Assembly: GCF_025353065.1 (NCBI RefSeq) | Contig: NZ_JANXRJ010000031.1 | Coordinates: forward strand, 18,938 to 82,937 | DNA from: Lapillicoccus sp. | GTDB lineage: Bacteria > Actinomycetota > Actinomycetes > Actinomycetales > Dermatophilaceae | Length of the DNA stretch: 64,000 nt | Direction: 5' to 3' | Shown here: in pieces, positions 1 to 64,000 of the stretch | Position numbering within the stretch: position 1 is the first letter of the stretch | Layout: every line of letters starts with the position of its first letter | Notes under the pieces: model-generated | Seen by the model: the letters and a program-made list of their open reading frames with translations, nothing else | Told to the model about the DNA's origin: nothing | The model's database searches: none | Position numbers and translations under genes: made by a program

Positions 1-95
1 GTTCGTTGCGGCGGGCAGCCGCCCGGCGCTTGCGAGCCTGGCGCCGAAGGCTTCCACCGATACCCTGACGACGATTTCGATCCCTCGAGGACCCC

Positions 96-890
96 GTGGC
101 CAAGAACACCCCCGACCGCCCGACCGAGCCCCCCTCCGGCCGTCCCCGTGCCGGCCGAGCCGGTACGTCGGACCGGCGGACCAAGCTCGCCGACCTCCAG
201 AAGGCGCAGAAGGCGCGCGAGCGGCGCACGGTCGTCCTCATCGTCTCGGCCTGTGCCGCACTGGTCCTCGTCCTCGGGGGGGTCATCACCTACGGCGTGA
301 TCGACGGGCGGAGCAAGACGCCGGCCAACTCGATCCTCAGCCTCGGCGTCACGTCGGCTGCGGCGTCGTGCGACGCCGTCACCACCGACAAGGCCACCGG
401 GAACAGCGACCACGTCGGACCTGGTACGAGCACCCCGCAGACGACGAAGGTCACCTACGCGACCGTCCCGCCGAGCAGCGGATCGCACTTCGTCCAGCCC
501 GACATCTCGGGCCGCGGCTACTACACGGCCACTGACACCCCCGCCGTCGAGACACTCGTCCACAACCTCGAGCACGGCTACACCGTGCTCTGGTATGCCC
601 CCGCCATGGCCAGCAACGCCGCCCAGCTCCAGCAGATGGCCGAGCTCGGAGCCAAGCTCGACCCCTCGTCCGGCAAGTTCATCGTCGCACCGTGGGACGA
701 GTCACGGGGCGCCTTCCCCGCCGGCAAGAGCTATGCCCTCGTCCACTGGTCCGCGACGGTCGCCGCATCCGGCGCGGTCGGCACCCAGGCCGGCCACCGC
801 CAGCTGTGCGGCGGACTGTCCGGCGAGGTCGTCTCCTCGTTCGTCACGAGCTACCCGAAGACCGACGCGCCTGAGCCCTACGGCGCCTGA
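96..890 (+). CDS. DUF3105 domain-containing membrane-anchored protein
   Basis: GTG start; N-terminal basic region plus one TM helix (VVLIVSACAALVLVLGGVI); LVHNLEHGYTVLWY motif typical of DUF3105. Confidence 0.75.
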   Translation: MAKNTPDRPTEPPSGRPRAGRAGTSDRRTKLADLQKAQKARERRTVVLIVSACAALVLVLGGVITYGVIDGRSKTPANSILSLGVTSAAASCDAVTTDKATGNSDHVGPGTSTPQTTKVTYATVPPSSGSHFVQPDISGRGYYTATDTPAVETLVHNLEHGYTVLWYAPAMASNAAQLQQMAELGAKLDPSSGKFIVAPWDESRGAFPAGKSYALVHWSATVAASGAVGTQAGHRQLCGGLSGEVVSSFVTSYPKTDAPEPYGA

Positions 891-893
891 GCC

Positions 894-1907
894 CTACGGC
901 GCGTGAGCCGCCCCGGGGCCGGTGCCCGTACCGGTCCCGGCGCTCGTCCCGTTGGCGGGGTCACCGGCCGCACCGGAGCCGGCGCTGGTGAGGAGCTGGT
1001 GCCGACGCGCATACGTCCACCCGGCGAATGCGGCGAGGACGTCGACGACGGTCACGACGAACCGCGAGAGGATCGCGACGGCAGCGGCGCCCGGGGTGGA
1101 CAGCGCCGAGCCGAGGACGAGGGTGAGCAGCCCCTCCCGGGCGCCGAGGCCGGCGGGCAGGATCACGGTGAGCGTGCCGAGCGACCCGGAGAGGGCATAC
1201 CCCGTGAGGGCGGCGGTCGTCAGGCCGGCGCCGGCGCCGGTCCCCCCCACGGCCCGGGCGAGCACGAGGAGATGGCCGCCGAAGCACAGCCACGCGAGGA
1301 TGTAGAGGCCGACGGTGAGCAGCACTGCGCGAGTGGAGAGCTCACGCTCGAGAGGCTCACGCCGCAGCACCCGCAGACCGAGAGCGACGACCCGGTTGAG
1401 GGTCGCCGGCCAGCACAGCACCAGCAGCACGACGAGACTCACGAGGAGGGCCGCCGAGAGCGGGGCTCCCCCGGTCCGGATGAGGTGCGGGACGGCCGGC
1501 AGGCCGACGAGCAGACCGGTGACGATCGAGAGGCCGATGGCCACCAGTCCGACGACACCGGTGCGTCGCCGGGGCACGCCGAGACGGCTGGCCATGTCGG
1601 CCTGCGCGACGACGCTCCAGACCGACCCCGGAAGGTACTTCCCCAGCTGCCCGACGAAGAAGACGCCCGCCGCCGGGGCGAGGTGCAGCGGTGAGCCGAG
1701 ATCCGTCAGCAGCACCCGCCAGCCGAGCATCGTGAGCAACGTGCCGACGGCCGCGAACAGCGTTGACAACGCGAGGGATCCGATATCGACCCGGGTGAGG
1801 TCGACCGAGATCTGCGACCAGGAACGGGCGACCCCCAGGACGACGACGGCGAGGACGAGCAGCGCGACGGCGACCCGGAGCAGGGAGAGGGCGCGGTCGC
1901 GGGTCAC
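894..1907 (-). CDS. lysylphosphatidylglycerol-synthase-like (UPF0104/flippase-like) integral membrane protein
   Basis: Only the C-terminal 337 codons of ORF 894..2591 look like protein (multi-TM, GQLGKYLPGSVWSVV motif). GTG at 1907 overlaps the stop of the upstream gene (GTGA, 1904-1907). Confidence 0.7.
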   Translation of the reverse strand: MTRDRALSLLRVAVALLVLAVVVLGVARSWSQISVDLTRVDIGSLALSTLFAAVGTLLTMLGWRVLLTDLGSPLHLAPAAGVFFVGQLGKYLPGSVWSVVAQADMASRLGVPRRRTGVVGLVAIGLSIVTGLLVGLPAVPHLIRTGGAPLSAALLVSLVVLLVLCWPATLNRVVALGLRVLRREPLERELSTRAVLLTVGLYILAWLCFGGHLLVLARAVGGTGAGAGLTTAALTGYALSGSLGTLTVILPAGLGAREGLLTLVLGSALSTPGAAAVAILSRFVVTVVDVLAAFAGWTYARRHQLLTSAGSGAAGDPANGTSAGTGTGTGPGAAHAP

Positions 1908-4069
1908 TGTCGCCTGAAGGTCAGGCGCACCAACCCATATGCCGTGTCCGCCGACGTCGCCGTCATCGCGGCTCCGGTCATCAGCGCAGACAGCTCGCCG
2001 TCGAGGTCGCCGACGAGGGTGAAACCGAACCCGTGCGCCCGCGCCACCACCCCCCTCACGTCGGCCGGCGCGATGGCACCGGGGGCGCCGGGCGGGCCGA
2101 GCGGGATGGTCACGACCAGGATGCCGCCGGGGCGCAGCAGCCAGGACGACGACGCAACGATCTCGTCGACGTCGTCGGCATCGCAGCCGCCGGGGTGCAC
2201 GCGCGCGATGACGTCCAGGGTCTCCATCTCGAGGTCGACCGCCGCGAGGTCGGCGCGGGGACCACCGAGGCCTAGCGACACCGGGGCGAAGCCGACGGCG
2301 CGAGCCCAGCGCGTGAGGGTCGACCGGGGTCCCGACTCGTCGACGACCACGGCGCTGCGGCGCCCGTCGTCGACGATGCGGATGACCGCGGCGAGCGCGC
2401 CGAGCGCCGACCAGGCCTCCGCCCCGTCGCGGACCCTCGGCAGCCCGAGCTCGCGCGCCACGACCTTCGCCTCGTCGCCGTCGGCAGCGTCGACGAGGAC
2501 GTCGGTCGGCACCACCCAGTCCGGCAGGTCGCTGCGCTGCATCGGCACGGTGGCGCGCGGGGTCCGATCCGCCCGCACCCGCTCGCGCCACCCCGCGACG
2601 ACCGCCCTCGTGCGGACGGTCATGCGGACGGCCAGGCGGACGGTCAGGGGTCCCACCGGGTCGGGACCCACGCCTCCGGGGGCGTCGCAGTACCCGGAGG
2701 TCGGCGCCCCGGCGGTAGGCAACCCCGAGGGAGAGAACCCGGAATCAATGAACCCGGAGGCAGAGAACCCGGGGGCAGAGAACCCGGAGTGAGTCGACCC
2801 GGAGGTGTAGGGCGACGCCAACGACTCGAGCACCCCCACGTAGTGCGCCCATTCGGCGGACAGGGCGCCGTCCTGGTCGTCGTCGTCCCTGCCGGTCCGT
2901 GGTGCCACCGTCTGCGCCCCGACCGCAGCTGGCCCGACCGCAGCTGGCCCGACTGCAGTGCCCGTCTCCCCGAACGTTGCCCGCCACACCGTCGCCCGCC
3001 CGTTCGGGGCGCGGCCCACGGGGACGCGACCGGTCCGTGCTCGCTCGAGATCAAGACACTGAGAGGGGGGTTGACGCATCCCGCGGCTGACGAGTCCTGC
3101 ACTGAGGAAACGGGATCCGAGAGCCAACCCGTGGCGTACCTCCCGCGCCACGGCGCCGATCGCGACCCGCGTCCGACCGCCCTGAACCTCCCGGCCGTCC
3201 CCGACCTCCCGGCCGTCCTGAATCTCGCGGCCGTCCTGAACCTCCCGGCCGTCCCCAACCTCCCGACCGGCCGGACCACCCCGACCGCCGGCGGGAGCGC
3301 CACCCGGTCGCCCCGTCGCCAGGACGTCGCGGGCACTGGGGGTCGCAGCGGTCAGGGTGCTGATCGCCCACGCCCCAGCGGAATTCCCCAGCATGACACC
3401 GGACGGGTCCCCCCTCGACTGCTCGGGGCGGGACGCCGGACGCGCGGTGACGCTGACCCGTTCGGCACCGAGACCGGTGGCCACCACGGCCGCCTCGTCG
3501 TCGTGCACGAGGACGGCGTCCACCCGCCGGACCAAGGCCGCCGTGAGTCGGTTCCCCACGTGCCACCCCCTGCGAGCCGTCCAACCGGACCGACCGGGAC
3601 GAGCCAACGGTTCTGCGGCCACGAGGACCATCCGGGGCCGGCCACCGTCCCGGGAGCCAGACGCGCCTGCGCCGTGAAGCAGTGCGAGCAGCGCCGGGAC
3701 GCTGCTGAGGCCGGAGTGGACGAGGACGATCACGTCGACCCCCCGCAACCTGCGGCCGGTGCGGGCCCAGGTGTCGAGGCGTGACCAGCCGAGGAGCGGG
3801 ACCGCTCGGGGAGCCGGAGCCCTGACCCAGGAGGGCTCGGCCTGCGCGGCCAGGCCGTCGGGGGCGACCCCGACCACCGGCGCCCCGGTCAGCAGCGTCA
3901 CGTCGTGACCCGCCTCGCGCAGCATGAGGTCGAGGTCGACGGTGAGCGACGAGATGGCTAGCGACGAGGCGGTGAGCGACGGGACGGTGAGTGACGGGGT
4001 CGCGGCCGGCCCGACGACGACGGCTCGCAGGAAAGCGGACTGGGGATCTGCACCACCGATGTCGCGCAT
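1904..4069 (-). CDS. large repeat-rich hypothetical protein (N-terminal glycosyltransferase-like, C-terminal methyltransferase-like); may really be two genes (C-terminal part could start at ATG 2542)
   Basis: 721-aa ORF. Ends resemble GT (LREAGHDVTLLT) and class-I MTase-like fold (VVVDESGPRS..LLRPGGILVV). The central ~290 aa is low complexity and encoded by four separate in-frame tandem repeat arrays. Confidence 0.4.
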   Translation of the reverse strand: MRDIGGADPQSAFLRAVVVGPAATPSLTVPSLTASSLAISSLTVDLDLMLREAGHDVTLLTGAPVVGVAPDGLAAQAEPSWVRAPAPRAVPLLGWSRLDTWARTGRRLRGVDVIVLVHSGLSSVPALLALLHGAGASGSRDGGRPRMVLVAAEPLARPGRSGWTARRGWHVGNRLTAALVRRVDAVLVHDDEAAVVATGLGAERVSVTARPASRPEQSRGDPSGVMLGNSAGAWAISTLTAATPSARDVLATGRPGGAPAGGRGGPAGREVGDGREVQDGREIQDGREVGDGREVQGGRTRVAIGAVAREVRHGLALGSRFLSAGLVSRGMRQPPSQCLDLERARTGRVPVGRAPNGRATVWRATFGETGTAVGPAAVGPAAVGAQTVAPRTGRDDDDQDGALSAEWAHYVGVLESLASPYTSGSTHSGFSAPGFSASGFIDSGFSPSGLPTAGAPTSGYCDAPGGVGPDPVGPLTVRLAVRMTVRTRAVVAGWRERVRADRTPRATVPMQRSDLPDWVVPTDVLVDAADGDEAKVVARELGLPRVRDGAEAWSALGALAAVIRIVDDGRRSAVVVDESGPRSTLTRWARAVGFAPVSLGLGGPRADLAAVDLEMETLDVIARVHPGGCDADDVDEIVASSSWLLRPGGILVVTIPLGPPGAPGAIAPADVRGVVARAHGFGFTLVGDLDGELSALMTGAAMTATSADTAYGLVRLTFRRQ
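2721..2810. repeat. 15-bp tandem repeat x6 (aacccggaggcagag-like) inside ORF 1904..4069
   Basis: Read directly; encodes SGF-type pentapeptide repeats on the minus strand. Confidence 0.9.
2918..2960. repeat. 15-bp tandem repeat x~2.8 (cccgaccgcagctgg)
   Basis: Read directly; encodes AVGPA repeats on the minus strand. Confidence 0.9.
3174..3263. repeat. 18-bp tandem repeat x5 (cggccgtccNNaNctcc)
   Basis: Read directly; encodes GREV(G/Q)D hexapeptide repeats on the minus strand. Confidence 0.9.
3941..4000. repeat. 15-bp tandem repeat x4 (ggtgagcgacgNgNN)
   Basis: Read directly; encodes PSLTV-type pentapeptide repeats on the minus strand. Confidence 0.9.
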
Positions 4070-4105
4070 GCTCCGGAGCCTAACCCCCGCACGCGTGGCA
4101 GCACG

Positions 4106-4984
4106 GTGACCCGCCGGACCGGGTCCCAGCGACTGGGCCGGGAGATCGGATGGGTACCGTCAGGCGTGCCCACCGAGCGATCCGTCCTGCCCGCCGACGT
4201 GCTGGCCACCGCGTTGCGTGCGGACGCGACACGCCCTCGCCTCACCTTCTACGACGACGCGGTGGGGCCGACCCGGGGTGAGCGGATCGAGCTCTCGGCC
4301 AAGGTGCTCACCAACTGGGTCGCCAAGGCGGCCAACGCCCTGCAGGAGGATCTCGACGTGACGTCGGGCAGCCGCGTGCTGCTCGACCTGCCGCTGCACT
4401 GGCGGGCGGTCTATTGGGCCTTGGCGGTGTGGTCGGTGGGCGCGACCCTCGTGCTGCCGGGAGCCGGCGACCGTGCCCCCAGCAACCGCGCCCCCAGCAA
4501 CCGCGGCCCCAGCACCGGCACTGTGGCTGATCTTGGCGGGGACATCGCCTTGGTCGTCAGCGACGACGTCACCGTCGTCGCGGGGGCGCACAGCTCAGGC
4601 ACGGGAGCGGTCCTCGTCAGTCTCCCGATGCTCGCCCGCGGGCACCTCGACACCCCCGGCGGCGTGTTCGACGAGGCACGTGAACTCGCTACGTACGGTG
4701 ACGTCTTCGACGCCTGGGAGTCCCCGTCTCCCGCCGCCGTCGCGCTCGTGGGGGCGGCGGGAGTGGCAGCCGGCCCGGCGGCATACGGCGCGCTGGTCGT
4801 GCCCCGACCCGAGTGGGGGGACCGCCCCCGGGTCGAGCTGGCGGGGACCCTCGACCGGGTGCTCGTCGACGCCCTCTCCGCCTGGTATGCCGACGGTTCG
4901 GTCGTCCTGGTCCGTGACCCGGACGGCGAGCAGCAGGCCCGTCGCACCTCCGAGGGTGTGACCGTCAGGCTGAGTGGGGGCTGA
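4106..4984 (+). CDS. TIGR03089-like actinobacterial conserved protein (acyl-CoA-synthetase N-terminal-like)
   Basis: RPRLTFYDD..GERIELSAKVLTNWVAKAANALQ pattern; found next to LCP genes in Actinobacteria (cf. Rv3268 by memory). Start uncertain. Confidence 0.6.
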   Translation: MTRRTGSQRLGREIGWVPSGVPTERSVLPADVLATALRADATRPRLTFYDDAVGPTRGERIELSAKVLTNWVAKAANALQEDLDVTSGSRVLLDLPLHWRAVYWALAVWSVGATLVLPGAGDRAPSNRAPSNRGPSTGTVADLGGDIALVVSDDVTVVAGAHSSGTGAVLVSLPMLARGHLDTPGGVFDEARELATYGDVFDAWESPSPAAVALVGAAGVAAGPAAYGALVVPRPEWGDRPRVELAGTLDRVLVDALSAWYADGSVVLVRDPDGEQQARRTSEGVTVRLSGG

Positions 4985-4986
4985 GT

Positions 4987-5631
4987 TCAGGCGGGGCCGA
5001 GGTCGACGGCGAAGACCGGTCCGGTCTTCTCGCGCACCTCGTGCACCGTGACCCCGTCGGCGAGCTCGCGCAGCACGAGGCCGCCGGGGGTGACGTCGAG
5101 GACGGCGAGGTCGGTGATGATCCGCTGGACGACGCGCCTGCCGGTGTAGGGCAGGGTGCACTCGTCGAGGATCTTATGGCTGCCGTCCCGGGCGACGTGC
5201 TCCATCAGGACGATGACCTTCCTCGCGCCGTGCACGAGGTCCATCGCGCCGCCCATGCCCTTGACCATCTTCCCAGGAATCATCCAGTTGGCGATGTCGC
5301 CCCCGGCGGACACCTGCATGGCCCCGAGGATCGCCGCATCGACCTTGCCACTGCGGATCATGCCGAAGGACATCGCCGAGTCGAAGATCGACGCTCCGGG
5401 CCGGAGCGTCACGGTCTCCTTACCGGCATTGACGAGGTCCGGATCTTCTTCTCCTGCATAGGGATAGGGCCCGACGCCGAGGATGCCGTTCTCGGACTGC
5501 AGGACGAGCTCGACGTCGTCGGGTACGTAGTTCGGGACGAGCGTCGGCAGCCCGATACCGAGGTTGACGTAGTCGCCGTCGGCCAGCTCGGCGGCGGCGC
5601 GGGCCGCCATCTGCTCGCGGGTGAGGGCCAT
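4987..5631 (-). CDS. scoB: 3-oxoacid CoA-transferase subunit B
   Basis: Full-length match to ScoB-type sequence ([20 protein letters not shown]). Confidence 0.9.
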
Positions 5632-5634
5632 GAC

Positions 5635-6468
5635 TCAGACCTCCGTGGTCGGGCTCGAGGGGGCGGTGGTCGGTGGGGCGGTGGTCGGTGGGGCGGCGCG
5701 CGCAGGCCGGACCGTCCGCCGCTCGATGCGCTTGTCGGCCGCCTGCTCGGGCGTGAGCGGCAGGACCCGCTGCACGTAGATGCCGGGGAGGTGGATCTCG
5801 TCCGGATCGAGCTCACCCGGCTCGACGAGCTCCTCGACCTCGGCGATGGTGAGCTGCCCGGACATGGCCGCCACGGGATTGAAGTTGCGGGCCGACCTCT
5901 CGAAGACGAGGTTGCCGAGGCGGTCGCCCTTGCGGGCCCGCACGAGCCCGAAGTCGGCGACGATCGCGTGCTCGAGGACCACGGTGCGCGTCGACCCCAT
6001 CCACTCGACCTCCCGCGTCTCCTTCGGCGGCGACGCGAGAGCGACGGTGCCGTCGGCGGCATACCGCCAGGGCAGACCGCCCTCGGCGATCTGCGTACCC
6101 GCGCCGGTCGGCGTGAAGAACGCCGGGATCCCGGAGCCACCGGCGCGCAGTCGCTCCGCGAGGGTGCCCTGGGGGGTGAGCTCGACCTCGAGCTCGCCGG
6201 TGAGGTACTGACGCTCGAACTCCTTGTTCTCCCCGACGTAGGAGGAGACCATCCGCCGGATCCGCTTGGCCCGAAGCAGCAGGCCGAGACCCCAGTCGTC
6301 GACCCCGCAGTTGTTCGAGATCGCCTCGAGGTCGGTGATACCGGCGTCGAGCACGGCCCGGATGAGCACGCTCGGGATCCCGCAGAGGCCGAACCCGCCC
6401 ACCGCGATCGAGGCCCCGTCGGTGATGCCCGCGATGGCCGCTGCCGGGTCTGCGACGACTTTGTCCAT
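5635..6468 (-). CDS. scoA: 3-oxoacid CoA-transferase subunit A
   Basis: ATG at 6468 (MDKVVADPAAAIAGI..GGFGLCGIP..); only the 3' 834 nt of the 1068-aa ORF is real; Pro/Thr-rich repeat tail. Confidence 0.9.
   Translation of the reverse strand: MDKVVADPAAAIAGITDGASIAVGGFGLCGIPSVLIRAVLDAGITDLEAISNNCGVDDWGLGLLLRAKRIRRMVSSYVGENKEFERQYLTGELEVELTPQGTLAERLRAGGSGIPAFFTPTGAGTQIAEGGLPWRYAADGTVALASPPKETREVEWMGSTRTVVLEHAIVADFGLVRARKGDRLGNLVFERSARNFNPVAAMSGQLTIAEVEELVEPGELDPDEIHLPGIYVQRVLPLTPEQAADKRIERRTVRPARAAPPTTAPPTTAPSSPTTEV
5661..5690. repeat. 15-bp perfect tandem duplication (gggcggtggtcggtg x2) encoding PPTTA x2 at the scoA C-terminus
   Basis: Read directly. Confidence 0.9.
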
Positions 6469-6588
6469 GCCGCGGACTCTATCCACCCCGCATCCACAGC
6501 GCTTTTGCGCGTGCCGATGATGCGGCACCACAGGGTGGACGTGGCACCATGGCTCATTCATGCCGACCGAGGAAAGCAGCGTGAACCC

Positions 6589-8073
6589 GTGACGAGCCGT
6601 GATCCGGGGTCCGACAAGGCCCGCCCCATCCCGCAGGCGCGGGCCGGGCGGTCCGAGCACGTCGACCGCTGGAACGACGACGTCGGGGACGAGTCCTCGT
6701 TCGACGCCGACGGAGCCTCGTGGGACGACGACTTCGTGGTCGACACCCGGCGCCGCGGGAAGCGTTTCGCCGCTGCCGGCCGGTCCCGGGCGGCGCAGCC
6801 GACCCTGGCCCCCGCCCACCATGTGCCCGCCAGCGAGCCAGCCCGTCCGGCCGCGCGCCAGGCACCGTCGGGGCCGCTCTACGAGGAGGACGCGGACTAC
6901 GTCCCCGGGCAGGCCCGCGGCCGACGTACCGACCCTGGTCCCGACGCCCGACCGAACGCCCGACCGAACGCCAGCCCCGACGCCCGACCCGACGCCCGAC
7001 CCGGCGCTCGACCGAACGTCCGACCCGACGATGGGCGTGGGTATGCCGGTGAGCCTCCGACCCGTGGCCCCCGGCCTCCGCGCCGCCGCAGCCGGGCGCG
7101 TCGACGCGGGATCATCGCCGTCATCCTGCTCGTCGTCCTGGCCTGGATCGCGTTCATGGTGTGGGTGCCGCTCAACGCCTGGGGCAACGTCACCCGGGTC
7201 GACGACGCACCGGCAGGCGCTCGCCCGGCCGCCACGGCCGGGCACAACTACCTGCTCGTCGGCAGCGACGGGCGCGACGGTCTCACGCCCGAGCAGCAGA
7301 AGCAGCTGAACGCGAGCGGCGGTGACATCGGCAAGCGGACCGACTCGATCATCCTCGTCCACGTCTCCGAGCACGGCGGCAAACCGGCGCTCATCTCGAT
7401 CCCCCGCGACTCCTACGTGCCGATTCCCGGCTACCGGAGCAACAAGATCAACGCCTCCTTCGCCTTCGGCGGCGCCAAGCTGCTCGTCGCGACGGTCGAG
7501 CAGGCCACCGGGATCCGCATCGACGGCTACGTCGAGATCGGGTTCGGCGGCTTCGCCTCGGTCGTCGACAGCCTCGGCGGCGTCGACGTCTGCGTCCCCT
7601 TCGACATGAACGACGCCTACGCCGCGATCAACCTCAAGAAGGGTTGCCAGACCCTCGACGGCCCGACCGCGCTCGGCTACGTCCGCGCTCGCCACTCCGA
7701 CCCCCGCGGCGACATCGGCCGCGCCGAGCGTCAGCGGCAGTTCCTCGGCGCGATCCTGAAGAAGGCGGTCACGCCGTCGACGGTGCTGGTGCCGTCGAGC
7801 TACAAGGGTTTCGCCGACGCCGCCGCCAAGGGGCTCGAGGTGGGCCAGGACACCCAGATGACCGACGCCGTCCGCGTGCTCCAGACGCTCCGCGGGGTCG
7901 ACGGGGGCGACACCCTCTCCCTGGTCGTCCCCATCGCGAACGCCGCCTACCAGACCCCCAACGCCGGGGTCGCGGTGAAGTGGAACACCACCGAGGCGCT
8001 GGCCCTCTTCGCGATGATCAAGAACGACCAGCCGATGACCGTGGCGCCGGCGGGCACCGTCCCCGGGAGCTGA
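6589..8073 (+). CDS. LCP (LytR-CpsA-Psr) family cell-wall glycopolymer transferase
   Basis: Cytoplasmic repeat-rich N-terminus, one TM helix, then LCP core (NYLLVGSDGR..RTDSIILVHV..ISIPRDSYV..INASFAFGG..GYVRARH). GTG 6589 chosen after a GGAAAG purine tract. Confidence 0.8.
   Translation: MTSRDPGSDKARPIPQARAGRSEHVDRWNDDVGDESSFDADGASWDDDFVVDTRRRGKRFAAAGRSRAAQPTLAPAHHVPASEPARPAARQAPSGPLYEEDADYVPGQARGRRTDPGPDARPNARPNASPDARPDARPGARPNVRPDDGRGYAGEPPTRGPRPPRRRSRARRRGIIAVILLVVLAWIAFMVWVPLNAWGNVTRVDDAPAGARPAATAGHNYLLVGSDGRDGLTPEQQKQLNASGGDIGKRTDSIILVHVSEHGGKPALISIPRDSYVPIPGYRSNKINASFAFGGAKLLVATVEQATGIRIDGYVEIGFGGFASVVDSLGGVDVCVPFDMNDAYAAINLKKGCQTLDGPTALGYVRARHSDPRGDIGRAERQRQFLGAILKKAVTPSTVLVPSSYKGFADAAAKGLEVGQDTQMTDAVRVLQTLRGVDGGDTLSLVVPIANAAYQTPNAGVAVKWNTTEALALFAMIKNDQPMTVAPAGTVPGS
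6946..7029. repeat. 12-bp tandem repeat x7 (gcccgaccgaac-like) encoding ARPN/ARPD tetrapeptides in the LCP N-terminus
   Basis: Read directly. Confidence 0.85.
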
Positions 8074-8128
8074 CCCGACGGGACGCACGTCCTCCGGGGT
8101 GCGGGCTACCTCGTCCTTGATCTGCGCG

Positions 8129-8887
8129 TCACGTCTGCAGCGCCCGGCTGATCGCCCGCGCCGTCGTCTGGACGGCGTGGTCGAAGGGGCGCAGGTCGGG
8201 GCTGCCGCCGGGGATGACGATGGACACCGCGGCGACGACGTCACGGTGCTCGTCGCGCACGGGCGCGGCCACGCCCGCCCGGAAGTAGGGCAGGTGCTGC
8301 TCGCTGCTGATGAAGCCGTCGCGCCGCACGGACGCCAGCCGACGACGCAGTTGCGCAGGGGTGGTGATGGTGTCGTCGCCGCGCCCCGGGTCGAACACCC
8401 GGAGCGCTTCCTCCTGCACCGCCACGGGCGCGTAGGCGAGCAGCAGGACCCCGGCACCGGTCGCGTCCAACGGCGTTCGCGCCCCCACGGTGTGCAGGAC
8501 GGGCAGCGCCTCGTGCGCCGACAGCCTCTCGACCAGCACCGCCTCCTGACCTTCGCGGACCGTGAGCTGCACGTGCTGGCGGGTGACGAGGAGCAGGTCC
8601 TCCATGAAGGGGAGCGCGACGCGGCGCAACCCGTGTCCGCGTGGTGCCAGGGCGGCATACTCCAGGAGGCGGACGCCGATGCTGTAGGTGCCGTCCTCCG
8701 CTCGTTGGAGGGCACCCAGCCCCACGAGCTGGCGGGCGAGGCGCAGGGTGGTGTTGGCGGGCAGCGAAGCGCGTTGGGCGAGCACTCCGAGGGGAAGCGC
8801 GACGTCGTCGGGGCTGAAGGCACCCAGAACCGCGAAGGCACGCTCGAGGACCCCTGATCGGGGGGCCTGCTCGACGGGTTCTGTCAT
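8129..8887 (-). CDS. IclR family transcriptional regulator
   Basis: ATG 8887 (MTEPVEQAPRSGVLERAFAVLGAF..); IclR HTH plus effector domain; divergent from the monooxygenase operon. Confidence 0.85.
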   Translation of the reverse strand: MTEPVEQAPRSGVLERAFAVLGAFSPDDVALPLGVLAQRASLPANTTLRLARQLVGLGALQRAEDGTYSIGVRLLEYAALAPRGHGLRRVALPFMEDLLLVTRQHVQLTVREGQEAVLVERLSAHEALPVLHTVGARTPLDATGAGVLLLAYAPVAVQEEALRVFDPGRGDDTITTPAQLRRRLASVRRDGFISSEQHLPYFRAGVAAPVRDEHRDVVAAVSIVIPGGSPDLRPFDHAVQTTARAISRALQT

Positions 8888-8904
8888 CGTCTCTTCCACT
8901 GGGT

Positions 8905-8925
8905 AGAATCCGCATTCTCTTGAAT
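8905..8925. promoter_or_regulatory. candidate IclR operator: overlapping inverted repeats AGAATccgcATTCT and ATTCtcttGAAT in an AT-enriched patch
   Basis: Seen in the 107-bp divergent intergenic region between the IclR gene and the monooxygenase gene. Confidence 0.4.
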
Positions 8926-8994
8926 GGATCACCAGCCTAGCGTGAGGAACACAGCCGGACGGCTGCGAACCCTGACCACCAAGGCGGCCCCGAT

Positions 8995-10122
8995 ATGGCT
9001 CATCCCTCCAACGCACTGATCATCGGCGGCGGGATCGCCGGCCTGTCCGCGGCCATCGCCCTCTCCCGGGTGGGGGTGCGGTGCGACGTCGTCGAGCTCG
9101 CCGACGAGGCGCCCCCCGGCGCCTCGGTCTCGATCTCCGGCCGGGCGGCCGAGGCACTCGACGAGCTCGGCGTCTATGCGGAGTGCTACGCGAACGGCAC
9201 ACCCTTCACGGACTCGTCCTCGCTCACCCAGATGGACTCCGCCGGGCACGTCACCAGCGCGGGCCCGGGCCTCCCGCAGTGGCCGGGCGCCAAGACGGCG
9301 ATCGGCATCTACCGGCCCGTGCTGCTGCGCATCCTCGCCGACGCCGCCCGCGGTCTCGGTGTCACCATCCGAAGCGGCGTGACCCTCGTGTCCGCGGACG
9401 AGCGCGCCGACGGGTCTCTCGTGACGACCAGCGACGGCGAGCAGCAGTGCTACGACCTGGTCGTCGGGGCCGACGGCATCGGCTCCACCACCCGCTCCGA
9501 CCTCTTCCCGGACGCTCCCGGACCCACCTACTCCGGCCAGATCAGCCTGAGGTGGATGGCCCCGGGACCCCCCGTCGCCGACCAGGGCTGGTATCACGGA
9601 CCGGTCGGGAGGCTCGGTTTCTACTCCCTGCCTCAGGACCTCGTCTACCTCCCCGCCGTCGTCGACGCGCCCGATCGGACCCACCTGACCGACGACGACG
9701 TCCACGCCCTGTTCACCGAGCTCCTCGACTCCTACACCGCTCCGGCCGTCGTCGAGCTGCGCCGGCGGTTGACGCCGGACGCCGAGGTGATCTGCCGTCC
9801 TTTCGACTGGATCCTCGTCCCCGACCGGTGGCACCGTGGTCGCACGATCCTGATCGGCGACGCGGCGCACGCCACGACCGCCCACCTGGGTCAGGGCGCC
9901 GGGATGGCACTGGAGGACGCCGTGGTCCTGGCGCAGTGCGTCTCCACCTCCGCGACGCTGTCCGAGGCGTTCGAGGCGTTCATGACGCGGCGATACGACC
10001 GGGTCCGCACGGTCGTGGAGACGAGCGTTGCGCTCTCGCGGCTCGAGCAGGAGGGCTCTGCCCCGAGGGAGAACGTCGCCGTGATCCAGACCGCGCTGCA
10101 GACGCTCGCCCAGCCCTACTGA
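8995..10122 (+). CDS. FAD-dependent aromatic-ring monooxygenase (salicylate/3-hydroxybenzoate hydroxylase-like)
   Basis: GGGIAGLSAAIAL dinucleotide fold, DLVVGADGIGS, GDAAHATTAHLGQGAGMALED motifs. Confidence 0.85.
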   Translation: MAHPSNALIIGGGIAGLSAAIALSRVGVRCDVVELADEAPPGASVSISGRAAEALDELGVYAECYANGTPFTDSSSLTQMDSAGHVTSAGPGLPQWPGAKTAIGIYRPVLLRILADAARGLGVTIRSGVTLVSADERADGSLVTTSDGEQQCYDLVVGADGIGSTTRSDLFPDAPGPTYSGQISLRWMAPGPPVADQGWYHGPVGRLGFYSLPQDLVYLPAVVDAPDRTHLTDDDVHALFTELLDSYTAPAVVELRRRLTPDAEVICRPFDWILVPDRWHRGRTILIGDAAHATTAHLGQGAGMALEDAVVLAQCVSTSATLSEAFEAFMTRRYDRVRTVVETSVALSRLEQEGSAPRENVAVIQTALQTLAQPY

Positions 10123-10174
10123 GCCTCACCCATCCGTATGCCGTTGTCAGACTGAGGAATTCAGAGGCACGACC

Positions 10175-11440
10175 ATGAAGAACCTGACGCTCGACCCCCA
10201 TGACCCCCGCGTCGCCGCCGCCCGCGACGCCGAGGAGCAGCTCAATACCTTCTACGACCTCGAGCCGCGAGAGCATGTCGTGACGCTGCCCGGCTCCGGG
10301 CTCCGGGTGCGCGTGACCGAGGTCGGCGAGGGACCACCCCTGCTCGTCGTCCCGGGCAACACCGGCGACGGCTTCCCGTTCGCAACGCTGCTGCCGCACC
10401 TGGCGGGCTACCGCATCGTCATCGTGCAGCGCCCGGGCGGCGGCCTGAGCGAGGGCATGGACCACCGTGAGGTCGACATGCGCGAGTTCGCGGTGGAGAC
10501 GCTGACCGCCGTGCTCGACGACCTCGGGCTCGAGCGGGTGCCGGTCCTCGCCCACTCGATGGGCGGCGAATGGAGCCTGTGGCTCGCCCTGGACCGGCCC
10601 GAACGGGTCAGCGGGCTCGCCCTGGTCGGCGTCCCCGGCAACGTCCTCGACTCTTGTCCGCCGCTGTCCCTGCGACTGACCTCGATCCGCGGGCTCGGCA
10701 CGCTGATCCTGCGCGCGGTCATCCCTCGGTCCGCGAAGACCGCGCTGAACGGGCTGAAGGTCACCGGTCACTCCCCCGAGTCCATCGCCCGTCAGCCGGA
10801 GGCCCTCGCCGCGTGCTATCTCGCCTTCGGACGACTGCCCCACTACGAGGTGTCGACCGTGAGCCTCATGCAGGTCATGAACCGGCTCCGCGGCGCGGTC
10901 CCGCGGTTCCGCCTGACCGAGGCGGACCTGCGCCGGATCACCCAGCCCGTGCTGATGGTCTGGGGGACCTCCGACCCGTTCGGCAGCGTGGCCACCGCAC
11001 AGCGCATCGCCGCGATCCTGCCCGACGCGCAGCTGCAGACGATCGACGGAGCCGGCCACCTGCCCTGGTTGGACGAACCGGCACGGTGCGGCGAGCTGGT
11101 CTCGGGCTTCCTCGCGGCGCTGGGGACGCGCCACCACCCGGGGACGACCGATGAACGCCGACCAGAAGGCTGGCCAGCACCGCATCAACCGGCGGTCCCT
11201 GCTGCTCGGCGCGGCGGCGGGTGGTGCCGTGGGGGCGGCGGCGATCGGTGGTGCGTGGGCCGCGACGGCGTTGCGACCACCCCAGGTGGTGACGACGCTG
11301 TCGACGGCGAGCGTCTTCGAGCACGCCTACGCGTTCACCACGCTGGGCACGATGGGTGGACCGGTGCCCCACCCGGACCGCGCCCAACCGGCGAACCTCC
11401 TGCACGACGCCGAGCACGCCATCCTCATCGACGTGGGTGA
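10175..11440 (+). CDS. alpha/beta hydrolase (functional end probably near 11154; the ORF lacks a stop until 11440)
   Basis: HSMGG nucleophile elbow, GAGHLPWLDEP. After ~11150 third-position GC in this frame collapses while the overlapping MBL frame looks coding. Confidence 0.7.
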   Translation: MKNLTLDPHDPRVAAARDAEEQLNTFYDLEPREHVVTLPGSGLRVRVTEVGEGPPLLVVPGNTGDGFPFATLLPHLAGYRIVIVQRPGGGLSEGMDHREVDMREFAVETLTAVLDDLGLERVPVLAHSMGGEWSLWLALDRPERVSGLALVGVPGNVLDSCPPLSLRLTSIRGLGTLILRAVIPRSAKTALNGLKVTGHSPESIARQPEALAACYLAFGRLPHYEVSTVSLMQVMNRLRGAVPRFRLTEADLRRITQPVLMVWGTSDPFGSVATAQRIAAILPDAQLQTIDGAGHLPWLDEPARCGELVSGFLAALGTRHHPGTTDERRPEGWPAPHQPAVPAARRGGGWCRGGGGDRWCVGRDGVATTPGGDDAVDGERLRARLRVHHAGHDGWTGAPPGPRPTGEPPARRRARHPHRRG

Positions 11441-12206
11441 CGGGGCCGCAGCGCAGCTGGCGAAGGCCGGCGTGGCTCTGACGGCGCTGTCCACGCTGAT
11501 CATCAGCCACCTGCACGTCGATCACACCGGTGGGCTGTTCGCCCTTCTGGGCGCCCGCATCCAGCAGCACGTGCCGGGGACGCTGGTCGTCTACGGGCCG
11601 CCGGGGACCAGGCAGACCGTGGCCGAGATCGAGACCGCCCAGCGCTACCTCGCGGACCTCGACCACGCGGAGAACACCCGCACCACCGATCTCGCCCCGA
11701 CGCTCGTCGAGGTGCACGAGATCACCGACGGCTCCTCGTTCGTCCTCGGCGACGTCACGGTCCTCGCGGCCGGCAACACCCACTACGGCTTCGCCCCGGG
11801 CAGCGCCGACGCCACCGCCTTCCAGTCCCTGTCCCTGCGGTTCGACATGCCCGACCGGTCGATCCTCTACACCGGTGACACCGGACCGAGCCCCGCCGTC
11901 GAACAGCTGGGCCACGGGGTGGACCTCCTGGTCAGCGAGATCATCGATCCCGACGAGGAGCTGGCCAAGACCCTGGCCACCCGGTCCGACATCCCCCGCT
12001 ACGCGATCCCGTTCCTGCGGAGGCACTTTGCCGACCAGCACCTCACCGCCAAGGAGGTCGGGCGGCTGATGCAACGCACCGGCGCCAAGCGTCTCGTGCT
12101 CACCCACAACGCCATGGACGCCGTCGGCATCGCGCGCGCCGGTCAGACCATCGCCGGCCTGAGTGAGCGGCCCCTCGCCTTCGCCGACGACCTGGACACG
12201 TGGTGA
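11151..12206 (+). CDS. MBL-fold metallo-hydrolase with twin-arginine signal
   Basis: INRRSLLLGAAAGGAVGAAA Tat-type signal; SHLHVDHTGG metal motif. Confidence 0.8.
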   Translation: MNADQKAGQHRINRRSLLLGAAAGGAVGAAAIGGAWAATALRPPQVVTTLSTASVFEHAYAFTTLGTMGGPVPHPDRAQPANLLHDAEHAILIDVGDGAAAQLAKAGVALTALSTLIISHLHVDHTGGLFALLGARIQQHVPGTLVVYGPPGTRQTVAEIETAQRYLADLDHAENTRTTDLAPTLVEVHEITDGSSFVLGDVTVLAAGNTHYGFAPGSADATAFQSLSLRFDMPDRSILYTGDTGPSPAVEQLGHGVDLLVSEIIDPDEELAKTLATRSDIPRYAIPFLRRHFADQHLTAKEVGRLMQRTGAKRLVLTHNAMDAVGIARAGQTIAGLSERPLAFADDLDTW

Positions 12207-13272
12207 GCACGCCTGGCTCGCCGAGCACGCCGAGCACGCTGAGCACGCTGCGCACGCCAGCGCGCGGGGGCCTGGTCGACGTCCACGCCCACGTCCTCCC
12301 CCCGGGCTACGTCGAGGCCGCCGTCGCCGCAGGACACACCACGCCCGACGGTATGCCGGCCTGGCCGGTCTGGTCCCTCGAGCAGCACCTGCGCCTGATG
12401 GACGAGGCCGACATCGAGCTGGCCGTGCTCTCGCTGTCCTCCCCCGGTGTAGACCTCAGCGGGCAGAACAGCAGGCAGGCGCGGGCCCTGGCGACCGCGG
12501 TCAACGACTACGTCGCCGAGCTGTGCGCGAGGCACCCCGACCGGTTCCGGTTCTTCGCCACCTTGCCGCTCCCCGCGATGGACGCGGCGCTGGCCGAGCT
12601 CGAGCGCGCCTGCGACGACCTCGGCGCCGTGGGCGCCGTCCTCACGACCTATGCCGGCGGCCGCTACCCCTCCGACCCGGTGATGGCGCCCTTGTGGCAG
12701 CAATTCCAGGCCCGCGGCACCACGGTCTTCCTCCACCCCACGTCCCCCCGGGCTGGCCGCAGACCGCTCTCGGCCTGCCCCGACCGCTGCTCGAGTTCAT
12801 GGTCGAGACGACCCGCGCGGTCGTCGGCCTCGTCGAGCACGGCACCCTCGCGGCATACCCCGCGGTCGAGGTCGTCGTCCCGCACTGCGGTGCCCTGCTG
12901 CCCGCGATCCTCGACCGGTGGGAGCTCTTCGCGACCCTGCCCGCCGGCCAGGAGGGCGCCGGGATGTCGAGGACAGAGGAGTCGGGGAGCAGAGAGTTGC
13001 CCGCCGCGGGGCTGCAGCGCCTCTGGTTCGACCTCGCCGGTACTCCCCTGCCCCACAACGCCGCCGCGCTGATTAAACGCGTCGGCACGGACCGGATCCT
13101 CTACGGGAGCGACCACTGCTTCACGCCAGCTGATGCGGTCCGACGGCAGATCGACTCGCTGGACGCCGGCTGGCGCGACGTGGCTGACACCCCCTGGCGG
13201 ACCCTCACCGCCCGAAACGCCCACGCGCTGCTCGGGACCGCTCACGACCCAACCAAGGAGACGTCATGCTGA
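12200..13272 (+). pseudogene. amidohydrolase-2 (ACMSD/decarboxylase-like) gene split by a frameshift in a C6 run (12744-12749)
   Basis: N-half (VDVHAHVLPPGY..TTVFLHPTSP) is in the frame of ORF 12200. C-half (PGWPQTALGLPRPLLEFMVETTRA..YGSDHCF) is in the frame of ORF 12163..13272. Confidence 0.75.
12223..12258. repeat. 9-bp tandem repeat x4 (gagcacgcY) at the amidohydrolase N-terminus
   Basis: Read directly; encodes STP/STL triplets. Confidence 0.85.
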
Positions 13273-13901
13273 CGCTCGACCGTGAGATCCTCAGCTTCCG
13301 CACCATCGCGATCCTGCCCATCGCCCTGTTCACCCCCACGCTGATCCTGGGCGTCGCTCTGCCGGGCTCGAAGGTCGGTGCGGCCCTCGGGATGCTGTTC
13401 CACCTCTCGGTGCTGTTCCTGGTCAGCCGGATGCCGGCGCCCGACTGGGCCCGGGCAGCGGGGTTCGCCTGGCTCGCGCTCGACATCACCAGCGGCGCGA
13501 TGACGCTGAACAACGTCCCCTACGACATCGCCTTCCCCGTCCGACTCGGCGGTCACGTCCTGGCCGCGACCTGGATCATCACGGCCGCGTTGCTCTGCCG
13601 ACCACGCTCGGAGCGGATCCTCGGCGTCGTCGTCGGCCTCTGGCTGGGCATCTACACCTTCTTCGGCAGCGTCCTGCCGGTCAGCCTGCTGGCGCCTCCC
13701 GGAGTCCTCGTCGTCGTCTGGTTCGGACTGCTCGCCTGGCACCACGAGACCACCCCGACCGCGCCGACCGCGCCGACCGCACCCACGACGGACGCCACCC
13801 GCCGCGCCGATGGCCCCGCCGTCGGCGGGGTGCGAGGCGGGATCACGCTCGACCACCCGGACCCGGGTCCGGCCCGCGGACGTCGTAGGAGCCGGGCCTG
13901 A
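13266..13901 (+). CDS. hypothetical multi-pass membrane protein
   Basis: AAGGAG RBS plus ATG overlapping the upstream stop; about 5 hydrophobic helices; TAPTAPTAP tail. Confidence 0.6.
   Translation: MLTLDREILSFRTIAILPIALFTPTLILGVALPGSKVGAALGMLFHLSVLFLVSRMPAPDWARAAGFAWLALDITSGAMTLNNVPYDIAFPVRLGGHVLAATWIITAALLCRPRSERILGVVVGLWLGIYTFFGSVLPVSLLAPPGVLVVVWFGLLAWHHETTPTAPTAPTAPTTDATRRADGPAVGGVRGGITLDHPDPGPARGRRRSRA
13755..13781. repeat. 9-bp tandem repeat x3 (ccgaccgcg) encoding PTA repeats
   Basis: Read directly. Confidence 0.85.
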
Positions 13902-15219
13902 GGTCCCACACGACGTGCTCGCCCCGCTCTGCGTCGACGACCACCCGACCGGCGACCCGTTTCGTGTGCACCCAGGAGTGGTGATAGCCGCAGAGCAGCG
14001 CCCCGTTGCGAATCTCGCTCTCTCCGTAGTCGACCCAGTGCACCAAATGATGCGCGTCGCACCATTGCGCCGGCATCGAGCACCCCGGGATCGTGCAGTG
14101 TCGGTCACGGAGCCAGAGGGCTCTGTGCTGTCCCGGGGTGAACAGCCGCACCTCCCGGCCGAGGTCGAGGACCTCGCCCATCGACCCGAGGACGACAGGG
14201 ATCACCCCACCGTCACAGGCCATCCGCCGCATGGTCGCCGGACTCAGCAGGCTCCCGGCATCCGCACTGCCCACCGTCGTCCCACCCCGCACCAGATCCT
14301 GATCCGCCTCGCCGCAACACCCGAAGCCGGCCGCCCGCATCCGAGCTTGCAGGGCTTCGAGGTCGATCGTCACGAACACCGTCGCCTTCGACGACGTCGG
14401 CACCGACTCGGGCGACGCGACCGCACGCCGCACGAGGGTCATCAACCCCTCCGCCCGCCGCTGGCCCGACGGCCGCAGGTCCGGCACCTCGTCCGTCGGG
14501 CAGGGCGCAGAGACCGGACCCAGGGCCGCCTCCAGGACGGCCCGGCTCTCGGTGCCGAGGAGCAACGCATACTCGTGCAGCCCGTCGGCCGCCGTCACCG
14601 GCTGGCTCAACCGCACCTGCGTCCGCGCCCGATCGTCGAGCTTCTCCAGCTCGTCGCCCGATCCGTAGCGCGCCAGCAGCGCCGGACGCAGGGCCCGGAT
14701 CGCCCGCGGTCCCTCCAGACCGGCGAGGACCAGCAACCCCTCCCACACCATCGGCACCGCCTCCGGCCGCAGCCGGTGCCGCAGCCGCTCCATCTCGGTC
14801 AGGCACACGGCGGCGTCGGAGACGCCGACCCGACCGTCCAGCAACGCCTCCCGCAGCTGGGCGTGACGCTCCTCCCGGCTCGCCAGAGCCACCTCGACCA
14901 GCCGCCCAGCGCCGCCACCCCGCAACGACGGCGCCCACTCCAGCACCCATCCCACGTGCGCCCGCGCCACGGTCCCTGTGGTTTCGCCCCGCCCCATCGC
15001 CTCCGCGAGCACCGCCACCCGGGCCGACTCGACGCGGCGGCCCAGGTCGTCGATCCGACGGAAGAGTGGTCCGAGGTCGGCGGTCTGCGCTTCCCAGAGG
15101 CACGACTCGATCCGGCCAAGGCGTCGACCGCGGCATCGATCGCCACCCGCCGCTCGAAGTACCGAAGATCTTCCATACGACGAACCTCGCGGCGACCACC
15201 GACACCCCTCCGACGTCAC
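13843..15219 (-). CDS. DUF222 / HNH endonuclease domain protein (REP13E12-like)
   Basis: C-terminal CTIPGC..CDAHHLVHW..NGALLCGYHHSWVH HNH motif. The true start is probably ATG 15176 (MEDLRYFERRVAIDAAVDAL) with a 1-nt frame slip near 15112-15117. Confidence 0.8.
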   Translation of the reverse strand: MTSEGCRWSPRGSSYGRSSVLRAAGGDRCRGRRLGRIESCLWEAQTADLGPLFRRIDDLGRRVESARVAVLAEAMGRGETTGTVARAHVGWVLEWAPSLRGGGAGRLVEVALASREERHAQLREALLDGRVGVSDAAVCLTEMERLRHRLRPEAVPMVWEGLLVLAGLEGPRAIRALRPALLARYGSGDELEKLDDRARTQVRLSQPVTAADGLHEYALLLGTESRAVLEAALGPVSAPCPTDEVPDLRPSGQRRAEGLMTLVRRAVASPESVPTSSKATVFVTIDLEALQARMRAAGFGCCGEADQDLVRGGTTVGSADAGSLLSPATMRRMACDGGVIPVVLGSMGEVLDLGREVRLFTPGQHRALWLRDRHCTIPGCSMPAQWCDAHHLVHWVDYGESEIRNGALLCGYHHSWVHTKRVAGRVVVDAERGEHVVWDLRPGSYDVRGPDPGPGGRA

Positions 15220-15374
15220 TACTCAGGCGGCCGCCGACGAGTCCCACTGTCACAAAACGCCGCTCGTCAACGCGCCACCAACGGGACACAGGACCGGCAC
15301 CAGTTCGGTATGCCGCCCCAGCGGCCGGACATACCGGGCACGTGCCGTTCCTGCGTCCCCGCCGCGACGCCCTC

Positions 15375-16550
15375 CTACTTCAGCAGCTGCCGCGCCATCA
15401 CGATCCGCTGCACCTGGTTGGTGCCCTCGTAGATCTGGGTGATCTTCGCGTCGCGCATCATCCGCTCGACCGGGAAGTCCCGCGTGTAGCCCGCGCCGCC
15501 GAGCAGCTGCACCGCGTCGGTGGTGATCTGCATCGCCACGTCGGAGGCGTAGCACTTCGCCGCCGCGCCGAAGAACGACAGATCGGCGTCGCTGCGCTCG
15601 GACTTCGCCGCGGCGACGTAGACCATCTGCCGCGCCGCCTCGAGGCTCATCGCCATGTCGGCGATCATGAACTGGATCCCCTGGAACTCCGCGATCGCCT
15701 TGCCGAACTGCCGCCGGTCCTTGATGTAGCCGATCGCGAAGTCGAGCGCTCCCTGCGCGATCCCGACGGCCTGCGCCCCGATGGTCACGCGCGTGTGGTC
15801 GAGGGTCCGCAGCGCGATCTTGAGCCCGTCACCCTCCGCGCCGACGATCCGGTCGCCCGGGATGCGGACGTGGTCGAAGTGCAGCTCCCGGGTCGGCGAG
15901 CCCTTGATGCCGAGCTTGCGCTCCTTCTCACCGAAGGTGAAGCCCGGGTCGGACTTCTCGACGACGAACGCCGAGACGTTGGCCCCCCGCCGGCCGTCGG
16001 GGTCGGTCACCGCGAGGACCGTGTAGTACTCGGAGACACCGGCATTGGTGATCCACGACTTCTGCCCGTGAAGGATCCAGTCGTCGCCGTCGCGGGTCGC
16101 GCGGCACTTCATCGATGCCGTGTCGGAGCCGGCCTCGCGCTCGGAGAGGCCGTAGGAGATGGCCGCTTTCCCCTGACCGAGCGGGGTGAGGTAGCGGCGC
16201 TTGAGGTCCTCGGAGCCCGCCACGATGATCGGCATCGAGCCGAGCTTGTTGACGGCCGGGATGAGCGACGACGAGGCGCACACCCGGGCGACCTCTTCGA
16301 TGACGATGCAGGTGGCGAGGGCGTCGGCGCCGACCCCGTCGTACTCCTCCGGGATGTGCGGCGCGAAGAAGTCGCTCGCGACGAGCGCGTCGTGCGCCTC
16401 CTGCGGATAGCGCGCGTCCTCGTCGACCTCCGCGGCATACGGCGCGATCTTCGCCTCGGCGACGGCCCGCACCGCCGCTCGCAGTGCTTCATGGTCCTCG
16501 GGGATCGCGAAGAGGGGGTAGGTGTCCTGGGCGGCGACGACGGTACTCAC
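15375..16550 (-). CDS. acyl-CoA dehydrogenase (FadE25-like)
   Basis: Full-length ACAD pattern (ERE AGSD, WITN, QIYEGTNQVQR); position next to purE/purK as in mycobacteria. Confidence 0.9.
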   Translation of the reverse strand: MSTVVAAQDTYPLFAIPEDHEALRAAVRAVAEAKIAPYAAEVDEDARYPQEAHDALVASDFFAPHIPEEYDGVGADALATCIVIEEVARVCASSSLIPAVNKLGSMPIIVAGSEDLKRRYLTPLGQGKAAISYGLSEREAGSDTASMKCRATRDGDDWILHGQKSWITNAGVSEYYTVLAVTDPDGRRGANVSAFVVEKSDPGFTFGEKERKLGIKGSPTRELHFDHVRIPGDRIVGAEGDGLKIALRTLDHTRVTIGAQAVGIAQGALDFAIGYIKDRRQFGKAIAEFQGIQFMIADMAMSLEAARQMVYVAAAKSERSDADLSFFGAAAKCYASDVAMQITTDAVQLLGGAGYTRDFPVERMMRDAKITQIYEGTNQVQRIVMARQLLK

Positions 16551-16642
16551 CTTCGGAGGTTACTCCCCGGTATGCCGCGGGCCCACCGCCGCGGGTGTGG
16601 CCCGCCTCACCCTCTGCCGAGGACTCCTCGGCCGGGCCACCG

Positions 16643-17533
16643 TCAGGCCGGCAGCCCGAACGACACCCCTGCCAGCTCCTCGACCTGGTCGAACAACGCA
16701 CGCCCGACGGCCGCGTCGTGCGACGCGTCGCTCGAGCCGACGAGGTGCGGCGCGCCGGTCATCTCCCCCGGCCCCGACGGCCCGACGTAGCTGCCGCCGA
16801 CCAGGTCGGGCGTCGTCGCGGCATACAGCGTCGGCCAGGCGCCGGCCTCGGCGGTCTGGACGAGGAAGCCCGCCCTCGCGACGAGGTTCTGCAGCGGCGC
16901 GGTGAACCGGCCGCCCATGTTGCGCTGGAGGTTGGTCGAGGAGTAGCCGGGGTGCGCCGCGACCGAACGCACGGACGAACCGGCGAGGGTGAGCCGCCGC
17001 TGGAGCTCGTAGGCGAGCATGAGGTCGGCCAGCTTGCTCTGCCCGTATGCCGGCCAGCGCCGGTAGCGACGGTGCTCCCAGTTGAGGTCGGCGAGGTCGA
17101 TGTGGCCGAAGCGGTGCATGGCGGACGAGAGCCAGACGACCCGGTCGGTGACCCGCGGCAGGAGCAGCGCCGTGAGCGCCGCGTGACCCATGACGTTGGT
17201 GCCCAGCTGCGACTCGAAGCCGTCGACGGTGCGCTGCAGCGGGGGCGCCATGACCCCGCCGTTGTCGACCAGCACGTCGACGTCTCCCTCGAGCTCATCG
17301 GCGAAGGCGTGCACCGAGGCGAGGTCGGCGAGATCGAGCTTGCGCACCTCGCTGCTCCCGCCCACCGCTCGTTGCGCAGCCGCCCCCTTGTCGACGTTGC
17401 GGCACGCCATGACGACGTGAGCGCCCTCGCGGGACAATACCTTTGCCGCCTCGAGCCCGATGCCGGAGTTGGCACCGGTGATGACGACCACCCGGCCGGT
17501 CTGGTCGGGGATCGAGCTGGACACCCAGGCCAT
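16643..17533 (-). CDS. SDR family oxidoreductase
   Basis: VVVITGANSGIGLEAA Rossmann motif; YGQSK catalytic motif. Confidence 0.9.
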   Translation of the reverse strand: MAWVSSSIPDQTGRVVVITGANSGIGLEAAKVLSREGAHVVMACRNVDKGAAAQRAVGGSSEVRKLDLADLASVHAFADELEGDVDVLVDNGGVMAPPLQRTVDGFESQLGTNVMGHAALTALLLPRVTDRVVWLSSAMHRFGHIDLADLNWEHRRYRRWPAYGQSKLADLMLAYELQRRLTLAGSSVRSVAAHPGYSSTNLQRNMGGRFTAPLQNLVARAGFLVQTAEAGAWPTLYAATTPDLVGGSYVGPSGPGEMTGAPHLVGSSDASHDAAVGRALFDQVEELAGVSFGLPA

Positions 17534-17536
17534 TCC

Positions 17537-18580
17537 TCAGCCCTTCGCGTGAGACGGCTCAGGGTGGCGCAGCTCGGGCATGACCTCGCGCTCGAACAAT
17601 TCGATGCCGGAGGTGTCGTAGGCCGCCTCGGTGAAGTTGGTGATGGCGTAGGTCATCCCCTGGGCCTCCATGCCCTTCAGCGCCTCGACGATCTGCTCCG
17701 GCGTCCCGACCGTCGGCCCCGAAAGCATGCCCTTGCGCTGCCCCTCGATGACGTTCTCGGGGACGCCGGCCTTGCGGTAGTGCTCGACGATCCAGTCGAG
17801 CCGGCCCGCGACCTCCTTCTCCGTCTCGCCGATGATGACGTTGTAGTTCGCGCTGCGGGTGATCTCGCCGTAGTCGCGACCGAGGTCGTCGCAGTGGCCC
17901 TTGAGCAGCTCGCTCTTGTGCGCGAAACCCTCCGGGCTGCCGTCGAAGTTGGTGTAGTCGGCATACTGCGCAGCGATCTTCAGCGTCACCTTCTCGCCCC
18001 CGCCGGCCACCCACATGGGGATGCCGTTGGCCGCGGACCCCGGCAGGGAGGTGCCCTGCAGCGGTCGCGGCTGGCAGATCGCGCCGTCCACCGTGTAGTG
18101 CTTGCCGGCGTGCGTCGCGATGCCCTTGGTCCACATCTGCCGGAAGATCTCGACGCCGTCGCGGAGCATCCCGAGCCGCTCCCCCGCGCCGGGGAAGCCG
18201 TATCCGAACGCGCGCCACTCGTGCTCGTACCACCCGGCGCCGATACCCATCTCGACCCGCCCGCCGGAGATGACGTCGATCGTCGCCGCGACCTTGGCGA
18301 GGTATGCGGGGTTGCGGTAGGCCATGCAGGTGCACATCTGCCCGAGCCGGACCCGGGTCGTCGCCGCGCCGTATGCCGCCATCAGCGACCAGGCCTCGTG
18401 CGTCGCCTCACCCGTGGGGATCGGCACCGTGTGGAAGTGGTCGTAGACCCAGATCGACTCCCAGTCGACGTTGTCGTCGGCGTGCTTCGCCAGGCCGAGC
18501 ATCGTCGCCCACTGCTGTGCGGGCTCGATGCCGACGAGGTCCAGGCGCCAGCCCTGCGGGATGAAGATACCGAATCTCAT
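17537..18580 (-). CDS. LLM-class F420-dependent oxidoreductase
   Basis: MRFGIFIPQGW..VWVYDHF..GGRVEMGIGAGW pattern of luciferase-like monooxygenases (Rv1855c-type). Confidence 0.85.
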   Translation of the reverse strand: MRFGIFIPQGWRLDLVGIEPAQQWATMLGLAKHADDNVDWESIWVYDHFHTVPIPTGEATHEAWSLMAAYGAATTRVRLGQMCTCMAYRNPAYLAKVAATIDVISGGRVEMGIGAGWYEHEWRAFGYGFPGAGERLGMLRDGVEIFRQMWTKGIATHAGKHYTVDGAICQPRPLQGTSLPGSAANGIPMWVAGGGEKVTLKIAAQYADYTNFDGSPEGFAHKSELLKGHCDDLGRDYGEITRSANYNVIIGETEKEVAGRLDWIVEHYRKAGVPENVIEGQRKGMLSGPTVGTPEQIVEALKGMEAQGMTYAITNFTEAAYDTSGIELFEREVMPELRHPEPSHAKG

Positions 18581-18716
18581 GGTGGGGCTCCTCGTGCTGG
18601 TTCGCCGCGGCTGTCACCGCGGCCGATTCCGGGTGCGACGGCGGCAGCGCCGTCACGTATCCCACCCTACGAGTCGCCGCTCCGAGCGCGCGACCGGGCG
18701 ACGATGAGGCCCTCGG

Positions 18717-19307
18717 TCACACCTCCGCCAGGACCCCGTCGGTCTCGACGTAGCGCTCGTCGGTCCGGGGACACCGCCACGACCCGTCGGCTTGCTGCTC
18801 CAACGGAACTCCGGCCCGGCCGACCCAGCGGATCCGGCGGGCGGGCACACCGGCGACGAGCGCGAAGTCGGGCACGTCCTTGGTCACGACCGACCCGGCG
18901 GCCACCAGCGCCCACCGCCCGATGGTCACCGGCGCCACACAGACCGAACGGGCCCCGATCGAGGCCCCCGTGCGCACCGTGACGGCCACCGCGGGCCAGT
19001 CGTCGCCGCGCTTGAGCACCCCGTCGGGGGTGACCGACCGCGGGTAGTAGTCGTTGGTGAAGACCACCGCCGGCCCGACGAAGACGCCGTCCTCGAGGAC
19101 CGCCGGCTCGTAGACCAGAGCGTAGTTCTGCAGCTTGCAGTTGTTCCCGATCCGCACGCCCGGGCCGACGTAGGACCCTCGCCCGAGGATGCAGCTCCTC
19201 CCGACGACGGCGTGCTCCCGCACCTGCGCGAGGTGCCAGACGGTCGTCCCGTCGCCGATCGTCGCGTCCGGCGAGACGTCCGCCGTGTCCTCGATGCGGA
19301 TGCCCAT
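18717..19307 (-). CDS. hexapeptide-repeat (left-handed beta-helix) acetyltransferase
   Basis: Repeated [LIV]G-x4 hexapeptides; ATGA overlap with the purE stop. Confidence 0.8.
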   Translation of the reverse strand: MGIRIEDTADVSPDATIGDGTTVWHLAQVREHAVVGRSCILGRGSYVGPGVRIGNNCKLQNYALVYEPAVLEDGVFVGPAVVFTNDYYPRSVTPDGVLKRGDDWPAVAVTVRTGASIGARSVCVAPVTIGRWALVAAGSVVTKDVPDFALVAGVPARRIRWVGRAGVPLEQQADGSWRCPRTDERYVETDGVLAEV

Positions 19308-19843
19308 CAGGGTCTCCCCGTCGGTGCCGCGCCGACCTCCGCCCGCAGGGCGGCGCCCTTGGCGTGGGCCTGGTCCCGCAGCGCCACCTGGAAGTCGAGC
19401 ATCGCCGCCCGCAGCCGGGCCGCCTCGACGCCGTCGCCCGCGGCCAGGATCCGCGCCGCCAGCAGCCCGGCGTTGCGGGCCCCGCCGATGGAGACCGTGG
19501 CGACCGGGACCCCGGCCGGCATCTGGACGATCGACAGCAACGAGTCCATCCCGTCGAGGTGCTTCAGCGGCACCGGGACCCCGATGACGGGCAGCGGGGT
19601 GACCGCCGCGAGCATCCCCGGCAGGTGGGCGGCGCCACCGGCCCCGGCGATGATGACACGGAGCCCGTGCCCCACCGCAGTCCGCCCGTAGGCGATCATC
19701 TCGTCGGGCATCCGGTGCGCCGACACCACGTCGGCCTCGAAGCGGATCCCGAACTCCCCCAGAGCTTTTGCCGCTTCTTTCATGACCGGCCAGTCACTGT
19801 CACTGCCCATCACGAGCCCGACGACGGGGCTGCTGTCACTCAT
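19307..19843 (-). CDS. purE: 5-(carboxyamino)imidazole ribonucleotide mutase
   Basis: [28 protein letters not shown] motifs; ATG 19843 overlaps the purK end. Confidence 0.92.
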
Positions 19844-21026
19844 CGATGACTCCTCCGAGGTAGTCGGCCGCGTGCGTCGCCCGGGCCCGCGCATCGCCGA
19901 GGTCCGTCGAGCTGACGTTGACATGGCCGATCTTGCGCCCCGGTCGGACCCCCTTGCCGTAGAGGTGGACCTTGACGCCCGGGTCACGGGCCATGACGTG
20001 CCGGTATGCCGGGTAGAGCTCCGCGTAGTCGCCCCCGAAGACGTTGGCCATCACCGTCCACCGCGCCCGACTGCTCGGGTCGCCCAGCGGCAGGTCGAGG
20101 ACCGCCCGCAGGTGCTGCTCGAACTGTCCGGTGACGGCGCCGTCCATCGACCAGTGACCGCTGTTGTGCGGCCGCATCGCGAGCTCGTTGACGACGAACG
20201 ACGGGCGGCCCGCCGCGTCCGGCAGCTCGAACATCTCCACGGCGAGCACCCCCGTGACGTCGAGCTCCCCCGCGATCCGCAGGGCGGTCGCGGTGGCCAC
20301 GGCGGCGAGCTCGGCATCGAGACCCGGAGCCGGGGCGATCACCTCGCTGCAGATGCTGTCGGTCTGGACGGTCTGGACGACGGGCCACGCCGCCGCCTGG
20401 CCCGACGGGCTGCGCGCGACGAGGACGGCGATCTCGCGCGTGAAGTCGACCCGCTCCTCGAGCAGCACGCCGTCCGAGAGCGGACCCTCGGTGCCCACCT
20501 GGGCGAGCCAGTCCGCGATGTCGTCGGGACCGCTCACGACGCGGACGCCCTTGCCGTCGTAGCCGCCCCGCGGGGTCTTGGCGACGACCGGCCAGCCGGT
20601 CTCTCCGAAGGCCTCGACCTCCGCCGCCGTCGTCGCTCGCGCCCACCGCGGGCACGGCACGTCGAGCGCGGTCAGCCGCTCCCGCATCGCGAGCTTGTCC
20701 TGGGCGAAGCGCAGAGCGGCCGGCCGGGGGTGGAGGACGACGCCCTCGGCCTCGAGCGCGGCGAGCACCGCCGGCGTCACGTGCTCGTGGTCGAAGGTCA
20801 CCACGTCACACTCCCGCGCGAACGCGAGGACCGCCGCGAGGTCGGTGTGGTCCCCCACGGGCGCCGAGGGGATGACGAGCGCCGCGGACGCGTCGGTGGC
20901 CTCGGCGAGCACGCTGAGCTGGAGTCCCATCTCGATGGCCGGACCCTGCATCATCCGGGCCAGCTGCCCGCCTCCGACCACTCCGACGACGGGGAAGCCC
21001 CCGGGGGCCCGCTGTGGCTGCGTCAC
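19836..21026 (-). CDS. purK: 5-(carboxyamino)imidazole ribonucleotide synthase
   Basis: [16 protein letters not shown]-grasp N-terminus, [13 protein letters not shown]; GTG 21026 chosen. Confidence 0.9.
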
Positions 21027-21090
21027 GACACCGAGCCTATCCAGACGCGATGAGGACGCGGCATACAGGCGGGGACCGTAGGCTCTCCCG

Positions 21091-21603
21091 GTGACTGTCC
21101 CACCCCCCACGTCGATGGCGTCCGGACTCACCGAACGGCTTCGTGGCCTCGTCAACGTCTTCTGGCGCGAGGCTGCGAAGTTCGGTGTCGTCGGTCTCAT
21201 CGCCTTCGTGATCGACCTCGGCGGCTTCAACCTCCTCTTCTACGGTCCCCTCGAAGGCCGCCTCGCGACCTCCCGGCTGATCTCCGGCGCGGTGGCCACG
21301 ACGGTGGCGTGGATAGGCAACCGACTGTGGACGTTCCGCCACCGCCAGAAGCGTGCCGCGCACCACGAGGCACTGCTCTTCTTCGTCGTCAACGGTCTCG
21401 GGCTGCTCGTGTCGACGGGCTACCTCAATGCCACCCACGACTGGCTGCACATGACGTCGCGGCTCGCGGTCAACGTCAACACCATCATCGGCATCGCCAT
21501 CGCGACCCTGATGCGCTTCTGGGCCTACCGCAAGTTCGTCTTCGTCGGCGAGAACCTGGGCGACCAGGAGTCCACCGCACCGACGAGCTCCCGCGACGCC
21601 TGA
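21091..21603 (+). CDS. GtrA family membrane protein
   Basis: FGVVGLIAFVIDLGGFNLL..RFWAYRKFVF GtrA pattern. Confidence 0.8.
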   Translation: MTVPPPTSMASGLTERLRGLVNVFWREAAKFGVVGLIAFVIDLGGFNLLFYGPLEGRLATSRLISGAVATTVAWIGNRLWTFRHRQKRAAHHEALLFFVVNGLGLLVSTGYLNATHDWLHMTSRLAVNVNTIIGIAIATLMRFWAYRKFVFVGENLGDQESTAPTSSRDA

Positions 21604-21628
21604 CCCGAGGGGGCTACCTTCCGGAGGC

Positions 21629-22657
21629 TCAGCGCTGCTCCGCCTCGGACAGGAACAGCGCGAAGCGGGCCGGCTGCGCCGAGATCAGGTCGAGCCGGCC
21701 ACCGTTGGACTCGGCGAGGTCCCGAGCCAGAGCAAGGCCGAGACCGGTGCTGTTGCCCAGCCCGCTGCTCACCGAGCGCTCGAAGATGTGCGGCGCCATC
21801 GTGGCCGGCACGCCGTCGCCCTGGTCGCTGACCTCAACGACGACGGAGGGTCCGGTGCGCCGGGCCTGGACCTCGACCGTCCCCCGGCCGTGGATCAGGG
21901 AGTTCTCGAGCAGGGTGCTCAGCACCTGGCTCAGCGCGACCGGCGTCGCCCTCACGACGAGACCACGTTCACCGTGGACGTGGACGCTGCGCCTGGCCTG
22001 CTCGAAGGCCGGCTGCCACTCACGCTGGAGCGCCGCGATGACGGAGTCGAGGGAGACCTCGGGCCGCGGGGCGTCGTTGCCACGACGGCTGCGCATCAGC
22101 AGGTCGTCGACGACGCGCGTGAGGCGCTCGACCTGGGCGATGGCGATGTTCGCCTCCTCCTTCACCACGGTGGGGTCGGAGGTCTCGGAGATCTCCTCGA
22201 GCCGCATCAGGAGGGCGGTCAGCGGTGTGCGGAGCTGGTGCGAGGCGTCCGACGCGAAGTCGCGCTCGGCGGCCAGCGACTTCGTGACGTCCCGCGCGCT
22301 CCGGGCGAGCACCGCGGAGACCCGGTCGATCTCGGGGACCCCCGACACCATCGGCTCCACCTTCGCCTGACCCTGGCCGAAACGCTCGGCCGACAGCGCC
22401 AGCCGCTCCATCGGATCGGCCATCCGCTGCGCAGAACGGTTGATGACGACGACGGTGAGGAGCACTGCCAGCACGGCGAGCACGGCGACGGCGATGAGGA
22501 CCTCGGCCACCCGCGTGGTGGCGGGCACCTCGAGCGACCTCGCGAGCAGCGTCGGGGACCCGACGACCACGGCCCCCACGATCGCGAGCGGGATCCCGGC
22601 GACGAGCACAGCGAGGACGACCGCCAGGAGCGACGAGCGCATGAGCTGCTGGCGCAT
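21629..22657 (-). CDS. sensor histidine kinase
   Basis: Two TM helices, H-box ASHQLRTPLTAL, N/G boxes (LLENSLIHG, DQGDGVP, GLGLALA). Confidence 0.85.
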   Translation of the reverse strand: MRQQLMRSSLLAVVLAVLVAGIPLAIVGAVVVGSPTLLARSLEVPATTRVAEVLIAVAVLAVLAVLLTVVVINRSAQRMADPMERLALSAERFGQGQAKVEPMVSGVPEIDRVSAVLARSARDVTKSLAAERDFASDASHQLRTPLTALLMRLEEISETSDPTVVKEEANIAIAQVERLTRVVDDLLMRSRRGNDAPRPEVSLDSVIAALQREWQPAFEQARRSVHVHGERGLVVRATPVALSQVLSTLLENSLIHGRGTVEVQARRTGPSVVVEVSDQGDGVPATMAPHIFERSVSSGLGNSTGLGLALARDLAESNGGRLDLISAQPARFALFLSEAEQR

Positions 22658-22659
22658 GC

Positions 22660-23334
22660 TCAGTCCTCCGCGCGCTCGAACCGGAAGCCCACGCCCCTCA
22701 CGGTGGAGATGTACTGCGGCTGGGCGGCGTCGTCACCGAGCTTTCGCCGCAGGACGCTGATGTGCATGTCGAGGGTCTTCGTCGAGCCGAACCACGCCGT
22801 CTCCCAGATCTCGCGCATCAGCTGCTCGCGGGAGACGACCTTGCCCTGCTCGCGCACGAGCACCCGCAGGAGGTCGAACTCCTTGGCGGTGAGGTGCAGC
22901 TCCTCGTCCTTGAACCACGCCCGACGCCCCTCGGGGTCGATCCGGAGCATGTCGGTCGACGGGGAGGCGTCCGTGGGGTTGCGGCGCAGCAGCGCCCGCA
23001 CCCGGGCGAGCAGCTCCGCGAGCCGGAACGGCTTGGTGACGTAGTCGTCGGCGCCGGCGTCCAGGCCCACGACCGTGTCGACCTCGTCGGCGCGGGCGGT
23101 GAGGATGAGCACCGGCACGGTCTTGCCGTCGGCACGGATGCGGCGACACACCTCGAGCCCGTCGATGAAGGGCAGCCCGAGGTCGAGGACGACGAGGTCC
23201 GGGTTCTCGCGGGCGCCCTCGAGCGCCGCCCGGCCGTCGGGGCGCACGTCGACGTCGTAGCCCTCACGACGCAGTGCCCGGGCCAGGGGTTCGGAGATCG
23301 CCGGATCGTCCTCAGCCAGCAGCACACGGGTCAT
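22660..23334 (-). CDS. OmpR/PhoB-family response regulator
   Basis: MTRVLLAEDD..VVLDLGLP..LTAR receiver domain plus winged-helix (LTAKEFDLL..VRGVGFRF). Confidence 0.92.
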   Translation of the reverse strand: MTRVLLAEDDPAISEPLARALRREGYDVDVRPDGRAALEGARENPDLVVLDLGLPFIDGLEVCRRIRADGKTVPVLILTARADEVDTVVGLDAGADDYVTKPFRLAELLARVRALLRRNPTDASPSTDMLRIDPEGRRAWFKDEELHLTAKEFDLLRVLVREQGKVVSREQLMREIWETAWFGSTKTLDMHISVLRRKLGDDAAQPQYISTVRGVGFRFERAED

Positions 23335-23426
23335 ACGGGTGATGCTATGGGACGAAAGGTGCGGCGTGCGTGACGACGCGGCCTGGGGCCCGGCCCGGGG
23401 TCCGCCGGCACCCGTCTCGGCAGGGC

Positions 23427-24260
23427 TCACCGGCCGGGCCAGCGGGGTCGGCGCTTCTCGGCGAAGGCGGCTACGCCCTCGGCCCGGTCGCCGCTGAACG
23501 CGGCCTGCCGCCAGCAGTTGTCCTCGATCTCGAGGCCCGCCTCGAGGTAGAGGTCGGAGCCCAGCCGCATGGCGCGTTTGGCCTGCCGCAGCCCGACCGG
23601 GGAGTGCTCGGCGATGGTCGCCGCGAGCTCCAGGGCGCGTGCCCTGGCGGTGCCGGTGGCGACGACCTCGTCGACGCACCCGAGCGCGAACGCCTCTCCC
23701 GCACCGATGCGCCGGGCCGTGAAGATGAGCGAAGCGGCCTTGGACCAGCCGATCCGCCGGGTCAGTAGCTGGGTGCCGCCGCCGCCGGGGATGACCCCGA
23801 CCGACACCTCCGGCAGCCCTACGATCGCCCCCTGGCCGGCGACGACCAGGTCGCAGGCCAGCGCCAGCTCGAAGCCGCCACCCAGGGCGAAGCCCTCCAC
23901 CGCCGCGACGGCGGGCACCGGCAGCGCCAGGATCCCTCCGTATGCCGCGCGGTTGCCCGGCCGCTGCCGCACCAGCTCGGCGTCGGTGAGGGTGTGTCGC
24001 TCCTTGAGGTCGGCGCCGACGCAGAACGCGCGGTCCTGCGAGGAGCTGACGACGACGCACCGCACCCGGTCGTCGTGCGCGACCTCCCGCGTCACCCGGA
24101 CGAGGGCAGCGGCCATCGCGGTGGAGACGGCGTTCAGGGCCGCAGGCCGGTCGAGGACGATCTCGAGGACGTGCCCACCGTCGCCGTGGCGCTCCAGCCG
24201 CACGAGGGGGGCGCCGCCCTCCTGCCCGCCCTCCGGCATACCCGCTGCGGTGCTCGTCAT
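23427..24260 (-). CDS. enoyl-CoA hydratase/isomerase family protein
   Basis: FCVGADLKE..AVEGFALGGGFELALACD crotonase motif; ATG 24260 overlaps the cyclase stop (ATGA). Confidence 0.9.
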   Translation of the reverse strand: MTSTAAGMPEGGQEGGAPLVRLERHGDGGHVLEIVLDRPAALNAVSTAMAAALVRVTREVAHDDRVRCVVVSSSQDRAFCVGADLKERHTLTDAELVRQRPGNRAAYGGILALPVPAVAAVEGFALGGGFELALACDLVVAGQGAIVGLPEVSVGVIPGGGGTQLLTRRIGWSKAASLIFTARRIGAGEAFALGCVDEVVATGTARARALELAATIAEHSPVGLRQAKRAMRLGSDLYLEAGLEIEDNCWRQAAFSGDRAEGVAAFAEKRRPRWPGR

Positions 24261-25387
24261 CTGCCGTCCCTCTCCCTCTGCTCGGGCGTCGTTTCGTCGG
24301 GCGTCCCACGACGGGTGTCGGCGCCGGCCCTGGCGAGGACGTAGGGCTTGACCTTGCCGACGCCCCGCAGCGCGCGGCTGCGGAGGGGGGTGAGGTCGAA
24401 GCCCGAGACGCTGTCGAGGGAGTGGGCCATCTGCCCGTCGATGAGCACGTTGCCGGGCTGGGCGATCGAGGTCAACCGCGACGCGCGGTTCACGGTCGTG
24501 CCGAAGACGTCGCCGAGGCGCGACAGCACCGGCCCGGCGGCCATCCCGACGCGCACGTCGGGCAGGACGTCGTCGTCGGACATGGCGTCGACGAGGTCGA
24601 GCGCCGTGGCGGCCGCAGGCGCGGCCTCCCGGTTGGAGAAGAGGATCTCGTCGCCCACCGTCTTGATGATCCGCCCCCCGTGGGCGGTGACGATGTCGGA
24701 CGTCAGCACCTCGAACCGCTTGACGACGACCGAGAGCTCGCGTTCGGAGAGTCGGCGGACGAGGTTGGTGAAGGCCACCAGATCCGCGAACCCGATGTGC
24801 CGCCACATGCCGTGCTCGTCCGTCGACGGCTCGGCGTCGCTGATCATCCGGGAGATCGCGTCCGTCAGGTGCCGACGCCAGGCGTAGACGAGCAGCGGTT
24901 CGAGCTCGTCGACGAGGTCGATGAGCTGGATCGCGGCCGCCTTGGCCGTCGCGACGTCGGGCACGGCCAGCGGGCCGATGCCGTCGCGGCCCTCCTGCGG
25001 CGAGATCGACTCGGCGACGAGCTGGACCTGCCAGGCGGCGAGCCGGTCGGCGGTCCGGGCGAACGCCCGGGTGTGGGCGAGCGCGGTCGTCTCGTCCATC
25101 GTGCCCTCCCGGACGATCTTGGCGACCGTGCGCAGGGCGTAGAGGTCGGCCTCGGTGAAGAGCTCCTCATCGCTGGTCACGAGGGGGAAGCCGAGGGCGT
25201 GCCAGAGCTTGCGGGCACTGAGCAGGGAGACCGCCGCCCCGGAGCTGACGTCGCGGCGGGCCAGGGAACGGGGGCGGCCGAGCAGGGCCGCCGCGATGTC
25301 GTCGACATCGGGATCGGGGGGCAGCGACTCGGAGCGACGGCGACGACGCCCGTTGCGGCTGACCTCCTCGCTCGGCTCGTCGCTCAT
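24257..25387 (-). CDS. class III adenylate/guanylate cyclase with an N-terminal domain of unknown function
   Basis: C-terminal GFADLVAFT..KTVGDEILF..GTTVNRASRL cyclase core. Confidence 0.85.
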   Translation of the reverse strand: MSDEPSEEVSRNGRRRRRSESLPPDPDVDDIAAALLGRPRSLARRDVSSGAAVSLLSARKLWHALGFPLVTSDEELFTEADLYALRTVAKIVREGTMDETTALAHTRAFARTADRLAAWQVQLVAESISPQEGRDGIGPLAVPDVATAKAAAIQLIDLVDELEPLLVYAWRRHLTDAISRMISDAEPSTDEHGMWRHIGFADLVAFTNLVRRLSERELSVVVKRFEVLTSDIVTAHGGRIIKTVGDEILFSNREAAPAAATALDLVDAMSDDDVLPDVRVGMAAGPVLSRLGDVFGTTVNRASRLTSIAQPGNVLIDGQMAHSLDSVSGFDLTPLRSRALRGVGKVKPYVLARAGADTRRGTPDETTPEQRERDGR

Positions 25388-25574
25388 GCGTGCATCATGT
25401 CAAGGAGCGAGCGCCGAGGTCATGGGGTGACCGGCCAGAGTTGGCGGTTGCGGCAGCGTTCGGACGACAGCACGGCTCCACCCCGGCTGATCCTGAACCC
25501 GCGCTCGGGGTGGCCGCACGGCGGCGATGAGATTGCCGGGGCCTGCCACGGGGGTATCGCGGCGTCCTACCTCC

Positions 25575-25620
25575 TCTTCCAGCTCCTGGGGGCGATCTCT
25601 TCCAGCTCCTGGGGGCGATC
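25575..25620. repeat. perfect 23-bp tandem duplication (tcttccagctcctgggggcgatc x2)
   Basis: Read directly in the 349-bp gap between the cyclase and birA. Confidence 0.95.
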
Positions 25621-25736
25621 GCCGGCGCGGGCGCCACCTGGCTCACCTTCGGCTCGGTCGCCCGTGACCGGGCCGACCTCGGCGCCACCGTCCCCGCCAA
25701 CGGGGTCAGCGACGGCCCCGCCTTCATCGTCGAGGC

Positions 25737-26573
25737 TCATCCCCCGAGGAGGGTCCCGGCGCCGGGGGTGTCCGGCGGCCGCACGTGGACGACGTCACCC
25801 GCCGCCCAGGCCGAGCGCTCCCCGGCCCGCTCGATCACCAGCCGTCCGTCGTCGTCGACGGCCACCGCTCGACCCAGGACGTCAGCCGCCTCGGCGCGGC
25901 TGAGCCGCACCTCCTGCCCGATCGTCGCGCAGTGATCCCGGTATGCCGCCCGCGCGGCGGCGACCTCGGCCGCACCGGCGACCAGCCCGGCATACAGCCC
26001 GGCGAGGTGGTCGAGGAAGGAGGCCGCGAGCGCCGTGCCGTCGAGCGCCGTGCCGTCGACGGCCGTCGCCCCGGCCAGCAGGAGCGACGTCGCGGTCGGC
26101 ACGGGGAGCTCCGCGCGGGTCTGCGTGACGTTGAGCCCCACGCCGATGACGACGAGGGCACCGGACGGGGCTCCCACCACCTCGCAGAGGATCCCGGCCA
26201 CCTTGCCGAACCCGTCACCGGGCAGCAGGACGTCGTTGGGCCACTTGAGGACGGCCGCGATCCCGGCGTTCGCCTCGACCGCTCGAAGGACGGCGAGCCC
26301 GGTGAGGAGCGGGACCCAGCCGGCCCCCGACGGCGGCAGCGGGACCGTCGCGGAGATCAACAAGGAGGAGCCGACCGGCGACTCCCAGCTGCGCCGCAGC
26401 CGCCCACGGCCCGCGCTCTGGTGGTCCGCGGTCACGACCAGCCAGGGCCGAGCGAGCCGCGCCGCGCGGGCGTTGGTGGAGTCGAGCGAGGCGTGGTGCT
26501 CCACCTCCGTCCACGGCGCCCGCGACGTGACCAACGCCCCACGAAGTCGGTCCGGGTCGATGAGCTGAGCCAT
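25737..26573 (-). CDS. birA: biotin--[acetyl-CoA-carboxylase] ligase (group I, no HTH)
   Basis: ATG 26573; [15 protein letters not shown] and KWPNDVL motifs. Confidence 0.88.
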
Positions 26574-26597
26574 GCGCCCAAGGCTAGAGTCACGCCC

Positions 26598-28235
26598 ATG
26601 ACTGATGTCGGCACGGTCCCTGCTGCGGAGGAGGTCGCGCCCGAGGGGGAGCACGACCTCATGACCACCGCGGGCAAGCTCGCGGACCTCAAGCGGCGGA
26701 TCGCCGAGGTGGCGCACGCCGGCTCGGAGCGGGCCATCGAGAAGCAGCACGCACGCGGCAAGAAGACCGCTCGGGAGCGGCTCGCCCTGCTCCTCGACGC
26801 CGGTACCTTCATCGAGATGGACAAGTACGCCAGGCACCGCTCGTCGGCCTTCGGGCAGGACAAGAACCGGCCCTACGGCGACGGCGTCGTCACCGGCTAC
26901 GGCCAGATCGACGGGCGCCAGGTCGTCGTCTTCGCACAGGACTTCACCGTCTTCGGCGGGTCGCTGGGGCAGGTGTTCGGCGAGAAGATCGTCAAGGTCA
27001 TGGACTTCGCGATGAAGATCGGCTGCCCCGTCATCGGCCTCAACGACTCCGGCGGCGCGCGCATCCAGGAGGGGGTGGTCAGCCTCGGGCTCTACGGCGA
27101 GATCTTCCGCCGCAACGTCCACGCCTCCGGCGTCATCCCGCAGATCTCGCTGATCATGGGTCCGTGCGCCGGTGGGGCCGTCTACTCCCCCGCGATCACC
27201 GACTTCACCGTCATGGTCGACCAGACCTCGCACATGTTCATCACCGGTCCCGACGTCATCAAGACCGTCACTGGCGAGACGGTCGAGATGGAGGACCTCG
27301 GCGGGGCCCGCACGCACAACACGAAATCCGGTGTCGCGCACTACATGGGCACCGACGAGCAGGACGCCATCGACTACGTCAAGGCGCTGCTGTCCTACCT
27401 CCCGTCCAACAACCTCGAGGAGCCACCGGCCTACGAGAGCCGCGGCGAGGAGGCGCTCGACACCACGGACGAGGACCGCTGGCTCGACACCTGCATCCCC
27501 GACTCCCCCAACCAGCCCTACGACATGCACGAGGTCATCCGGCACGTCGTCGACGACGTCGAGTTCCTCGAGGTCCAGCCCCTCTTCGCGCCCAACATCC
27601 TGACCGGCTTCGCGCGCGTCGACGGCATGTCGGTCGGGGTCGTCGCCAACCAGCCGATGCAGTTCGCCGGGTGCCTCGACATCGACGCGTCCGAGAAGGC
27701 CGCCCGCTTCGTGCGCACCTGCGACGCCTTCAACGTGCCGGTCCTCACCTTCGTCGACGTCCCAGGCTTCCTCCCGGGCACCGACCAGGAGTGGGACGGC
27801 ATCATCCGACGCGGCGCCAAGCTCATCTACGCCTACGCCGAGGCGACCGTCCCCCTCGTCACCGTCATCACCCGCAAGGCCTACGGCGGCGCCTACGACG
27901 TCATGGGCAGCAAGCACCTCGGCGCCGACATCAACCTGGCCTGGCCGACCGCGCAGATCGCCGTGATGGGAGCCCAGGGCGCGGTGAACATCCTCTACCG
28001 CAAGGAGATTTCCGCCGCCGAGCAGGAGGGGCGTGACGTCGAGAAGACCCGGCAGGACTTCATCCGCGACTACGAGGAACAGCTCGCCAACCCCTACGTC
28101 GCGGCCGAGCGGGGCTACGTCGACACGGTCATCTCCCCCTCCAACACCCGCATGAATGTCACCCGGGCCCTGCGCGCGCTGCGGACCAAGCGCGAGACCC
28201 TTCCTCCCAAGAAGCACGGGAACATCCCGCTGTGA
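26598..28235 (+). CDS. accD5: acyl-CoA (propionyl/acetyl) carboxylase carboxyltransferase beta subunit
   Basis: Full-length AccD5/PccB pattern ([39 protein letters not shown]). Confidence 0.93.
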
Positions 28236-28468
28236 CCGACGAGGTGCCGGAGGTGGTCGACGCAGCGCCGGTGGTCCGGGTCGTGGCCGGGCACCCGACC
28301 CCGGAGGAGCTCGCCGCACTGCTCACCGTGCTCGCTGCCGTCGGTGGCGGCGACGCGGGCGACGTTGGTACTACTGCCCCCTCGCGCTGGAGCGCGCCGA
28401 GCGGGCGGCTGCGCACGGCATACGGGCCAGGCTCGGGCGCCTGGCGCGCCTCGGGTATGCCGCGCTGA
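28232..28468 (+). CDS. accE5: acyl-CoA carboxylase epsilon subunit
   Basis: GTGA overlap with accD5; [20 protein letters not shown] signature. Confidence 0.8.
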
Positions 28469-28494
28469 GACTGTGCTGAGACCGCCGCTGAGAC
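28465..28494. promoter_or_regulatory. three direct CTGAGAC repeats spaced 11-12 bp
   Basis: Copies at 28465-71, 28476-82 and 28488-94; span the accE5 stop and lie upstream of the TldD-like gene. Confidence 0.3.
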
Positions 28495-28539
28495 GGTGCG
28501 GGGACTGCGGTTCGCCGCGGGCTGTGCCACGGTGGACGC

Positions 28540-30093
28540 ATGAGTCTGCCCGCTGACCTCGGACGGACCGGCAACGAGAGGACGACCATGCCCGGAGTCC
28601 ACCAGGAGTTCCTCGCGCTACCACTCGGCGTCCTCGCCGACGCGGCCCTCAGCCGAGCGCGCGAGCTCGGCGCCGAGTATGCCGCGCTGCGCGTCGTCTC
28701 GAGCCGCGAGCAGTACCTCGTGCTGCACGACCTCGACGTCGAGACCTCGACGACGGCCGACGACCTGGGGCTCGCGGTGCGCGTCATCCACGACGGGTCC
28801 TGGGGCTTCGCGGCCGGCATCGCCCTCACGCCGGAGGAGGCCGCCCGGCTCGCGGAGCGCGCGGTCGCCGTGGCGCGGGTGAGCCGGCCGGTGTCCACCG
28901 AACGCGTCGTCCTCGCCCCCGAGCCGGTCTACGCCGACCGGCGGTGGTCCTCGCGCTACGAGGTCGACCCCTTCACGGTCAGCGACGCCGACAAGGTGGG
29001 CGCCCTGGTCGACCTCTCGGAGCGGCTCGCCGCCGGCGACGGGATCGACGTCACGCGGGCGTCCGTCCAGGCCATCCGCGAGAACGTCTTCTACGCCGAC
29101 TCCTTCGGCACCTCGACGACCCAGACCCGGGTGCGCATCCACCCCGTCCTCAGCGCCACGACGATCGATCGCGCCACCGGTGGCTTCCAGTCGATGCGCA
29201 CGCTCGTGCCGCCGGCCGCGGCCGGGTGGGAGTACGTCCTCGGCGCGGACGCTGGGCTCGCCGACGAGGTGGCCGCGATCCCCGAGCTGCTCGCGGCCAA
29301 GGTCAAGGCGCCGTCGGTCGTCGCCGGCGACCAGGACCTCGTCATCGACGGGAGCAACCTGTTCCTCACCATCCACGAGTCGATCGGGCACGCGACCGAG
29401 CTCGACCGGGTCCTCGGCTACGAAGCGGCATACGCCGGAACGTCGTTCGCGACCTTCGACAAGCTCGGCCACTTCCACTACGGCTCACCGGTGATGAACG
29501 TGACCGGCGACCGCGACAGCGACTGGGGCCTCGCCAGCGTCGGCTGGGACGACGAGGGCGTCGCCGGGCAGCACTGGGACATCATCGAGGACGGCATCCT
29601 CGTCGGCTACCAGACCGACCGCGCGATGGCCGCCCTGAAGGACCTCGGCCGCAGCAACGGGGCGGCCTACGCCGACAGCGCCCGGCACGTGCCCCTGCAG
29701 CGGATGGTCAACGTCAGCCTCCAGCCCGACCCCGAGGGCGGCACGATCGACGACCTCATCGGGAGGGTCGAGGACGGCATCTACATCGTGGGCGACAACT
29801 CGTGGTCGATCGACATGCAGCGCTACAACTTCCAGTTCACCGGTCAGCGGTTCTTCAAGATCGAGGACGGTCACCTCACCGGACAGCTGCGCGACGTCGC
29901 CTACCAGGCCTCCACGACCGACTTCTGGCGCTCGATGGAGGCGGTCGGCGGCCCGAGCACCTTCTACCGCGGCGGAGCACTCAACTGCGGGAAAGCCCAA
30001 CCAGGACAGGTCTCCCCGGCCAGCCACGGCACCCCCGCCGCGCTCTTCCGCGGCGTCCGGATCCTCAACACCGTGCAGGAGGCAGGTCACTGA
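28540..30093 (+). CDS. TldD/PmbA-family metallopeptidase (TldD-like)
   Basis: HESIGHATELDR motif; alternative start ATG 28588. Confidence 0.85.
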   Translation: MSLPADLGRTGNERTTMPGVHQEFLALPLGVLADAALSRARELGAEYAALRVVSSREQYLVLHDLDVETSTTADDLGLAVRVIHDGSWGFAAGIALTPEEAARLAERAVAVARVSRPVSTERVVLAPEPVYADRRWSSRYEVDPFTVSDADKVGALVDLSERLAAGDGIDVTRASVQAIRENVFYADSFGTSTTQTRVRIHPVLSATTIDRATGGFQSMRTLVPPAAAGWEYVLGADAGLADEVAAIPELLAAKVKAPSVVAGDQDLVIDGSNLFLTIHESIGHATELDRVLGYEAAYAGTSFATFDKLGHFHYGSPVMNVTGDRDSDWGLASVGWDDEGVAGQHWDIIEDGILVGYQTDRAMAALKDLGRSNGAAYADSARHVPLQRMVNVSLQPDPEGGTIDDLIGRVEDGIYIVGDNSWSIDMQRYNFQFTGQRFFKIEDGHLTGQLRDVAYQASTTDFWRSMEAVGGPSTFYRGGALNCGKAQPGQVSPASHGTPAALFRGVRILNTVQEAGH

Positions 30094-31520
30094 TGTCCAC
30101 CCTCAGCAGCGGATCACTCAGCAGCCCGCAGGAGATCGTCGAGGCCGCCCTGTCGGCGGCGACCACCGACGGCACCATCGTCATCGTCACCGACCGGTCG
30201 GAGGCCAACCTCCGCTGGGCGAGCAGCTCCCTCACGACCAACGGGGAGATGGGGTCCCGGTCGGTGACCGTCATCTCGACCGTGGGCGTCGGCGGGGGCA
30301 CGGCGGCCGGGGTCGTCGGCGCGTCGATCGCGGACGTCGCCGACGTCCGTGCGCTCGTCGAGGCGGCCGAGGCGTCCGCCCGCGGCAGCGAGACGGCGGC
30401 CGACGCCGTGCCGCTCATCACTCCCGGCGAGGCCGGCTCCGGTTCCGACTTCAGCCTCGCGCCGGAGCCGACGAGCATCGGCGCCCTCGCGGGCCTCGCG
30501 CACGACCTCGGTGAGGTGTTTGCCGCGAGCGGGCCTGCACGACAGCACTTCGGCTTCGCCGAGCAGATCGTCGACACCACCTACCTCGGCTCGTCCACAG
30601 GGCTGCGGCTGCGGCACGTCCAGCCGACCGGCCGGCTCGAGATGAACGCCAAGAACGCCGACTGGTCGTCGTCCGCCTACCTCGGCTTCTCGGTGCGCGA
30701 CCCCTCCGAGGCCGACGCCTTGGCGGCCGACGCGCAGCTCGCCCAGCGACTCGGCTGGGCCGAGCGGTCGATCGACCTCCCCGCCGGCCGCTACGAGGCC
30801 ATCCTCCCGCCGACCTGCCTCGCCGACCTGCTCATCTACGCGACGTGGGAGGCCGAGGCCAAGTCGACCGACGAGGGTCGATCCGCCTACTCCCGCAAGG
30901 GAGGTGGCGCCCGCATCGGCGACCGGTTCGCCGCGCTGCCGCTCGACCTCTACAGCGACTCCGCGCACGCGGGCATCCAGTCGGCGCCCTTCGCCGTCGT
31001 GACCGCCTCGACCTCCTCGGCCTCCGTCTTCGACAACGGCCTCCCGCTCGGCCGCCAGGACATCCTGCGTGGCGGCGAGCTCGTCTCGCTCGCCGGCAGC
31101 CGTGCGTATGCCGCGACGGCTGCCGCCGCCGGCTCCGGCACCCCGGTGCACGCGTCCGGCGACAACCTCGTCTTCGAGCAGCCAGGCGCCATAGGGTCGC
31201 TCGACGATCTCGTCGCCTCGACCGAGCGCGGGCTGCTGCTCGCGACGATGTGGTACATCCGGGTCGTGGACCCCCAGACCCTCCTGCTCACGGGCCTCAC
31301 CCGCGACGGGATCTACCTCGTCGAGGGTGGCGAGGTGCAGGGCGCCGTCAACAACTTCCGCTGGAACGAGTCCCCCCTCGACGTCCTCGGCCGGATCACC
31401 GAGGTCGGCGCCAGCGAGCGCTGCTACCCCCGCGAGTGGGGTGACTACTTCACCCGGGCCGTCGTCCCACCCGTCCGCGTCGCCGACTACAACATGAGCA
31501 GCGTGAGCCAGGCCCGCTGA
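30093..31520 (+). CDS. TldD/PmbA-family protein (PmbA-like partner)
   Basis: ATGA-type overlap with the upstream gene (TGATG at 30091-30095); C-terminal GxGxxxxNFRWNES-like fold. Confidence 0.8.
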   Translation: MSTLSSGSLSSPQEIVEAALSAATTDGTIVIVTDRSEANLRWASSSLTTNGEMGSRSVTVISTVGVGGGTAAGVVGASIADVADVRALVEAAEASARGSETAADAVPLITPGEAGSGSDFSLAPEPTSIGALAGLAHDLGEVFAASGPARQHFGFAEQIVDTTYLGSSTGLRLRHVQPTGRLEMNAKNADWSSSAYLGFSVRDPSEADALAADAQLAQRLGWAERSIDLPAGRYEAILPPTCLADLLIYATWEAEAKSTDEGRSAYSRKGGGARIGDRFAALPLDLYSDSAHAGIQSAPFAVVTASTSSASVFDNGLPLGRQDILRGGELVSLAGSRAYAATAAAAGSGTPVHASGDNLVFEQPGAIGSLDDLVASTERGLLLATMWYIRVVDPQTLLLTGLTRDGIYLVEGGEVQGAVNNFRWNESPLDVLGRITEVGASERCYPREWGDYFTRAVVPPVRVADYNMSSVSQAR

Positions 31521-31700
31521 CGACCGAAAGCGTAGTCCGCAGCCCTGACTGCCGTCCTCTCCCTCAGCGGCGTCATCCCGGCGATCGCCGCGGTCCGCGC
31601 GCGTGTCCGACGACTGCGGTGGCAAGGAAGGTGACGATGCTGAGAACGACGAGGCGCGGGACCCGGCGTCGGCCGACGATCCGGTGCGCACGATCGCCCC

Positions 31701-32771
31701 CTAGACACCGAAGCGCCGACGCCGTGTCCGCGAGCGCCAGAGGTAGGTCAGCCCGGCGAGCACGAGCACCGCGACGGTCGGCCAGAGGCTGCGCGACCCG
31801 CGGCCCTCACTCGTCGTGAAGGTGAAGAAGGCCGCCGCGAGATACGTGAGGAGTCCGAACGCCAGGAGCCGCCAGTCGAATCCGTCGTTCCGGCCGAAGC
31901 CCGGCGGTGACGTCCGGCGGACCGCTCGGAAGCGCCACCACGGGATCACGAGGACGAAGACGAGGAGCAGGACGTTGAGCGCCAGACCCCACTCGAGGCC
32001 CTGGACGAGCAGGAGGGCCTGGAGCCCGGTCAGGAGCCAGAGTGCCCACCACGCACCGCGCAGCGACTTGACCAGGAGCGAGTCGACCATCGCGATCGCC
32101 TCGGCGTGCCGCGGATCGCGCCGCACCGCCTCGTGGAACTTCGCCGCCTCTGCTGCGGCGCTCAGCGTGGGCTCGGCCTGCGCGAGGAGGTAGGCCGCTT
32201 CGGCGTTGTCCGGGTCGACTTCGAGGACCTTGCGGACCGACGTGAGGACCTCCTCGCGCGCCACGTCGTCGAACGGGTTGAGCCGGCGGTACTGGATGGT
32301 TGCCCTGAGCAGCAACGCATCTGGGTCGTTGGGGGCCAGCGCAACGGCCTGCAGCACCGCGGCATACGCCTCGCCGTAGTGGACGACACTCATCGCCTCC
32401 AGACCGGCCGCCCGCATGAAGTGGACGGCGGCGTCGTGGGGCGCGAGCTCGACGGCCCGGGCGAGGAGCGCCTTGGCCTCGTCCCACGTCCTGCGGCTGG
32501 CGACCAGGGCGTGCGCGAGCAGGATGACGAGGTGGACGTCGTCCGGCGCGAGGGCCACCGCCCGTCGGGCGAGCACGAGGCCCTCCCGACGGTGCACCCG
32601 TCCGCCGACCCGCAGGTGGGCCCGAGCCAGGTCGCCGAGCAGCCGCGGGTCGTCGGGGTGACTCCCGACCAGGGGACCGAGGAGGGTGAGCACCTCGCCG
32701 TGACGACCGAGGTCGCCCAGCGCCGCAGCCCTGGCGACCGTCGCCCGCAAGGCCTCGTCGTCCCCTGACAC
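31701..32771 (-). CDS. TPR-repeat protein with a C-terminal multi-TM anchor
   Basis: Repeated A-x-x-L-x-x-A-L-x-L-x-P-D TPR patterns, then about 4 TM helices; GTG 32771 preferred over ATG 32870. Confidence 0.6.
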   Translation of the reverse strand: MSGDDEALRATVARAAALGDLGRHGEVLTLLGPLVGSHPDDPRLLGDLARAHLRVGGRVHRREGLVLARRAVALAPDDVHLVILLAHALVASRRTWDEAKALLARAVELAPHDAAVHFMRAAGLEAMSVVHYGEAYAAVLQAVALAPNDPDALLLRATIQYRRLNPFDDVAREEVLTSVRKVLEVDPDNAEAAYLLAQAEPTLSAAAEAAKFHEAVRRDPRHAEAIAMVDSLLVKSLRGAWWALWLLTGLQALLLVQGLEWGLALNVLLLVFVLVIPWWRFRAVRRTSPPGFGRNDGFDWRLLAFGLLTYLAAAFFTFTTSEGRGSRSLWPTVAVLVLAGLTYLWRSRTRRRRFGV

Positions 32772-32838
32772 GCGAAGAATGCTACCTGCTGTACCGGAGG
32801 ATGCGCCGACCTCGTGCGAGGGGTGAGAGGCTCGGCGA

Positions 32839-33351
32839 ATGACCGTCGACCCCGCCGTCCCTCGCCCCACGCGGGCCCTCGGCGTCGACCTCGCCGCGCC
32901 CGTCGACGACCGCTACTTCGAGGACTACGTGCCTGGCGGCGTCCACGAGTGGGGCTACGTCACGATGACCGAGGACGAGATCGTCGCGTTCGCCACGCGC
33001 TACGACCCCCAGCCGATCCACACCGACCCCGGCTGGGCCGCGACGGGGCCCTTCGGCGGCCTCATCGCCAGCGGCTGGCACACCTCGGCCGAGGGGATGC
33101 GCCTCTTCGTCGAGCACTACGTCTCGCACGTCGCCGGGCTCGCCTCACCGGGCATGGACGAGCTGCGCTGGCCGAGACCCGTGCGTCCGGGCGATGTCCT
33201 TCGCGCGCGCGTCACGATCCTCGAGGCCCGCGTCTCGGGGTCGCGACCCGATCGCGGCATCGTCACCAGCGGGCTCGAGCTGCTCAACCAGGACGACGAG
33301 CACGTGTTCACCGTGCGGGCAGTCAACTTCTTCGGCCGGCGACCCGCCTGA
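32839..33351 (+). CDS. MaoC-like (R)-hydratase/dehydratase
   Basis: YDPQPIHTDP..GGLIASGWHT hot-dog motif. Confidence 0.85.
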   Translation: MTVDPAVPRPTRALGVDLAAPVDDRYFEDYVPGGVHEWGYVTMTEDEIVAFATRYDPQPIHTDPGWAATGPFGGLIASGWHTSAEGMRLFVEHYVSHVAGLASPGMDELRWPRPVRPGDVLRARVTILEARVSGSRPDRGIVTSGLELLNQDDEHVFTVRAVNFFGRRPA

Positions 33352-33358
33352 CCACGAC

Positions 33359-33402
33359 GTCCGCACCGTCGGCACACCGGTGTCGCGTCGGCGCGGACGC
33401 AA
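33359..33402. repeat. REP-like imperfect palindrome, copy 1 (core ggcacaccggtgtcgcgtcggcgcggacgcaa)
   Basis: 33 of its nt match copy 2 at 46591-46623 with one mismatch; centred on ACACCGGTGT. Confidence 0.85.
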
Positions 33403-33405
33403 ACG

Positions 33406-35136
33406 GTGGCCTGCGCTACGTTCGGACGCGTGACTGCAGACGCCATCGCCACCAGCGCTCCCACCCGCCGGCCCACGGCGGTCGACGCCATCGCCGACGC
33501 CCACTTCGACGAGGTCATCGCCCTCAGCCCGATCGCGGCGACGGACTACGGCATCCCCGGGCACGAGGAGGACCTCGACGACTTCTCCCCCGCCGGCATC
33601 GCGGCCCAGTCCCACCTGCGTCAGGCCACCCTGGGCCAGCTCGCGATCGCGACCCCCGTCGACGACATCGACCGCGTCACGATCGCCGCGATGACCGAGC
33701 GGCTCGGCCTCGCCGAGGAGGTGTATGCCGCGGGCCTGGAGGAGATGGCCCTCAACGTCATCGCCTCCCCCCTGCAGGGCATCCGCGCCGTGTTCGACCT
33801 GATGCCCCAGGACACCGACGCGCACTGGTCGACGATCGCCACCCGGCTGACCAAGGTGCCGCAGGCGCTGGCGGGCTATCGCGAGTCGCTCCTCGCCGCG
33901 AAGGCCGCCCGCCACGTCGCCCCACAGCGGCAGGTCAACGCCTGCATCGACCAGATCGACGTGCTCGTCGCCGACGACGGCTACTTCGCCGGGCTCGTGG
34001 CCGGCGCCCGGTCGGGCCCGGCCGACCTCGACCCGGCGGCGGCGGCGGACCTCGCCGAGGCGGCGGACGGCGCGGCCGCGGCATACCGGGAGCTGGGGGT
34101 GTTCCTGCGCGACGAGCTGCTGCCCGTCGCCCCGGCGGCCGACGCCTGCGGGCGCGAGCGCTATGCCCTGCTGTCACGCCAGTTCGTCGGGGTCACCCTC
34201 GACCTCGAGGATGCCTATCGCTGGGGCCAGCAGGAGGTCTCGCTGCTCGACGCCCAGATGCACGAGGTGGCCGAGCGGATCCGGCCGGGCGCGACGGTCA
34301 AGGAGGCCATCGCCCTCCTCGACGACGACCCGGCATACCGCCTCGAGGGCACCGCCGCTCTGCGGGACTGGATGCAGGGCAAGGCCGACCAGGTCATCGC
34401 CGACCTCGCCGACGTCCACTTCGACATCCCCGGCCCGGTGCGCCAGATCGAGTGCCTGATCGCGCCGACCGAGACGGGCGGCATCTACTACACCGGACCC
34501 TCCGACGACTTCAGCCGCCCGGGCCGGATGTGGTGGTCGGTGCCCAAGGGCGTGACCAGCTTCGGCACGTGGAAAGAGCTGACGACCGTCTACCACGAGG
34601 GCGTCCCGGGTCACCACCTCCAGGTCGCCCAGACGATCTACCGCGCCCAGCTGCTCAACAAGTGGCGGCGCCTCGAGGCCTGGACCTCCGGTCACGGCGA
34701 GGGCTGGGCCCTGTATGCCGAGCGGCTGATGGCCGAGCTCGGCTACCTGGACGACCCCGGCAACCGGATGGGCTGGCTCGACGGGCAGTCGCTGCGGGCC
34801 GCCCGTGTCGTCATCGACATCGGCGTGCACTGCGGCTTCGACGCACCGGACGAGGTCGGTGGGGGGGCGTGGACCTACGACAAGGCGTGGGACTACCTGT
34901 GCGCCCACGCCAACCAGGGCGAGGCGTGGCTGCGCTTCGAGCTCGACCGCTACCTCGGCTGGCCGGGCCAGGCTCCGTCCTACAAGATCGGCGAGCGGCT
35001 CTGGCTGCAGCTGCGCGAGGAGGTGAAGGCCCGCGAGGGCGACCGCTTCGACCTCAAGGCGTTCCACCGCCGCGCGCTCGACATCGGGGGCGTCGGACTC
35101 GACACCCTGCGCGAGGCCGTGCTCGGCGAGCTCTGA
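33406..35136 (+). CDS. DUF885 family protein (putative metallopeptidase-like)
   Basis: YHEGVPGHHLQ motif; start may be GTG 33430. Confidence 0.8.
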   Translation: MACATFGRVTADAIATSAPTRRPTAVDAIADAHFDEVIALSPIAATDYGIPGHEEDLDDFSPAGIAAQSHLRQATLGQLAIATPVDDIDRVTIAAMTERLGLAEEVYAAGLEEMALNVIASPLQGIRAVFDLMPQDTDAHWSTIATRLTKVPQALAGYRESLLAAKAARHVAPQRQVNACIDQIDVLVADDGYFAGLVAGARSGPADLDPAAAADLAEAADGAAAAYRELGVFLRDELLPVAPAADACGRERYALLSRQFVGVTLDLEDAYRWGQQEVSLLDAQMHEVAERIRPGATVKEAIALLDDDPAYRLEGTAALRDWMQGKADQVIADLADVHFDIPGPVRQIECLIAPTETGGIYYTGPSDDFSRPGRMWWSVPKGVTSFGTWKELTTVYHEGVPGHHLQVAQTIYRAQLLNKWRRLEAWTSGHGEGWALYAERLMAELGYLDDPGNRMGWLDGQSLRAARVVIDIGVHCGFDAPDEVGGGAWTYDKAWDYLCAHANQGEAWLRFELDRYLGWPGQAPSYKIGERLWLQLREEVKAREGDRFDLKAFHRRALDIGGVGLDTLREAVLGEL

Positions 35137-35169
35137 CCCGGCGGCGGCCAGGCCTGAAAGGATGGGCGC

Positions 35170-37038
35170 GTGATCCCCGCCCTCGTGCTCGTCTCCATCG
35201 CGGGACTCGTCGTCATCGTCGCCGCGGGCGCCAGCCGGATGCGTGCCTCGGCCCCCCTGCTCCTCACTGCCGTGGGCGTCGGACTGTCGTTCATCCCCGC
35301 GATCCCGGACTACCAGGTCACCCCGGAGATCATCCTCTTCGGCATCCTCCCGCCGCTGCTCTACTCCGCGTCGATCCGCACCTCGCTCGTCGACCTCGGC
35401 GCCAACCGACGGGTCATCGGACTGCTCTCCGTCGGACTCGTCGTCTTCACTGCCTTCGGCGTGGCGCTCCTGGTCTGGAAGCTGCTCGACGTGCCCTTCG
35501 CCGCGGCCCTCGCGCTCGGTGGGGTGGTCGCCCCGCCCGACGCCGTGGCGGCGACCGCGGTCGCCCGCAAGATCGGGCTGCCCCGCCGCCTCGTCACCAT
35601 CCTCGAGGGTGAGTCGCTCTTCAACGACGCGACGGCGCTCGTCACCGTCCGAGCGGCGATCCTCGGGATCGCCGGGACCGTCACCGTCGCCCAGGTCGGC
35701 GGCGACTTCCTCATCGCCGTCGTCGGCGGGTTGGCCGTCGGTGTCATCGTGGCCTCCCTCGTCGGTCAGATCCGCAAGCGGGTCACCACGACGACCACCG
35801 ACACGGCGATCTCCTTCATGGCCCCGTGGATCGCCTACCTGCCCGCGGAGTCCATCGAGGCCTCGGGGGTCCTCGCCGTGGTCGTCGCCGGCGTCCTCCT
35901 GGGGCACAAGGCCCCGATCATCCAGTCGGCCCAGTCGCGGACCGCCGAGCGGATCAACTGGACGACGATCCAGTACCTCCTCGAGAACGCCGTCTTCCTC
36001 ATCATCGGGCTCCAGGCCCACCTCATCGTGATGACCGTCAAGAGCTCGACCTTCGGTCTCGGTCCGTCGATCGGGTTGGCGCTCCTCGTGCTGCTCGCCG
36101 TCATGCTGCTGCGCCCGATCTGGATCTTCGCGGTCGGTGGCCTGCTCTCCCTGTCGCCGGGCGTGACGTTCGACCGGGCCTACGTCAAGCGCTCACTCGT
36201 CCTGTCGTGGGCGGGGATGCGGGGCGTGGTGACACTGGCGGCGGCCTTCCTCCTACCGGTCAGCACCCCGCACCGCGACACGCTGGTGTTCATCGCCCTC
36301 GTCGTGACCGTCGGCACCCTGCTCATCCAGGGCCTCACCCTCCCCTACCTCGCCCGGGCCCTCGACATCCACGGGCCCGACCCCCGCGAGGACGCGCTCC
36401 AGTCGGCGACGGTCCTCCAGCGGGCGGTGGCTCGGGGCAACGCCACGCTGGAGGAGGCCATCGGCCCCGACACGCCCACCGAGATCGTCGACCAGCTGCG
36501 CTTCCTCGGCCAGCGCCGCACCGACCTCGCCTGGGAACGTCTCGGCGTCGACCGGGACGACGTGCCGAGCCCCAACGAGGTCTACCGCCGGCTCCGGCGC
36601 ACGATGCTGGTGGCGGAGCGCGAGGAGGTGCTCCGGCTGCGCGACACCGGCACCATCGACCACGAGGTCCTCGACGAGGTGATGCGCTCGCTCGACCTCG
36701 AGGAGTCGATGCTCGCGGGCGTCGAGGCCCGTAACGAGCGCCTCCAGGACCGGCTGATCCTCACCCCCGAGCCCCAGCGTGGCGACTGCCAGCACCTCCA
36801 GGACTCCTCCACCCGCATCGAGCCGAAGCACCCCGACCGGTGCGAGGACTGCGTGCGGGAGGGCCTCACCTGGGTGCACCTGCGGATGTGCCTGACCTGC
36901 GGCAACGTCGGCTGCTGCGACTCCTCGATCGGCAAGCACGCCGACCGGCACTACGCCGAGGTCCAGCACCCGGTGATGCGCAGCATCGAGCCCGGCGAGG
37001 CCTGGCGCTGGTGCTACGTCGACGAGCTGCTCGGCTGA
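35170..37038 (+). CDS. CPA1-type Na+/H+ antiporter fused to a C-terminal UBP-type zinc finger
   Basis: About 12 TM helices with ESLFNDATALV; C-terminal CEDCVREGLTWVHLRMCLTCGNVGCCDSSIGKHADRHY..WRWCYVDE. Confidence 0.85.
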   Translation: MIPALVLVSIAGLVVIVAAGASRMRASAPLLLTAVGVGLSFIPAIPDYQVTPEIILFGILPPLLYSASIRTSLVDLGANRRVIGLLSVGLVVFTAFGVALLVWKLLDVPFAAALALGGVVAPPDAVAATAVARKIGLPRRLVTILEGESLFNDATALVTVRAAILGIAGTVTVAQVGGDFLIAVVGGLAVGVIVASLVGQIRKRVTTTTTDTAISFMAPWIAYLPAESIEASGVLAVVVAGVLLGHKAPIIQSAQSRTAERINWTTIQYLLENAVFLIIGLQAHLIVMTVKSSTFGLGPSIGLALLVLLAVMLLRPIWIFAVGGLLSLSPGVTFDRAYVKRSLVLSWAGMRGVVTLAAAFLLPVSTPHRDTLVFIALVVTVGTLLIQGLTLPYLARALDIHGPDPREDALQSATVLQRAVARGNATLEEAIGPDTPTEIVDQLRFLGQRRTDLAWERLGVDRDDVPSPNEVYRRLRRTMLVAEREEVLRLRDTGTIDHEVLDEVMRSLDLEESMLAGVEARNERLQDRLILTPEPQRGDCQHLQDSSTRIEPKHPDRCEDCVREGLTWVHLRMCLTCGNVGCCDSSIGKHADRHYAEVQHPVMRSIEPGEAWRWCYVDELLG

Positions 37039-37148
37039 CCGACGCGGCATACCCCCCACTTGGTGCGGTGAGATCCGCGTCTGGCGGGGTCGATGCCCGG
37101 ATTGCCCGGATCCAACCGCAACACGTCGGGGTCTGGCGGGTGCCGGGG

Positions 37149-37502
37149 TCAGGGGCCGCCGGAGAGTGCGTAGCCGGTCACCTGACCGTCCGCCAGCACC
37201 TGGATCACCGTCAGTGCGCTTCCGGGGATGGGTGCCGTCGCATAGATCGCCCCTCCACCGGAGGTCAGGCCGGAGAGCGTGGACCCCGGGGCGAGCCCGG
37301 CCAAGACCGAGCCGCGGAGGTAGCTCCGGTCATCGAACTGGATCTTCGGAGGCGCAGCCGAGGGCTTCAGTCGCCACTCCCAGGTGTCCGCGTGGACGGA
37401 CACCATCCGCGCGCCGGCCACGACCGCCAGCACCAGGACGACGAGGACACCCACGGCCAGGACCGCGGGTCGGATCTCCCGAGGTCGCGCGTGGGCCGTC
37501 AT
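37149..37502 (-). CDS. small membrane-anchored hypothetical protein
   Basis: ATG 37502; a single N-terminal TM helix, then a ~85-aa extracytoplasmic domain. Confidence 0.5.
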   Translation of the reverse strand: MTAHARPREIRPAVLAVGVLVVLVLAVVAGARMVSVHADTWEWRLKPSAAPPKIQFDDRSYLRGSVLAGLAPGSTLSGLTSGGGAIYATAPIPGSALTVIQVLADGQVTGYALSGGP

Positions 37503-37532
37503 GACCTGACGATAGCGGCGCGCGGCGCACCG

Positions 37533-37560
37533 GACGCGGCATACGGGACGCGGCATACGG
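37533..37560. repeat. 14-bp perfect tandem duplication (gacgcggcatacgg x2), each unit containing the CGGCATAC octamer
   Basis: Read directly; an inverted octamer copy lies at 37584-37591. Confidence 0.9.
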
Positions 37561-37612
37561 GACGCAGCACCGGTACGAGTCCGGTATGCCGGGGGCTCTA
37601 GGCTCGCCGACC

Positions 37613-38266
37613 ATGACCGCCGCCCGTGTCCGACTCGTCCTCGCGTCCAGCTCCCCCGCCCGCCTGACCCTCCTGCGGGCCGCGGGCATCCAGCCCACCG
37701 TGGTCGTGAGCGACGTCGACGAGGCAGCGGCCGTCGCGGCGGCACGCGAGGCCTACGGCGCGCTCGAGCCGGCCGACATCGCGCTGCTGCTGGCCCGGGC
37801 GAAGTGCGAGGCCGTCGCCGTCGACACCACCGACTCGACCCTGGTCATCGGCTGCGACTCCCTCCTCGAGCTCGACGGCGAGGTGCACGGCAAGCCGGTC
37901 GACGCGGCCGAGGCCGTCGCCCGCTGGACCGCCATGCGCGGGCGCTCCGGCATCCTCCACACCGGGCACTGGCTCCGGGACGAGCGGGACACCGATGACG
38001 AGGGCACCGCGGCCACGCTCGGGGCGACGGTCTCGACGACGGTCCACTTCGCCGACCTGACCGACCTCGAGATCGCGGCCTACGTCGCGACGGGCGAACC
38101 GCTCGCCGTAGCCGGCGCGTTCACCATCGACGGTCTCGGCGGCGCGTTCGTGACCGGCATCGAGGGCGACCACCACGCCGTCGTGGGGCTGTCGCTGCCG
38201 ATGCTGCGCGAGCTGCTGATCGAGATCGGCGTCAGCTGGTTCGACCTCGTCGCGACGGCCGACTGA
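37613..38266 (+). CDS. maf: Maf-like nucleoside triphosphate pyrophosphatase
   Basis: LVLASSSPARLTLL..GCDS..AGAFTIDGLG motifs. Confidence 0.85.
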   Translation: MTAARVRLVLASSSPARLTLLRAAGIQPTVVVSDVDEAAAVAAAREAYGALEPADIALLLARAKCEAVAVDTTDSTLVIGCDSLLELDGEVHGKPVDAAEAVARWTAMRGRSGILHTGHWLRDERDTDDEGTAATLGATVSTTVHFADLTDLEIAAYVATGEPLAVAGAFTIDGLGGAFVTGIEGDHHAVVGLSLPMLRELLIEIGVSWFDLVATAD

Positions 38267-38283
38267 GCGGGGGACGTCCCCGC

Positions 38284-39681
38284 TCAGGGGAAGGCGATCT
38301 GTCCCGTGAGGTGCGTGACGAGGATGAAGTTGTCGATGTACCAGGCCTGTTGGGCGATGCCGAGCACCGCGATCCCGCACAGCAGGACGACCCGCCAGCG
38401 CCGCCACGGACGCAGCCCGAGGAACCAGGCAATGAGCAGGGTGAAGGGGAAGGCGAGGATGGCGTAGCGCAGCCGGGAGAACCCGGGGTTGGTCACGAGC
38501 AGCTGGTATGCCGGGTAGGCCCCCGCCCAGCCCCAGATCTCCGGCCCCCAGCGCCAGGTCCGGTGGGTGAGCATGAACCACGCGAACACGCCCAGCGCGA
38601 CGACCCCGGCCACGGCGCCGATCCAGCCGTAGGCGAGCAGCAGGTAGTCCCACCAGGATCGGAGCTGGATGGCGCTGCTGACCCGCCAGGCGACGAGGGT
38701 CTGGCTGTAGGCGTTGGGCACCCCGGTCACCAGAGCGATGACGCCGGGCCAGAGGGCGAAGAGCGCACCGGAGAACGCCGCGAGCGCGATGAGTGCGCCC
38801 TTGGTCCAACGCGAGAGGTCCTGCTCCTGGTGCCACCGCACGACCAGGTGGGCGATGATCACCGGCGCCATCGCGGCCACGACGTTGCGGCTGAGGGCCA
38901 GCACCACGAGGAGGCCGGCCACCCACCAGTAGTGGCGGGCCCGCAGCTGCGTGAGCAGGACGGCCACGAGCAGGAGCGCCAGCGACTCGGTGTAGGTCGC
39001 CTGCAGGATCGGCGCGGAGATGAAGGTGCACAGGCCGACGACGGTGACGACCGCCTCCCACCGGCCCACGGTGCGGTCGACGAGTCGGAAGAGGACCACC
39101 ATGGCCGCGGCGCCGAGGAGCATCGAGAGCAGGCCACCGGCGACGTAGAAGCTCAGTCCGGTCAGCCGCATGATCCCGCCGACCGCCATGGGATAGACGG
39201 GGAAGAAGGCCCACGGGTTCATGTCGATGGAGCCGTCGATCACCCGGGGCAGGACGGTCGGGTAACCGTGGGTGGCGATCTCCTGATACCACTGGCCGTC
39301 CCAGTTGCCCATGACCGTCCAGTAGCCCGGTGCGGGCTCGGTCGGGAACATGATCCGCAAGATCCCGTTGGACGCCGGCAGCCCGAGCTGCGACCCCTGG
39401 GTGACCATGACGATGCCGGCCGTGATGAGCCGGGTCAGCGCGAAGACGGCGAGGGGGAACCACAGTCCGAACCGGCGCCACCAGGCGGGCTCGGCCAGGG
39501 CCGCGGGAGCGGTGTCGATCTCGGCGTACGGTCGGCCGACGTTCTCGAGGTTGCGCTCGATCGCCCCCCTGACCCAACGGCGGGCCCGCTCGCCGCGTGA
39601 CCCCGACGACTCCGGATCGGACGCCTCACGCGCGTCCGGGTCGGTCGTGACGGTGGTGATGGCAGGCTCCTCGGTGATCAC
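38284..39681 (-). CDS. integral-membrane glycosyltransferase (PIG-V-like mannosyltransferase family)
   Basis: More than 10 TM helices; WDGQWYQEIATHGY motif; GTG start. Confidence 0.65.
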   Translation of the reverse strand: MITEEPAITTVTTDPDAREASDPESSGSRGERARRWVRGAIERNLENVGRPYAEIDTAPAALAEPAWWRRFGLWFPLAVFALTRLITAGIVMVTQGSQLGLPASNGILRIMFPTEPAPGYWTVMGNWDGQWYQEIATHGYPTVLPRVIDGSIDMNPWAFFPVYPMAVGGIMRLTGLSFYVAGGLLSMLLGAAAMVVLFRLVDRTVGRWEAVVTVVGLCTFISAPILQATYTESLALLLVAVLLTQLRARHYWWVAGLLVVLALSRNVVAAMAPVIIAHLVVRWHQEQDLSRWTKGALIALAAFSGALFALWPGVIALVTGVPNAYSQTLVAWRVSSAIQLRSWWDYLLLAYGWIGAVAGVVALGVFAWFMLTHRTWRWGPEIWGWAGAYPAYQLLVTNPGFSRLRYAILAFPFTLLIAWFLGLRPWRRWRVVLLCGIAVLGIAQQAWYIDNFILVTHLTGQIAFP

Positions 39682-39747
39682 AGGTCGTGGCGGCCCCCAG
39701 CGTACGTCGACCGGCTGTCCTGGCCAGTCCCCGCGACAGCGGTCGGG

Positions 39748-41313
39748 TCAGACCGGCGGGATCGAGCGGCGGCGCTCACTGAAGGCGCGGTCGCGGCGCG
39801 CGGCATACCGCAGCCGGTGGAGCAGCTCGGCCCGCAGCTCATCGGCCTCGATGATCCCGTCGAGGACGAGGTCGGCCGCGAGCCGCTCGAGGTCGACGTC
39901 GGCCTCGTAGTCGAGCCGGGCCCGCGCGACGAAGGCGTCCCGTGCCGGGATGCCTTCTGCCGCCTCGATGGCGGCGATCCTGTTGGCGTAGACGGCGTTG
40001 ACGGCGGCCTCGGGACCCATCACCGCGATCCGGGCGGTGGGCAGGGCGAGGGTCGCGTCGGGCACGAAGCCCGGCCCGCCCATGGCGTAGAGCCCGGCGC
40101 CGTACGCCTTGCGCACGATGACGCAGAACTGCGGCACGGTGGCCTCGGCGACGGCCGAGACCATCTTGGCGCCGTGCCGGATGATCCCGCCGCGCTCGAC
40201 CTCGGAGCCGATCATGAAGCCGGGCACGTCGGCGAGGTAGATCAGCGGGATCGAGAAGGCGTCGCACAGCCAGATGAAGCGAGCCGCCTTGTCGGCGCTG
40301 TCGGCGAAGAGCACCCCGCCCTTGACGGCCGAGTTGTTGGCGACGATCCCGACGCTCTCGCCGCCCATCCGGCCGAAGCCGATGACGAGCTCCGGCGCGA
40401 AGAGCGGCTTGATCTCGAAGAACGACTCGTCGTCGACGAGGCCGTCGACCACCTCGTGGACGTCGAAGGGCACCGACTCCCGCTCGGGCACAGTATGCCG
40501 CGTCAGCGGCGCCGTCGGCTCCTCCGGGCCGTAGCTCGGCGGACGGTCGTGCCACGTGCTCGGCAGGTAGGAGAAGTAGAGCTTGGCCAGCTCGATGGCC
40601 TCGACGTCGTCGGCGGCCAGCAGGTCGCCGCAGCCGGAGACGGTGCAGTGCATCCGGGCGCCGCCCATCTCCTCGAGCGAGACCTTCTCACCGACGACCA
40701 TCTCCGCCATCCGGGGGCTGCCGAGATACATCGAGGCGTTGCCCTCGACCATGATGACGATGTCGGTGAAGCTCGGGATGTACGCGCCACCGGCGGCGCT
40801 CGGCCCGAAGAGGCAGCAGATCTGCGGGACCCGCCCCGAGAGCGCCACCTGGTTGTGGAAGATGTGGCCGGCGCCGCGACGGCCGGGGAACATCTCCACC
40901 TGGTCGGTGATCCGGGCGCCGGCGGAGTCGACGAACCAGAAGATCGGCAGCTCCTCGCGCAGCCCCATCTCGGTGGCCCGCACGATCTTCTCGACGGTGC
41001 GCGCTCCCCACGAGCCGGCCTTGACGGTCGGGTCGTTGGCGATGACGATCGCGGCGCGGCCCTCGACGGTGCCCCGACCGGTGACGACGCCGTCGGCGGG
41101 CAGACCCGGCGCCCGCGAGTTGGCGTAGCGGCCGTCCTCGACGAACGAGCCCTGGTCGAAGAGCAGCTCGACGCGCTCGCGGACCGCGATCTTGCCCTGG
41201 GAGTCGAGCTTGGCGCGGGCCTTGTCGGTCGGCTTGGCCGATGCCTCGTATGCCGCGGCGAGCCGCTCGCGGACGTCGGCGACCCGCGGGTCACGACCCC
41301 CCGGCATACTCAT
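39748..41313 (-). CDS. acyl-CoA carboxylase carboxyltransferase beta subunit (methylcrotonyl-CoA carboxylase beta-like)
   Basis: GKIAVRERVELL..ANDPTVKAGSWG..GPSAAGGAYIP..RKAYGAGLYAM. Confidence 0.9.
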   Translation of the reverse strand: MSMPGGRDPRVADVRERLAAAYEASAKPTDKARAKLDSQGKIAVRERVELLFDQGSFVEDGRYANSRAPGLPADGVVTGRGTVEGRAAIVIANDPTVKAGSWGARTVEKIVRATEMGLREELPIFWFVDSAGARITDQVEMFPGRRGAGHIFHNQVALSGRVPQICCLFGPSAAGGAYIPSFTDIVIMVEGNASMYLGSPRMAEMVVGEKVSLEEMGGARMHCTVSGCGDLLAADDVEAIELAKLYFSYLPSTWHDRPPSYGPEEPTAPLTRHTVPERESVPFDVHEVVDGLVDDESFFEIKPLFAPELVIGFGRMGGESVGIVANNSAVKGGVLFADSADKAARFIWLCDAFSIPLIYLADVPGFMIGSEVERGGIIRHGAKMVSAVAEATVPQFCVIVRKAYGAGLYAMGGPGFVPDATLALPTARIAVMGPEAAVNAVYANRIAAIEAAEGIPARDAFVARARLDYEADVDLERLAADLVLDGIIEADELRAELLHRLRYAARRDRAFSERRRSIPPV

Positions 41314-42494
41314 GCCGGCAGCCCGAGGCCGCGGGCGATGAGCATCCGCTGGACCTCGGAGGTGCCCTCACCGATCTCGAGGATCTTGGCGTCGCGGAAG
41401 AAGCGCGCCACGGGATACTCCTCCATGAAGCCGTTGCCGCCGAAGACCTGCGTGGCGATGCGGGTCGCCGTGACCGCGGCCTCGGTGGAGTAGAGCTTGG
41501 CGATCGAGGCGGCCTGCTTGACGTCCTGCATCGACCGGCGGCCGAGGTGCAGCTCGTCCTTGAGCCAGGCAGCCTTGTAGGTCAGCATCCGGGCGGCGTC
41601 GACCATGACCGCGAGGTCGGCGATCTGGAACGAGACACCCTGGTTGGCGCCGATCGGCCGACCGAAGGCCTGCCGGGTCCTGGCGTAGTCGGTGCTCAGC
41701 TCGAGGCAGGCCTGCGCGCACCCGACGGCGAGCGCGCTGATCGCGATGCGCCCGTCGTCGAGGGTCTTGAGGAACTGCCTGAAGCCCTCGCCCTCGGCGC
41801 CGAGCAGGTTGGTGACCGGCACGCGGCAGTCCTGGAAGGTCAGGCCGTGCGTGTCGGAGACGTGCCAGCCGAGCTTGCGGTAGGGCGGCTCGACGATCAG
41901 GCCAGGGGTGCCGGACGGGACCATGATCGCCGAGATCTGTGGTGTGCCATCGGGGTTGGTGCCGGTGCGGGCGGTCACCGTGACGACCGAGGTGATGTCG
42001 GTGCCGGAGTTGGTGATGAAGGCCTTGGCGCCGTTGAGGACCCACTCGTCGCCGTCGCGGACGGCCCGGGTGCGGGTGGCCCCGGCGTCGGATCCGGCCT
42101 CCGGCTCGGTGAGGCCGAAGCCGGCGAGAGCGGTGCCGGCGACGAGGTCGGGCAGGAAGCGCTCCTTCTGCTCGTCGTCGCCGTAGGTGAGGATCGGGTT
42201 GATGCCGAGGCCGACGCCGGCCGACAGGGTGATCCCGATCGACTGGTCGACCCGGCCGAGCTCCTCGATCGCGACGATCAGCGCGGTGAAGTCGGCGCCG
42301 TCGTCGCCCTGCGAGCCGCCGAACTCCTCGGGCACGACGAGGCCGAAGAGGCCCAGCTGGCCCATCTTGGGGACGAGGTCGGTGGGGAAGTGCGCGTCGC
42401 GGTCCCAGGCTCCGATGTGGGGGGCCACCTCGGTCTCGGCGAAGTCGCGCACGACGGCGCGGAAGTCCTCGTGGTCCTTGCTCAGCTCGAACAT
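41310..42494 (-). CDS. acyl-CoA dehydrogenase (isovaleryl-CoA dehydrogenase-like)
   Basis: ATG 42494 (MFELSKDHEDFR..); TEPEAGSD, FITNSG, EIGEGTSEVQR. Confidence 0.9.
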   Translation of the reverse strand: MFELSKDHEDFRAVVRDFAETEVAPHIGAWDRDAHFPTDLVPKMGQLGLFGLVVPEEFGGSQGDDGADFTALIVAIEELGRVDQSIGITLSAGVGLGINPILTYGDDEQKERFLPDLVAGTALAGFGLTEPEAGSDAGATRTRAVRDGDEWVLNGAKAFITNSGTDITSVVTVTARTGTNPDGTPQISAIMVPSGTPGLIVEPPYRKLGWHVSDTHGLTFQDCRVPVTNLLGAEGEGFRQFLKTLDDGRIAISALAVGCAQACLELSTDYARTRQAFGRPIGANQGVSFQIADLAVMVDAARMLTYKAAWLKDELHLGRRSMQDVKQAASIAKLYSTEAAVTATRIATQVFGGNGFMEEYPVARFFRDAKILEIGEGTSEVQRMLIARGLGLPA

Positions 42495-42558
42495 CGGTGG
42501 CCCCTCTCGATGGTGCGCGGGTCTGCTCCGAGGATCGCCCGGTGACCACGCCGCATAC

Positions 42559-42587
42559 TTGACGTTGACGTAAACGTAAACGATACT
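42559..42587 (+). promoter_or_regulatory. promoter TTGACG-17nt-GATACT, with the spacer and -35 forming a 22-bp imperfect palindrome TTGACGTTGACGTAAACGTAAA (candidate MerR/LiuR-type operator)
   Basis: Read directly; the -10 ends 7 nt before ATG 42595, implying a leaderless or near-leaderless merR transcript. Confidence 0.5.
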
Positions 42588-42594
42588 CGCCAGT

Positions 42595-43017
42595 ATGGCG
42601 AGCGTGGGTGTCACCAGCACGAGCAGCAGGAGCAGCACGAGCGGCACGACCTGGACCATCGCCGAGATCGCGGACGACTTCGACATCACCCATCGCACCG
42701 TGCGGCACTACGAGGAGCTCGGCCTGCTCTCCCCCGAGCGCCGCGGCACGCAGCGGGTCTACCACCGCCGCGACCGCACCCGCCTCAATCTCATCCTGCG
42801 CGGCAAGCGACTCGGCTTCCCGCTCGAGGAGATCCGCACGATCATCGACCTCTACGACGCCCCCCGCGGTCGGTCGTCCCAGCTCGAGTACGTCCTCGGC
42901 CAGATCGACGACCGGCGCACCGACCTCGAGCAGCGTCGACGCGACCTCGACGAGGCACTCGCCGAGCTGGCCACCTTCGAGGAGCGATGCCGGGCGGACC
43001 TCGCCTGGCTGGGCTGA
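42595..43017 (+). CDS. MerR family transcriptional regulator (LiuR-like)
   Basis: WTIAEIADDFDITHRTVRHYEELGLL HTH; C-terminal coiled coil. Confidence 0.85.
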   Translation: MASVGVTSTSSRSSTSGTTWTIAEIADDFDITHRTVRHYEELGLLSPERRGTQRVYHRRDRTRLNLILRGKRLGFPLEEIRTIIDLYDAPRGRSSQLEYVLGQIDDRRTDLEQRRRDLDEALAELATFEERCRADLAWLG

Positions 43018-43030
43018 CGGCCAGCGCCCC

Positions 43031-43072
43031 CTCGGCACTCGTTGGGGCACGCTCGGCGCTCGTCGGGGCACC
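43031..43072. repeat. 21-bp imperfect tandem repeat x2 (ctcggcRctcgtYggggcac)
   Basis: Read directly in the convergent gap between merR and the hcp-like gene. Confidence 0.7.
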
Positions 43073-43090
43073 CCGGCACGAGGGGCTGGA

Positions 43091-43537
43091 TCAGGGCGTG
43101 TTGGTCGTGAGGTTCCAGGTGACCCGCTTCCCCGAGATGAGGAAGTTGAGCAGGCCGAAGTTGAGCGAGTAGTTGACGGTGAGCCGGTCCTCGCCGCCGG
43201 AGCCGCCGAGGCTGACCGAGCTGACGAGCACCGTGGTGAGGGTGTAAACGTCGTTCGTGGTCCCTCCACCCGTCGTGGGAGTCACGAGGGTGAGGACCGC
43301 AGAGGTGCTGGTCAAGCCTCCGAGCATCTTCTGGGTCAGCGGAGCGGTCGCGGTGTCGACGTAGCTGGTGAAGGACAGGTCCTGGATGGCCGGCTTGGCG
43401 CCACCACCACCCCCGACGACGACGGTCGGGTTCGACGCCCCCCAGGAGAACGCCAGCACCGTGAGGGCTCCGACGAAGCCGACGTCGGTCGATCCACCGG
43501 TGACTCCCGGGATCTTCAGGTACATGCTGATGCTCAT
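43091..43537 (-). CDS. hcp: Hcp1-family (type VI secretion tube protein-like) protein
   Basis: MSISMYLKIPGVTGGSTD..AFSWG, GGGGGAKPAIQDLSFTSYVD, VLVSSVSLGGSGGEDRLTVNYSLNF: the three hallmark Hcp blocks. Confidence 0.8.
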   Translation of the reverse strand: MSISMYLKIPGVTGGSTDVGFVGALTVLAFSWGASNPTVVVGGGGGAKPAIQDLSFTSYVDTATAPLTQKMLGGLTSTSAVLTLVTPTTGGGTTNDVYTLTTVLVSSVSLGGSGGEDRLTVNYSLNFGLLNFLISGKRVTWNLTTNTP

Positions 43538-44154
43538 CGGGTGGTCTCTCGATCAGTGGTGCTGTCGGTGGCGGGAGCGGTGTCAGAAACGGTGTCCCAA
43601 GCGGAGGGAGCCCACCCGTCGAGGACGATCTCGTAGCGCGCCGACCCGTCACCTCCGAGGTCGACCCGCTGCTGGTGAGCGACGTAGCTGCCGCTGCACC
43701 CGGCATACCGGCCGGTGCCGCCGATGACGGCGAAGACGCCGTGCCCCTGCAGGTCGACCGTCCCGGACCCGACCAGCGTCCCGCCGGGGAGGGTGAAGAG
43801 ATGCTGCTCCAGCGTCGAGGCCGTGCCGCCGTGGGGGGGCTGCCCGCGGTCGTGCAGTCGCACCACGTCGGAGTGCAAGGTGCCCGTGCCACCGCCGGAC
43901 GTCGTCACTGTCGCGGTGACGACGGAGCGCTCCCCGGCTCGTGCCACGAGGTGCTGGACCGCCCCGGGTCGGGCAGCGGCCGGGGCGTCGATGCGGCGAA
44001 GTCCGCTGCCCGACAACGATATTCGCGTCGTCCCACCGGAGGTCACGGACCCCGTCGTCGCCCGGGCAGGACTTGCGGCTACGACGCCCGCCGCCGTGGC
44101 GGCGGCACCGACGGCCGCGGAGGCGAGGACGGACCGACGCGTGCTGAAGGCCAT
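43534..44154 (-). CDS. Tat-signal secreted protein, dirigent/allene-oxide-cyclase-like beta-barrel (tentative)
   Basis: GAAGGGA RBS plus ATG 44154; STRRSVLASAAVGAAATAAGVVAASPARA signal; AVIGGTGRYAGCSG motif; stop overlaps the hcp ATG (ATGA). Confidence 0.6.
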   Translation of the reverse strand: MAFSTRRSVLASAAVGAAATAAGVVAASPARATTGSVTSGGTTRISLSGSGLRRIDAPAAARPGAVQHLVARAGERSVVTATVTTSGGGTGTLHSDVVRLHDRGQPPHGGTASTLEQHLFTLPGGTLVGSGTVDLQGHGVFAVIGGTGRYAGCSGSYVAHQQRVDLGGDGSARYEIVLDGWAPSAWDTVSDTAPATDSTTDRETTR

Positions 44155-44329
44155 GTCTGGTCCCTTCGAAGAGCCGGGTTGTGAAGGCACACGCTAGACC
44201 TCGATCGGCGCGCTGCATAGAGGCCGGAGCCGGGGCGCCCCAGCCAGCGTGCGAGGCTGGTTCCCCAGCTCGATCACCACCCACGGCCGCGACGACCCGG
44301 CCACCACAGACGACGACGAGGTGCTCCGC

Positions 44330-45226
44330 ATGACCACCGCAGCAGACAGCACGATCTCCGACTACGCCCACCCGGAGCGGCTCGTGACGACCGCGTGGCT
44401 GGCGTCCCAGATCGAGGCAGGAACCGTCGGCACCCCTGGCGGCATCGTCCTGGTCGAGTCCGACGAGGACGTCCTGCTCTATGACACCGGCCACATCCCG
44501 GGCGCCGTCAAGGTCGACTGGCATACCGACCTCAACGACGACGTGACCCGCGACTACGTCGACGGGGCGCGCTTCGCTGAGGTGCTCGGTGCCCGCGGCA
44601 TCGGCCGCGACACCACCGTCGTCATCTACGGAGACAAGAGCAACTGGTGGGCGGCCTACGCCCTGTGGGTGTTCAGTCTCTTCGGCCACGAGGACGTCCG
44701 GCTGGTCGACGGCGGGCGCGCGAAGTGGGTCGCCGAGGGCCGCGAGATGACCCGTGACGTGCCGACCCCGACGCCGGTGGACTACCCCGTCGTCGAGCGC
44801 GACGACGCGCCGATCCGCGCCTTCAAGGACGACGTGCTCGCCCACCTCGGCAAGCCCCTCGTCGATGTCCGCTCCCCCGGCGAGTACTCCGGCGAGCTGC
44901 TGCACATGCCCGACTACCCCCAGGAGGGCGCGATGCGCGGCGGGCACATCCCCGGCGCCCGGAGCGTGCCGTGGGCGAAGGCGGCCAACGAGGACGGGAC
45001 CTTCAGGTCGCGGGCCGACCTCGAGGCGCTCTACCAGGTCGAGCAGGGCCTCTCCCCCGAGGACGACGTCGTCGCCTACTGCCGCATCGGCGAGCGCTCC
45101 TCCCACACCTGGTTCGTGCTCACGCACCTGCTCGGCTTCGAGCACGTCCGCAACTACGACGGCTCGTGGACCGAGTGGGGCAACGCCGTGCGCGTCCCCG
45201 TCGAGAAGGGGGCGCCCGAGAAATGA
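44330..45226 (+). CDS. sseA: thiosulfate sulfurtransferase (tandem rhodanese)
   Basis: [24 protein letters not shown] active-site loop. Confidence 0.9.
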
Positions 45227-45702
45227 GCACCCCGGAGACCAGCACCCCGCTACCGCCCGCCCTGGCCGAGATCGCCGAGGACTTCGCGGCGGTCACGGCC
45301 CGCGAGCGGCTGCAGCTGCTGCTGGAGTTCAGTGACGACCTCCCGCCACTGCCGGAGCGGTATGCCGGGCACGCCGAGCTGCTGGAGCGCGTGGACGAGT
45401 GCCAGTCACCGCTGTTCCTCGTCGTCGAGGTGGGCGACGCCGCCGCCGGCGGCTCGCCCGACGACCGCCCGGTGAGCATCTTCTTCCAGGCGCCGCCCGA
45501 GGCCCCGACGACGCGTGGCTTCGCGGGCATCCTCCACGAGGGGCTCGACGGACTGACCGCCGCCGAGGTCCTCGCCGTGCCGGACGACGCTCCCTACCGC
45601 TTCGGGCTCGCCGAGGCCGTCTCGCCGCTGCGGCTGCGTGGCATGGTGGCGATGCTCGGCCGGATCAAGCGGCAGGTGCGGCTGAAGTCGGTGACCGCCT
45701 GA
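45223..45702 (+). CDS. SufE-like sulfur acceptor protein
   Basis: ATGA overlap with sseA; [19 protein letters not shown] (SufE Cys motif). Confidence 0.8.
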
Positions 45703-45703
45703 A

Positions 45704-45719
45704 GTAAGGGTACCCTTAC
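45704..45719. promoter_or_regulatory. perfect 16-bp palindrome GTAAGGGTACCCTTAC, 4 nt upstream of the SIP start codon
   Basis: Read directly; unusually AT-rich for this DNA; candidate operator. Confidence 0.45.
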
Positions 45720-45723
45720 CACT

Positions 45724-46566
45724 ATGACCGCAGCTGCCCCGCCCGCCCGCACGGCCCGCCCCCAGACCGTCATCGAGGTGGTCCGCACCGAGCGCCTGAC
45801 CCCGCACCTCGTGCGGGTGCATGCCGGCGGCCCGGGCCTGGCGGCGTTCTCCCCCAACGCTTCCACCGACGCCTACGTCAAGATCCTCTTCGCCAGGCCG
45901 GAGCTCGGACTCGAGCCGCCCTACGATCTCGCGGCCCTGCGGTCGACGCTGGCTCCGGACGACCTGCCGGTGACCCGGACCTACACCGTGCGCCGGTTCG
46001 ACGCCGCAGCCAGCGAGCTGGCCATCGACGTCGTCGTCCACGGCGACGAGGGCGTCGCGGGCCCCTGGGCGGCGGCGGCGCAGCCCGGCGACCGGCTGGT
46101 GTTCTCCGGCCCGGGCGGTGGCTACGCCCCGGACCCCACCGCCGACTGGCACCTGTTGGTCGGCGACGAGTCGGCGACCCCGGCGGTGGCCGCTGCCCTG
46201 GAGGTGCTTCCCGAGGGCGCCAGTGGGGTCGCCCTGCTCGAGTGCGACGGACCCGACGACGAGCTGGATCTCGTTGCACCACAGGGGGTCGAGGTCAGGT
46301 GGCTGCACCGGGACGACACCGGGACGACGGACGGCACCGGCACGACGCTGCTGGCCGACGCGGTCGCCGCCCTCGAGTGGCGGACCGGGCGGGTCCATGT
46401 CTTCGCCCACGGCGAGCGCGAGTCGATGAAGGCGCTGCGCGACGAGCTGCTGAACCGACGCGGCATACCCCGGGCCGACCTGTCGCTCTCGGGCTACTGG
46501 GCGCGCGGCCGCACCGAGGACCGTTTCCAGGCCGAGAAGCGCGAGCCGGTCGGCCAGGTCCTCTAG
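45724..46566 (+). CDS. siderophore-interacting protein (FAD-binding 9 / ViuB-like reductase)
   Basis: RTYTVRR, LLVGDESATPAV, SGYW motifs. Confidence 0.85.
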   Translation: MTAAAPPARTARPQTVIEVVRTERLTPHLVRVHAGGPGLAAFSPNASTDAYVKILFARPELGLEPPYDLAALRSTLAPDDLPVTRTYTVRRFDAAASELAIDVVVHGDEGVAGPWAAAAQPGDRLVFSGPGGGYAPDPTADWHLLVGDESATPAVAAALEVLPEGASGVALLECDGPDDELDLVAPQGVEVRWLHRDDTGTTDGTGTTLLADAVAALEWRTGRVHVFAHGERESMKALRDELLNRRGIPRADLSLSGYWARGRTEDRFQAEKREPVGQVL

Positions 46567-46575
46567 CCCAACCCC

Positions 46576-46623
46576 TTGCGTCCGCGCGAACGGCACACCG
46601 GTGTCGCGTTGGCGCGGACGCAA
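46576..46623. repeat. REP-like 48-bp imperfect palindrome, copy 2 (12-bp perfect outer arms TTGCGTCCGCGC/GCGCGGACGCAA); likely bidirectional terminator
   Basis: Lies between the convergent SIP and kynA genes; shares its core with copy 1 at 33359..33402. Confidence 0.85.
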
Positions 46624-46638
46624 CGGTCTGAGAGCCCG

Positions 46639-47487
46639 TCAGCCGCCGATCTGGCCGCGCACGGCATAGAGCTCGGGAAAGAAGGTGAGGTCGAGCGCGC
46701 GACGCAGGAAGTCGACGCCGCTCGAGCCGCCGCTCCCCCGCTTGTGGCCGATGACGCGCTCGACGACCTTGAGGTGGCGGAAGCGCCACAGCTGCATGTT
46801 GTCCTCGAGGTCGACGAGCTCCTCGCAGGTCTCGTAGACGCCCCAGTGGTCGGCGGGCGCGGCATACACCTGCGCGTAGACCGCGACCATCCGCTCGTCG
46901 AGGGTGTGCGACCTCGACCAGTCGCGCTCGACGAGGTCTGCGGGCACGGCATACCCATGACGGGAGAGGTAGCGCAGGAACTCGTCGTAGAGGCTGGGCT
47001 CGACGAGCAGCCCGGAGAGCAGCTCACGGGCGGCGGGGTCGTGATCGAAGACGGTGAGCATGTCGGCGTTCTTGTTGCCGAGCAGGAACTCCACCGCGCG
47101 GTACTGCCACGACTGGAAGCCGCTGCTGGTCGCGAGGAACGGCCGGATCTCGGCGTACTCGCTCGGAGTCAGCGTCGCGAGCACCGACCACTGCTCGGTG
47201 AGCACCTCCTGGATCCGCTTGACCCGGGCCAACCGCTTGAGCGCCGGCGCGAGCTCATCGGTCGTGAGCAGGCCTCTGGCGGAACGCAGCTCGTGCAGCA
47301 TGAGCTTGAGCCACAGCTCCGAGGTCTGGTGCTGAATGATAAAGAGCAGCTCGTCGTGCTGTGGTGGCTCGCTCCGGGGCCGCTGCGCCGTCAGGAGCTG
47401 GTCGAGCCCGAGGTAGTCGCCGTAGGACATGCTCCGGCTGAAGTCGCGCTGCACCTCGGGCTCGATCGCCCGCTCGTTGGTCGCCAT
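46639..47487 (-). CDS. kynA: tryptophan 2,3-dioxygenase
   Basis: YGDYLGLDQLL..HDELLFIIQHQTSELW..SGFQS..RFRH..GSGGSSG. Confidence 0.9.
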   Translation of the reverse strand: MATNERAIEPEVQRDFSRSMSYGDYLGLDQLLTAQRPRSEPPQHDELLFIIQHQTSELWLKLMLHELRSARGLLTTDELAPALKRLARVKRIQEVLTEQWSVLATLTPSEYAEIRPFLATSSGFQSWQYRAVEFLLGNKNADMLTVFDHDPAARELLSGLLVEPSLYDEFLRYLSRHGYAVPADLVERDWSRSHTLDERMVAVYAQVYAAPADHWGVYETCEELVDLEDNMQLWRFRHLKVVERVIGHKRGSGGSSGVDFLRRALDLTFFPELYAVRGQIGG

Positions 47488-47509
47488 GCGCCGAGGGTAT
47501 GCCGTGGGG

Positions 47510-47875
47510 TCAGCTCCCGATGTCGACCAGCCGCTCGAAGAGGAACTCGTGGGGGAGGTAGGAGACGTCGTACTCCGCGCCCCGGGCGGGTGGCATGAGC
47601 TGCGACATCTGGATCAGGCGCCAGCCCGCCAGCAGCGCGTCCAGCCCTGTGGCGTTTGGCGGTTCGTCGCCGTCCCCCATCGTGGGCGCCGAGCGGCCGG
47701 TGCCGTCGTAGCGGGTCCAGCCCGCCACGGCGGAGTCGAGGGACGACGTCGCGAGGTAGAGGATGAGCAGCTGCTGGCGCAGGTGCGGAGTGGCCGAGGG
47801 GGTCGAGAACGAGTCGGCAACGCCGTCGGTCCGGCTGTCGGTATCGCTGTCGGTGGGCTGAGGGGCGCCGGTCAT
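47510..47875 (-). CDS. hypothetical protein (no recognisable domain)
   Basis: ATG 47875 shares one nt with the PhyH stop (TGATG); coding-like third-position GC. Confidence 0.5.
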   Translation of the reverse strand: MTGAPQPTDSDTDSRTDGVADSFSTPSATPHLRQQLLILYLATSSLDSAVAGWTRYDGTGRSAPTMGDGDEPPNATGLDALLAGWRLIQMSQLMPPARGAEYDVSYLPHEFLFERLVDIGS

Positions 47876-48747
47876 CAGAGTCCCCACCCGTCGGCCGCCC
47901 GGCCGCCGCCGAGCCGGGTGTCGGTGGCACCGGGCGCGATCAGCTGCGGTCGCAGCTGCTCACGGGTGAGGTAGTAGTCGATGTCGAAGTCGGCGTCCCC
48001 CGTGAGCTCTCGCCACAGCCTCGCCCGGTTGACCAGCTCGAGGCGTCCCTCCGGTCCCGTCGCCCACGGCAGGGCCGTGCTGAGCTCGGCGCGCACCGCG
48101 GGGTCGTCGATGTCGTCGGTGTTCCACAGTCGCAGCTGGCGGACGGTGGGGTTGAAGCGGATCTTGAACATGTAGCGCGGGACGTCGGAGTCGTTGCGCC
48201 GACCACCGTGCCAGATCCCGTGGTGCAGCAGGACGACGGTTCCGGCCGTACACACCAACCGGGTCTGGCCGACGAGGTTCTGGTAACGCCCGATGGCGGA
48301 CTCGTTGATCCGACGCAGGTGTGTCCCGGGCACGCTCAGCGTCCCGCCCTGCTCGAGGGTCACCGCCCGGGGGTAGTACATGAGCTGCACGTCGAAGGCG
48401 TCGACCCGGGTGTCGAGCACCGCGTCGGCGTGCATGGGCTGGGCCTCGCCGCCGTGGGGCGGCCGGACGTGGACGGCGTGGTGGTCGATGGCGGGGTGCG
48501 GGCCCACGAGGCTCTGGACCGCGCCGGCGACGGTCGGCAGGTCGAGCAGGTCCCGCACGAAGGTCCCCGCGGGGAAGACCGTGTCGAGCGGCGTGCCGTA
48601 GGGGTGGGCCGGCAGACCGGTCTCGAGCACGGCGATGTCGCGGTCGTTGAGCACGTCGGGCACCACACCCTCGAGGGCGAGGCTGCCGTGGGCGACGAAG
48701 TGGGCCATCTCCACCGAGGAGAGAAGGTGCTTGCGATCGACGATCAT
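47875..48747 (-). CDS. phytanoyl-CoA dioxygenase (PhyH) family Fe(II)/2-oxoglutarate oxygenase
   Basis: HADA..(HxD) and HHGIWHGG motifs; size and pattern typical of the family. Confidence 0.85.
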   Translation of the reverse strand: MIVDRKHLLSSVEMAHFVAHGSLALEGVVPDVLNDRDIAVLETGLPAHPYGTPLDTVFPAGTFVRDLLDLPTVAGAVQSLVGPHPAIDHHAVHVRPPHGGEAQPMHADAVLDTRVDAFDVQLMYYPRAVTLEQGGTLSVPGTHLRRINESAIGRYQNLVGQTRLVCTAGTVVLLHHGIWHGGRRNDSDVPRYMFKIRFNPTVRQLRLWNTDDIDDPAVRAELSTALPWATGPEGRLELVNRARLWRELTGDADFDIDYYLTREQLRPQLIAPGATDTRLGGGRAADGWGL

Positions 48748-48803
48748 GACCTCGAACCTACGGGCACATCCGAACCGCCGGGCAGTCGGCAGGTCCGGTC
48801 GGG

Positions 48804-48849
48804 ATCGGGTGGAGATGACCTCGCCCTGACGTGGTCATCTCCACCCGAT
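48804..48849 (-). terminator. hairpin with 17-bp perfect stem (ATCGGGTGGAGATGACC / GGTCATCTCCACCCGAT) and 12-nt loop
   Basis: Read directly; begins 19 nt downstream of the AKR stop on the minus strand and lies upstream of the PhyH operon; no U-tail. Confidence 0.5.
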
Positions 48850-48867
48850 ACCTGCGGCGCGTGGGCC

Positions 48868-49713
48868 CTACGCGCCGAGGTTGAACTCGTCCGGGTCGGG
48901 TCCGGTGCGAAAACCCTTGTCCAGCGCGGTGATCGACGTGACCTCGTCGGCGGTGAGCTCGAAGCCGAAGACATCGAAGTTCTCGGCGATCCGGCTCGGC
49001 GTGACCGACTTGGGGATGACGACGTTGCCGAGCTGCAGGTGCCAGCGCAGGATCGCCTGCGCGGCTGTGACACCGTGCGCCTCGGCGATCCCGGCGATGA
49101 CCGGGTCCTTCAGCACGTCGCCACCGGACGCGAGCGGGCTCCAGTCCTCGGTGACGATGCCGTGCTTCGCGTGGAAGTCGCGCAGCTCCTGCTGGACGAG
49201 GTGCGGGTGCAGCTCGATCTGGTTGATCGAGGGCAGCTCGCCGGTCTCGTCGAGGAGACGCTGGAGGTGGGGGACCTGGAAGTTGCAGACCCCGATGGCC
49301 GTGACCCGACCCTCGTCACGCAGCTTCTGGAACGCCTTCCACGTGTCGACGAATGCGTCCTTCTTCGGGACCGGCCAGTGGATGAGGTAGAGGTCGAGCA
49401 CCTCGAGGCCGAGCCGCTTCATCGAGCCGTCGAACGCCGTCAGCGTGCTGTCGTAGCCCTGGTCGGAGTTCCAGAGCTTGGTCGTGACGAACACCTCGGA
49501 CGTCGGGACGTCGCTCTCGGCCAGGGCGCGGCCGACGCCCGCCTCGTTCTCGTAGGCCTTCGCGCTGTCGATGTGGCGGTAGCCGACCTTCAGCGCCTCC
49601 GCGACGGCGGGCGTCGCCTCCTCGTCGTCGACCTGCCAGACACCGAACCCGAGCTGCGGGATGTCGTGGTGGCCGGAAGGGGTGGTCAGGGGGATGGTGG
49701 GGACAGAATTCAT
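48868..49713 (-). CDS. aldo/keto reductase
   Basis: ATG 49713; LGFGVWQ, GYRHIDSAKAYENE, LDLYLIHWP motifs. Confidence 0.9.
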   Translation of the reverse strand: MNSVPTIPLTTPSGHHDIPQLGFGVWQVDDEEATPAVAEALKVGYRHIDSAKAYENEAGVGRALAESDVPTSEVFVTTKLWNSDQGYDSTLTAFDGSMKRLGLEVLDLYLIHWPVPKKDAFVDTWKAFQKLRDEGRVTAIGVCNFQVPHLQRLLDETGELPSINQIELHPHLVQQELRDFHAKHGIVTEDWSPLASGGDVLKDPVIAGIAEAHGVTAAQAILRWHLQLGNVVIPKSVTPSRIAENFDVFGFELTADEVTSITALDKGFRTGPDPDEFNLGA

Positions 49714-49763
49714 GCGCCTACCGTATGCCGTGTCGGCTGGCGGAAGGCCCACGGGTGCGGCCC

Positions 49764-50465
49764 CTATGCGGTGGGCGCCGGGTCGGCCAGCAGTCCGCGC
49801 AGCAGGGCCGCGAGGATCTGCTCGACCTGCGAAGCGATGCCGGTGTCCAGCTGCGGAAGCTCGGGGTGCGCGGCATACACCTCGCGGAGGGTGTCCGAGG
49901 GCCGCGAGGCCGCCCAGAGGCCACTCGTGACGAGGGTCGCGGCGTTGACGAAGAGCGCGGCCCCGTCGGCCGACAGCCCGGGGCACACCCGCACCAGCGC
50001 CTCGATCAGGTCGGCGACGACCGCGTGCATACCGAGCTTGAGCCGCTCGGCCGCGCCGAACGAGACGTGGTGCTCGAGGTGCGTCGTGAGCTGGCTGACG
50101 AGCTCGCAGAAGAGCTCGTGCTCCGCAATCGTGGTCGCCACGATCGTGGGAACCGTTGCGGGAGAGGCATCCTCGAGCCGTCGGAGGAGGACGTCACGCA
50201 CCACCACGGACTCCCGGGTGCTCAGCTCGACGAAGATCTCCTCCCGGGTGCCGAAATAGCGCACGACGTTGGACTTCGCGAGGCCGACCTCGTCGGCGAG
50301 GTCACCGAGGGTGACTCCCCGGACGCCTCGATCGAGCGCCAGCGCCCGCGCGGCGTCGAGGATCGCCTCGCGGCGCAGGGCCTTGTGCTCGGGTGTGCGC
50401 GCCCGCACGAACGGCACGACGGTCGTCCCCGAGCCGGTCGTCACCTCGCTCCGCGAGTCGGTCAC
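49764..50465 (-). CDS. TetR/AcrR family transcriptional regulator
   Basis: RREAILDAARALALDRGVRGVTLGDLADEVGLAKSNVVRYF HTH; divergent from the molybdoenzyme operon. Confidence 0.88.
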   Translation of the reverse strand: MTDSRSEVTTGSGTTVVPFVRARTPEHKALRREAILDAARALALDRGVRGVTLGDLADEVGLAKSNVVRYFGTREEIFVELSTRESVVVRDVLLRRLEDASPATVPTIVATTIAEHELFCELVSQLTTHLEHHVSFGAAERLKLGMHAVVADLIEALVRVCPGLSADGAALFVNAATLVTSGLWAASRPSDTLREVYAAHPELPQLDTGIASQVEQILAALLRGLLADPAPTA

Positions 50466-50482
50466 CCTTGCCCCTTGTCTAT

Positions 50483-50497
50483 CGCAATGCTATTGCG
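50483..50497. promoter_or_regulatory. candidate TetR operator CGCAATgctATTGCG (a second TTGCGTTA half-site lies at 50527-50534)
   Basis: Read directly in the 82-bp divergent intergenic region. Confidence 0.4.
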
Positions 50498-50547
50498 TTA
50501 CCGTACCCGCATCCCAACAGAACGTCGTTGCGTTAATTGGAGACCCG

Positions 50548-51159
50548 ATGGACCGCCCACCTCCCACCCGCCCAGTCCCACCTCCCACCCGTCCAGTCCC
50601 ACCTCCCACCCAGCCGGCCCCACCCCCGCCCCGCCCGGTCATGCTCGTCGTCAACGATGCGCCGACGACCCTCGATCTCGAGCCGCGGGTCAGCCTCCTC
50701 GACGCCCTGCGCGAGCACCTCCACCTCACCGGGACCAAGAAGGGCTGCAACCAGGGGGCCTGCGGCGCCTGCACCGTGCTCGTCGACGGTCGCCGGGTCC
50801 TTGCGTGCCTCACGCTCGCGATGCAGGTCGAGGGCCGCGAGGTGACGACCATCGAGGGAGTCGGACCACACCCGCTGCAGGCCGCGTTCGTCCGCAGGGA
50901 CGGGTTGCAGTGCGGCTACTGCACCCCGGGCCAGATCTGCTCGGCGATCGGCATGGTGGCCGAGCATCGGCACGGCGCCGCGAGCGTCGTCACCGACGAC
51001 GTCACCACAACGCCGGACCTCACTCCCGAGGAGATCCGCGAGCGGATGAGCGGCAATCTCTGCCGCTGTGGTGCCTACAACGGCATCGTCGAGGCCATCG
51101 TCGACACGGCGCCCGCGATGGCCGAGATGGCGCCCGCTCTGACCCCGGTGCCGGCATGA
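50548..51159 (+). CDS. (2Fe-2S)-binding small subunit of a xanthine-dehydrogenase/CoxS-family molybdoenzyme, with a Pro-rich repeat N-extension
   Basis: GGAGA RBS; CNQGACGACTV and CGYCTPG cluster motifs. Confidence 0.85.
   Translation: MDRPPPTRPVPPPTRPVPPPTQPAPPPPRPVMLVVNDAPTTLDLEPRVSLLDALREHLHLTGTKKGCNQGACGACTVLVDGRRVLACLTLAMQVEGREVTTIEGVGPHPLQAAFVRRDGLQCGYCTPGQICSAIGMVAEHRHGAASVVTDDVTTTPDLTPEEIRERMSGNLCRCGAYNGIVEAIVDTAPAMAEMAPALTPVPA
50557..50615. repeat. 21-bp tandem repeat x2.8 (ccacctcccacccgYccagtc) encoding PPPTRPV heptads
   Basis: Read directly. Confidence 0.9.
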
Positions 51160-52148
51160 GGCCCGTCGACTACGTCCGCCCGCTCGACGTCGCCGAGGTG
51201 CTCACCCTCGTGGCCGAGCGACCCGCGGCCCGATTCCTCGGGGGCGGCACCAATCTCATCGACCTCATCCGGCAGGGCGTCGAGCGTCCCGACACCCTCG
51301 TCGACACGACCGCGCTCCCCCTTGCCGGCATCGACACGGCACTGGGCGGCGGGCTGCGCATCGGCGCGACGACGCGCAACAGCGACCTCGCCGACGACCA
51401 CCTCGTCCGCACCCGCTACCCCCTGCTCGCCCAGGCCGTCCTCGCCGGCGCGTCGGGTCAGCTGCGCAACATGGCGACCGTCGGTGGCAACCTCCACCAG
51501 CGCACCCGCTGCCCCTACTTCGTCGACCGCGAGAGCCCGTGCAACAAGCGCGAACCCGGTTCCGGCTGTGGCGCGCTCGAGGGCATCGGCCGCTCGACCG
51601 CCGTGCTGGGGACCAGCGACCACTGCATCGCCGTCCACCCCTCCGACATGGCGGTGGCCCTCACGGCCCTCGAGGCGCAGGTCGAGCTGACCGGGCCTCG
51701 CGGCACACGGCAGGTGGCGATGGGTGACTTCCACCTGGCCCCGGGTGAGACCCCCCACCTCGAGACCGTGACACAGGCCGACGAGCTCGTCACCGCGGTC
51801 CTCCTCCCACCCCCGAGCCTCGGCGTGGCCCGCTACCGCAAGGTGCGCGACCGCGCCTCGTACGCCTTCGCGCTCGTCTCCGTCGCCGCGCTGCTCGACG
51901 TCCACGACGGCCAGATCCGCCAGGCCCGTCTCGGTCTCGGCGGCGTCGCCACGACCCCATGGCGGGCGCACGCCGCCGAGCTGGTGCTGGTCGGTGCAGC
52001 GCCCACCGACGAGGTCTTCGAGGCTGCAGCCGCCGCAGAGCTCGCTCCCGCGAAGTCGTTGCCGGACAACGCCTTCAAGGTCCAGCTCGCCCGACGCACC
52101 ATCGTCGCCACCCTGCGGCGGCTGCGAGCCGACGGAAGCGCGTCATGA
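51156..52148 (+). CDS. FAD-binding (CoxM-like) subunit of a molybdoenzyme
   Basis: ATGA overlap; FLGGGTNLIDL, NMATVGGNL motifs. Confidence 0.85.
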   Translation: MRPVDYVRPLDVAEVLTLVAERPAARFLGGGTNLIDLIRQGVERPDTLVDTTALPLAGIDTALGGGLRIGATTRNSDLADDHLVRTRYPLLAQAVLAGASGQLRNMATVGGNLHQRTRCPYFVDRESPCNKREPGSGCGALEGIGRSTAVLGTSDHCIAVHPSDMAVALTALEAQVELTGPRGTRQVAMGDFHLAPGETPHLETVTQADELVTAVLLPPPSLGVARYRKVRDRASYAFALVSVAALLDVHDGQIRQARLGLGGVATTPWRAHAAELVLVGAAPTDEVFEAAAAAELAPAKSLPDNAFKVQLARRTIVATLRRLRADGSAS

Positions 52149-54403
52149 CGACGACCACCCCGGCCCCGGCCATCAGGCCGGCCGCTCCTTCCAGGCCCCG
52201 CCCGCACGCCCCGGAGTCCGGCCCCTGGGTCGGACGTCCGGTCGACCGCCGTGACGGCCCGACCAAGACCACGGGCACGGCGACCTTCTCGGCGGAGTAC
52301 CAGCTGCCCGACCTCGCCCACGGCTGGCTGGTCCACGCGCCCATCGCCCGAGCCCGCATCACGGCGATCGACGACGCGGCCGCGCGCGCCCATCCCGGCG
52401 TCCTGACCGTGCTCAGCCACCTCAACACCCCGCGCCTCAAGCCCTCACCGGCCCGACCCAGCCTCCTCGACATGAGCACGATGGTCGGGGGCACCAGGGT
52501 CGACTACCTCGGCACCGACGAGGTCTTCTTCGACGGACAACCCGTCGCCGTCGTGGTCGCCGAGTCGCTCGAGGCCGCGCAGTATGCCGCCTCCCTCGTC
52601 CAGGTCGACTACGCGCCGCTCCCGGCCACCATCGACTTCGCCGCCGCGGCCGCGGCCGGACGCGCGACTCCCGTCAAGCAGTCGCTCGGCATGCCGACGC
52701 TCGTCGGATCGGTGGGTGACGCCGACGCCGCCCTCGGCCGGGCCGCCCATGTCGTCGACCTTCACTTCACGACGCCGGGCCACAACCACAACGCTCTCGA
52801 GCCGCACGCGACGACTGCCGTGTGGGACGGCGACCGGGTGACCGTCTGGGACGCCACCCAGGGCATCGACTGGTTCCGGAAGCACCTCGCGCTGCGCTTC
52901 GACGTCCCCGTCGAGTCGGTTCGGGTCATCGCTCCCTTCGTCGGTGGCGGCTTCGGCGGCAAGGGCAGCGTCTGGGCCGGGACCCTCCTGACCGTCCTCG
53001 CGGCCCGGGTCACCGGGCGGCCGGTGCGGATGGCGCTCAGCCGCGAGGCGGTCAACCGGGTCGTCGGTGGGCGGACCCCGACCCGGCAGCGGGTGGCTCT
53101 CGGCGCTGACGCTGACGGACGCCTCACGTCCGTCATCCACGAGGCGGTGCTGCGCAACTCGCCGGTGGGAGGCGGCCCCGAACAGGTCGTCGGAGCCAGC
53201 GGCGACCTCTACGCCTCACCCCACGTGCGGCTCGTCACCTCGATGGTCACCCTCGACCTCGTGCCCAACACCTTCATGCGGGCCCCCGGTGAGTCGACCG
53301 GCTCCTTCGGGCTCGAGTCCGCCGTCGACCAGCTCGCCCACGACCTCGGTGTCGACCCCTTGGAGCTGCGCCTCCGCAACGAGCCCGAGACATCGGCGCT
53401 CCACCATCGCGCCTTCTCGCACCGACGGATCCGCGAGCTCCTCCACGTCGGCGCCGAGGCGTTCGGCTGGGCGGACCGGACCCCGGGCGGCCGGCGCGAC
53501 GGCAGCCAACTCGTCGGCCACGGCTTGGCCCTTGCCTACCACCCCGCCTGGGAGTTCCCCGCCAACGTCACGCTGCTCCTCCGCCGAGACGGCACGGCCC
53601 TGCTGCGCTGCGGTTTTCAGGAGATGGGGATGGGCACGGCCACGGTCCAGGCGCAGGTCGTCGCCGACGCGCTCGGGATCCCGTTCGACGCGGTCCACGT
53701 CGACTACGGGGACAGCGACCTGCCCATCGCCCCCAACGCCGGTGGGTCGACCCAGTCGGCCAGCATCGCCGCTGCCGTGCTGCGGTCGGCCGCGAAGCTG
53801 CGGCGCGCGGTGAGCCAGCTCCACCAGCGCCCCGGAGAGTCGCTCGCGCAGACCCTGACCCGAGTCGGACGCGATGTCGAGGTGTCGGTGGGCTCGGACG
53901 TCGGGGTCGGCGCCGCGGCCACGTCGGTGCGCTTCATCGCCACCACCCTGCTGAACCAGCGCCGCTGGGTGAGGGCCGCCTCGGGAGCCCACTTCTGCGA
54001 GGTGCGGGTCGACGCCGACACCGGCGAGGTCCGGGTGACCCGCTGGGTCGGTGCCTTCGACATCGGCACCGTCCTCAACGCCAAGACGGCCGCGAGCCAG
54101 CTGCGCGGCGGCATCGTCATGGGCCTCGGGCTGGCCCTCACCGAGGAGACGGTCGTCGACGGACGCACCGGCCGGATCATGAACGCCGGCCTCGCCGAGT
54201 ACCACGTGCCCACCCACGCCGACGTCCCCCACATCGACATCCACCTGCTCGACGACCCTGACCCGACGATGCCGCTCGGCGTCCTCGGCGCCGGCGAGGT
54301 GGGCATCACCGGCGTCGGTGCCGCGATCGCGAACGCCGTGTTCGACGCCACCGGGCGCCGGGTCACCGACCTGCCGCTCACCCTCGACCGGGTGGCCCCC
54401 TGA
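52145..54403 (+). CDS. molybdopterin-binding large subunit (xanthine dehydrogenase/aldehyde oxidase family)
   Basis: ATGA overlap; 752 aa; GGGFGGK and EMGMGT-type motifs. Confidence 0.88.
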   Translation: MTTTTPAPAIRPAAPSRPRPHAPESGPWVGRPVDRRDGPTKTTGTATFSAEYQLPDLAHGWLVHAPIARARITAIDDAAARAHPGVLTVLSHLNTPRLKPSPARPSLLDMSTMVGGTRVDYLGTDEVFFDGQPVAVVVAESLEAAQYAASLVQVDYAPLPATIDFAAAAAAGRATPVKQSLGMPTLVGSVGDADAALGRAAHVVDLHFTTPGHNHNALEPHATTAVWDGDRVTVWDATQGIDWFRKHLALRFDVPVESVRVIAPFVGGGFGGKGSVWAGTLLTVLAARVTGRPVRMALSREAVNRVVGGRTPTRQRVALGADADGRLTSVIHEAVLRNSPVGGGPEQVVGASGDLYASPHVRLVTSMVTLDLVPNTFMRAPGESTGSFGLESAVDQLAHDLGVDPLELRLRNEPETSALHHRAFSHRRIRELLHVGAEAFGWADRTPGGRRDGSQLVGHGLALAYHPAWEFPANVTLLLRRDGTALLRCGFQEMGMGTATVQAQVVADALGIPFDAVHVDYGDSDLPIAPNAGGSTQSASIAAAVLRSAAKLRRAVSQLHQRPGESLAQTLTRVGRDVEVSVGSDVGVGAAATSVRFIATTLLNQRRWVRAASGAHFCEVRVDADTGEVRVTRWVGAFDIGTVLNAKTAASQLRGGIVMGLGLALTEETVVDGRTGRIMNAGLAEYHVPTHADVPHIDIHLLDDPDPTMPLGVLGAGEVGITGVGAAIANAVFDATGRRVTDLPLTLDRVAP

Positions 54404-55115
54404 CGCCACCCGGGCCGGGCGCGAGCCAGTCGTGCCAAGCCGCCAGACCGTCGCCGGTCCGGGCGCTGAGCTCGATGAGACGCGCGTGCGGGTTGACCTG
54501 AGCGACGTTGTGGCGGAACAGGTCCAGGTCGAAGTCGAGGTGCGGCAGGAGATCCATCTTGTTGATCAGGACGACGGAGACGGAGCGGAACATCACGGGA
54601 TACTTCAGCGGCTTCTCCTCCCCCTCGGTGATCGCGTAGACCATCACCGAGTCGTGGGCGCCGACGTCGAACTCCGCCGGGCAGACGAGGTTGCCGACGT
54701 TCTCGACCAGCACGAGGTCGAGGCCGGCCAGGTCGAGCTGACCGAGGGCGCGCGCCACCATCGGCGCATCGAGGTGGCACTCGCCACCGAACCCGGCACC
54801 GGTGTTGAGCAGCACCACCTGGGCCCCGAGGCCCGTGAGCCGGTCGGCGTCGATCGAGGTCTCGATGTCCCCCTCCACGACGCCGACCCGGATGTTTCGC
54901 GACGCCAGCTCGCGCAAGGTGTGCACGAGCAGGGTCGTCTTGCCGGCCCCGGGCGAGGACATCAGGTTGACGCAGCGGATCCCGTGCTCGTCGAGGGCTC
55001 TGCGGTTCGCTGCCGCGGCCCGGTCGTTCTCGCCGAAGATCCGCTCGAGGACGATGACCCGATCCGGGCCCGTGGCGTAGCCGGACAGGTCGTCGTGCCG
55101 GTGGAAACGCCCCAT
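54378..55115 (-). CDS. hypB: hydrogenase nickel-incorporation GTPase HypB
   Basis: MGRFHRHDD.., [12 protein letters not shown]-loop, ENVGNLVCP. Confidence 0.9.
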
Positions 55116-55117
55116 GC

Positions 55118-55495
55118 TCAGCTCCGCTCCGATGGTGCGACCACGTCGTCGGCGACGACGTCCAGGGACGTGACCATGAACTCCTCGCCGGTCCGCACCG
55201 TGATGGTGCCACCGCCGCACGACCCGCAGGTCAGCATGAAGACGTCCGCGGCGGTCGTGCTCTCGCCGCACGACAAGCAGTCGAGGACGACCGGCACCTG
55301 GTCGATGACCAGCCTCGAACCCGCCAACGGCGAGTCCTGGGTGACCATCCCCCAGCAGAACTCCAGCGACTCCGGGACGACCTGACGCAGCTGTCCCACC
55401 TGGAGGTTGACTGCCTCGACGGAGTGGCCGGGCCTCAACGCCAGCGCTCTCCCGACGATGTCGTAGATGCTGCAGCACAACGAGAGCTCATGCAC
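55118..55495 (-). CDS. hypA: hydrogenase maturation nickel metallochaperone HypA
   Basis: GTG start giving (M)HELSLC..; CLSCG..CGSCGG zinc site. Confidence 0.85.
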
Positions 55496-55708
55496 TGCCG
55501 CTCCCCTCGAGGTTCTGCGGCGGCCGCTCGACTGCCACCTCCGCGCCATGGTCGACGTGCGTTGGCCCCACTTTCCAGCTCTGGGGCATCTCGATCAAGA
55601 AACGTGCGCGTGTCAGCGCGGGCTCTCGGGTGCGCCCGGTGGCGAATGCCAACTATCGGCGCCTCCGGAAACGGCCAGTGCCGGGTCCGGCGGTGGGAGG
55701 GTGGGCGT

Positions 55709-58191
55709 ATGCGGGTGCGGGTGATCACCGACCGGTTGACCCCAACGGGTGACGTGCTCGTCCCAGACGTGCCCGGGTCGAGGCTGCCCCGCCTACGCCG
55801 ACGACGTCGGATCGTGGTGCGGGGCGTGGTGCAGGGCGTGGGCTTCCGGCCACACGTCCTGCGGCTCGCCGAGGCGCTCGGCCTCGAGGGGACCTGTCGC
55901 AACGACGCCACCTGTGTCGTGATGGAGGTCGGGGGCGACGCCGACCACGTCGACGCCTTCGCCCGCCGACTCGAGTCGGAGGCACCACCCCTGGCCCGCA
56001 TCCTCTCGGTCGAGGCCGTCGACCTCGATCTCCTCGACGACGACGACGACACTCCCATGGAGACAACGGGATTCACCATCACCGCATCGACGACCGGGCC
56101 CGGCGCCCGGACCATGGTGCCGCCCGACACCGCCGTCTGCGCCGACTGCCTGGCGGAGATGCGCGACCCGGAGGACCGGCGCTACCGGCACCCGTTCATC
56201 ACCTGCACCAACTGCGGCCCCCGGTTCACGATCACCCGCGACCTCCCCTACGACCGACCGGCCACCACGATGGCCGCCTTCCCCCTCTGCGGCGCCTCTG
56301 CCGCGGAGTATGCCGACCCCCACGACCGTCGTCACCACGCCCAGCCCATCGCCTGCCACGACTGCGGGCCGACGCTCCGGGTCCTGTCGTCCCGTGGGGC
56401 CGAGATCGCCTCCGGCAGTGAGGAGTCCGTCCGCGCTACCGTCGCGGCCCTGCGGGACGGAGCCATCGTCGCGGTCAAGGGCATCGGCGGCTACCACCTG
56501 GTCTGCGACGCGACCTCGGGCACGGCGGCGACCGTGCTGCGGGCCCGCAAGCACCGACCCGACCAGCCGTTCGCGGTCAGGGTCCGCGACCTCGCCACCG
56601 CGGCAGATCTCGTCCACGTCGACGGCGCCGAGACCCTGCTGACCTCGTCCGAGCGCCCGATCGTGCTCCTCCGGCGCCGGGCCGGGGCCCCCGTCGCGGA
56701 GTGCGTCGCGCCCGGGCTCGACGACCTCGGCGTCCTGCTGCCCTACGCGCCGCTCCACCACCTCCTCTTCGCCGACCTGCCCGACGGTTCCCCGGGCACG
56801 CCCGAGTCGTTGGTGATGACCTCGGGCAACCTCTCCGGCGAGCCGCTGTGCTTCGAGGACGCCGAAGCGGTGGCCCGCCTCGGCGGGATCGCCGACCTCT
56901 TCCTGACCCACGACAGGGAGATCGCCGTCCCCTGCGAGGACTCGGTCGTCGCCTGGCACGAGGGCGAGGTGCTGCCCATCCGTCGCTCCCGCGGATATCG
57001 CCCCTCCCGGTCGTCCTCGGCCACGACACCGATCTCGTCCTGGGCGCCGCGTCGGGCGTCGTCCTCGCCGCCGGCGCCGAGGTCAAGAACACCTTCGCGC
57101 TGGCCCGTGACGGGATGGCCTTCGTCTCTGCGCACCTCGGCGACCTCGGCTCGCTCGAGAGCCGCACGGCATACGGACGGGCGACGGCCCAGCTGCTCCG
57201 GTTCCACCGCAGCACACCGGAGGTCGTGGTGGCCGACCTCCACCCCGGGTATGCGTCCCGGGCCTGGGCCCGTGACCTCTCGCGTGAGCTCGGGGTCCCG
57301 CTCCACGGAGTCCAGCACCACCACGCCCACCTCGCGTCGCTCGCCGCCGAGCACGGGCGGCTCGACGACCCGGTGCTGGGTGTGGTCTACGACGGCACGG
57401 GCTACGGCTGCGACCGGTCGGTATGGGGCGGTGAGCTGCTCCTCCTCGGTGACCGTGGCCTGAGCGCGACCCGCCTCGGCCACCTCGGGGTCGTCCGGCT
57501 CCCCGGCGCCGACGCCGGCGTGCGCAACCCCGTGCGCACCGCTGCGCTGGCGGTGCTCGCCGCCGGCGAGGACTGGGTCGGCACCCCGCTCGACCCGGCG
57601 CTCACCGATACCGAGAAGCGAGCTCTCCCGGCCCTGCTCGCATCCGGCACGAGCATCGTCCCCACGAACAGCGTCGGCCGGCTGTTCGACGTCGTGGCCG
57701 CGTTGCTCGGCGTCCGCGCGAGGGTCAGCTATGAGGCGCAGGCTGCCGTCGAGCTCGAGGTGGCAGCGCGGCGGTGGCACGAGCGGCCCGACCCACTCCC
57801 GACGCAGGTCCCCCTGTCCCTGCCCGTGGTCGTTTCCGCGACGACCGGCCTGCCGAGCCTCGACCCCGATCCACTCGTCCGCGGCCTCGTCGCGGCGGTC
57901 CGCGACGAGGTCCCCACCGGACTGCTCGCGTGGTCGTTCCACGTCGCCCTCGCAGCCGCGACGACCGGGCTCGCGGCGGAGCAGGCGACGGCTCGAGGGG
58001 TCCGGACCATCGGGCTCTCCGGAGGCGTCTTCGTCAACCGGCTGCTCGTGACCCTGGTCCGTGACGCTCTGACCGACCGTGGCTTCGAGGTGCTGACCCA
58101 TCGGCTCGTGCCGGCGAATGACGGCGGTCTGTCCCTCGGCCAGGTGGCGGTCGGTGCCAGACTCCTCGCATCACGACACGGAAGGTCCTGA
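55709..58191 (+). pseudogene. hypF: carbamoyltransferase HypF, reading frame broken at the C4 run 57001-57004
   Basis: Acylphosphatase domain, zinc fingers and YrdC part are in the frame of ORF 55424 up to IRRSRGY. The Kae1-like part ([17 protein letters not shown]..) is in the frame of ORF 56701..58191. Confidence 0.85.
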
Positions 58192-58193
58192 CC

Positions 58194-58450
58194 ATGTGCC
58201 TCGGCGTACCCGGACGCATCACCGACCGATGGCAGCAGGAGGACGGCGCCGTGCTCGCGCACGCCGACTTCGTCGTGAGATCCGCGTCATCCGGCTCACC
58301 TACCTACCCGACCTGGAGGTCGGCGACTGGACGATCGTCCACGCCGGGTTCGCCCTGACGAAGCTCGACGCCCAGGAGGCCGGCGAGACCCTCGCCCTGC
58401 TGCGCGACGTCGGGCTGCTCCCTGCCCCGGCCGAGCCCGCCACCACCTGA
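58194..58450 (+). pseudogene. hypC: HypC/HupF-family paralogue, frame broken near 58271
   Basis: MCLGVPGRITDRW..AHADF is in one frame. REIRVIRLTYLPDLEVGDWTIVHAGFALTKLD is in the frame of ORF 58118..58450. Confidence 0.65.
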
Positions 58451-58511
58451 GAACCCACCGTCCGAGAGAACCCTCCCCGAGAGCCCTGCCCGAGAACAGA
58501 AGGAGAAGCCC

Positions 58512-58796
58512 ATGTGCCTGGCCGTCCCGGGACGAGTCCTGTCCGTCGAGGAGAAGGACGGTACGACGATGGCGCAGGTCGACTTCGGGGGGCTGCGCAA
58601 GGAGGTCTGCCTCGCCTACGTCCCCGACGCGAAGATCGGCGAATACGTCATCGTCCACGTCGGTTTCGCGATCCAGCGGCTCGACGAGCGCTCCGCCCAG
58701 GAGACGCTCGCCACCTTCGAACGGCTCGGCATCCTCGAGGAGGAGTTCGGCGACGGGTTCGCCCGGGCGGCCCGGCAGACGGGAGCACCGGCATGA
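58512..58796 (+). CDS. hypC: hydrogenase assembly chaperone HypC
   Basis: [26 protein letters not shown]. Confidence 0.85.
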
Positions 58797-59893
58797 AGTA
58801 CCTCGACGAGTTCAGCAACCCCGACCTCGCTCGCAGGCTGCTCGACCAGATCCACGCGGTCACCACCCGGCCGTGGGCGTTGATGGAGGTCTGCGGCGGC
58901 CAGACCCACTCGATCATCCGCCACGGCATCGACCAGCTCCTCCCCGAGGGGATCGAGATGATCCACGGCCCCGGCTGCCCCGTCTGCGTCACCCCGCTGG
59001 AGATCATCGACAAGGCCTTGGCGATCGCCGAGCAGCCGGGCGCCATCTTCTGCTCCTTCGGCGACATGCTCCGGGTGCCCGGCAGCGGCCAGGACCTGTT
59101 CTCCATCAAGAGCGCCGGCGGCGACGTCCGCGTCGTCTACTCCCCTCTCGACGCCCTCAAGCTCGCTCGCGACAACCCCGACCGGCAGGTGGTCTTCTTC
59201 GGCATCGGCTTCGAGACGACGGCGCCCGCCAACGCGATGACGGTCTACCAGGCTCGCCGCCTCGGCATCCACAACTTCTCGCTGCTCGTCTCCCACGTGC
59301 TCGTCCCTCCGGCGATGGCCGCGATCATGGAGTCGCCGAGCTGCCGGGTGCAGGGCTTTCTCGCCGCTGGGCACGTGTGCAGCGTGATGGGCACGTCGGA
59401 GTATCCGCCGCTGGCCGAGAGGTACCGCGTGCCCATCGTCGTCACCGGTTTCGAGCCGCTCGACATCCTCGAGGGGATCCGGCTGACCGTGACCCAGCTC
59501 GAGCAGGGGCGCCACGAGGTCGAGAACGCCTACTCGCGTGCCGTCACCGCCGAGGGCAACCTCCCGGCGATGGCGATGCTCCGGGACGTCTTCGAGGTCA
59601 CCGACCGGACCTGGCGAGGCATCGGCATGATCCCGCAGAGCGGGTGGAAGCTTTCCGAGCGGTATGCCGACTTCGACGCCGAGAGCAGGTTCTCCGTCAC
59701 CGATATCCATACCGAGGAGTCCTCGCTGTGCCGGGCGGGTGAGGTCCTGCAGGGTCTCATCAAGCCGCACGAGTGCGCCGCCTTCGGCAAGGACTGCACG
59801 CCGCGCAACCCGCTCGGCGCGACGATGGTGTCGTCGGAGGGCGCGTGCGCGGCCTACTTCACCTACCGCCGCCTCGAGCTGGTCCAGAGCTGA
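58793..59893 (+). CDS. hypD: hydrogenase formation protein HypD
   Basis: [27 protein letters not shown] motifs; ATGA overlap with hypC. Confidence 0.92.
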
Positions 59894-60883
59894 TGGGCGA
59901 GCGGACAGGCGGGCCGAACGGCATACGGGACATCGGGGCCCACGTGCTCGACGTCGAGGGCTGGACGTGCCCGCTCCCCCTGCGGGACACCCCGACGATC
60001 GTCATGGGCCACGGCGGCGGCGGCGCGATGTCGTCCGAGCTGATCGAGCAGCTCTTCCTGCCGGCCTTCGGCGGAGCCGCCCGACCTCGCCGTCAACGGC
60101 ACCGTCAACGACCTCGCGATGGCGGGCGCGACCCCCCTCTACCTCTCGACGGCGTTCATCCTCGCCGAGGGCACGGCCCTGACCGACATCGCCCGCGTCG
60201 CGATAGCCATCGGCAAGGCCGCCGAGGTCGCGGGCGTGCAGCTCGTCACCGGCGACACCAAGGTCGTCGACAGTGGCAGCGGCGACGGCATCTACATCAA
60301 CACAGCGGGGATCGGCGTGATCCCCGACGGGATAGACATCGGGCCGACCCGCGCCCGGATCGGTGACGCCGTCCTCATCAGCGGCGACATCGGGGTCCAC
60401 GGCATCGCCGTGATGAGCTGCCGCGAGGGCATCGAGTTCGGCACGAGCATCGAGAGCGACACCGCGCCGCTGCACTCCCTGGTGGCCGACATCCTCGCGA
60501 CCGGCGCCGACATCAAGGTCCTCCGGGACCCCACCCGGGGAGGGGTGTCGGCGACGCTCAACGAGATCGCCAAGGCGTCGGGGGTCGGCATCGAGGTGGT
60601 CGAGCGCGACTTCCCGATCCCGCCCGAGGTGCGGGACGCCTGCGGGCTGCTCGGGCTCGACCCGCTTCAGGTGGCCAACGAGGGCAAGCTCGTCGCCATC
60701 GTGCCGGCCGACCGCGCCGACGAGGTGCTCGCGGCCATGCGTTCGCACCCGCTCGGGGTCCGGGCCTGCCGCATCGGCACCTGCGTGCCGGAGCATCCGC
60801 GGATGGTCGTCGCTCGCACCGGGCTCGGCGGCACCCGCGTCATCGACCTGCCCATCGGCGAGCAGCTGCCGCGGATCTGCTGA
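59893..60883 (+). pseudogene. hypE: HypE with an internal out-of-frame deletion of ~40 codons near 60072-60084
   Basis: N-terminus (..MGHGGGGAMSSELIEQLFLPAFGG) jumps directly, in another frame, to DLAVNGTVNDLAMAGATPLYLS. The conserved AF(S/T)TDS..FFPGG segment is absent. The C-terminus is intact to PRIC. Confidence 0.8.
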
Positions 60884-60903
60884 GATACGGATCTGCTGAG
60901 ATG
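60872..60903. repeat. 16-bp tandem duplication (cggatctgctgagatN x2) spanning the hypE stop and supplying the next gene's ATG
   Basis: Read directly. Confidence 0.9.
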
Positions 60904-61637
60904 TCGGACGAGGGCGCACGGACGTTCGCGCGCTACGCCTACCCGCCCAACGAGCTGGGCTACTGCGGCCCGGTCGGTGCCCGCGCGATGCTGGCGGGGG
61001 TGGTCACCGAGATCGAGCGGCGGGCCCGGCAGTTCGAGGGTGCCTGGGTCTATCTCGAGTTCCTGGCCGAGGCGCTGGGGACGTCGGACCCCCTGGCGCG
61101 CGACGTGGTCGAGAGCTACTGGCTCGGGTCGGACCGGCTCGAGCAGATCCCCCCTTCCGACCTCGTCCGACGGCTCGAGGAGCGGTTCGCGGACCAGGTC
61201 GGCGGCACCTGGCGCGACTCCGCCGGCCGGGCGCGCGCCCGCCACAGCTACCAGGTCTTCGAGGTCTACCCCTGGGCAGCGATGCTCCGTGCCGGTCTGC
61301 CTCCCGGGCCGGCGGTGCACGTTCTCGACCGCTGCCGGATCCGCACCGGGGTGGTGACCCGCGTCGAGGGCGAGCACGTGGGCGTCACCTCGAGCGCCCT
61401 GGCGTGGGACGGCCAGCGGCTCGCCCCCGTCCCCGTGACCGAGCGGGCCAGGTGGGCCGACGACGGCCGAACCCTCCTTGTCGCCCCGCCGTCGGCGATG
61501 TCGTGGCACTGCACTGGGACTGGGTGTGCGACGTCCTCACCGCCGACCAGGTCGCCCGCCTCCACCGGCTCGAGGATGAGCAGCGGGAGGCCGTCGGGCT
61601 CGGCGGCGAGGCGACCGGGGTCCGGACCGGGTCGTGA
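60901..61637 (+). pseudogene. conserved hyp-associated hypothetical (possibly DUF6390-like), frame broken at the C4 run 61484-61487
   Basis: N-part is in the frame of ORF 60901. The C-part (AVGDVVALHWDWVCDVLTADQVARLHRLEDEQ) is in the frame of ORF 61404..61637. Confidence 0.5.
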
Positions 61638-61649
61638 CAAAGTGGGGCC

Positions 61650-62714
61650 ATGCGGTCCCACTGCGCCATCTACGTCGACGTCGGATACCTCCTCGCGTCG
61701 GCCGCCACCCGCGTCACCGGGACCTCGCTGCGCAGCGCGGTCGTCATCTCCTACCCCGACCTCGTCACCCGGCTGATCGCCCAGGCCGAGACCCTGAGCG
61801 GCCTGCCCGCCCTGCGCGTCCACTGGTACGACGCCGGCACGCGCGGCTCCGGCGGACCGAGCCAGGAGCAGAACGCCATCGGGATGCTCCCGCGCGTCAA
61901 GCTGCGGCTCGGCCGCACCTCACCCAACGGCGAGCAGAAGGGCGTGGACCTGCGGATCGGCCTCGACCTCGCCTCCCACGGCCGCGGACGGGTCGTCGAC
62001 GTCATCTACCTCGTGTCGGGCGACGACGACCTCACCGAGGCCGTCGAGGAGGCACAGAGCCACGGGGTGCAGGTCGTCGTCCTCGCCGTGCCCGACGCCA
62101 ACGGCAGGCCCTACGCCGTGTCGAGCCACCTCATCCGCGAGTCCGACGGCATCGTCACGATCGACTCCACGATCATCGATGAGACGGTGCACGTCCGACA
62201 GCGGGCCGAGGAGCCCCTCCCCGCAACGGTTCCCGTCTCAGTGGCAGCCGGTGAGCAGCAGCCCGACGCCGGTCCCGTCCTGGCCCGACCGGACGTCCCG
62301 ACGCCCGCCGACCTCGCCCGTCCCAAGCCCCGCGTCCCGGCCCTCGCGTCGCACCACCCGGTCATGCCCGCGGCGCCCGCACCCTCCGGACCGGCCGCCG
62401 GTCGGACCCTCGTCTACTCCAGCTCCAGCGGCGGCGACTCGGGCTACCGGACCGGGCTGACCGCGGCCGAGCGCGACCTCATCGACGAGGTCTGCCACGG
62501 CGTCGTCGCGACGTGGGCCGCGACCGCGACCGCGGCCGACCGCGCAGGCCTGCTCAGCGAGAAGCCCTACATCCCGAGCGATCTCGACCGGACGCTGCTG
62601 ACCGACCTCTCGGCCCGGCTCGGCGTCTACGACATCAACGACGAGGCGCGCGGTGACCTGCGGGAGAGCTTCTGGGACGCCGTCGCGGAGGCCTTTCCCC
62701 GCGGTCATGCCTGA
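61650..62714 (+). CDS. NYN (LabA/DUF88-like) domain protein with a long Pro-rich linker and a C-terminal domain
   Basis: [35 protein letters not shown] nuclease-fold motifs. Confidence 0.8.
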
Positions 62715-62764
62715 CCGGTGGCCTCCGACCGCCATCCGACCGGGCTGACGCTAGGCTCCGAGCC

Positions 62765-64000
62765 ATGCCGCAGATCTCCAAGGTGCTGATCGCCAACCGG
62801 GGCGAGATCGCCGTCCGTGTCGCCCGCGCGTGCAAGGACGCGGGCTATGCCTCCGTCGCCGTCTACGCCGACCCCGACCGCGACGCCCTCCACGTCCGGG
62901 TCGCCGACGAGGCCTACGCCCTCGGCGGCTCGACCCCCGGCGAGAGCTACCTCGTCCAGGACAAGATCCTCGAGATCGCCAAGCAGTCCGGCGCCGACGC
63001 GGTCCACCCCGGCTACGGCTTCCTCAGCGAGAACGCCGGCTTCGCCCAGGCCGTGCTGGACGCCGGGCTGATCTGGATCGGCCCGGGCCCGCAGGCCATC
63101 GACTCGCTGGGCGACAAGGTCAAGGCCCGGCACATCGCGACGAAGGCCGGTGCGCCGCTCGTGCCCGGCACGAAGGACCCGGTCGAGGGTCCCGACGAGG
63201 TCGTCGCCTTCGCGAAGGAGCACGGCCTCCCCGTCGCCATCAAGGCGGCATACGGCGGGGGCGGTCGCGGCCTCAAGGTCGCCCGGACGATCGAGGAGAT
63301 CCCCGACCTCTACGAGTCCGCCGTCCGCGAGGCGGTCACGGCCTTCGGTCGCGGCGAGTGCTTCGTCGAGCGCTTCCTCGACCACCCGCGCCACGTCGAG
63401 ACCCAGTGTCTCGCCGACATTCACGGCACCGTCGTCGTCGTCTCGACGCGCGACTGCTCGCTGCAGCGGCGCAACCAGAAGCTCGTCGAGGAGGCCCCCG
63501 CGCCCTTCCTCACCGACCACCAGCACGCCGAGCTCGTCCGCGCCTCGAAGGCGATCCTCTCCGAAGCGGGCTACACCGGCGCGGGGACGTGCGAGTTCCT
63601 CGTCGGACCTGACGGTGTCATCTCGTTCCTCGAGGTCAACACCCGCCTCCAGGTCGAGCACCCGGTCTCCGAAGAGGTCACGGGAATCGACCTCGTCCGC
63701 CAGCAGTTCCGGATCGCCAACGGCGAGGCCCTCGGCTTCGACGACCCCGAGCCGCACGCCCACTCGATCGAGTTCCGCATCAACGGCGAGGACGCTGGGC
63801 GCGGCTTCCTGCCCGCGCCGGGCACCGTGGTGCGCTACCTCCAGCCCTCGGGTCCCGGCGTGCGGGTCGACTCCGGCGTGGTCGAGGGCGATGTGATCGG
63901 CGGGGCGTTCGACTCGATGCTCGCCAAGCTGATCGTCACCGGACGCACCCGGCAGGAGGCCCTCGAGCGCGCCCGCCGCGCCCTCGACGAGTTCGTCGTC
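62765..64000 (+). CDS. accA3: acetyl/propionyl-CoA carboxylase alpha subunit (biotin carboxylase domain), 3' end outside the window
   Basis: [44 protein letters not shown]; open to the window end. Confidence 0.92.

Follow-up and report, generated by a model that had tools for sequence, protein, structure and literature searches.

A strand-alternating octamer in Lapillicoccus and related actinobacteria, tentatively a polar, Chi-like signal

Results

Octamer copies in the 64-kb window

The 64-kb stretch of Lapillicoccus sp. DNA analysed here (the window) carries, among others, IclR-type, acyl-CoA dehydrogenase, purK-like, DUF885 and hyp genes. The octamer CGGCATAC/GTATGCCG occurs 54 times in it (28 on the + strand, 26 on the − strand), over coding sequence as well as in intergenic DNA. 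With a composition of 14.5% A, 37.2% C, 34.5% G and 13.8% T, base composition alone predicts 2.15 copies, and 100 dinucleotide-preserving shuffles gave 0.76 ± 0.83, with a maximum of 3. The enrichment is thus 25-fold (base composition) to 70-fold (shuffles). Our recount reproduces the 54 octamers and the roughly 25-fold excess of the preliminary description, as well as its 57 copies of the heptamer GGCATAC (30 on the + strand, 27 on the − strand); its coordinates were also right, apart from two that were off by one (10137, which should be 10136, and 38505, which should be 38506). The longer form GCGGCATAC was counted 30 times, and the window has 89 CATA tetramers, 57 of which fall within the motif. 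The related word CGGCGTAC, previously described as almost absent with two copies, is present three times (39522, 47151 and 58202), which equals the chance level (3.3 by shuffle).

Several copies (given with the strand of the motif) lie outside genes. These are 10136–10143 (−), 14 nt beyond the stop codon of the 8941–10122 gene; 15308–15315 (−), downstream of the acyl-CoA dehydrogenase gene; 16570–16577 (−), with − strand genes on both sides; 24234–24241 (+), 16 nt after the stop of a cyclase gene; 37045–37052 (+), 7 nt after an antiporter stop codon; 47497–47504 (−); and 49723–49730 (−), 34 nt after the stop of a TetR gene. The copy at 15308 pairs with a degenerate inverted copy in a hairpin (z = −4.9), the single one of significant stability; no significant hairpin was found for the inverted pair 28416–28423 (+) and 28455–28462 (−), downstream of pccB. 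The copies at 37537–37544 (+) and 37551–37558 (+) are units 1 and 2 of a 14-nt tandem duplication, GGACGCGGCATACG, and 37584–37591 (−), upstream of maf, is inverted relative to the second. Gene junctions hold 41248–41255 (−), 41302–41309 (+, also in Knoellia L006) and, between hypD and hypE, 59919–59926 (+). A gene-end or ambiguous copy, 21059–21066 (+), is common to loci L001 and L006, and the frame is ambiguous at 4885–4892 (−), 7041–7048 (−) and 39801–39808 (+).

Coding copies lie mostly at the cheapest frames, Ala-Tyr and Tyr-Ala, in which the rare codons GCA and TAT are forced. The frame usage described earlier was borne out: G-TAT-GCC-G accounts for 20 and CG-GCA-TAC for 13 of the 44 frame-assigned sites in the window, and one or the other is found at 153/173 confidently coding sites in the pooled loci. 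The claim that TAT is always used in this context is nearly correct, with 14 G-TAT-GCC-G and two exceptions reading G-TAC-GCC-G. The alternatives to the 13 CG-GCA-TAC are CG-GCC-TAC (6) and CG-GCG-TAC (0). The dipeptides themselves are above expectation (Tyr-Ala 1.5-fold, Ala-Tyr 1.3-fold).

Tyr-Ala is encoded at 6057–6064 (+, G-TAT-GCC-G in a − strand gene), 8653–8660 (+, IclR-type gene, −), 16433–16440 (+, acyl-CoA dehydrogenase gene, −), 16819–16826 (+, SDR gene, −), 17959–17966 (+, F420 oxidoreductase gene, −; CGGCGTAC in most relatives), 25988–25995 (+, 47 nt from the opposite-orientation copy at 25941), 28677–28684 (−, TldD-like gene, +), 31106–31113 (−), 32360–32367 (+, TPR gene, −), 43701–43708 (+, − strand gene), 45360–45367 (−, + strand gene), 46860–46867 (+) and 46947–46954 (+) in the tryptophan dioxygenase gene (−), 52582–52589 (−, molybdopterin oxidoreductase gene), 56308–56315 (−, hypF) and 59662–59669 (−, hypD). 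Two further Tyr-Ala copies lie in the DUF885 gene: 34713–34720 (−), where relatives read CGGCGTAC/CGGCGTAG, and 33723–33730 (−), where comparison with relatives, which encode His-Asp or His-Glu, shows that an amino-acid change created at least this one site.

Ala-Tyr is encoded at 4779–4786 (+, CG-GCA-TAC), 12851–12858 (+), 17045–17052 (−, SDR gene, −), 18371–18378 (−; CGGCCTTC/CCGCCTTC in relatives, an origin in two steps), 20004–20011 (−, purK-like gene; common to Knoellia, L010 and L015, with CGGCCTAC/CGGCGTAC in motif-free relatives), 23940–23947 (−; common to L001, L004 and L018), 25941–25948 (−; common to L001, L003 and L004), 29426–29433 (+, TldD-like gene, +), 34079–34086 (+, DUF885 gene; CCGCCTAC/CGGCCTAC in motif-free relatives), 34331–34338 (+, DUF885 gene), 38506–38513 (−, − strand gene), 57167–57174 (+, hypF) and 63246–63253 (+, biotin carboxylase gene). 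Rare frames are found at 12351–12358 (−, Gly-Met-Pro, GGT-ATG-CCG) and 40493–40500 (−, Arg-His-Thr, CGG-CAT-AC, in a carboxyltransferase gene). Finally, 46461–46468 (+) lies in the 3' part of a siderophore-interacting protein gene and 49871–49878 (+) in the TetR gene.

Occurrence and conservation among relatives

CGGCATAC is lineage-specific and occurs in a subset of the Intrasporangiaceae (Micrococcales). Its carriers are the organism of the window and relatives among Terrabacter, Intrasporangium, Knoellia, Nostocoides and Ornithinibacter, and the enrichment is also seen in GTDB genomes and short-read metagenome contigs. Motif-bearing loci, 336 kb in total, have a density of 9.69 per 10 kb, roughly 100-fold above that of motif-free relatives (0.10 per 10 kb over 204 kb); values of 7–20 per 10 kb were found in Terrabacter, Knoellia, Intrasporangium-like MAGs and many short-read metagenome contigs.

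Evolution actively preserves CGGCATAC, far better than the surrounding sequence. Over four rising identity bands, 37/48/80/99% of its sites are conserved, compared with 14/22/35/69% for other octamers and 7/15/35/72% for one-mismatch neighbours of the motif. At 82–90% identity, this corresponds to 80% for CGGCATAC sites against a background of 35%.

Sequencing error and deamination as explanations

The preliminary description had also considered that the motif is a systematic base-calling error in a long-read assembly, with CGGCGTAC as the true sequence. The short-read and other independent assemblies refute this, as they all read CGGCATAC. All 14 overlapping copies are kept in two independent assemblies, GCA_043726735.1 and the short-read L273, one of them a MEGAHIT short-read assembly, from strains that are 99–99.8% identical: those starting at 46461, 46860, 46947, 47497, 49723 and 49871 are the same in the former, and those at 49723, 49871, 52582, 56308, 57167, 59662, 59919 and 63246 in the latter. 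The same enrichment in dozens of unrelated assemblies of related genera also contradicts an artefact. A hint in its favour had been that sseA was expected to encode DWRTDL; the sequence in rhodanese homologues of solved structure, M. tuberculosis SseA (3hzu) among them, is however DWHTDLN, and CAT (His) in sseA is therefore a genuine codon. The accompanying remark on frameshifts was probably right, since hypF and a DUF6390 gene are broken by three single-base deletions relative to the short-read assembly, but these have no bearing on CGGCATAC. The other proposal, that CGGCATAC is the footprint of deamination at CGGCGTAC, is ruled out by the density of CGGCGTAC in motif-free relatives (0.9 per 10 kb, against 9.7 for CGGCATAC in motif-bearers) and by mixed precursors, as CGGCCTAC or CCGCCTAC is as frequent as CGGCGTAC at orthologous positions.

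Orientation and spacing

On each strand the copies form an evenly spaced series, and the two series interleave. Neighbouring copies in the window alternate in orientation (39 runs against 28 expected, p = 0.0016), as do those in 21 non-redundant loci (224 alternating pairs against 106). The comparison loci were all drawn from two or three syntenic neighbourhoods, and the test still holds when orthologous sites are collapsed by ancestry (184/271 unique neighbour pairs, p = 8e-8), also with all pairs seen in the window left out (146/218, p = 5e-6). The control proto-site GCNTAC showed no alternation (z = −0.3), and the GC[CG]TAC sites that remain unconverted in motif-bearing genomes anti-alternate (z = −3.0).

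Within about 1 kb, copies that share an orientation avoid one another (51 pairs less than 600 bp apart, 96 expected), and they are spaced evenly at about 2 kb in the window, whereas opposite-orientation copies are placed independently, with no mutual avoidance (115 pairs, 101 expected); neighbours therefore alternate. For the pooled sites of the window, the fairly even spacing reported earlier is not significant (CV 0.87, p = 0.18), but it is when each orientation is considered alone (− strand, CV 0.48, p = 1e-4; + strand, CV 0.72, p = 0.046). In the pooled loci we found neither transcription bias (93 copies co-oriented with the gene, 80 opposite) nor replication-strand bias (141 on the G-rich strand, 133 on the C-rich strand), and the window, with its 28 + and 26 − copies, has no clear GC-skew switch.

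Discussion

The abundance, conservation and two-series layout of the copies argue for a one-direction genome-wide signal and against sequencing error. The earlier suggestion of a biological signal, of uptake, recognition or nucleoid type, is supported, and the orientation-specific spacing sharpens it. This spacing indicates polar reading, but not which polar machine is involved. The reader would see the word on one strand or in one direction of travel, so each direction would need its own coverage of the genome. The complete explanation, a genuine, lineage-specific, genome-wide signal that is read in a polar manner and is most likely Chi-like, is one that we advance tentatively, with somewhat less than even confidence. 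We found no published account of such a signal in the literature; CGGCATAC points to an undescribed genome-wide signal, at about one per kb, in a soil actinobacterium and many relatives.

By analogy, the most likely role is Chi-like control of end-resection or recombination. An end-processing helicase-nuclease of the AdnAB or RecBCD type, tracking from a DNA end, would recognise CGGCATAC and switch from degradation to recombinational repair. At a two-ended break, or on an incoming linear fragment from the same species, a correctly oriented copy would be needed on each side. This need would explain why the two orientations are equally numerous, why there is no replication skew and why each orientation has its own spacing. 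A defined Chi sequence is not known for AdnAB of actinobacteria, and the 64-kb window contains no candidate gene for the reader protein. Chi is an asymmetric 5–8 nt word that is read in one orientation, over-represented and taxon-dependent (bioRxiv 10.1101/2020.08.13.249359). However, all characterised Chi are polarised to the leading strand, a polarity that CGGCATAC lacks, and E. coli Chi occurs about once per 5 kb (same source), whereas the density and enrichment of CGGCATAC are much higher. The main rival to a Chi-like role is that CGGCATAC serves as a strand-specific uptake signal.

The specificity of the motif appears to evolve, with position 7 being A, C or T depending on the lineage. 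The dialect CGGCATCC is present in L010, L011 and L015, and L009 contains 18 copies of CGGCATTC against a background of 0.2.

Abundance, form and placement of the octamer

A mechanical recount of the 64 kb window yielded 57 copies of the heptamer GGCATAC/GTATGCC, as stated in the preliminary description, whose list of start positions is right apart from two that were off by one (corrected to 10136 and 38506). The octamer CGGCATAC and its reverse complement GTATGCCG together occur 54 times (28 on the + strand, 26 on the - strand), and the enrichment claimed for them is real: base composition alone predicts 2.15 copies in the window, and 100 dinucleotide-preserving shuffles gave 0.76 +/- 0.83 copies, with a maximum of 3. 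Among the 89 CATA tetramers of the window, 57 lie inside the motif. The related word CGGCGTAC, described as almost absent with two copies, actually has three, which is the chance expectation (3.3). The window has a G+C content of 72 % and codes for ordinary actinobacterial metabolism, including F420-dependent enzymes, acyl-CoA carboxylase subunits, a rhodanese and hyp genes. It contains no tRNA or Rfam matches and shows no clear GC-skew switch.

The core of the motif is exactly 8 bp long and non-palindromic, as CGGCATAC differs from its own reverse complement. Across 351 sites, the flanks show a weak preference for C at -2 and for a purine at -1, and downstream there is no consensus beyond the core. 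Two reading frames predominate among the 173 confidently coding sites, CG-GCA-TAC (78 sites) and G-TAT-GCC-G (75 sites). In both, position 5 of the motif falls on a synonymous third codon position, giving GCA and TAT, codons that are otherwise rare. Within the window, Tyr-Ala is written G-TAT-GCC-G 14 times versus G-TAC-GCC-G twice, CG-GCN-TAC in genes contains GCA 13 times, GCC six times and GCG never, and the dipeptides Tyr-Ala and Ala-Tyr exceed expectation 1.5-fold and 1.3-fold. About one fifth of the copies are intergenic, and those at 10136, 15308, 24234, 37045 and 49723 lie shortly downstream of stop codons. One of eight intergenic copies, at 15308, forms a significantly stable hairpin, and terminator-like sites are not in excess. 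The motif has no bias with respect to gene direction (93 same, 80 opposite at the 173 coding sites) or replication strand (141 on the G-rich versus 133 on the C-rich strand in the pooled loci).

Several simple origins were considered and rejected. A by-product of codon or dipeptide usage is ruled out by the presence of the motif on both strands and in intergenic DNA, by the restriction of the rare codons to the full 8-mer context, and by the differing behaviour of the proto-site control GCNTAC described below. Descent from a mobile element or longer repeat was dismissed as the flanks are unrelated apart from their weak preferences, an RNA-level element as there are neither Rfam or tRNA matches nor an orientation relative to genes, and a terminator-pair architecture given the single hairpin and the absent terminator-like excess. 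The window also contains a motif-less stretch of 2.5 kb (12858-15308), within which the gene at 13843-15222 (-) encodes a DUF222 protein. In actinobacteria, members of this family often go together with HNH endonucleases and mobile repeats; over so short a stretch, a depletion of the motif in mobile DNA cannot be shown.

Independent assemblies carry the same sequence

The preliminary description had offered a base-calling explanation, in which CGGCATAC is a long-read substitution at a methylated motif and CGGCGTAC is the true sequence. The window does appear to carry long-read-type errors, and the accompanying remark on frameshifts was probably right: single bases are missing at 56998, 58274 and 61483 compared with a short-read MEGAHIT contig. 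The deletion at 56998 splits hypF (frame 2 to 1 at ~57000) and that at 61483, in a C-run, splits a DUF6390 gene (frame 1 to 3 at ~61485). All three look like residual long-read indel errors, or else they are real strain pseudogenes; they have no bearing on the motif. The 30 kb that shares synteny with other genera showed no frameshifts. The same contig differs from the window by a further 3 nt at 56030-56032.

The most direct evidence against an artefact comes from two contigs of nearly the same organism. The contig of GCA_043726735.1 (an NCBI MAG, L272) is 99.8 % identical to the window without indels and keeps 6/6 window copies at 46461-49871. The MEGAHIT contig (ENA, ERZ27314308 k141_4626007, 79 kb, L273) is ~99 % identical and keeps 8/8 copies at 49723-63246. 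None of its ~146 differences to the window falls on a motif copy, nor do any of the ~160 differences to the two contigs together. As independent and short-read assemblies thus keep CGGCATAC at all 14 overlapping copies, CGGCGTAC is refuted as the true sequence. A methylation-induced artefact, which predicts loss of the variant in independent assemblies, was likewise rejected because both contigs are identical to the window at the copies. The motif is equally enriched in contigs from SPAdes, MEGAHIT and JGI, as it is in genomes of isolates from other genera. The rhodanese had been cited as a hint of base conversion, on the view that it should read DWRTDL. This was mistaken: solved homologues, including M. 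tuberculosis SseA (3hzu), read DWHTDLN, and the conserved His makes CAT correct at 44522-44524. We regard a base-calling origin as next to impossible; long-read assemblies can show a conspicuous "rare-codon" pattern without being wrong. At 46579-46620, between the genes for a siderophore-interacting protein and a tryptophan dioxygenase, the intergenic sequence shows a structural difference of ~20-40 bp to positions 5231-5254 of the MAG contig, where alignment ends overlap.

Distribution, conservation and dialects among relatives

The PccB protein of the window is 91 % identical to that of a MAG and 86-88 % identical to those of Terrabacter and Intrasporangium, which places the window in the Intrasporangiaceae. 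We compared 80 genome loci around pccB, and all comparison loci came from two or three syntenic neighbourhoods. CGGCATAC was found 12 times in 12.8 kb of one MAG (L001), 16 times in 21.5 kb and 10 times in 14 kb of Knoellia, seven and nine times in Terrabacter and 16 times in another MAG (L015), and also occurred in Ornithinibacter and Nostocoides MAGs. The pccB loci of Janibacter, Marihabitans, Oryzobacter and Phycicoccus jejuensis had zero copies. A metagenome scan with the DUF885 protein retrieved many contigs from SPAdes, MEGAHIT and JGI assemblies in which the motif reaches 7-20 copies per 10 kb and CGGCGTAC is nearly missing. A search for relatives elsewhere with HypD gained one motif-bearing Knoellia locus and one close-strain contig; at 90 % identity to Nocardioides, HypD is too conserved or too widely transferred to serve as a handle. 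Intrasporangiaceae plasmids were absent among the 40 matches listed, and the matches listed in a scan of viral contigs for inverted motif pairs were chance ones on mid-GC contigs.

Overall, the motif reaches 9.69 copies per 10 kb in 336 kb of strongly motif-bearing sequence versus 0.10 in 204 kb of motif-free Intrasporangiaceae. The density of CGGCGTAC is 0.59 versus 0.88 per 10 kb, and that of the 24 one-mismatch neighbours summed is 9.3 versus 8.1. Comparisons between motif-bearing genomes show that the motif is strongly maintained at the DNA level. At 70-76 % alignment identity, 37 % of motif copies were retained, compared with 14 % of other octamers and 7 % of one-mismatch neighbours. The corresponding figures were 48 %, 22 % and 15 % at 76-82 % identity, 80 %, 35 % and 35 % at 82-90 %, and 99 %, 69 % and 72 % at 90-97 %. 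Selection on the cyanobacterial octamer HIP1 (GCGATCGC) has been argued from the same kind of between-genome conservation (PMC5861425).

These comparisons also bear on the proposal that the motif is an evolutionary trace left by C-to-T deamination of methylated GTACGCCG. Motif-bearing genomes are indeed somewhat depleted in the transition neighbour CGGCGTAC, CG-GCG-TAC is missing from the genes of the window, and CGGCGTAC is the precursor at some orthologous sites. However, the product, at 9.7 per 10 kb, is more than ten times as dense as the precursor, at 0.9 per 10 kb, so that even complete conversion of CGGCGTAC would account for less than a tenth of the copies. Where the window has a copy, the orthologous sites of motif-free relatives read CGGCCTAC, CCGCCTAC, CGACCTAC, CGGCGTAC or something further removed. 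As the precursors are equally often one of the first three, transversions and double changes are needed; at 33723, Tyr-Ala replaced His-Asp or His-Glu. Moreover, CGGCGTAC still stands at 17959 and 34713 in other motif-bearing genomes, and deamination predicts neither above-background conservation nor the alternating orientation reported below. The neighbour densities and mixed precursors refute this proposal, which we consider extremely improbable; the artefact and deamination readings are both effectively excluded.

Some relatives use the octamer in one-base dialects. CGGCATTC occurs 18 times in a Phycicoccus MAG (L009) against a background of 0.2, and CGGCATCC occurs in L010, L011 and L015, being enriched 4-6-fold in Ornithinibacter MAGs and L015. 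Ornithinibacter-like genomes contain 8-11 copies of CGGCATCC per 10 kb versus a baseline of ~1.8, and L015 has both ATAC and ATCC forms. Motif-bearing lineages are patchy on the PccB neighbour-joining tree, a single-gene tree of low resolution: the window, L001, Terrabacter and Intrasporangium group together with Nostocoides nearby, and Knoellia and L015 with L010 stand apart. This patchiness suggests that the motif was ancestral and later lost or replaced, or that the cellular machine or protein that recognises the octamer (the reader) was transferred. Janibacter/Marihabitans-like loci (L014, L016, L114, L118) contain a dispersed word of their own, GCGAAGGGG, with 22-31 copies per 21 kb versus a background of ~1.4. 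It is found on both strands with unrelated flanks and no orientation alternation (z ~0). Within the motif-free branch of the family, this word may represent an unrelated signal or a replaced one.

Orientation-specific spacing

Neighbouring copies of the motif tend to alternate in orientation. The window contains 39 orientation runs versus 28.0 expected (p = 0.0016), and across 21 non-redundant loci 224 neighbouring pairs alternate and 106 share an orientation, where 171 alternating pairs are expected. With orthologues collapsed (373 sites into 201 groups), 184 of 271 unique neighbouring pairs alternate (p = 8e-8), as do 146 of 218 when pairs seen in the window are left out (p = 5e-6). Neighbours more than 300 bp apart still alternate (141 of 210). 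The alternation arises because same-orientation copies are depleted at close range and opposite ones are not. Same-orientation copies are depleted within ~1 kb, with 51 pairs observed versus 96 expected below 600 bp, whereas opposite-orientation pairs below 600 bp are at or slightly over expectation (115 versus 101). Each orientation taken separately is evenly spaced in the window (CV 0.48, p = 1e-4, and CV 0.72, p = 0.046), and the pooled spacing of both is not (CV 0.87).

The proto-site GCNTAC, which represents generic Ala-Tyr and Tyr-Ala pairs, shows no alternation in motif-bearing or motif-free genomes, and the unconverted GC[CG]TAC sites of motif-bearing genomes have a complementary bias (z = -3.0). 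This means that the proto-sites that became the motif were chosen with orientation-specific spacing. The same statistic could help to class other unexplained hyper-abundant motifs. Mild alternation was also seen for the 7-mer GGC[CG]TAC in motif-free loci (63 versus 36, z = 2.4; L005, L007, L012, L014, L016, L017 and others). Copies of CGGCATAC that decayed once the system was lost could account for it; it is only marginally significant and was one of several tests. The closest same-orientation pair of the window results from a 14-nt tandem duplication at 37530-37558 (GGACGCGGCATACG twice), which places two copies 14 nt apart; an inverted copy follows at 37584, in the intergenic region upstream of maf.

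Possible functions of the motif

The biological signal that the preliminary description had proposed as its other option is supported: CGGCATAC is a real signal with an orientation-specific layout, maintained at the DNA level. Its specificity is evolving. It appears to be read in a way that tells one orientation from the other, and it takes no account of which way replication or transcription runs. The motif belongs to the known kind of genome-wide over-represented functional oligomers, and its feature set (asymmetric, unskewed, ~100-fold enriched and arranged in two orientation-specific regular series) fits no known class. We infer a function from this layout alone. In our full-text literature searches, neither the octamer in such a setting nor an uptake sequence or Chi site for Intrasporangiaceae turned up, and no candidate reader gene was found within the 64-kb window.

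The best-fitting precedent, which we adopt tentatively and by analogy, is Chi, the signal of RecBCD/AddAB-type helicase-nucleases. Chi sites are asymmetric words of 5-8 nt that are recognised from one side by a helicase-nuclease, over-represented and taxon-specific (bioRxiv 10.1101/2020.08.13.249359). Like them, the motif is short, differs by single bases between taxa and is embedded in coding sequence; Chi is read in one orientation, and the two orientations of the motif form separate, individually regular series. The reader of the motif is probably polar, scanning a single strand or translocating one way, and the genome would need separate motif coverage for each direction. The helicase-nuclease would recognise the word solely when approaching from one side, and a two-ended break or incoming linear DNA would require a correctly oriented copy at each end. 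Under such a requirement, the two orientations should be equally numerous, unskewed and independent in phase, and a second same-orientation copy close to the first should bring less benefit. However, all known Chi sites are polarised to the leading strand, whereas the motif is not (28 + and 26 - in the window, and near parity in the pooled loci), its two orientations being equal in number and interleaved. Known Chi sites are also much less enriched; the motif far exceeds E. coli Chi in density (~1 per kb) and enrichment. Actinobacteria are not known to have a Chi site.

The main rival to this Chi-like reading is an uptake or transfer signal, for which competent cells or a conjugative dsDNA translocase would favour CGGCATAC-bearing fragments in uptake or recombination, the motif accumulating by molecular drive. 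We find this possible but doubtful. The motif resembles the DUS of Neisseriaceae and the USS of Pasteurellaceae in its spacing of ~1 copy per kb, its enrichment (~100-fold or greater in those systems), its lack of replication or transcription strand bias and its non-palindromic form, used equally on both strands. It also shares with them the one- or two-base dialects between related genera, as in Neisseriaceae (PMC3630211), the preference for permissive reading frames at some measurable cost to the proteome (PMC2817400), and the intergenic excess, here directly downstream of stop codons. Natural transformation occurs in Micrococcales, in M. luteus, with Flp/Tad pili and ComEA/ComEC (PMC6370729, PMC12849477), though competence in this order is known only for that species (PMC6370729). 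Known uptake sequences are, however, orientation-independent (PMC1939737), which predicts redundancy among all nearby copies, yet only same-orientation copies of the motif avoid each other; an uptake signal would need strand-specific recognition, for example on the single strand entering the cell, to fit these data. Inverted-pair terminator hairpins are frequent among DUS and USS, whereas 1/8 intergenic motif copies sits in a stable hairpin, and the motif is 8 bp long with almost no extended flanking consensus. Competence and uptake bias are both unreported for Intrasporangiaceae, and no uptake sequence is reported from any Gram-positive bacterium or actinobacterium.

It is rather improbable that the octamer is instead the target of a strand-specific adenine methyltransferase (Type III/IIG-like or orphan), whose transient unmethylated state would tell a repair or defence system new from old strand, or self from foreign DNA. 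In favour of this, the asymmetric word includes an A, and its fast single-base specificity changes recall restriction-modification. By analogy with GATC, Dam and MutH, a daughter duplex would be marked by one orientation only, so that each orientation would need regular coverage, and the equal numbers, absent skew and per-orientation regularity are what this scheme requires. It is nevertheless purely hypothetical: known methylation targets are never 100-fold enriched in their host, and no methyltransferase gene was found in the 64-kb window. Actinobacteria are not known to have MutS and MutL. Still less probable, in our view, is a nucleoid-structuring or other protein-binding site that is present at high density and read without direction, as with HIP1. 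HIP1 and HIP1-like octamers of cyanobacteria are enriched 15-300-fold, occur about once per gene, are conserved between genomes beyond codon usage and have lineage-specific variants that replace each other, so that the hyper-abundance and conservation of the motif match these reports (PMC5861425). HIP1 is palindromic, has no orientation and has been tied to cognate methyltransferases, whereas the orientation of the asymmetric motif matters; an orientation-blind reader does not account for repulsion limited to same-orientation copies. The KOPS, SRS and AIMS words that orient FtsK/SpoIIIE are also asymmetric 8-bp words, read by a directional DNA translocase; they are strongly skewed toward dif in each replichore, whereas the motif is 50:50 locally and in every locus examined.

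Taken more broadly, there is in our judgement an even case for a genome-wide recognition system of the Intrasporangiaceae. Its code of rapidly evolving octamers (CGGCATAC, CGGCATCC, CGGCATTC and perhaps also GCGAAGGGG, which is unrelated) would be laid out as two independent, regularly spaced, strand-specific series by which a polar machine marks DNA as "self" for recombination, repair or uptake. If so, Actinobacteria would gain their first known signal of a Chi-like or uptake-like kind, with an unskewed, orientation-specifically spaced architecture that matches none of Chi, DUS/USS, HIP1 and KOPS. Few genome-wide functional words of this kind exist, and every one of them has uncovered a fundamental mechanism in recombination, gene exchange or the handling of chromosomes; we know of none established for Actinobacteria. 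The motif bears on the Chi equivalent for AdnAB/RecBCD, on the specificity of DNA uptake and on strand discrimination in mismatch repair in this phylum. As a defined 8-mer with natural single-base dialects and motif-free sister lineages, it should allow comparative genomics to pinpoint the reader protein, and it offers a directly testable handle for uptake, degradation and recombination through motif-plus versus motif-minus DNA. In practice, it may serve to bin or recognise DNA of motif-bearing lineages and to flag foreign DNA.

Other repeated words in the comparison loci

Outside the family, CGGCGTAC is 3-5-fold over the pooled background in Nocardioides- and Geodermatophilaceae-like loci (L074, L053, L060, L078, L026, L029, L032), with 29 copies in 21.5 kb of L074 and no orientation alternation. 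In these distant actinobacteria, the excess may reflect codon usage (TAC-GCC) or a signal of its own. In one group of Streptomyces loci (L041-L043, L047, L048), the palindrome CCGTACGG stands 4-6-fold over the pooled background, as does its neighbour GCCGTACG. Finally, the locus of Knoellia sp. CPCC 206435 (L006) contains five near-identical 22-nt palindromic boxes (TTCGTGACCAATTGGTCGAAAG) in two groups, at 11850-11990 and 13720-13800, spaced 54-56 bp apart. These boxes look like repeated operator sites of a regulator and are unrelated to the octamer.

Follow-up and report, generated by a model that had tools for sequence, protein, structure and literature searches.

A type VI Hcp gene coupled to a Tat-signal barrel gene in an Intrasporangiaceae actinobacterium, apparently one case of a widespread two-gene module

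Hcp and VgrG are viewed as components of the contractile type VI machine, which belongs to double-membrane bacteria. An hcp gene among the housekeeping genes of an actinobacterium raises the question of what the protein does there, accompanied by a single neighbour with a twin-arginine (Tat) signal. The window referred to below is the whole 64-kb stretch of DNA that was analysed. A sequence-only reading of it had described an orphan Hcp translationally coupled to a Tat-exported, barrel-like protein, and had suggested that the Hcp either leaves the cell with its partner or serves it as a chaperone or carrier. The coordinates and ORFs given in that reading were exact.

The Hcp gene and its Tat-signal partner

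The ORF at 43091..43537 on the reverse strand encodes a protein of 148 aa without a signal peptide, and profile and structural comparisons agree with its earlier identification as an Hcp (TssD-family) protein. It matched PF05638 (T6SS_HCP) with 68.5 bits against a cut-off of 23.5 (E 8.7e-19, profile positions 1-123 of 129), and PDB entry 1y12, Hcp1 of P. aeruginosa, with an E-value of 7.6e-24. Identity to Hcp1 is 40-45%; the last conserved block, described in the sequence-only reading as nearly identical to Hcp1, aligns as VLVSSVSLGGSGGEDRLTVNYSLNF facing VLVSSVSTGGSGGEDRLTENVTLNF. The AF2 model (pLDDT 90.2) superimposes on 1y12 with a Foldseek TM of 0.86, and its top 50 matches are all Hcp proteins. 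The second profile proposed for this check, TIGR03344 (NCBIfam VI_effect_Hcp1), gave no match at E<=1 for the window protein, and the Hcp homologue of locus L025 reached 48.2 bits, under the cut-off of 58.9. Hcps of the window clade are also shorter than Hcp1 by about 12 residues in the C-terminal hairpin loop. On this evidence the ORF is a bona fide Hcp, with a putative capacity to form hexameric rings and stacked tubes. A phage origin was rejected, given that a search of 2.9 million viral contigs turned up nothing related to the partner and that the structural neighbours of the Hcp are T6SS Hcps rather than phage tube proteins.

The partner gene (43534..44154, reverse strand) encodes 206 aa from its ATG, comprising a Tat signal, an eight-stranded barrel resembling allene oxide cyclase (AOC) and dirigent proteins, and a non-conserved C-terminal tail, as delimited from the ORF, its relatives and the AF2 and Foldseek results. 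Its stop codon overlaps the Hcp start codon in the ATGA at 43534..43537 (reverse strand), an arrangement read directly in the sequence, as reported before, and indicative of translational coupling. A Shine-Dalgarno-like GAAGGGA at 44161..44167 (reverse strand), 6 nt 5' of the partner ATG, supports the start at 44154; an alternative in-frame GTG at 44190 would give a partner of 218 aa. A promoter and terminator consensus scan of positions 42900-44400 returned no match, a scan that the 72% GC content of the genome makes uninformative.

Residues 1-33 of the partner (44056..44154, reverse strand; MAFSTRRSVLASAAVGAAATAAGVVAASPARA, followed by T) form the predicted signal peptide. The segment STRRSVLASAAVGAAATAAGVVAASPARA matches the Tat consensus, with the elements STRRSVLAS...AASPARA supplying an S/T-R-R-x-F-L-K-like motif, a hydrophobic h-region and an A-x-A cleavage site. 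The RR motif is present in 47/48 members of the barrel family, and the sole exception (L069) also lacks both Hcp and VgrG. Low pLDDT over this region of the AF2 model is typical of signal peptides. Consensus fit and family-wide conservation together uphold the twin-arginine signal that had been read from this ORF.

The barrel core (residues 42-179; 43618..44031, reverse strand) is modelled as eight strands with pLDDT >90 and includes the invariant GGTGRYAG and LGGDG motifs; the invariant columns of the family are G145, G146, G148, G167, G168 and G170. Foldseek matched the core to PodA, dirigents, AOC and [4+2] cyclases (probability 1.0, E 3e-5, TM to target 0.5-0.7), and the resemblance to dirigent and AOC barrels suspected from the sequence is thereby recovered; 8of7 and similar PDB entries are mis-named [4+2] cyclases (PMC10946715). 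In sequence, the partner is only weakly related to this AOC-barrel clan, which includes the pyocyanin demethylase PodA, plant dirigents, allene oxide cyclase and the actinobacterial AbyU, AbmU and PloI4. The family profile matched PodA in the PDB with an E-value of 8e-5, the region of the GGTG.Y motif being common to both, whereas the partner itself scored below threshold against Pfam Dirigent (E 0.049, 13.8 bits, cut-off 29.1), as did the barrel homologue of L066 against PF18678 (21.3 bits, cut-off 25.9). Some of the 91 partner relatives carry precomputed matches to PF18678 (AOC_like) or PF03018 (Dirigent). The partner is therefore predicted, from its structural model, to fold as an eight-stranded barrel of the AOC/dirigent/PodA type, and these barrels form a family of their own (126 clusters at E<=1e-30). 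It differs from the rest of the clan in its conserved Tat signal and its Hcp or VgrG neighbour, while its barrel has pockets like those of PodA and the cyclases. A possible deposited pair in the PDB, 9qp8 (titled 'Rhs family protein') with 9qpe ('Hcp family...'), was set aside, as the neighbouring codes are coincidental; 9qpe is P. aeruginosa Hcp3 (PMC13323088).

Recurrence of the pair and absence of type VI machinery

The remainder of the window holds only metabolic or housekeeping genes by Pfam annotation, in line with the sequence-only reading, and the rhodanese adjoining the pair has at least 90% identity to Lapillicoccus and Intrasporangium proteins. Contamination or misassembly was ruled out: the pair is surrounded by Intrasporangiaceae housekeeping genes on a contig of 85 kb, and 10 assemblies contain it. 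Third-position GC, described earlier as host-like, is so only roughly, as the Hcp gene (0.90) and the partner gene (0.84) fall slightly under their neighbours (0.93-0.97). The proposed break in a conserved backbone at the position of the pair was not confirmed: every relative found has the pair at the same site. The pair is also conserved in L019, in a different genomic context.

Apart from the Hcp gene, the 64-kb window contains no T6SS or phage-tail gene. When 14 T6SS core proteins from L071 were used as tblastn queries, the window again yielded only the Hcp, as had been claimed, and TssA, B, C, E, F, G, J, K, L and M were found neither in the window nor in 70 loci spanning 668 kb. The TXSScan models are aimed at diderm-LPS bacteria (PMC4793230).

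The barrel protein alone was used to retrieve 50 reference-genome loci. In 45 of these an Hcp gene lies directly 3' of the barrel gene, with a gap of about -11 to +40 nt, so the two are kept as neighbours in relatives. The hosts are Actinomycetota, Chloroflexota, Dormibacterota, Acidobacteriota and one Symbiobacteriaceae genome. All Hcps of the related loci start at profile position 1, and none has an N-terminal extension or signal peptide. In 2 others of the 50 loci a short VgrG gene lies directly 5' of the barrel gene, and five further loci beyond the 45 Hcp-type ones have a short VgrG directly upstream of the Tat-signal barrel. Across the loci the Tat barrel is therefore the fixed part, and a T6SS carrier protein the part that varies. 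The short VgrG has roughly 490 aa and lacks the C-terminal beta-helix domain (PF22178); module Hcp and VgrG proteins share 40-55% identity with canonical T6SS proteins, and one MAG (SMAG_U3866) has both types of module (L024 and L051). The core of the sequence-only reading thus has strong support and reaches well beyond the window, whose two genes are one operon-level module of a widespread and so far undescribed family. The earlier term 'orphan' is misleading, since the pair is one instance of this module and VgrG replaces Hcp at some loci.

A dN/dS of 0.28-0.42 points to purifying selection on the pair. Both genes are frameshifted in one sister lineage (L008-L010; three independent assemblies), so the module is dispensable. 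Three loci (L058, L060, L063) have an extra Hcp-fusion gene with a C-terminal domain of about 230 aa. Two apparent fusions that match both families, the L059 ORF at 4080-5126 and the 599-aa P0358 (in which the Tat signal is internal), were rejected as frameshift read-throughs with an unmatched linker, and so provide no Rosetta-stone support for an interaction. Neither Hcp, partner nor Hcp-fusion matched a defence model in PADLOC-DB, and an anti-phage defence system was discarded on that basis. The literature search returned no paper on this module and none linking Hcp or VgrG with AOC-like proteins or with Tat; DUF7059, DUF7782 and PF18678 were nowhere mentioned.

The module can be set against several known systems. 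Like the T6SS Hcp-cargo pairs of P. aeruginosa (Hcp1-Tse2, Hcp3-Tce1), it combines the Hcp family and fold with a small (~17 kDa) protein encoded right beside hcp, and its VgrG variant mirrors vgrG-effector pairs. It departs from them in that sheath, baseplate, membrane complex and ClpV are all missing from the window and the 70 loci, in its mostly single-membrane host phyla and in the missing PF22178 of its VgrG. Hcp-dependent T6SS effectors are loaded in the cytoplasm without an export signal, whereas the 'cargo' here has a conserved Tat signal. The eCIS/PVC systems of Actinomycetota likewise consist of phage-tail-derived parts in single-membrane bacteria, but they comprise an Afp1/gp19-type tube, sheath, baseplate and ATPase in a locus of 15-20 genes; in the module a lone Hcp (PF05638) or short VgrG is accompanied by a single Tat protein.

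Proposed joint export through Tat and its alternatives

As the most likely mechanism we tentatively propose that the barrel joins Hcp in the cytoplasm and that both are exported together through Tat. Translational coupling would supply the two proteins in near-equal amounts, and the folded barrel would bind Hcp in the cytoplasm, as small T6SS cargo does. The twin-arginine signal of the barrel would then carry the complex across the membrane by hitch-hiker export, and a barrel that may bind or transform small molecules would end up, along with Hcp, either in the envelope of a single-membrane bacterium or in its medium. The physical binding, co-export, stoichiometry and biochemical role in this scheme are what we infer. 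A closed Hcp hexamer is about 85-90 Å across (Hcp1). Tat substrates are reported at 20-70 Å (PMC4273604), so that a closed hexamer, like a VgrG trimer, reaches or exceeds the reported cargo size, which counts against co-export. If the pair is co-exported, a 1:1 or other small complex is accordingly likelier than a ring; a 1:1 heterodimer of Hcp and its cargo has been documented as an intermediate in loading (PMC13323088).

In Tat hitch-hiker complexes the signal is present on one subunit only (PMC4273604), and here it is present on the barrel only, the two genes adjoining with an ATGA overlap. HybO-HybC (hydrogenase 2), DmsA-DmsB and PaoABC are similarly encoded by adjoining, co-translated genes, and in the Hcp-type module, too, the signal-bearing subunit comes first. 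The known cases are cofactor-containing redox enzymes, whereas the pair has no recognisable cofactor site and its passenger would be a phage-tail/T6SS structural protein.

The main alternative, somewhat unlikely in our estimation, is that Hcp or VgrG acts as a cytoplasmic chaperone that binds the barrel pre-protein, keeps it stable or silent up to its export by Tat, and itself remains in the cytoplasm. Adjacency and coupling fit this explanation as well as they fit co-export, and no ring too large for Tat (PMC4273604) would have to be exported. Hcp is known as an effector receptor, chaperone and carrier (PMC5874247, PMC13323088), its role as an effector chaperone being documented (PMC5874247), and Tat proofreading chaperones, taken with this T6SS role, offer a parallel. 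A VgrG spike of ~490 aa would nonetheless be an odd chaperone for a 17-kDa barrel, and the C-terminal domains of the Hcp-fusions resemble carried cargo more than part of a chaperone.

Co-export leaves one regular feature of the loci unaccounted for. A HemK-like methyltransferase gene, whose DUF7059-MTS-DUF7782 product has a core that matches PADLOC mad2 generically, adjoins the module at 33/45 loci in every orientation. The complete chromosome OY970397.1 carries methyltransferase, barrel and Hcp genes together (L067). Barrel distances follow those of the methyltransferase (r 0.77) better than those of Hcp (r 0.46; partial r 0.05 controlling for the methyltransferase), the mirror-tree comparison of partner and Hcp giving no co-evolution beyond shared ancestry. 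On this reading the exported barrel would transform or bind small molecules in a pathway shared with the methyltransferase, as would suit structural relatives that are cofactor-free small-molecule enzymes (PodA, dirigents, AOC, [4+2] cyclases), while Hcp or VgrG would be an exchangeable accessory, co-regulated without forming a stable complex. We consider this unlikely. The 64-kb window has no methyltransferase homologue, and the enzyme was rejected as a part of the window's module; it is equally absent from the rest of the window clade and from all VgrG-type loci, yet barrel and T6SS-type partner are retained. The barrel-Hcp spacing over the 45 loci is also tighter than co-regulation alone requires, and Hcp would be left without a role.

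An extension of joint Tat export is rather improbable: single-membrane soil bacteria would have made Tat passengers of both the T6SS tube (Hcp) and the short VgrG spike, each escorted by a dedicated AOC-like barrel with the signal. Beyond the membrane these proteins would form a sheath-less tube and spike or act as carriers, in a secretion or surface module that would be new, would not contract, and would be either derived from the T6SS or ancestral to it.

It is very unlikely that the pair serves, as an orphan hcp-effector island, a T6SS or other contractile injection system encoded elsewhere in the genome. The host belongs to the Intrasporangiaceae, and we know of no T6SS described in the phyla of most module carriers. 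In T6SS-positive genomes, hcp and vgrG are frequently distant from the main locus and beside cargo (PMC4793230), and the orphan islands of Proteobacteria resemble the module in this and in their small neighbour gene; the identity of module Hcp and VgrG to canonical proteins and the MAG with both module types would also suit such an island. Those islands, however, serve a T6SS of the same genome, whereas no core T6SS gene was detected in the 668 kb of loci and none is expected in the host phylum, and the Tat signal of the cargo would be unneeded by an effector loaded in the cytoplasm. Still less credible is a functionless, decaying remnant of transfer from a T6SS-bearing bacterium, as the frameshifted sister lineage, the slightly low GC3 and the placement of the window-clade Hcp beside proteobacterial Hcp1 in the tree might suggest, but against which stand intact ORFs, an identical Hcp protein on 10 contigs from different samples, the dN/dS values and conservation of the pair across phyla and in different contexts.

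Meaning for type VI parts outside the T6SS

Homologues of Hcp and VgrG with 40-55% identity to the canonical proteins are conserved, under purifying selection, in Actinomycetota, Chloroflexota and Dormibacterota, at these loci always beside a Tat-signal barrel and never with other T6SS genes. Recurrence across several, mostly single-membrane phyla suggests that type VI parts have a so far undescribed use outside the T6SS, and the pair bears on the evolutionary origin and spread of these parts. If the two proteins are co-exported, they would reveal a first route through Tat for Hcp or VgrG and a first hitch-hiker pair outside the redox enzymes, and would indicate that T6SS carrier proteins are able to work without the machine. 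If Hcp is only a cytoplasmic chaperone, the module would instead define a new class of Tat-substrate chaperone, along with a family of ~100-500 uncharacterised exported barrels akin to PodA, dirigents and Diels-Alderases.

The Hcp gene and its Tat-signal partner in the window

The 148-aa ORF at 43091-43537 (-), read from the window sequence, is unambiguously a true member of the Hcp family, as the sequence-only reading had held. Pfam PF05638 aligned over positions 1-123 of its 129 and scored 68.5 bits (cut-off 23.5); the NCBIfam profile TIGR03344 gave no match. A phmmer search of the PDB retrieved P. aeruginosa Hcp1 (1y12; E 7.6e-24). The Hcp1 block quoted in that reading reappears near-exactly in this alignment. 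The AlphaFold2 model (pLDDT 90.2) superimposed on 1y12 with a TM-score of 0.86; T6SS Hcps made up all of the following 50 structural neighbours.

The TGA stop of the partner, a 206-aa ORF at 43534-44154 (-) also read from the window sequence, overlaps the downstream Hcp start as ATGA, just as previously described, while a GAAGGGA motif 6 nt upstream of the ATG supports 44154 as the partner start. Its N-terminus, MAFSTRRSVLASAAVGAAATAAGVVAASPARA, is the clear twin-arginine signal already recognised, of textbook form. The suggested resemblance to dirigent or allene oxide cyclase (AOC) barrels holds for the fold: residues 42-179 were modelled by AlphaFold2 as an eight-stranded barrel core (pLDDT >90), with mycobacterial pyocyanin demethylase PodA, plant dirigent proteins, AOCs and actinobacterial [4+2] cyclases as best structural matches. 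PodA was also reached by sequence with the partner-family profile (E 8e-5), and relatives carry PF18678/PF03018, but the direct match to Pfam Dirigent was sub-threshold (E 0.049). Among 1.84 billion representatives, the partner family counts 126 clusters at an E-value limit of 1e-30, 524 at 1e-10 and 2642 at 1e-3. Three AOC-barrel [4+2] cyclases in the PDB (9qp8, 8of7, 5dyq) are misleadingly titled 'Rhs family protein' or 'YD repeat-containing protein', and the same misnaming may hide partner-family members in genome records.

Proteins of Lapillicoccus sp. and Intrasporangium flavum share a 90%-identity cluster with the rhodanese adjoining the pair, indicating that the window (71.7% GC) comes from an Intrasporangiaceae actinobacterium. 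Third-position GC (GC3) of the pair is broadly host-like, as had been claimed, although at 0.90 (Hcp) and 0.84 (partner) it lies slightly under the 0.93-0.97 of the neighbours. The remaining window genes have metabolic or housekeeping roles (acyl-CoA metabolism, purine synthesis, molybdenum hydroxylase, Hyp maturation). The hydrogenase maturation genes HypA (55118-55549, -), HypD (58514-59893, +) and a HypE-like gene (60119-60883, +) imply a [NiFe]-hydrogenase elsewhere in the genome, itself a classical Tat hitch-hiker enzyme. Four sizeable window ORFs with a coding-like GC3 signature had no Pfam match at E<=1e-6: 1904-4069 (-, 721 aa), 4106-4984 (+, 292 aa), 13266-13901 (+, 211 aa) and 56743-58101 (-, 452 aa).

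Hcp-type and VgrG-type modules

The two genes have stayed neighbours in relatives of the window. Ten contigs from different samples encode an identical Hcp, each time with the partner; in relatives 60-90% identical, the pair occupies the same site, with rhodanese-SufE on one side and MerR-acyl-CoA dehydrogenase on the other, and L019, a related pair (~50% identical), lies in a different genomic context. In some close relatives, genes for a YNCE-type beta-propeller and a polysaccharide deacetylase stand between Hcp and MerR (L001:10487-12594, L003:10476-12604, L008:10450-12605); they are absent from the window and L011.

The window pair belongs to a module that is widespread. A survey of one genome per GTDB species, queried with the partner alignment alone, returned 50 loci, all MAGs, from Actinomycetota (including Acidimicrobiia, Gaiellaceae and Frankiales), Chloroflexota (including Limnocylindria), Dormibacterota and Acidobacteriota, with one Symbiobacteriaceae and one Steroidobacteraceae genome; since the distant loci all derive from MAGs, their taxonomy depends on binning. 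In 45 of these loci an Hcp HMM placed an Hcp ORF immediately 3' of the partner, spaced about -11 to +40 nt; these Hcps scored 109-128 bits against PF05638, and no N-terminal extension was found on them. Of the 48 partners whose N-terminus is complete, 47 have an RR motif; the exception (L069) is one of two complete loci with neither Hcp nor VgrG. Three Limnocylindria/Chloroflexota loci have a third gene after Hcp (L058:6701-7810, L060:4465-5562, L063:6623-7711), encoding an N-terminal Hcp domain fused to a conserved C-terminal region of ~230 aa that matched nothing in Pfam, NCBIfam or PADLOC.

A T6SS-gene scan across 668 kb of loci gave no match to T6SS core genes and found VgrG in two of the loci whose partner is without Hcp, L051 and L066. 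These VgrGs (492-495 aa; Phage_GPD and Phage_base_V, without the beta-helix domain) are encoded directly 5' of the Tat-signal barrel gene, and housekeeping genes flank the two. A short VgrG (~490 aa) and, a few nt on, a Tat-signal AOC-like barrel occupy L051:4246-6201, L066:4198-6195, L072:8001-9960 and L073:8001-9982. The short VgrGs form a clade; among the further members examined, a barrel-sized gene lies directly 3' of VgrG in L072, L073 (both HMM-confirmed) and the P0237 locus; L075-L077 belong to the L066 lineage, the L074 VgrG has no barrel gene, and P0358 is a frameshifted VgrG reading through into the barrel gene. Both types of module occur in one MAG, SMAG_U3866: the Hcp-type as L024 and the VgrG-type as L051. 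With VgrG replacing Hcp beside it, the Tat barrel is the constant element and the T6SS 'carrier' protein the variable one. The L051, L066, L072 and L073 contigs are high-GC and labelled 'Actinomycetota', with housekeeping flanks; directly 3' of the AOC-like gene, L073:9979-10389 is a 136-aa ORF of no identified family.

Proposed export mechanism and alternatives

A closed Hcp ring, as in Hcp1, measures about 85-90 Å. Tat moves folded complexes with the signal on one subunit only, of about 20-70 Å (PMC4273604). The closed ring would therefore be too large for Tat, and a small complex is more plausible; Hcp, a receptor, chaperone and carrier of small effectors (PMC5874247), begins loading as a 1:1 Hcp-cargo heterodimer (PMC13323088). 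Only the barrel bears a signal, the accompanying Hcp or VgrG has none, and coupling is tight; a Tat hitch-hiker pair fits this best and is our tentative preference, in which Hcp or VgrG would ride through Tat on the barrel. We infer barrel-Hcp binding, export, stoichiometry and the barrel ligand alike. That Hcp, in its chaperone capacity, stays cytoplasmic and is left behind at export is possible but doubtful.

Co-regulation with a methyltransferase, with no complex formed, appears unlikely. A HemK/PrmC-like SAM methyltransferase (~498 aa, DUF7059-MTS-DUF7782; e.g., L024:6929-8425, L025:7005-8492) lies beside the pair in 33 of the 45 Hcp-type loci, with each of the four possible orientations represented (L021-L068), and in a mirror-tree comparison partner distances correlated with those of the methyltransferase at r 0.77, versus 0.46 (partial r 0.05) for Hcp; the gene is absent from the window, its clade and the VgrG-type loci. 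In a crude distance-based NJ tree, proteobacterial T6SS Hcp1 is the sister of the window-clade Hcps (40-50% identity), which lie nearer to it than to most other module Hcps. Tree and mirror-tree suggest that the Hcp slot is exchangeable and gave no evidence of specific partner-Hcp co-evolution. In an Ilumatobacteraceae locus, a second Hcp gene lies 5' of the methyltransferase gene (L042:3261-4016), besides that after the barrel gene.

A more radical reading, a Tat-exported, sheath-less tube/spike system, seems quite unlikely. Highly unlikely is an orphan island serving a T6SS elsewhere in the genome; in the window, tblastn with 14 core proteins of the canonical T6SS locus L071 matched only Hcp itself, bearing out the earlier remark that no other T6SS genes lie there. 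In a sister lineage (L008-L010, ~93% protein identity), three independent assemblies carry a 1-nt frameshift in each gene, just after the partner's signal peptide (L008:9480, window equivalent about 44044) and inside the GGEDRLT motif of Hcp (L008:10342, about 43188), so the module is dispensable and its two genes decay together; intact copies of the pair have dN/dS of 0.28-0.42, and a decaying remnant of transfer is a very remote prospect.

Literature searches turned up no account that pairs Hcp or VgrG with an AOC-like or Tat-signal protein, and nothing on DUF7059 or DUF7782 of the methyltransferase; PADLOC returned no match for Hcp, partner or Hcp-fusion, and a viral contig collection nothing for the partner. 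Database labels read only 'type VI secretion system protein Hcp/VgrG' and 'hypothetical protein'. We class the module as a new variant in which two known kinds are joined, the carrier-cargo pair of T6SS and the hitch-hiker pair of Tat.
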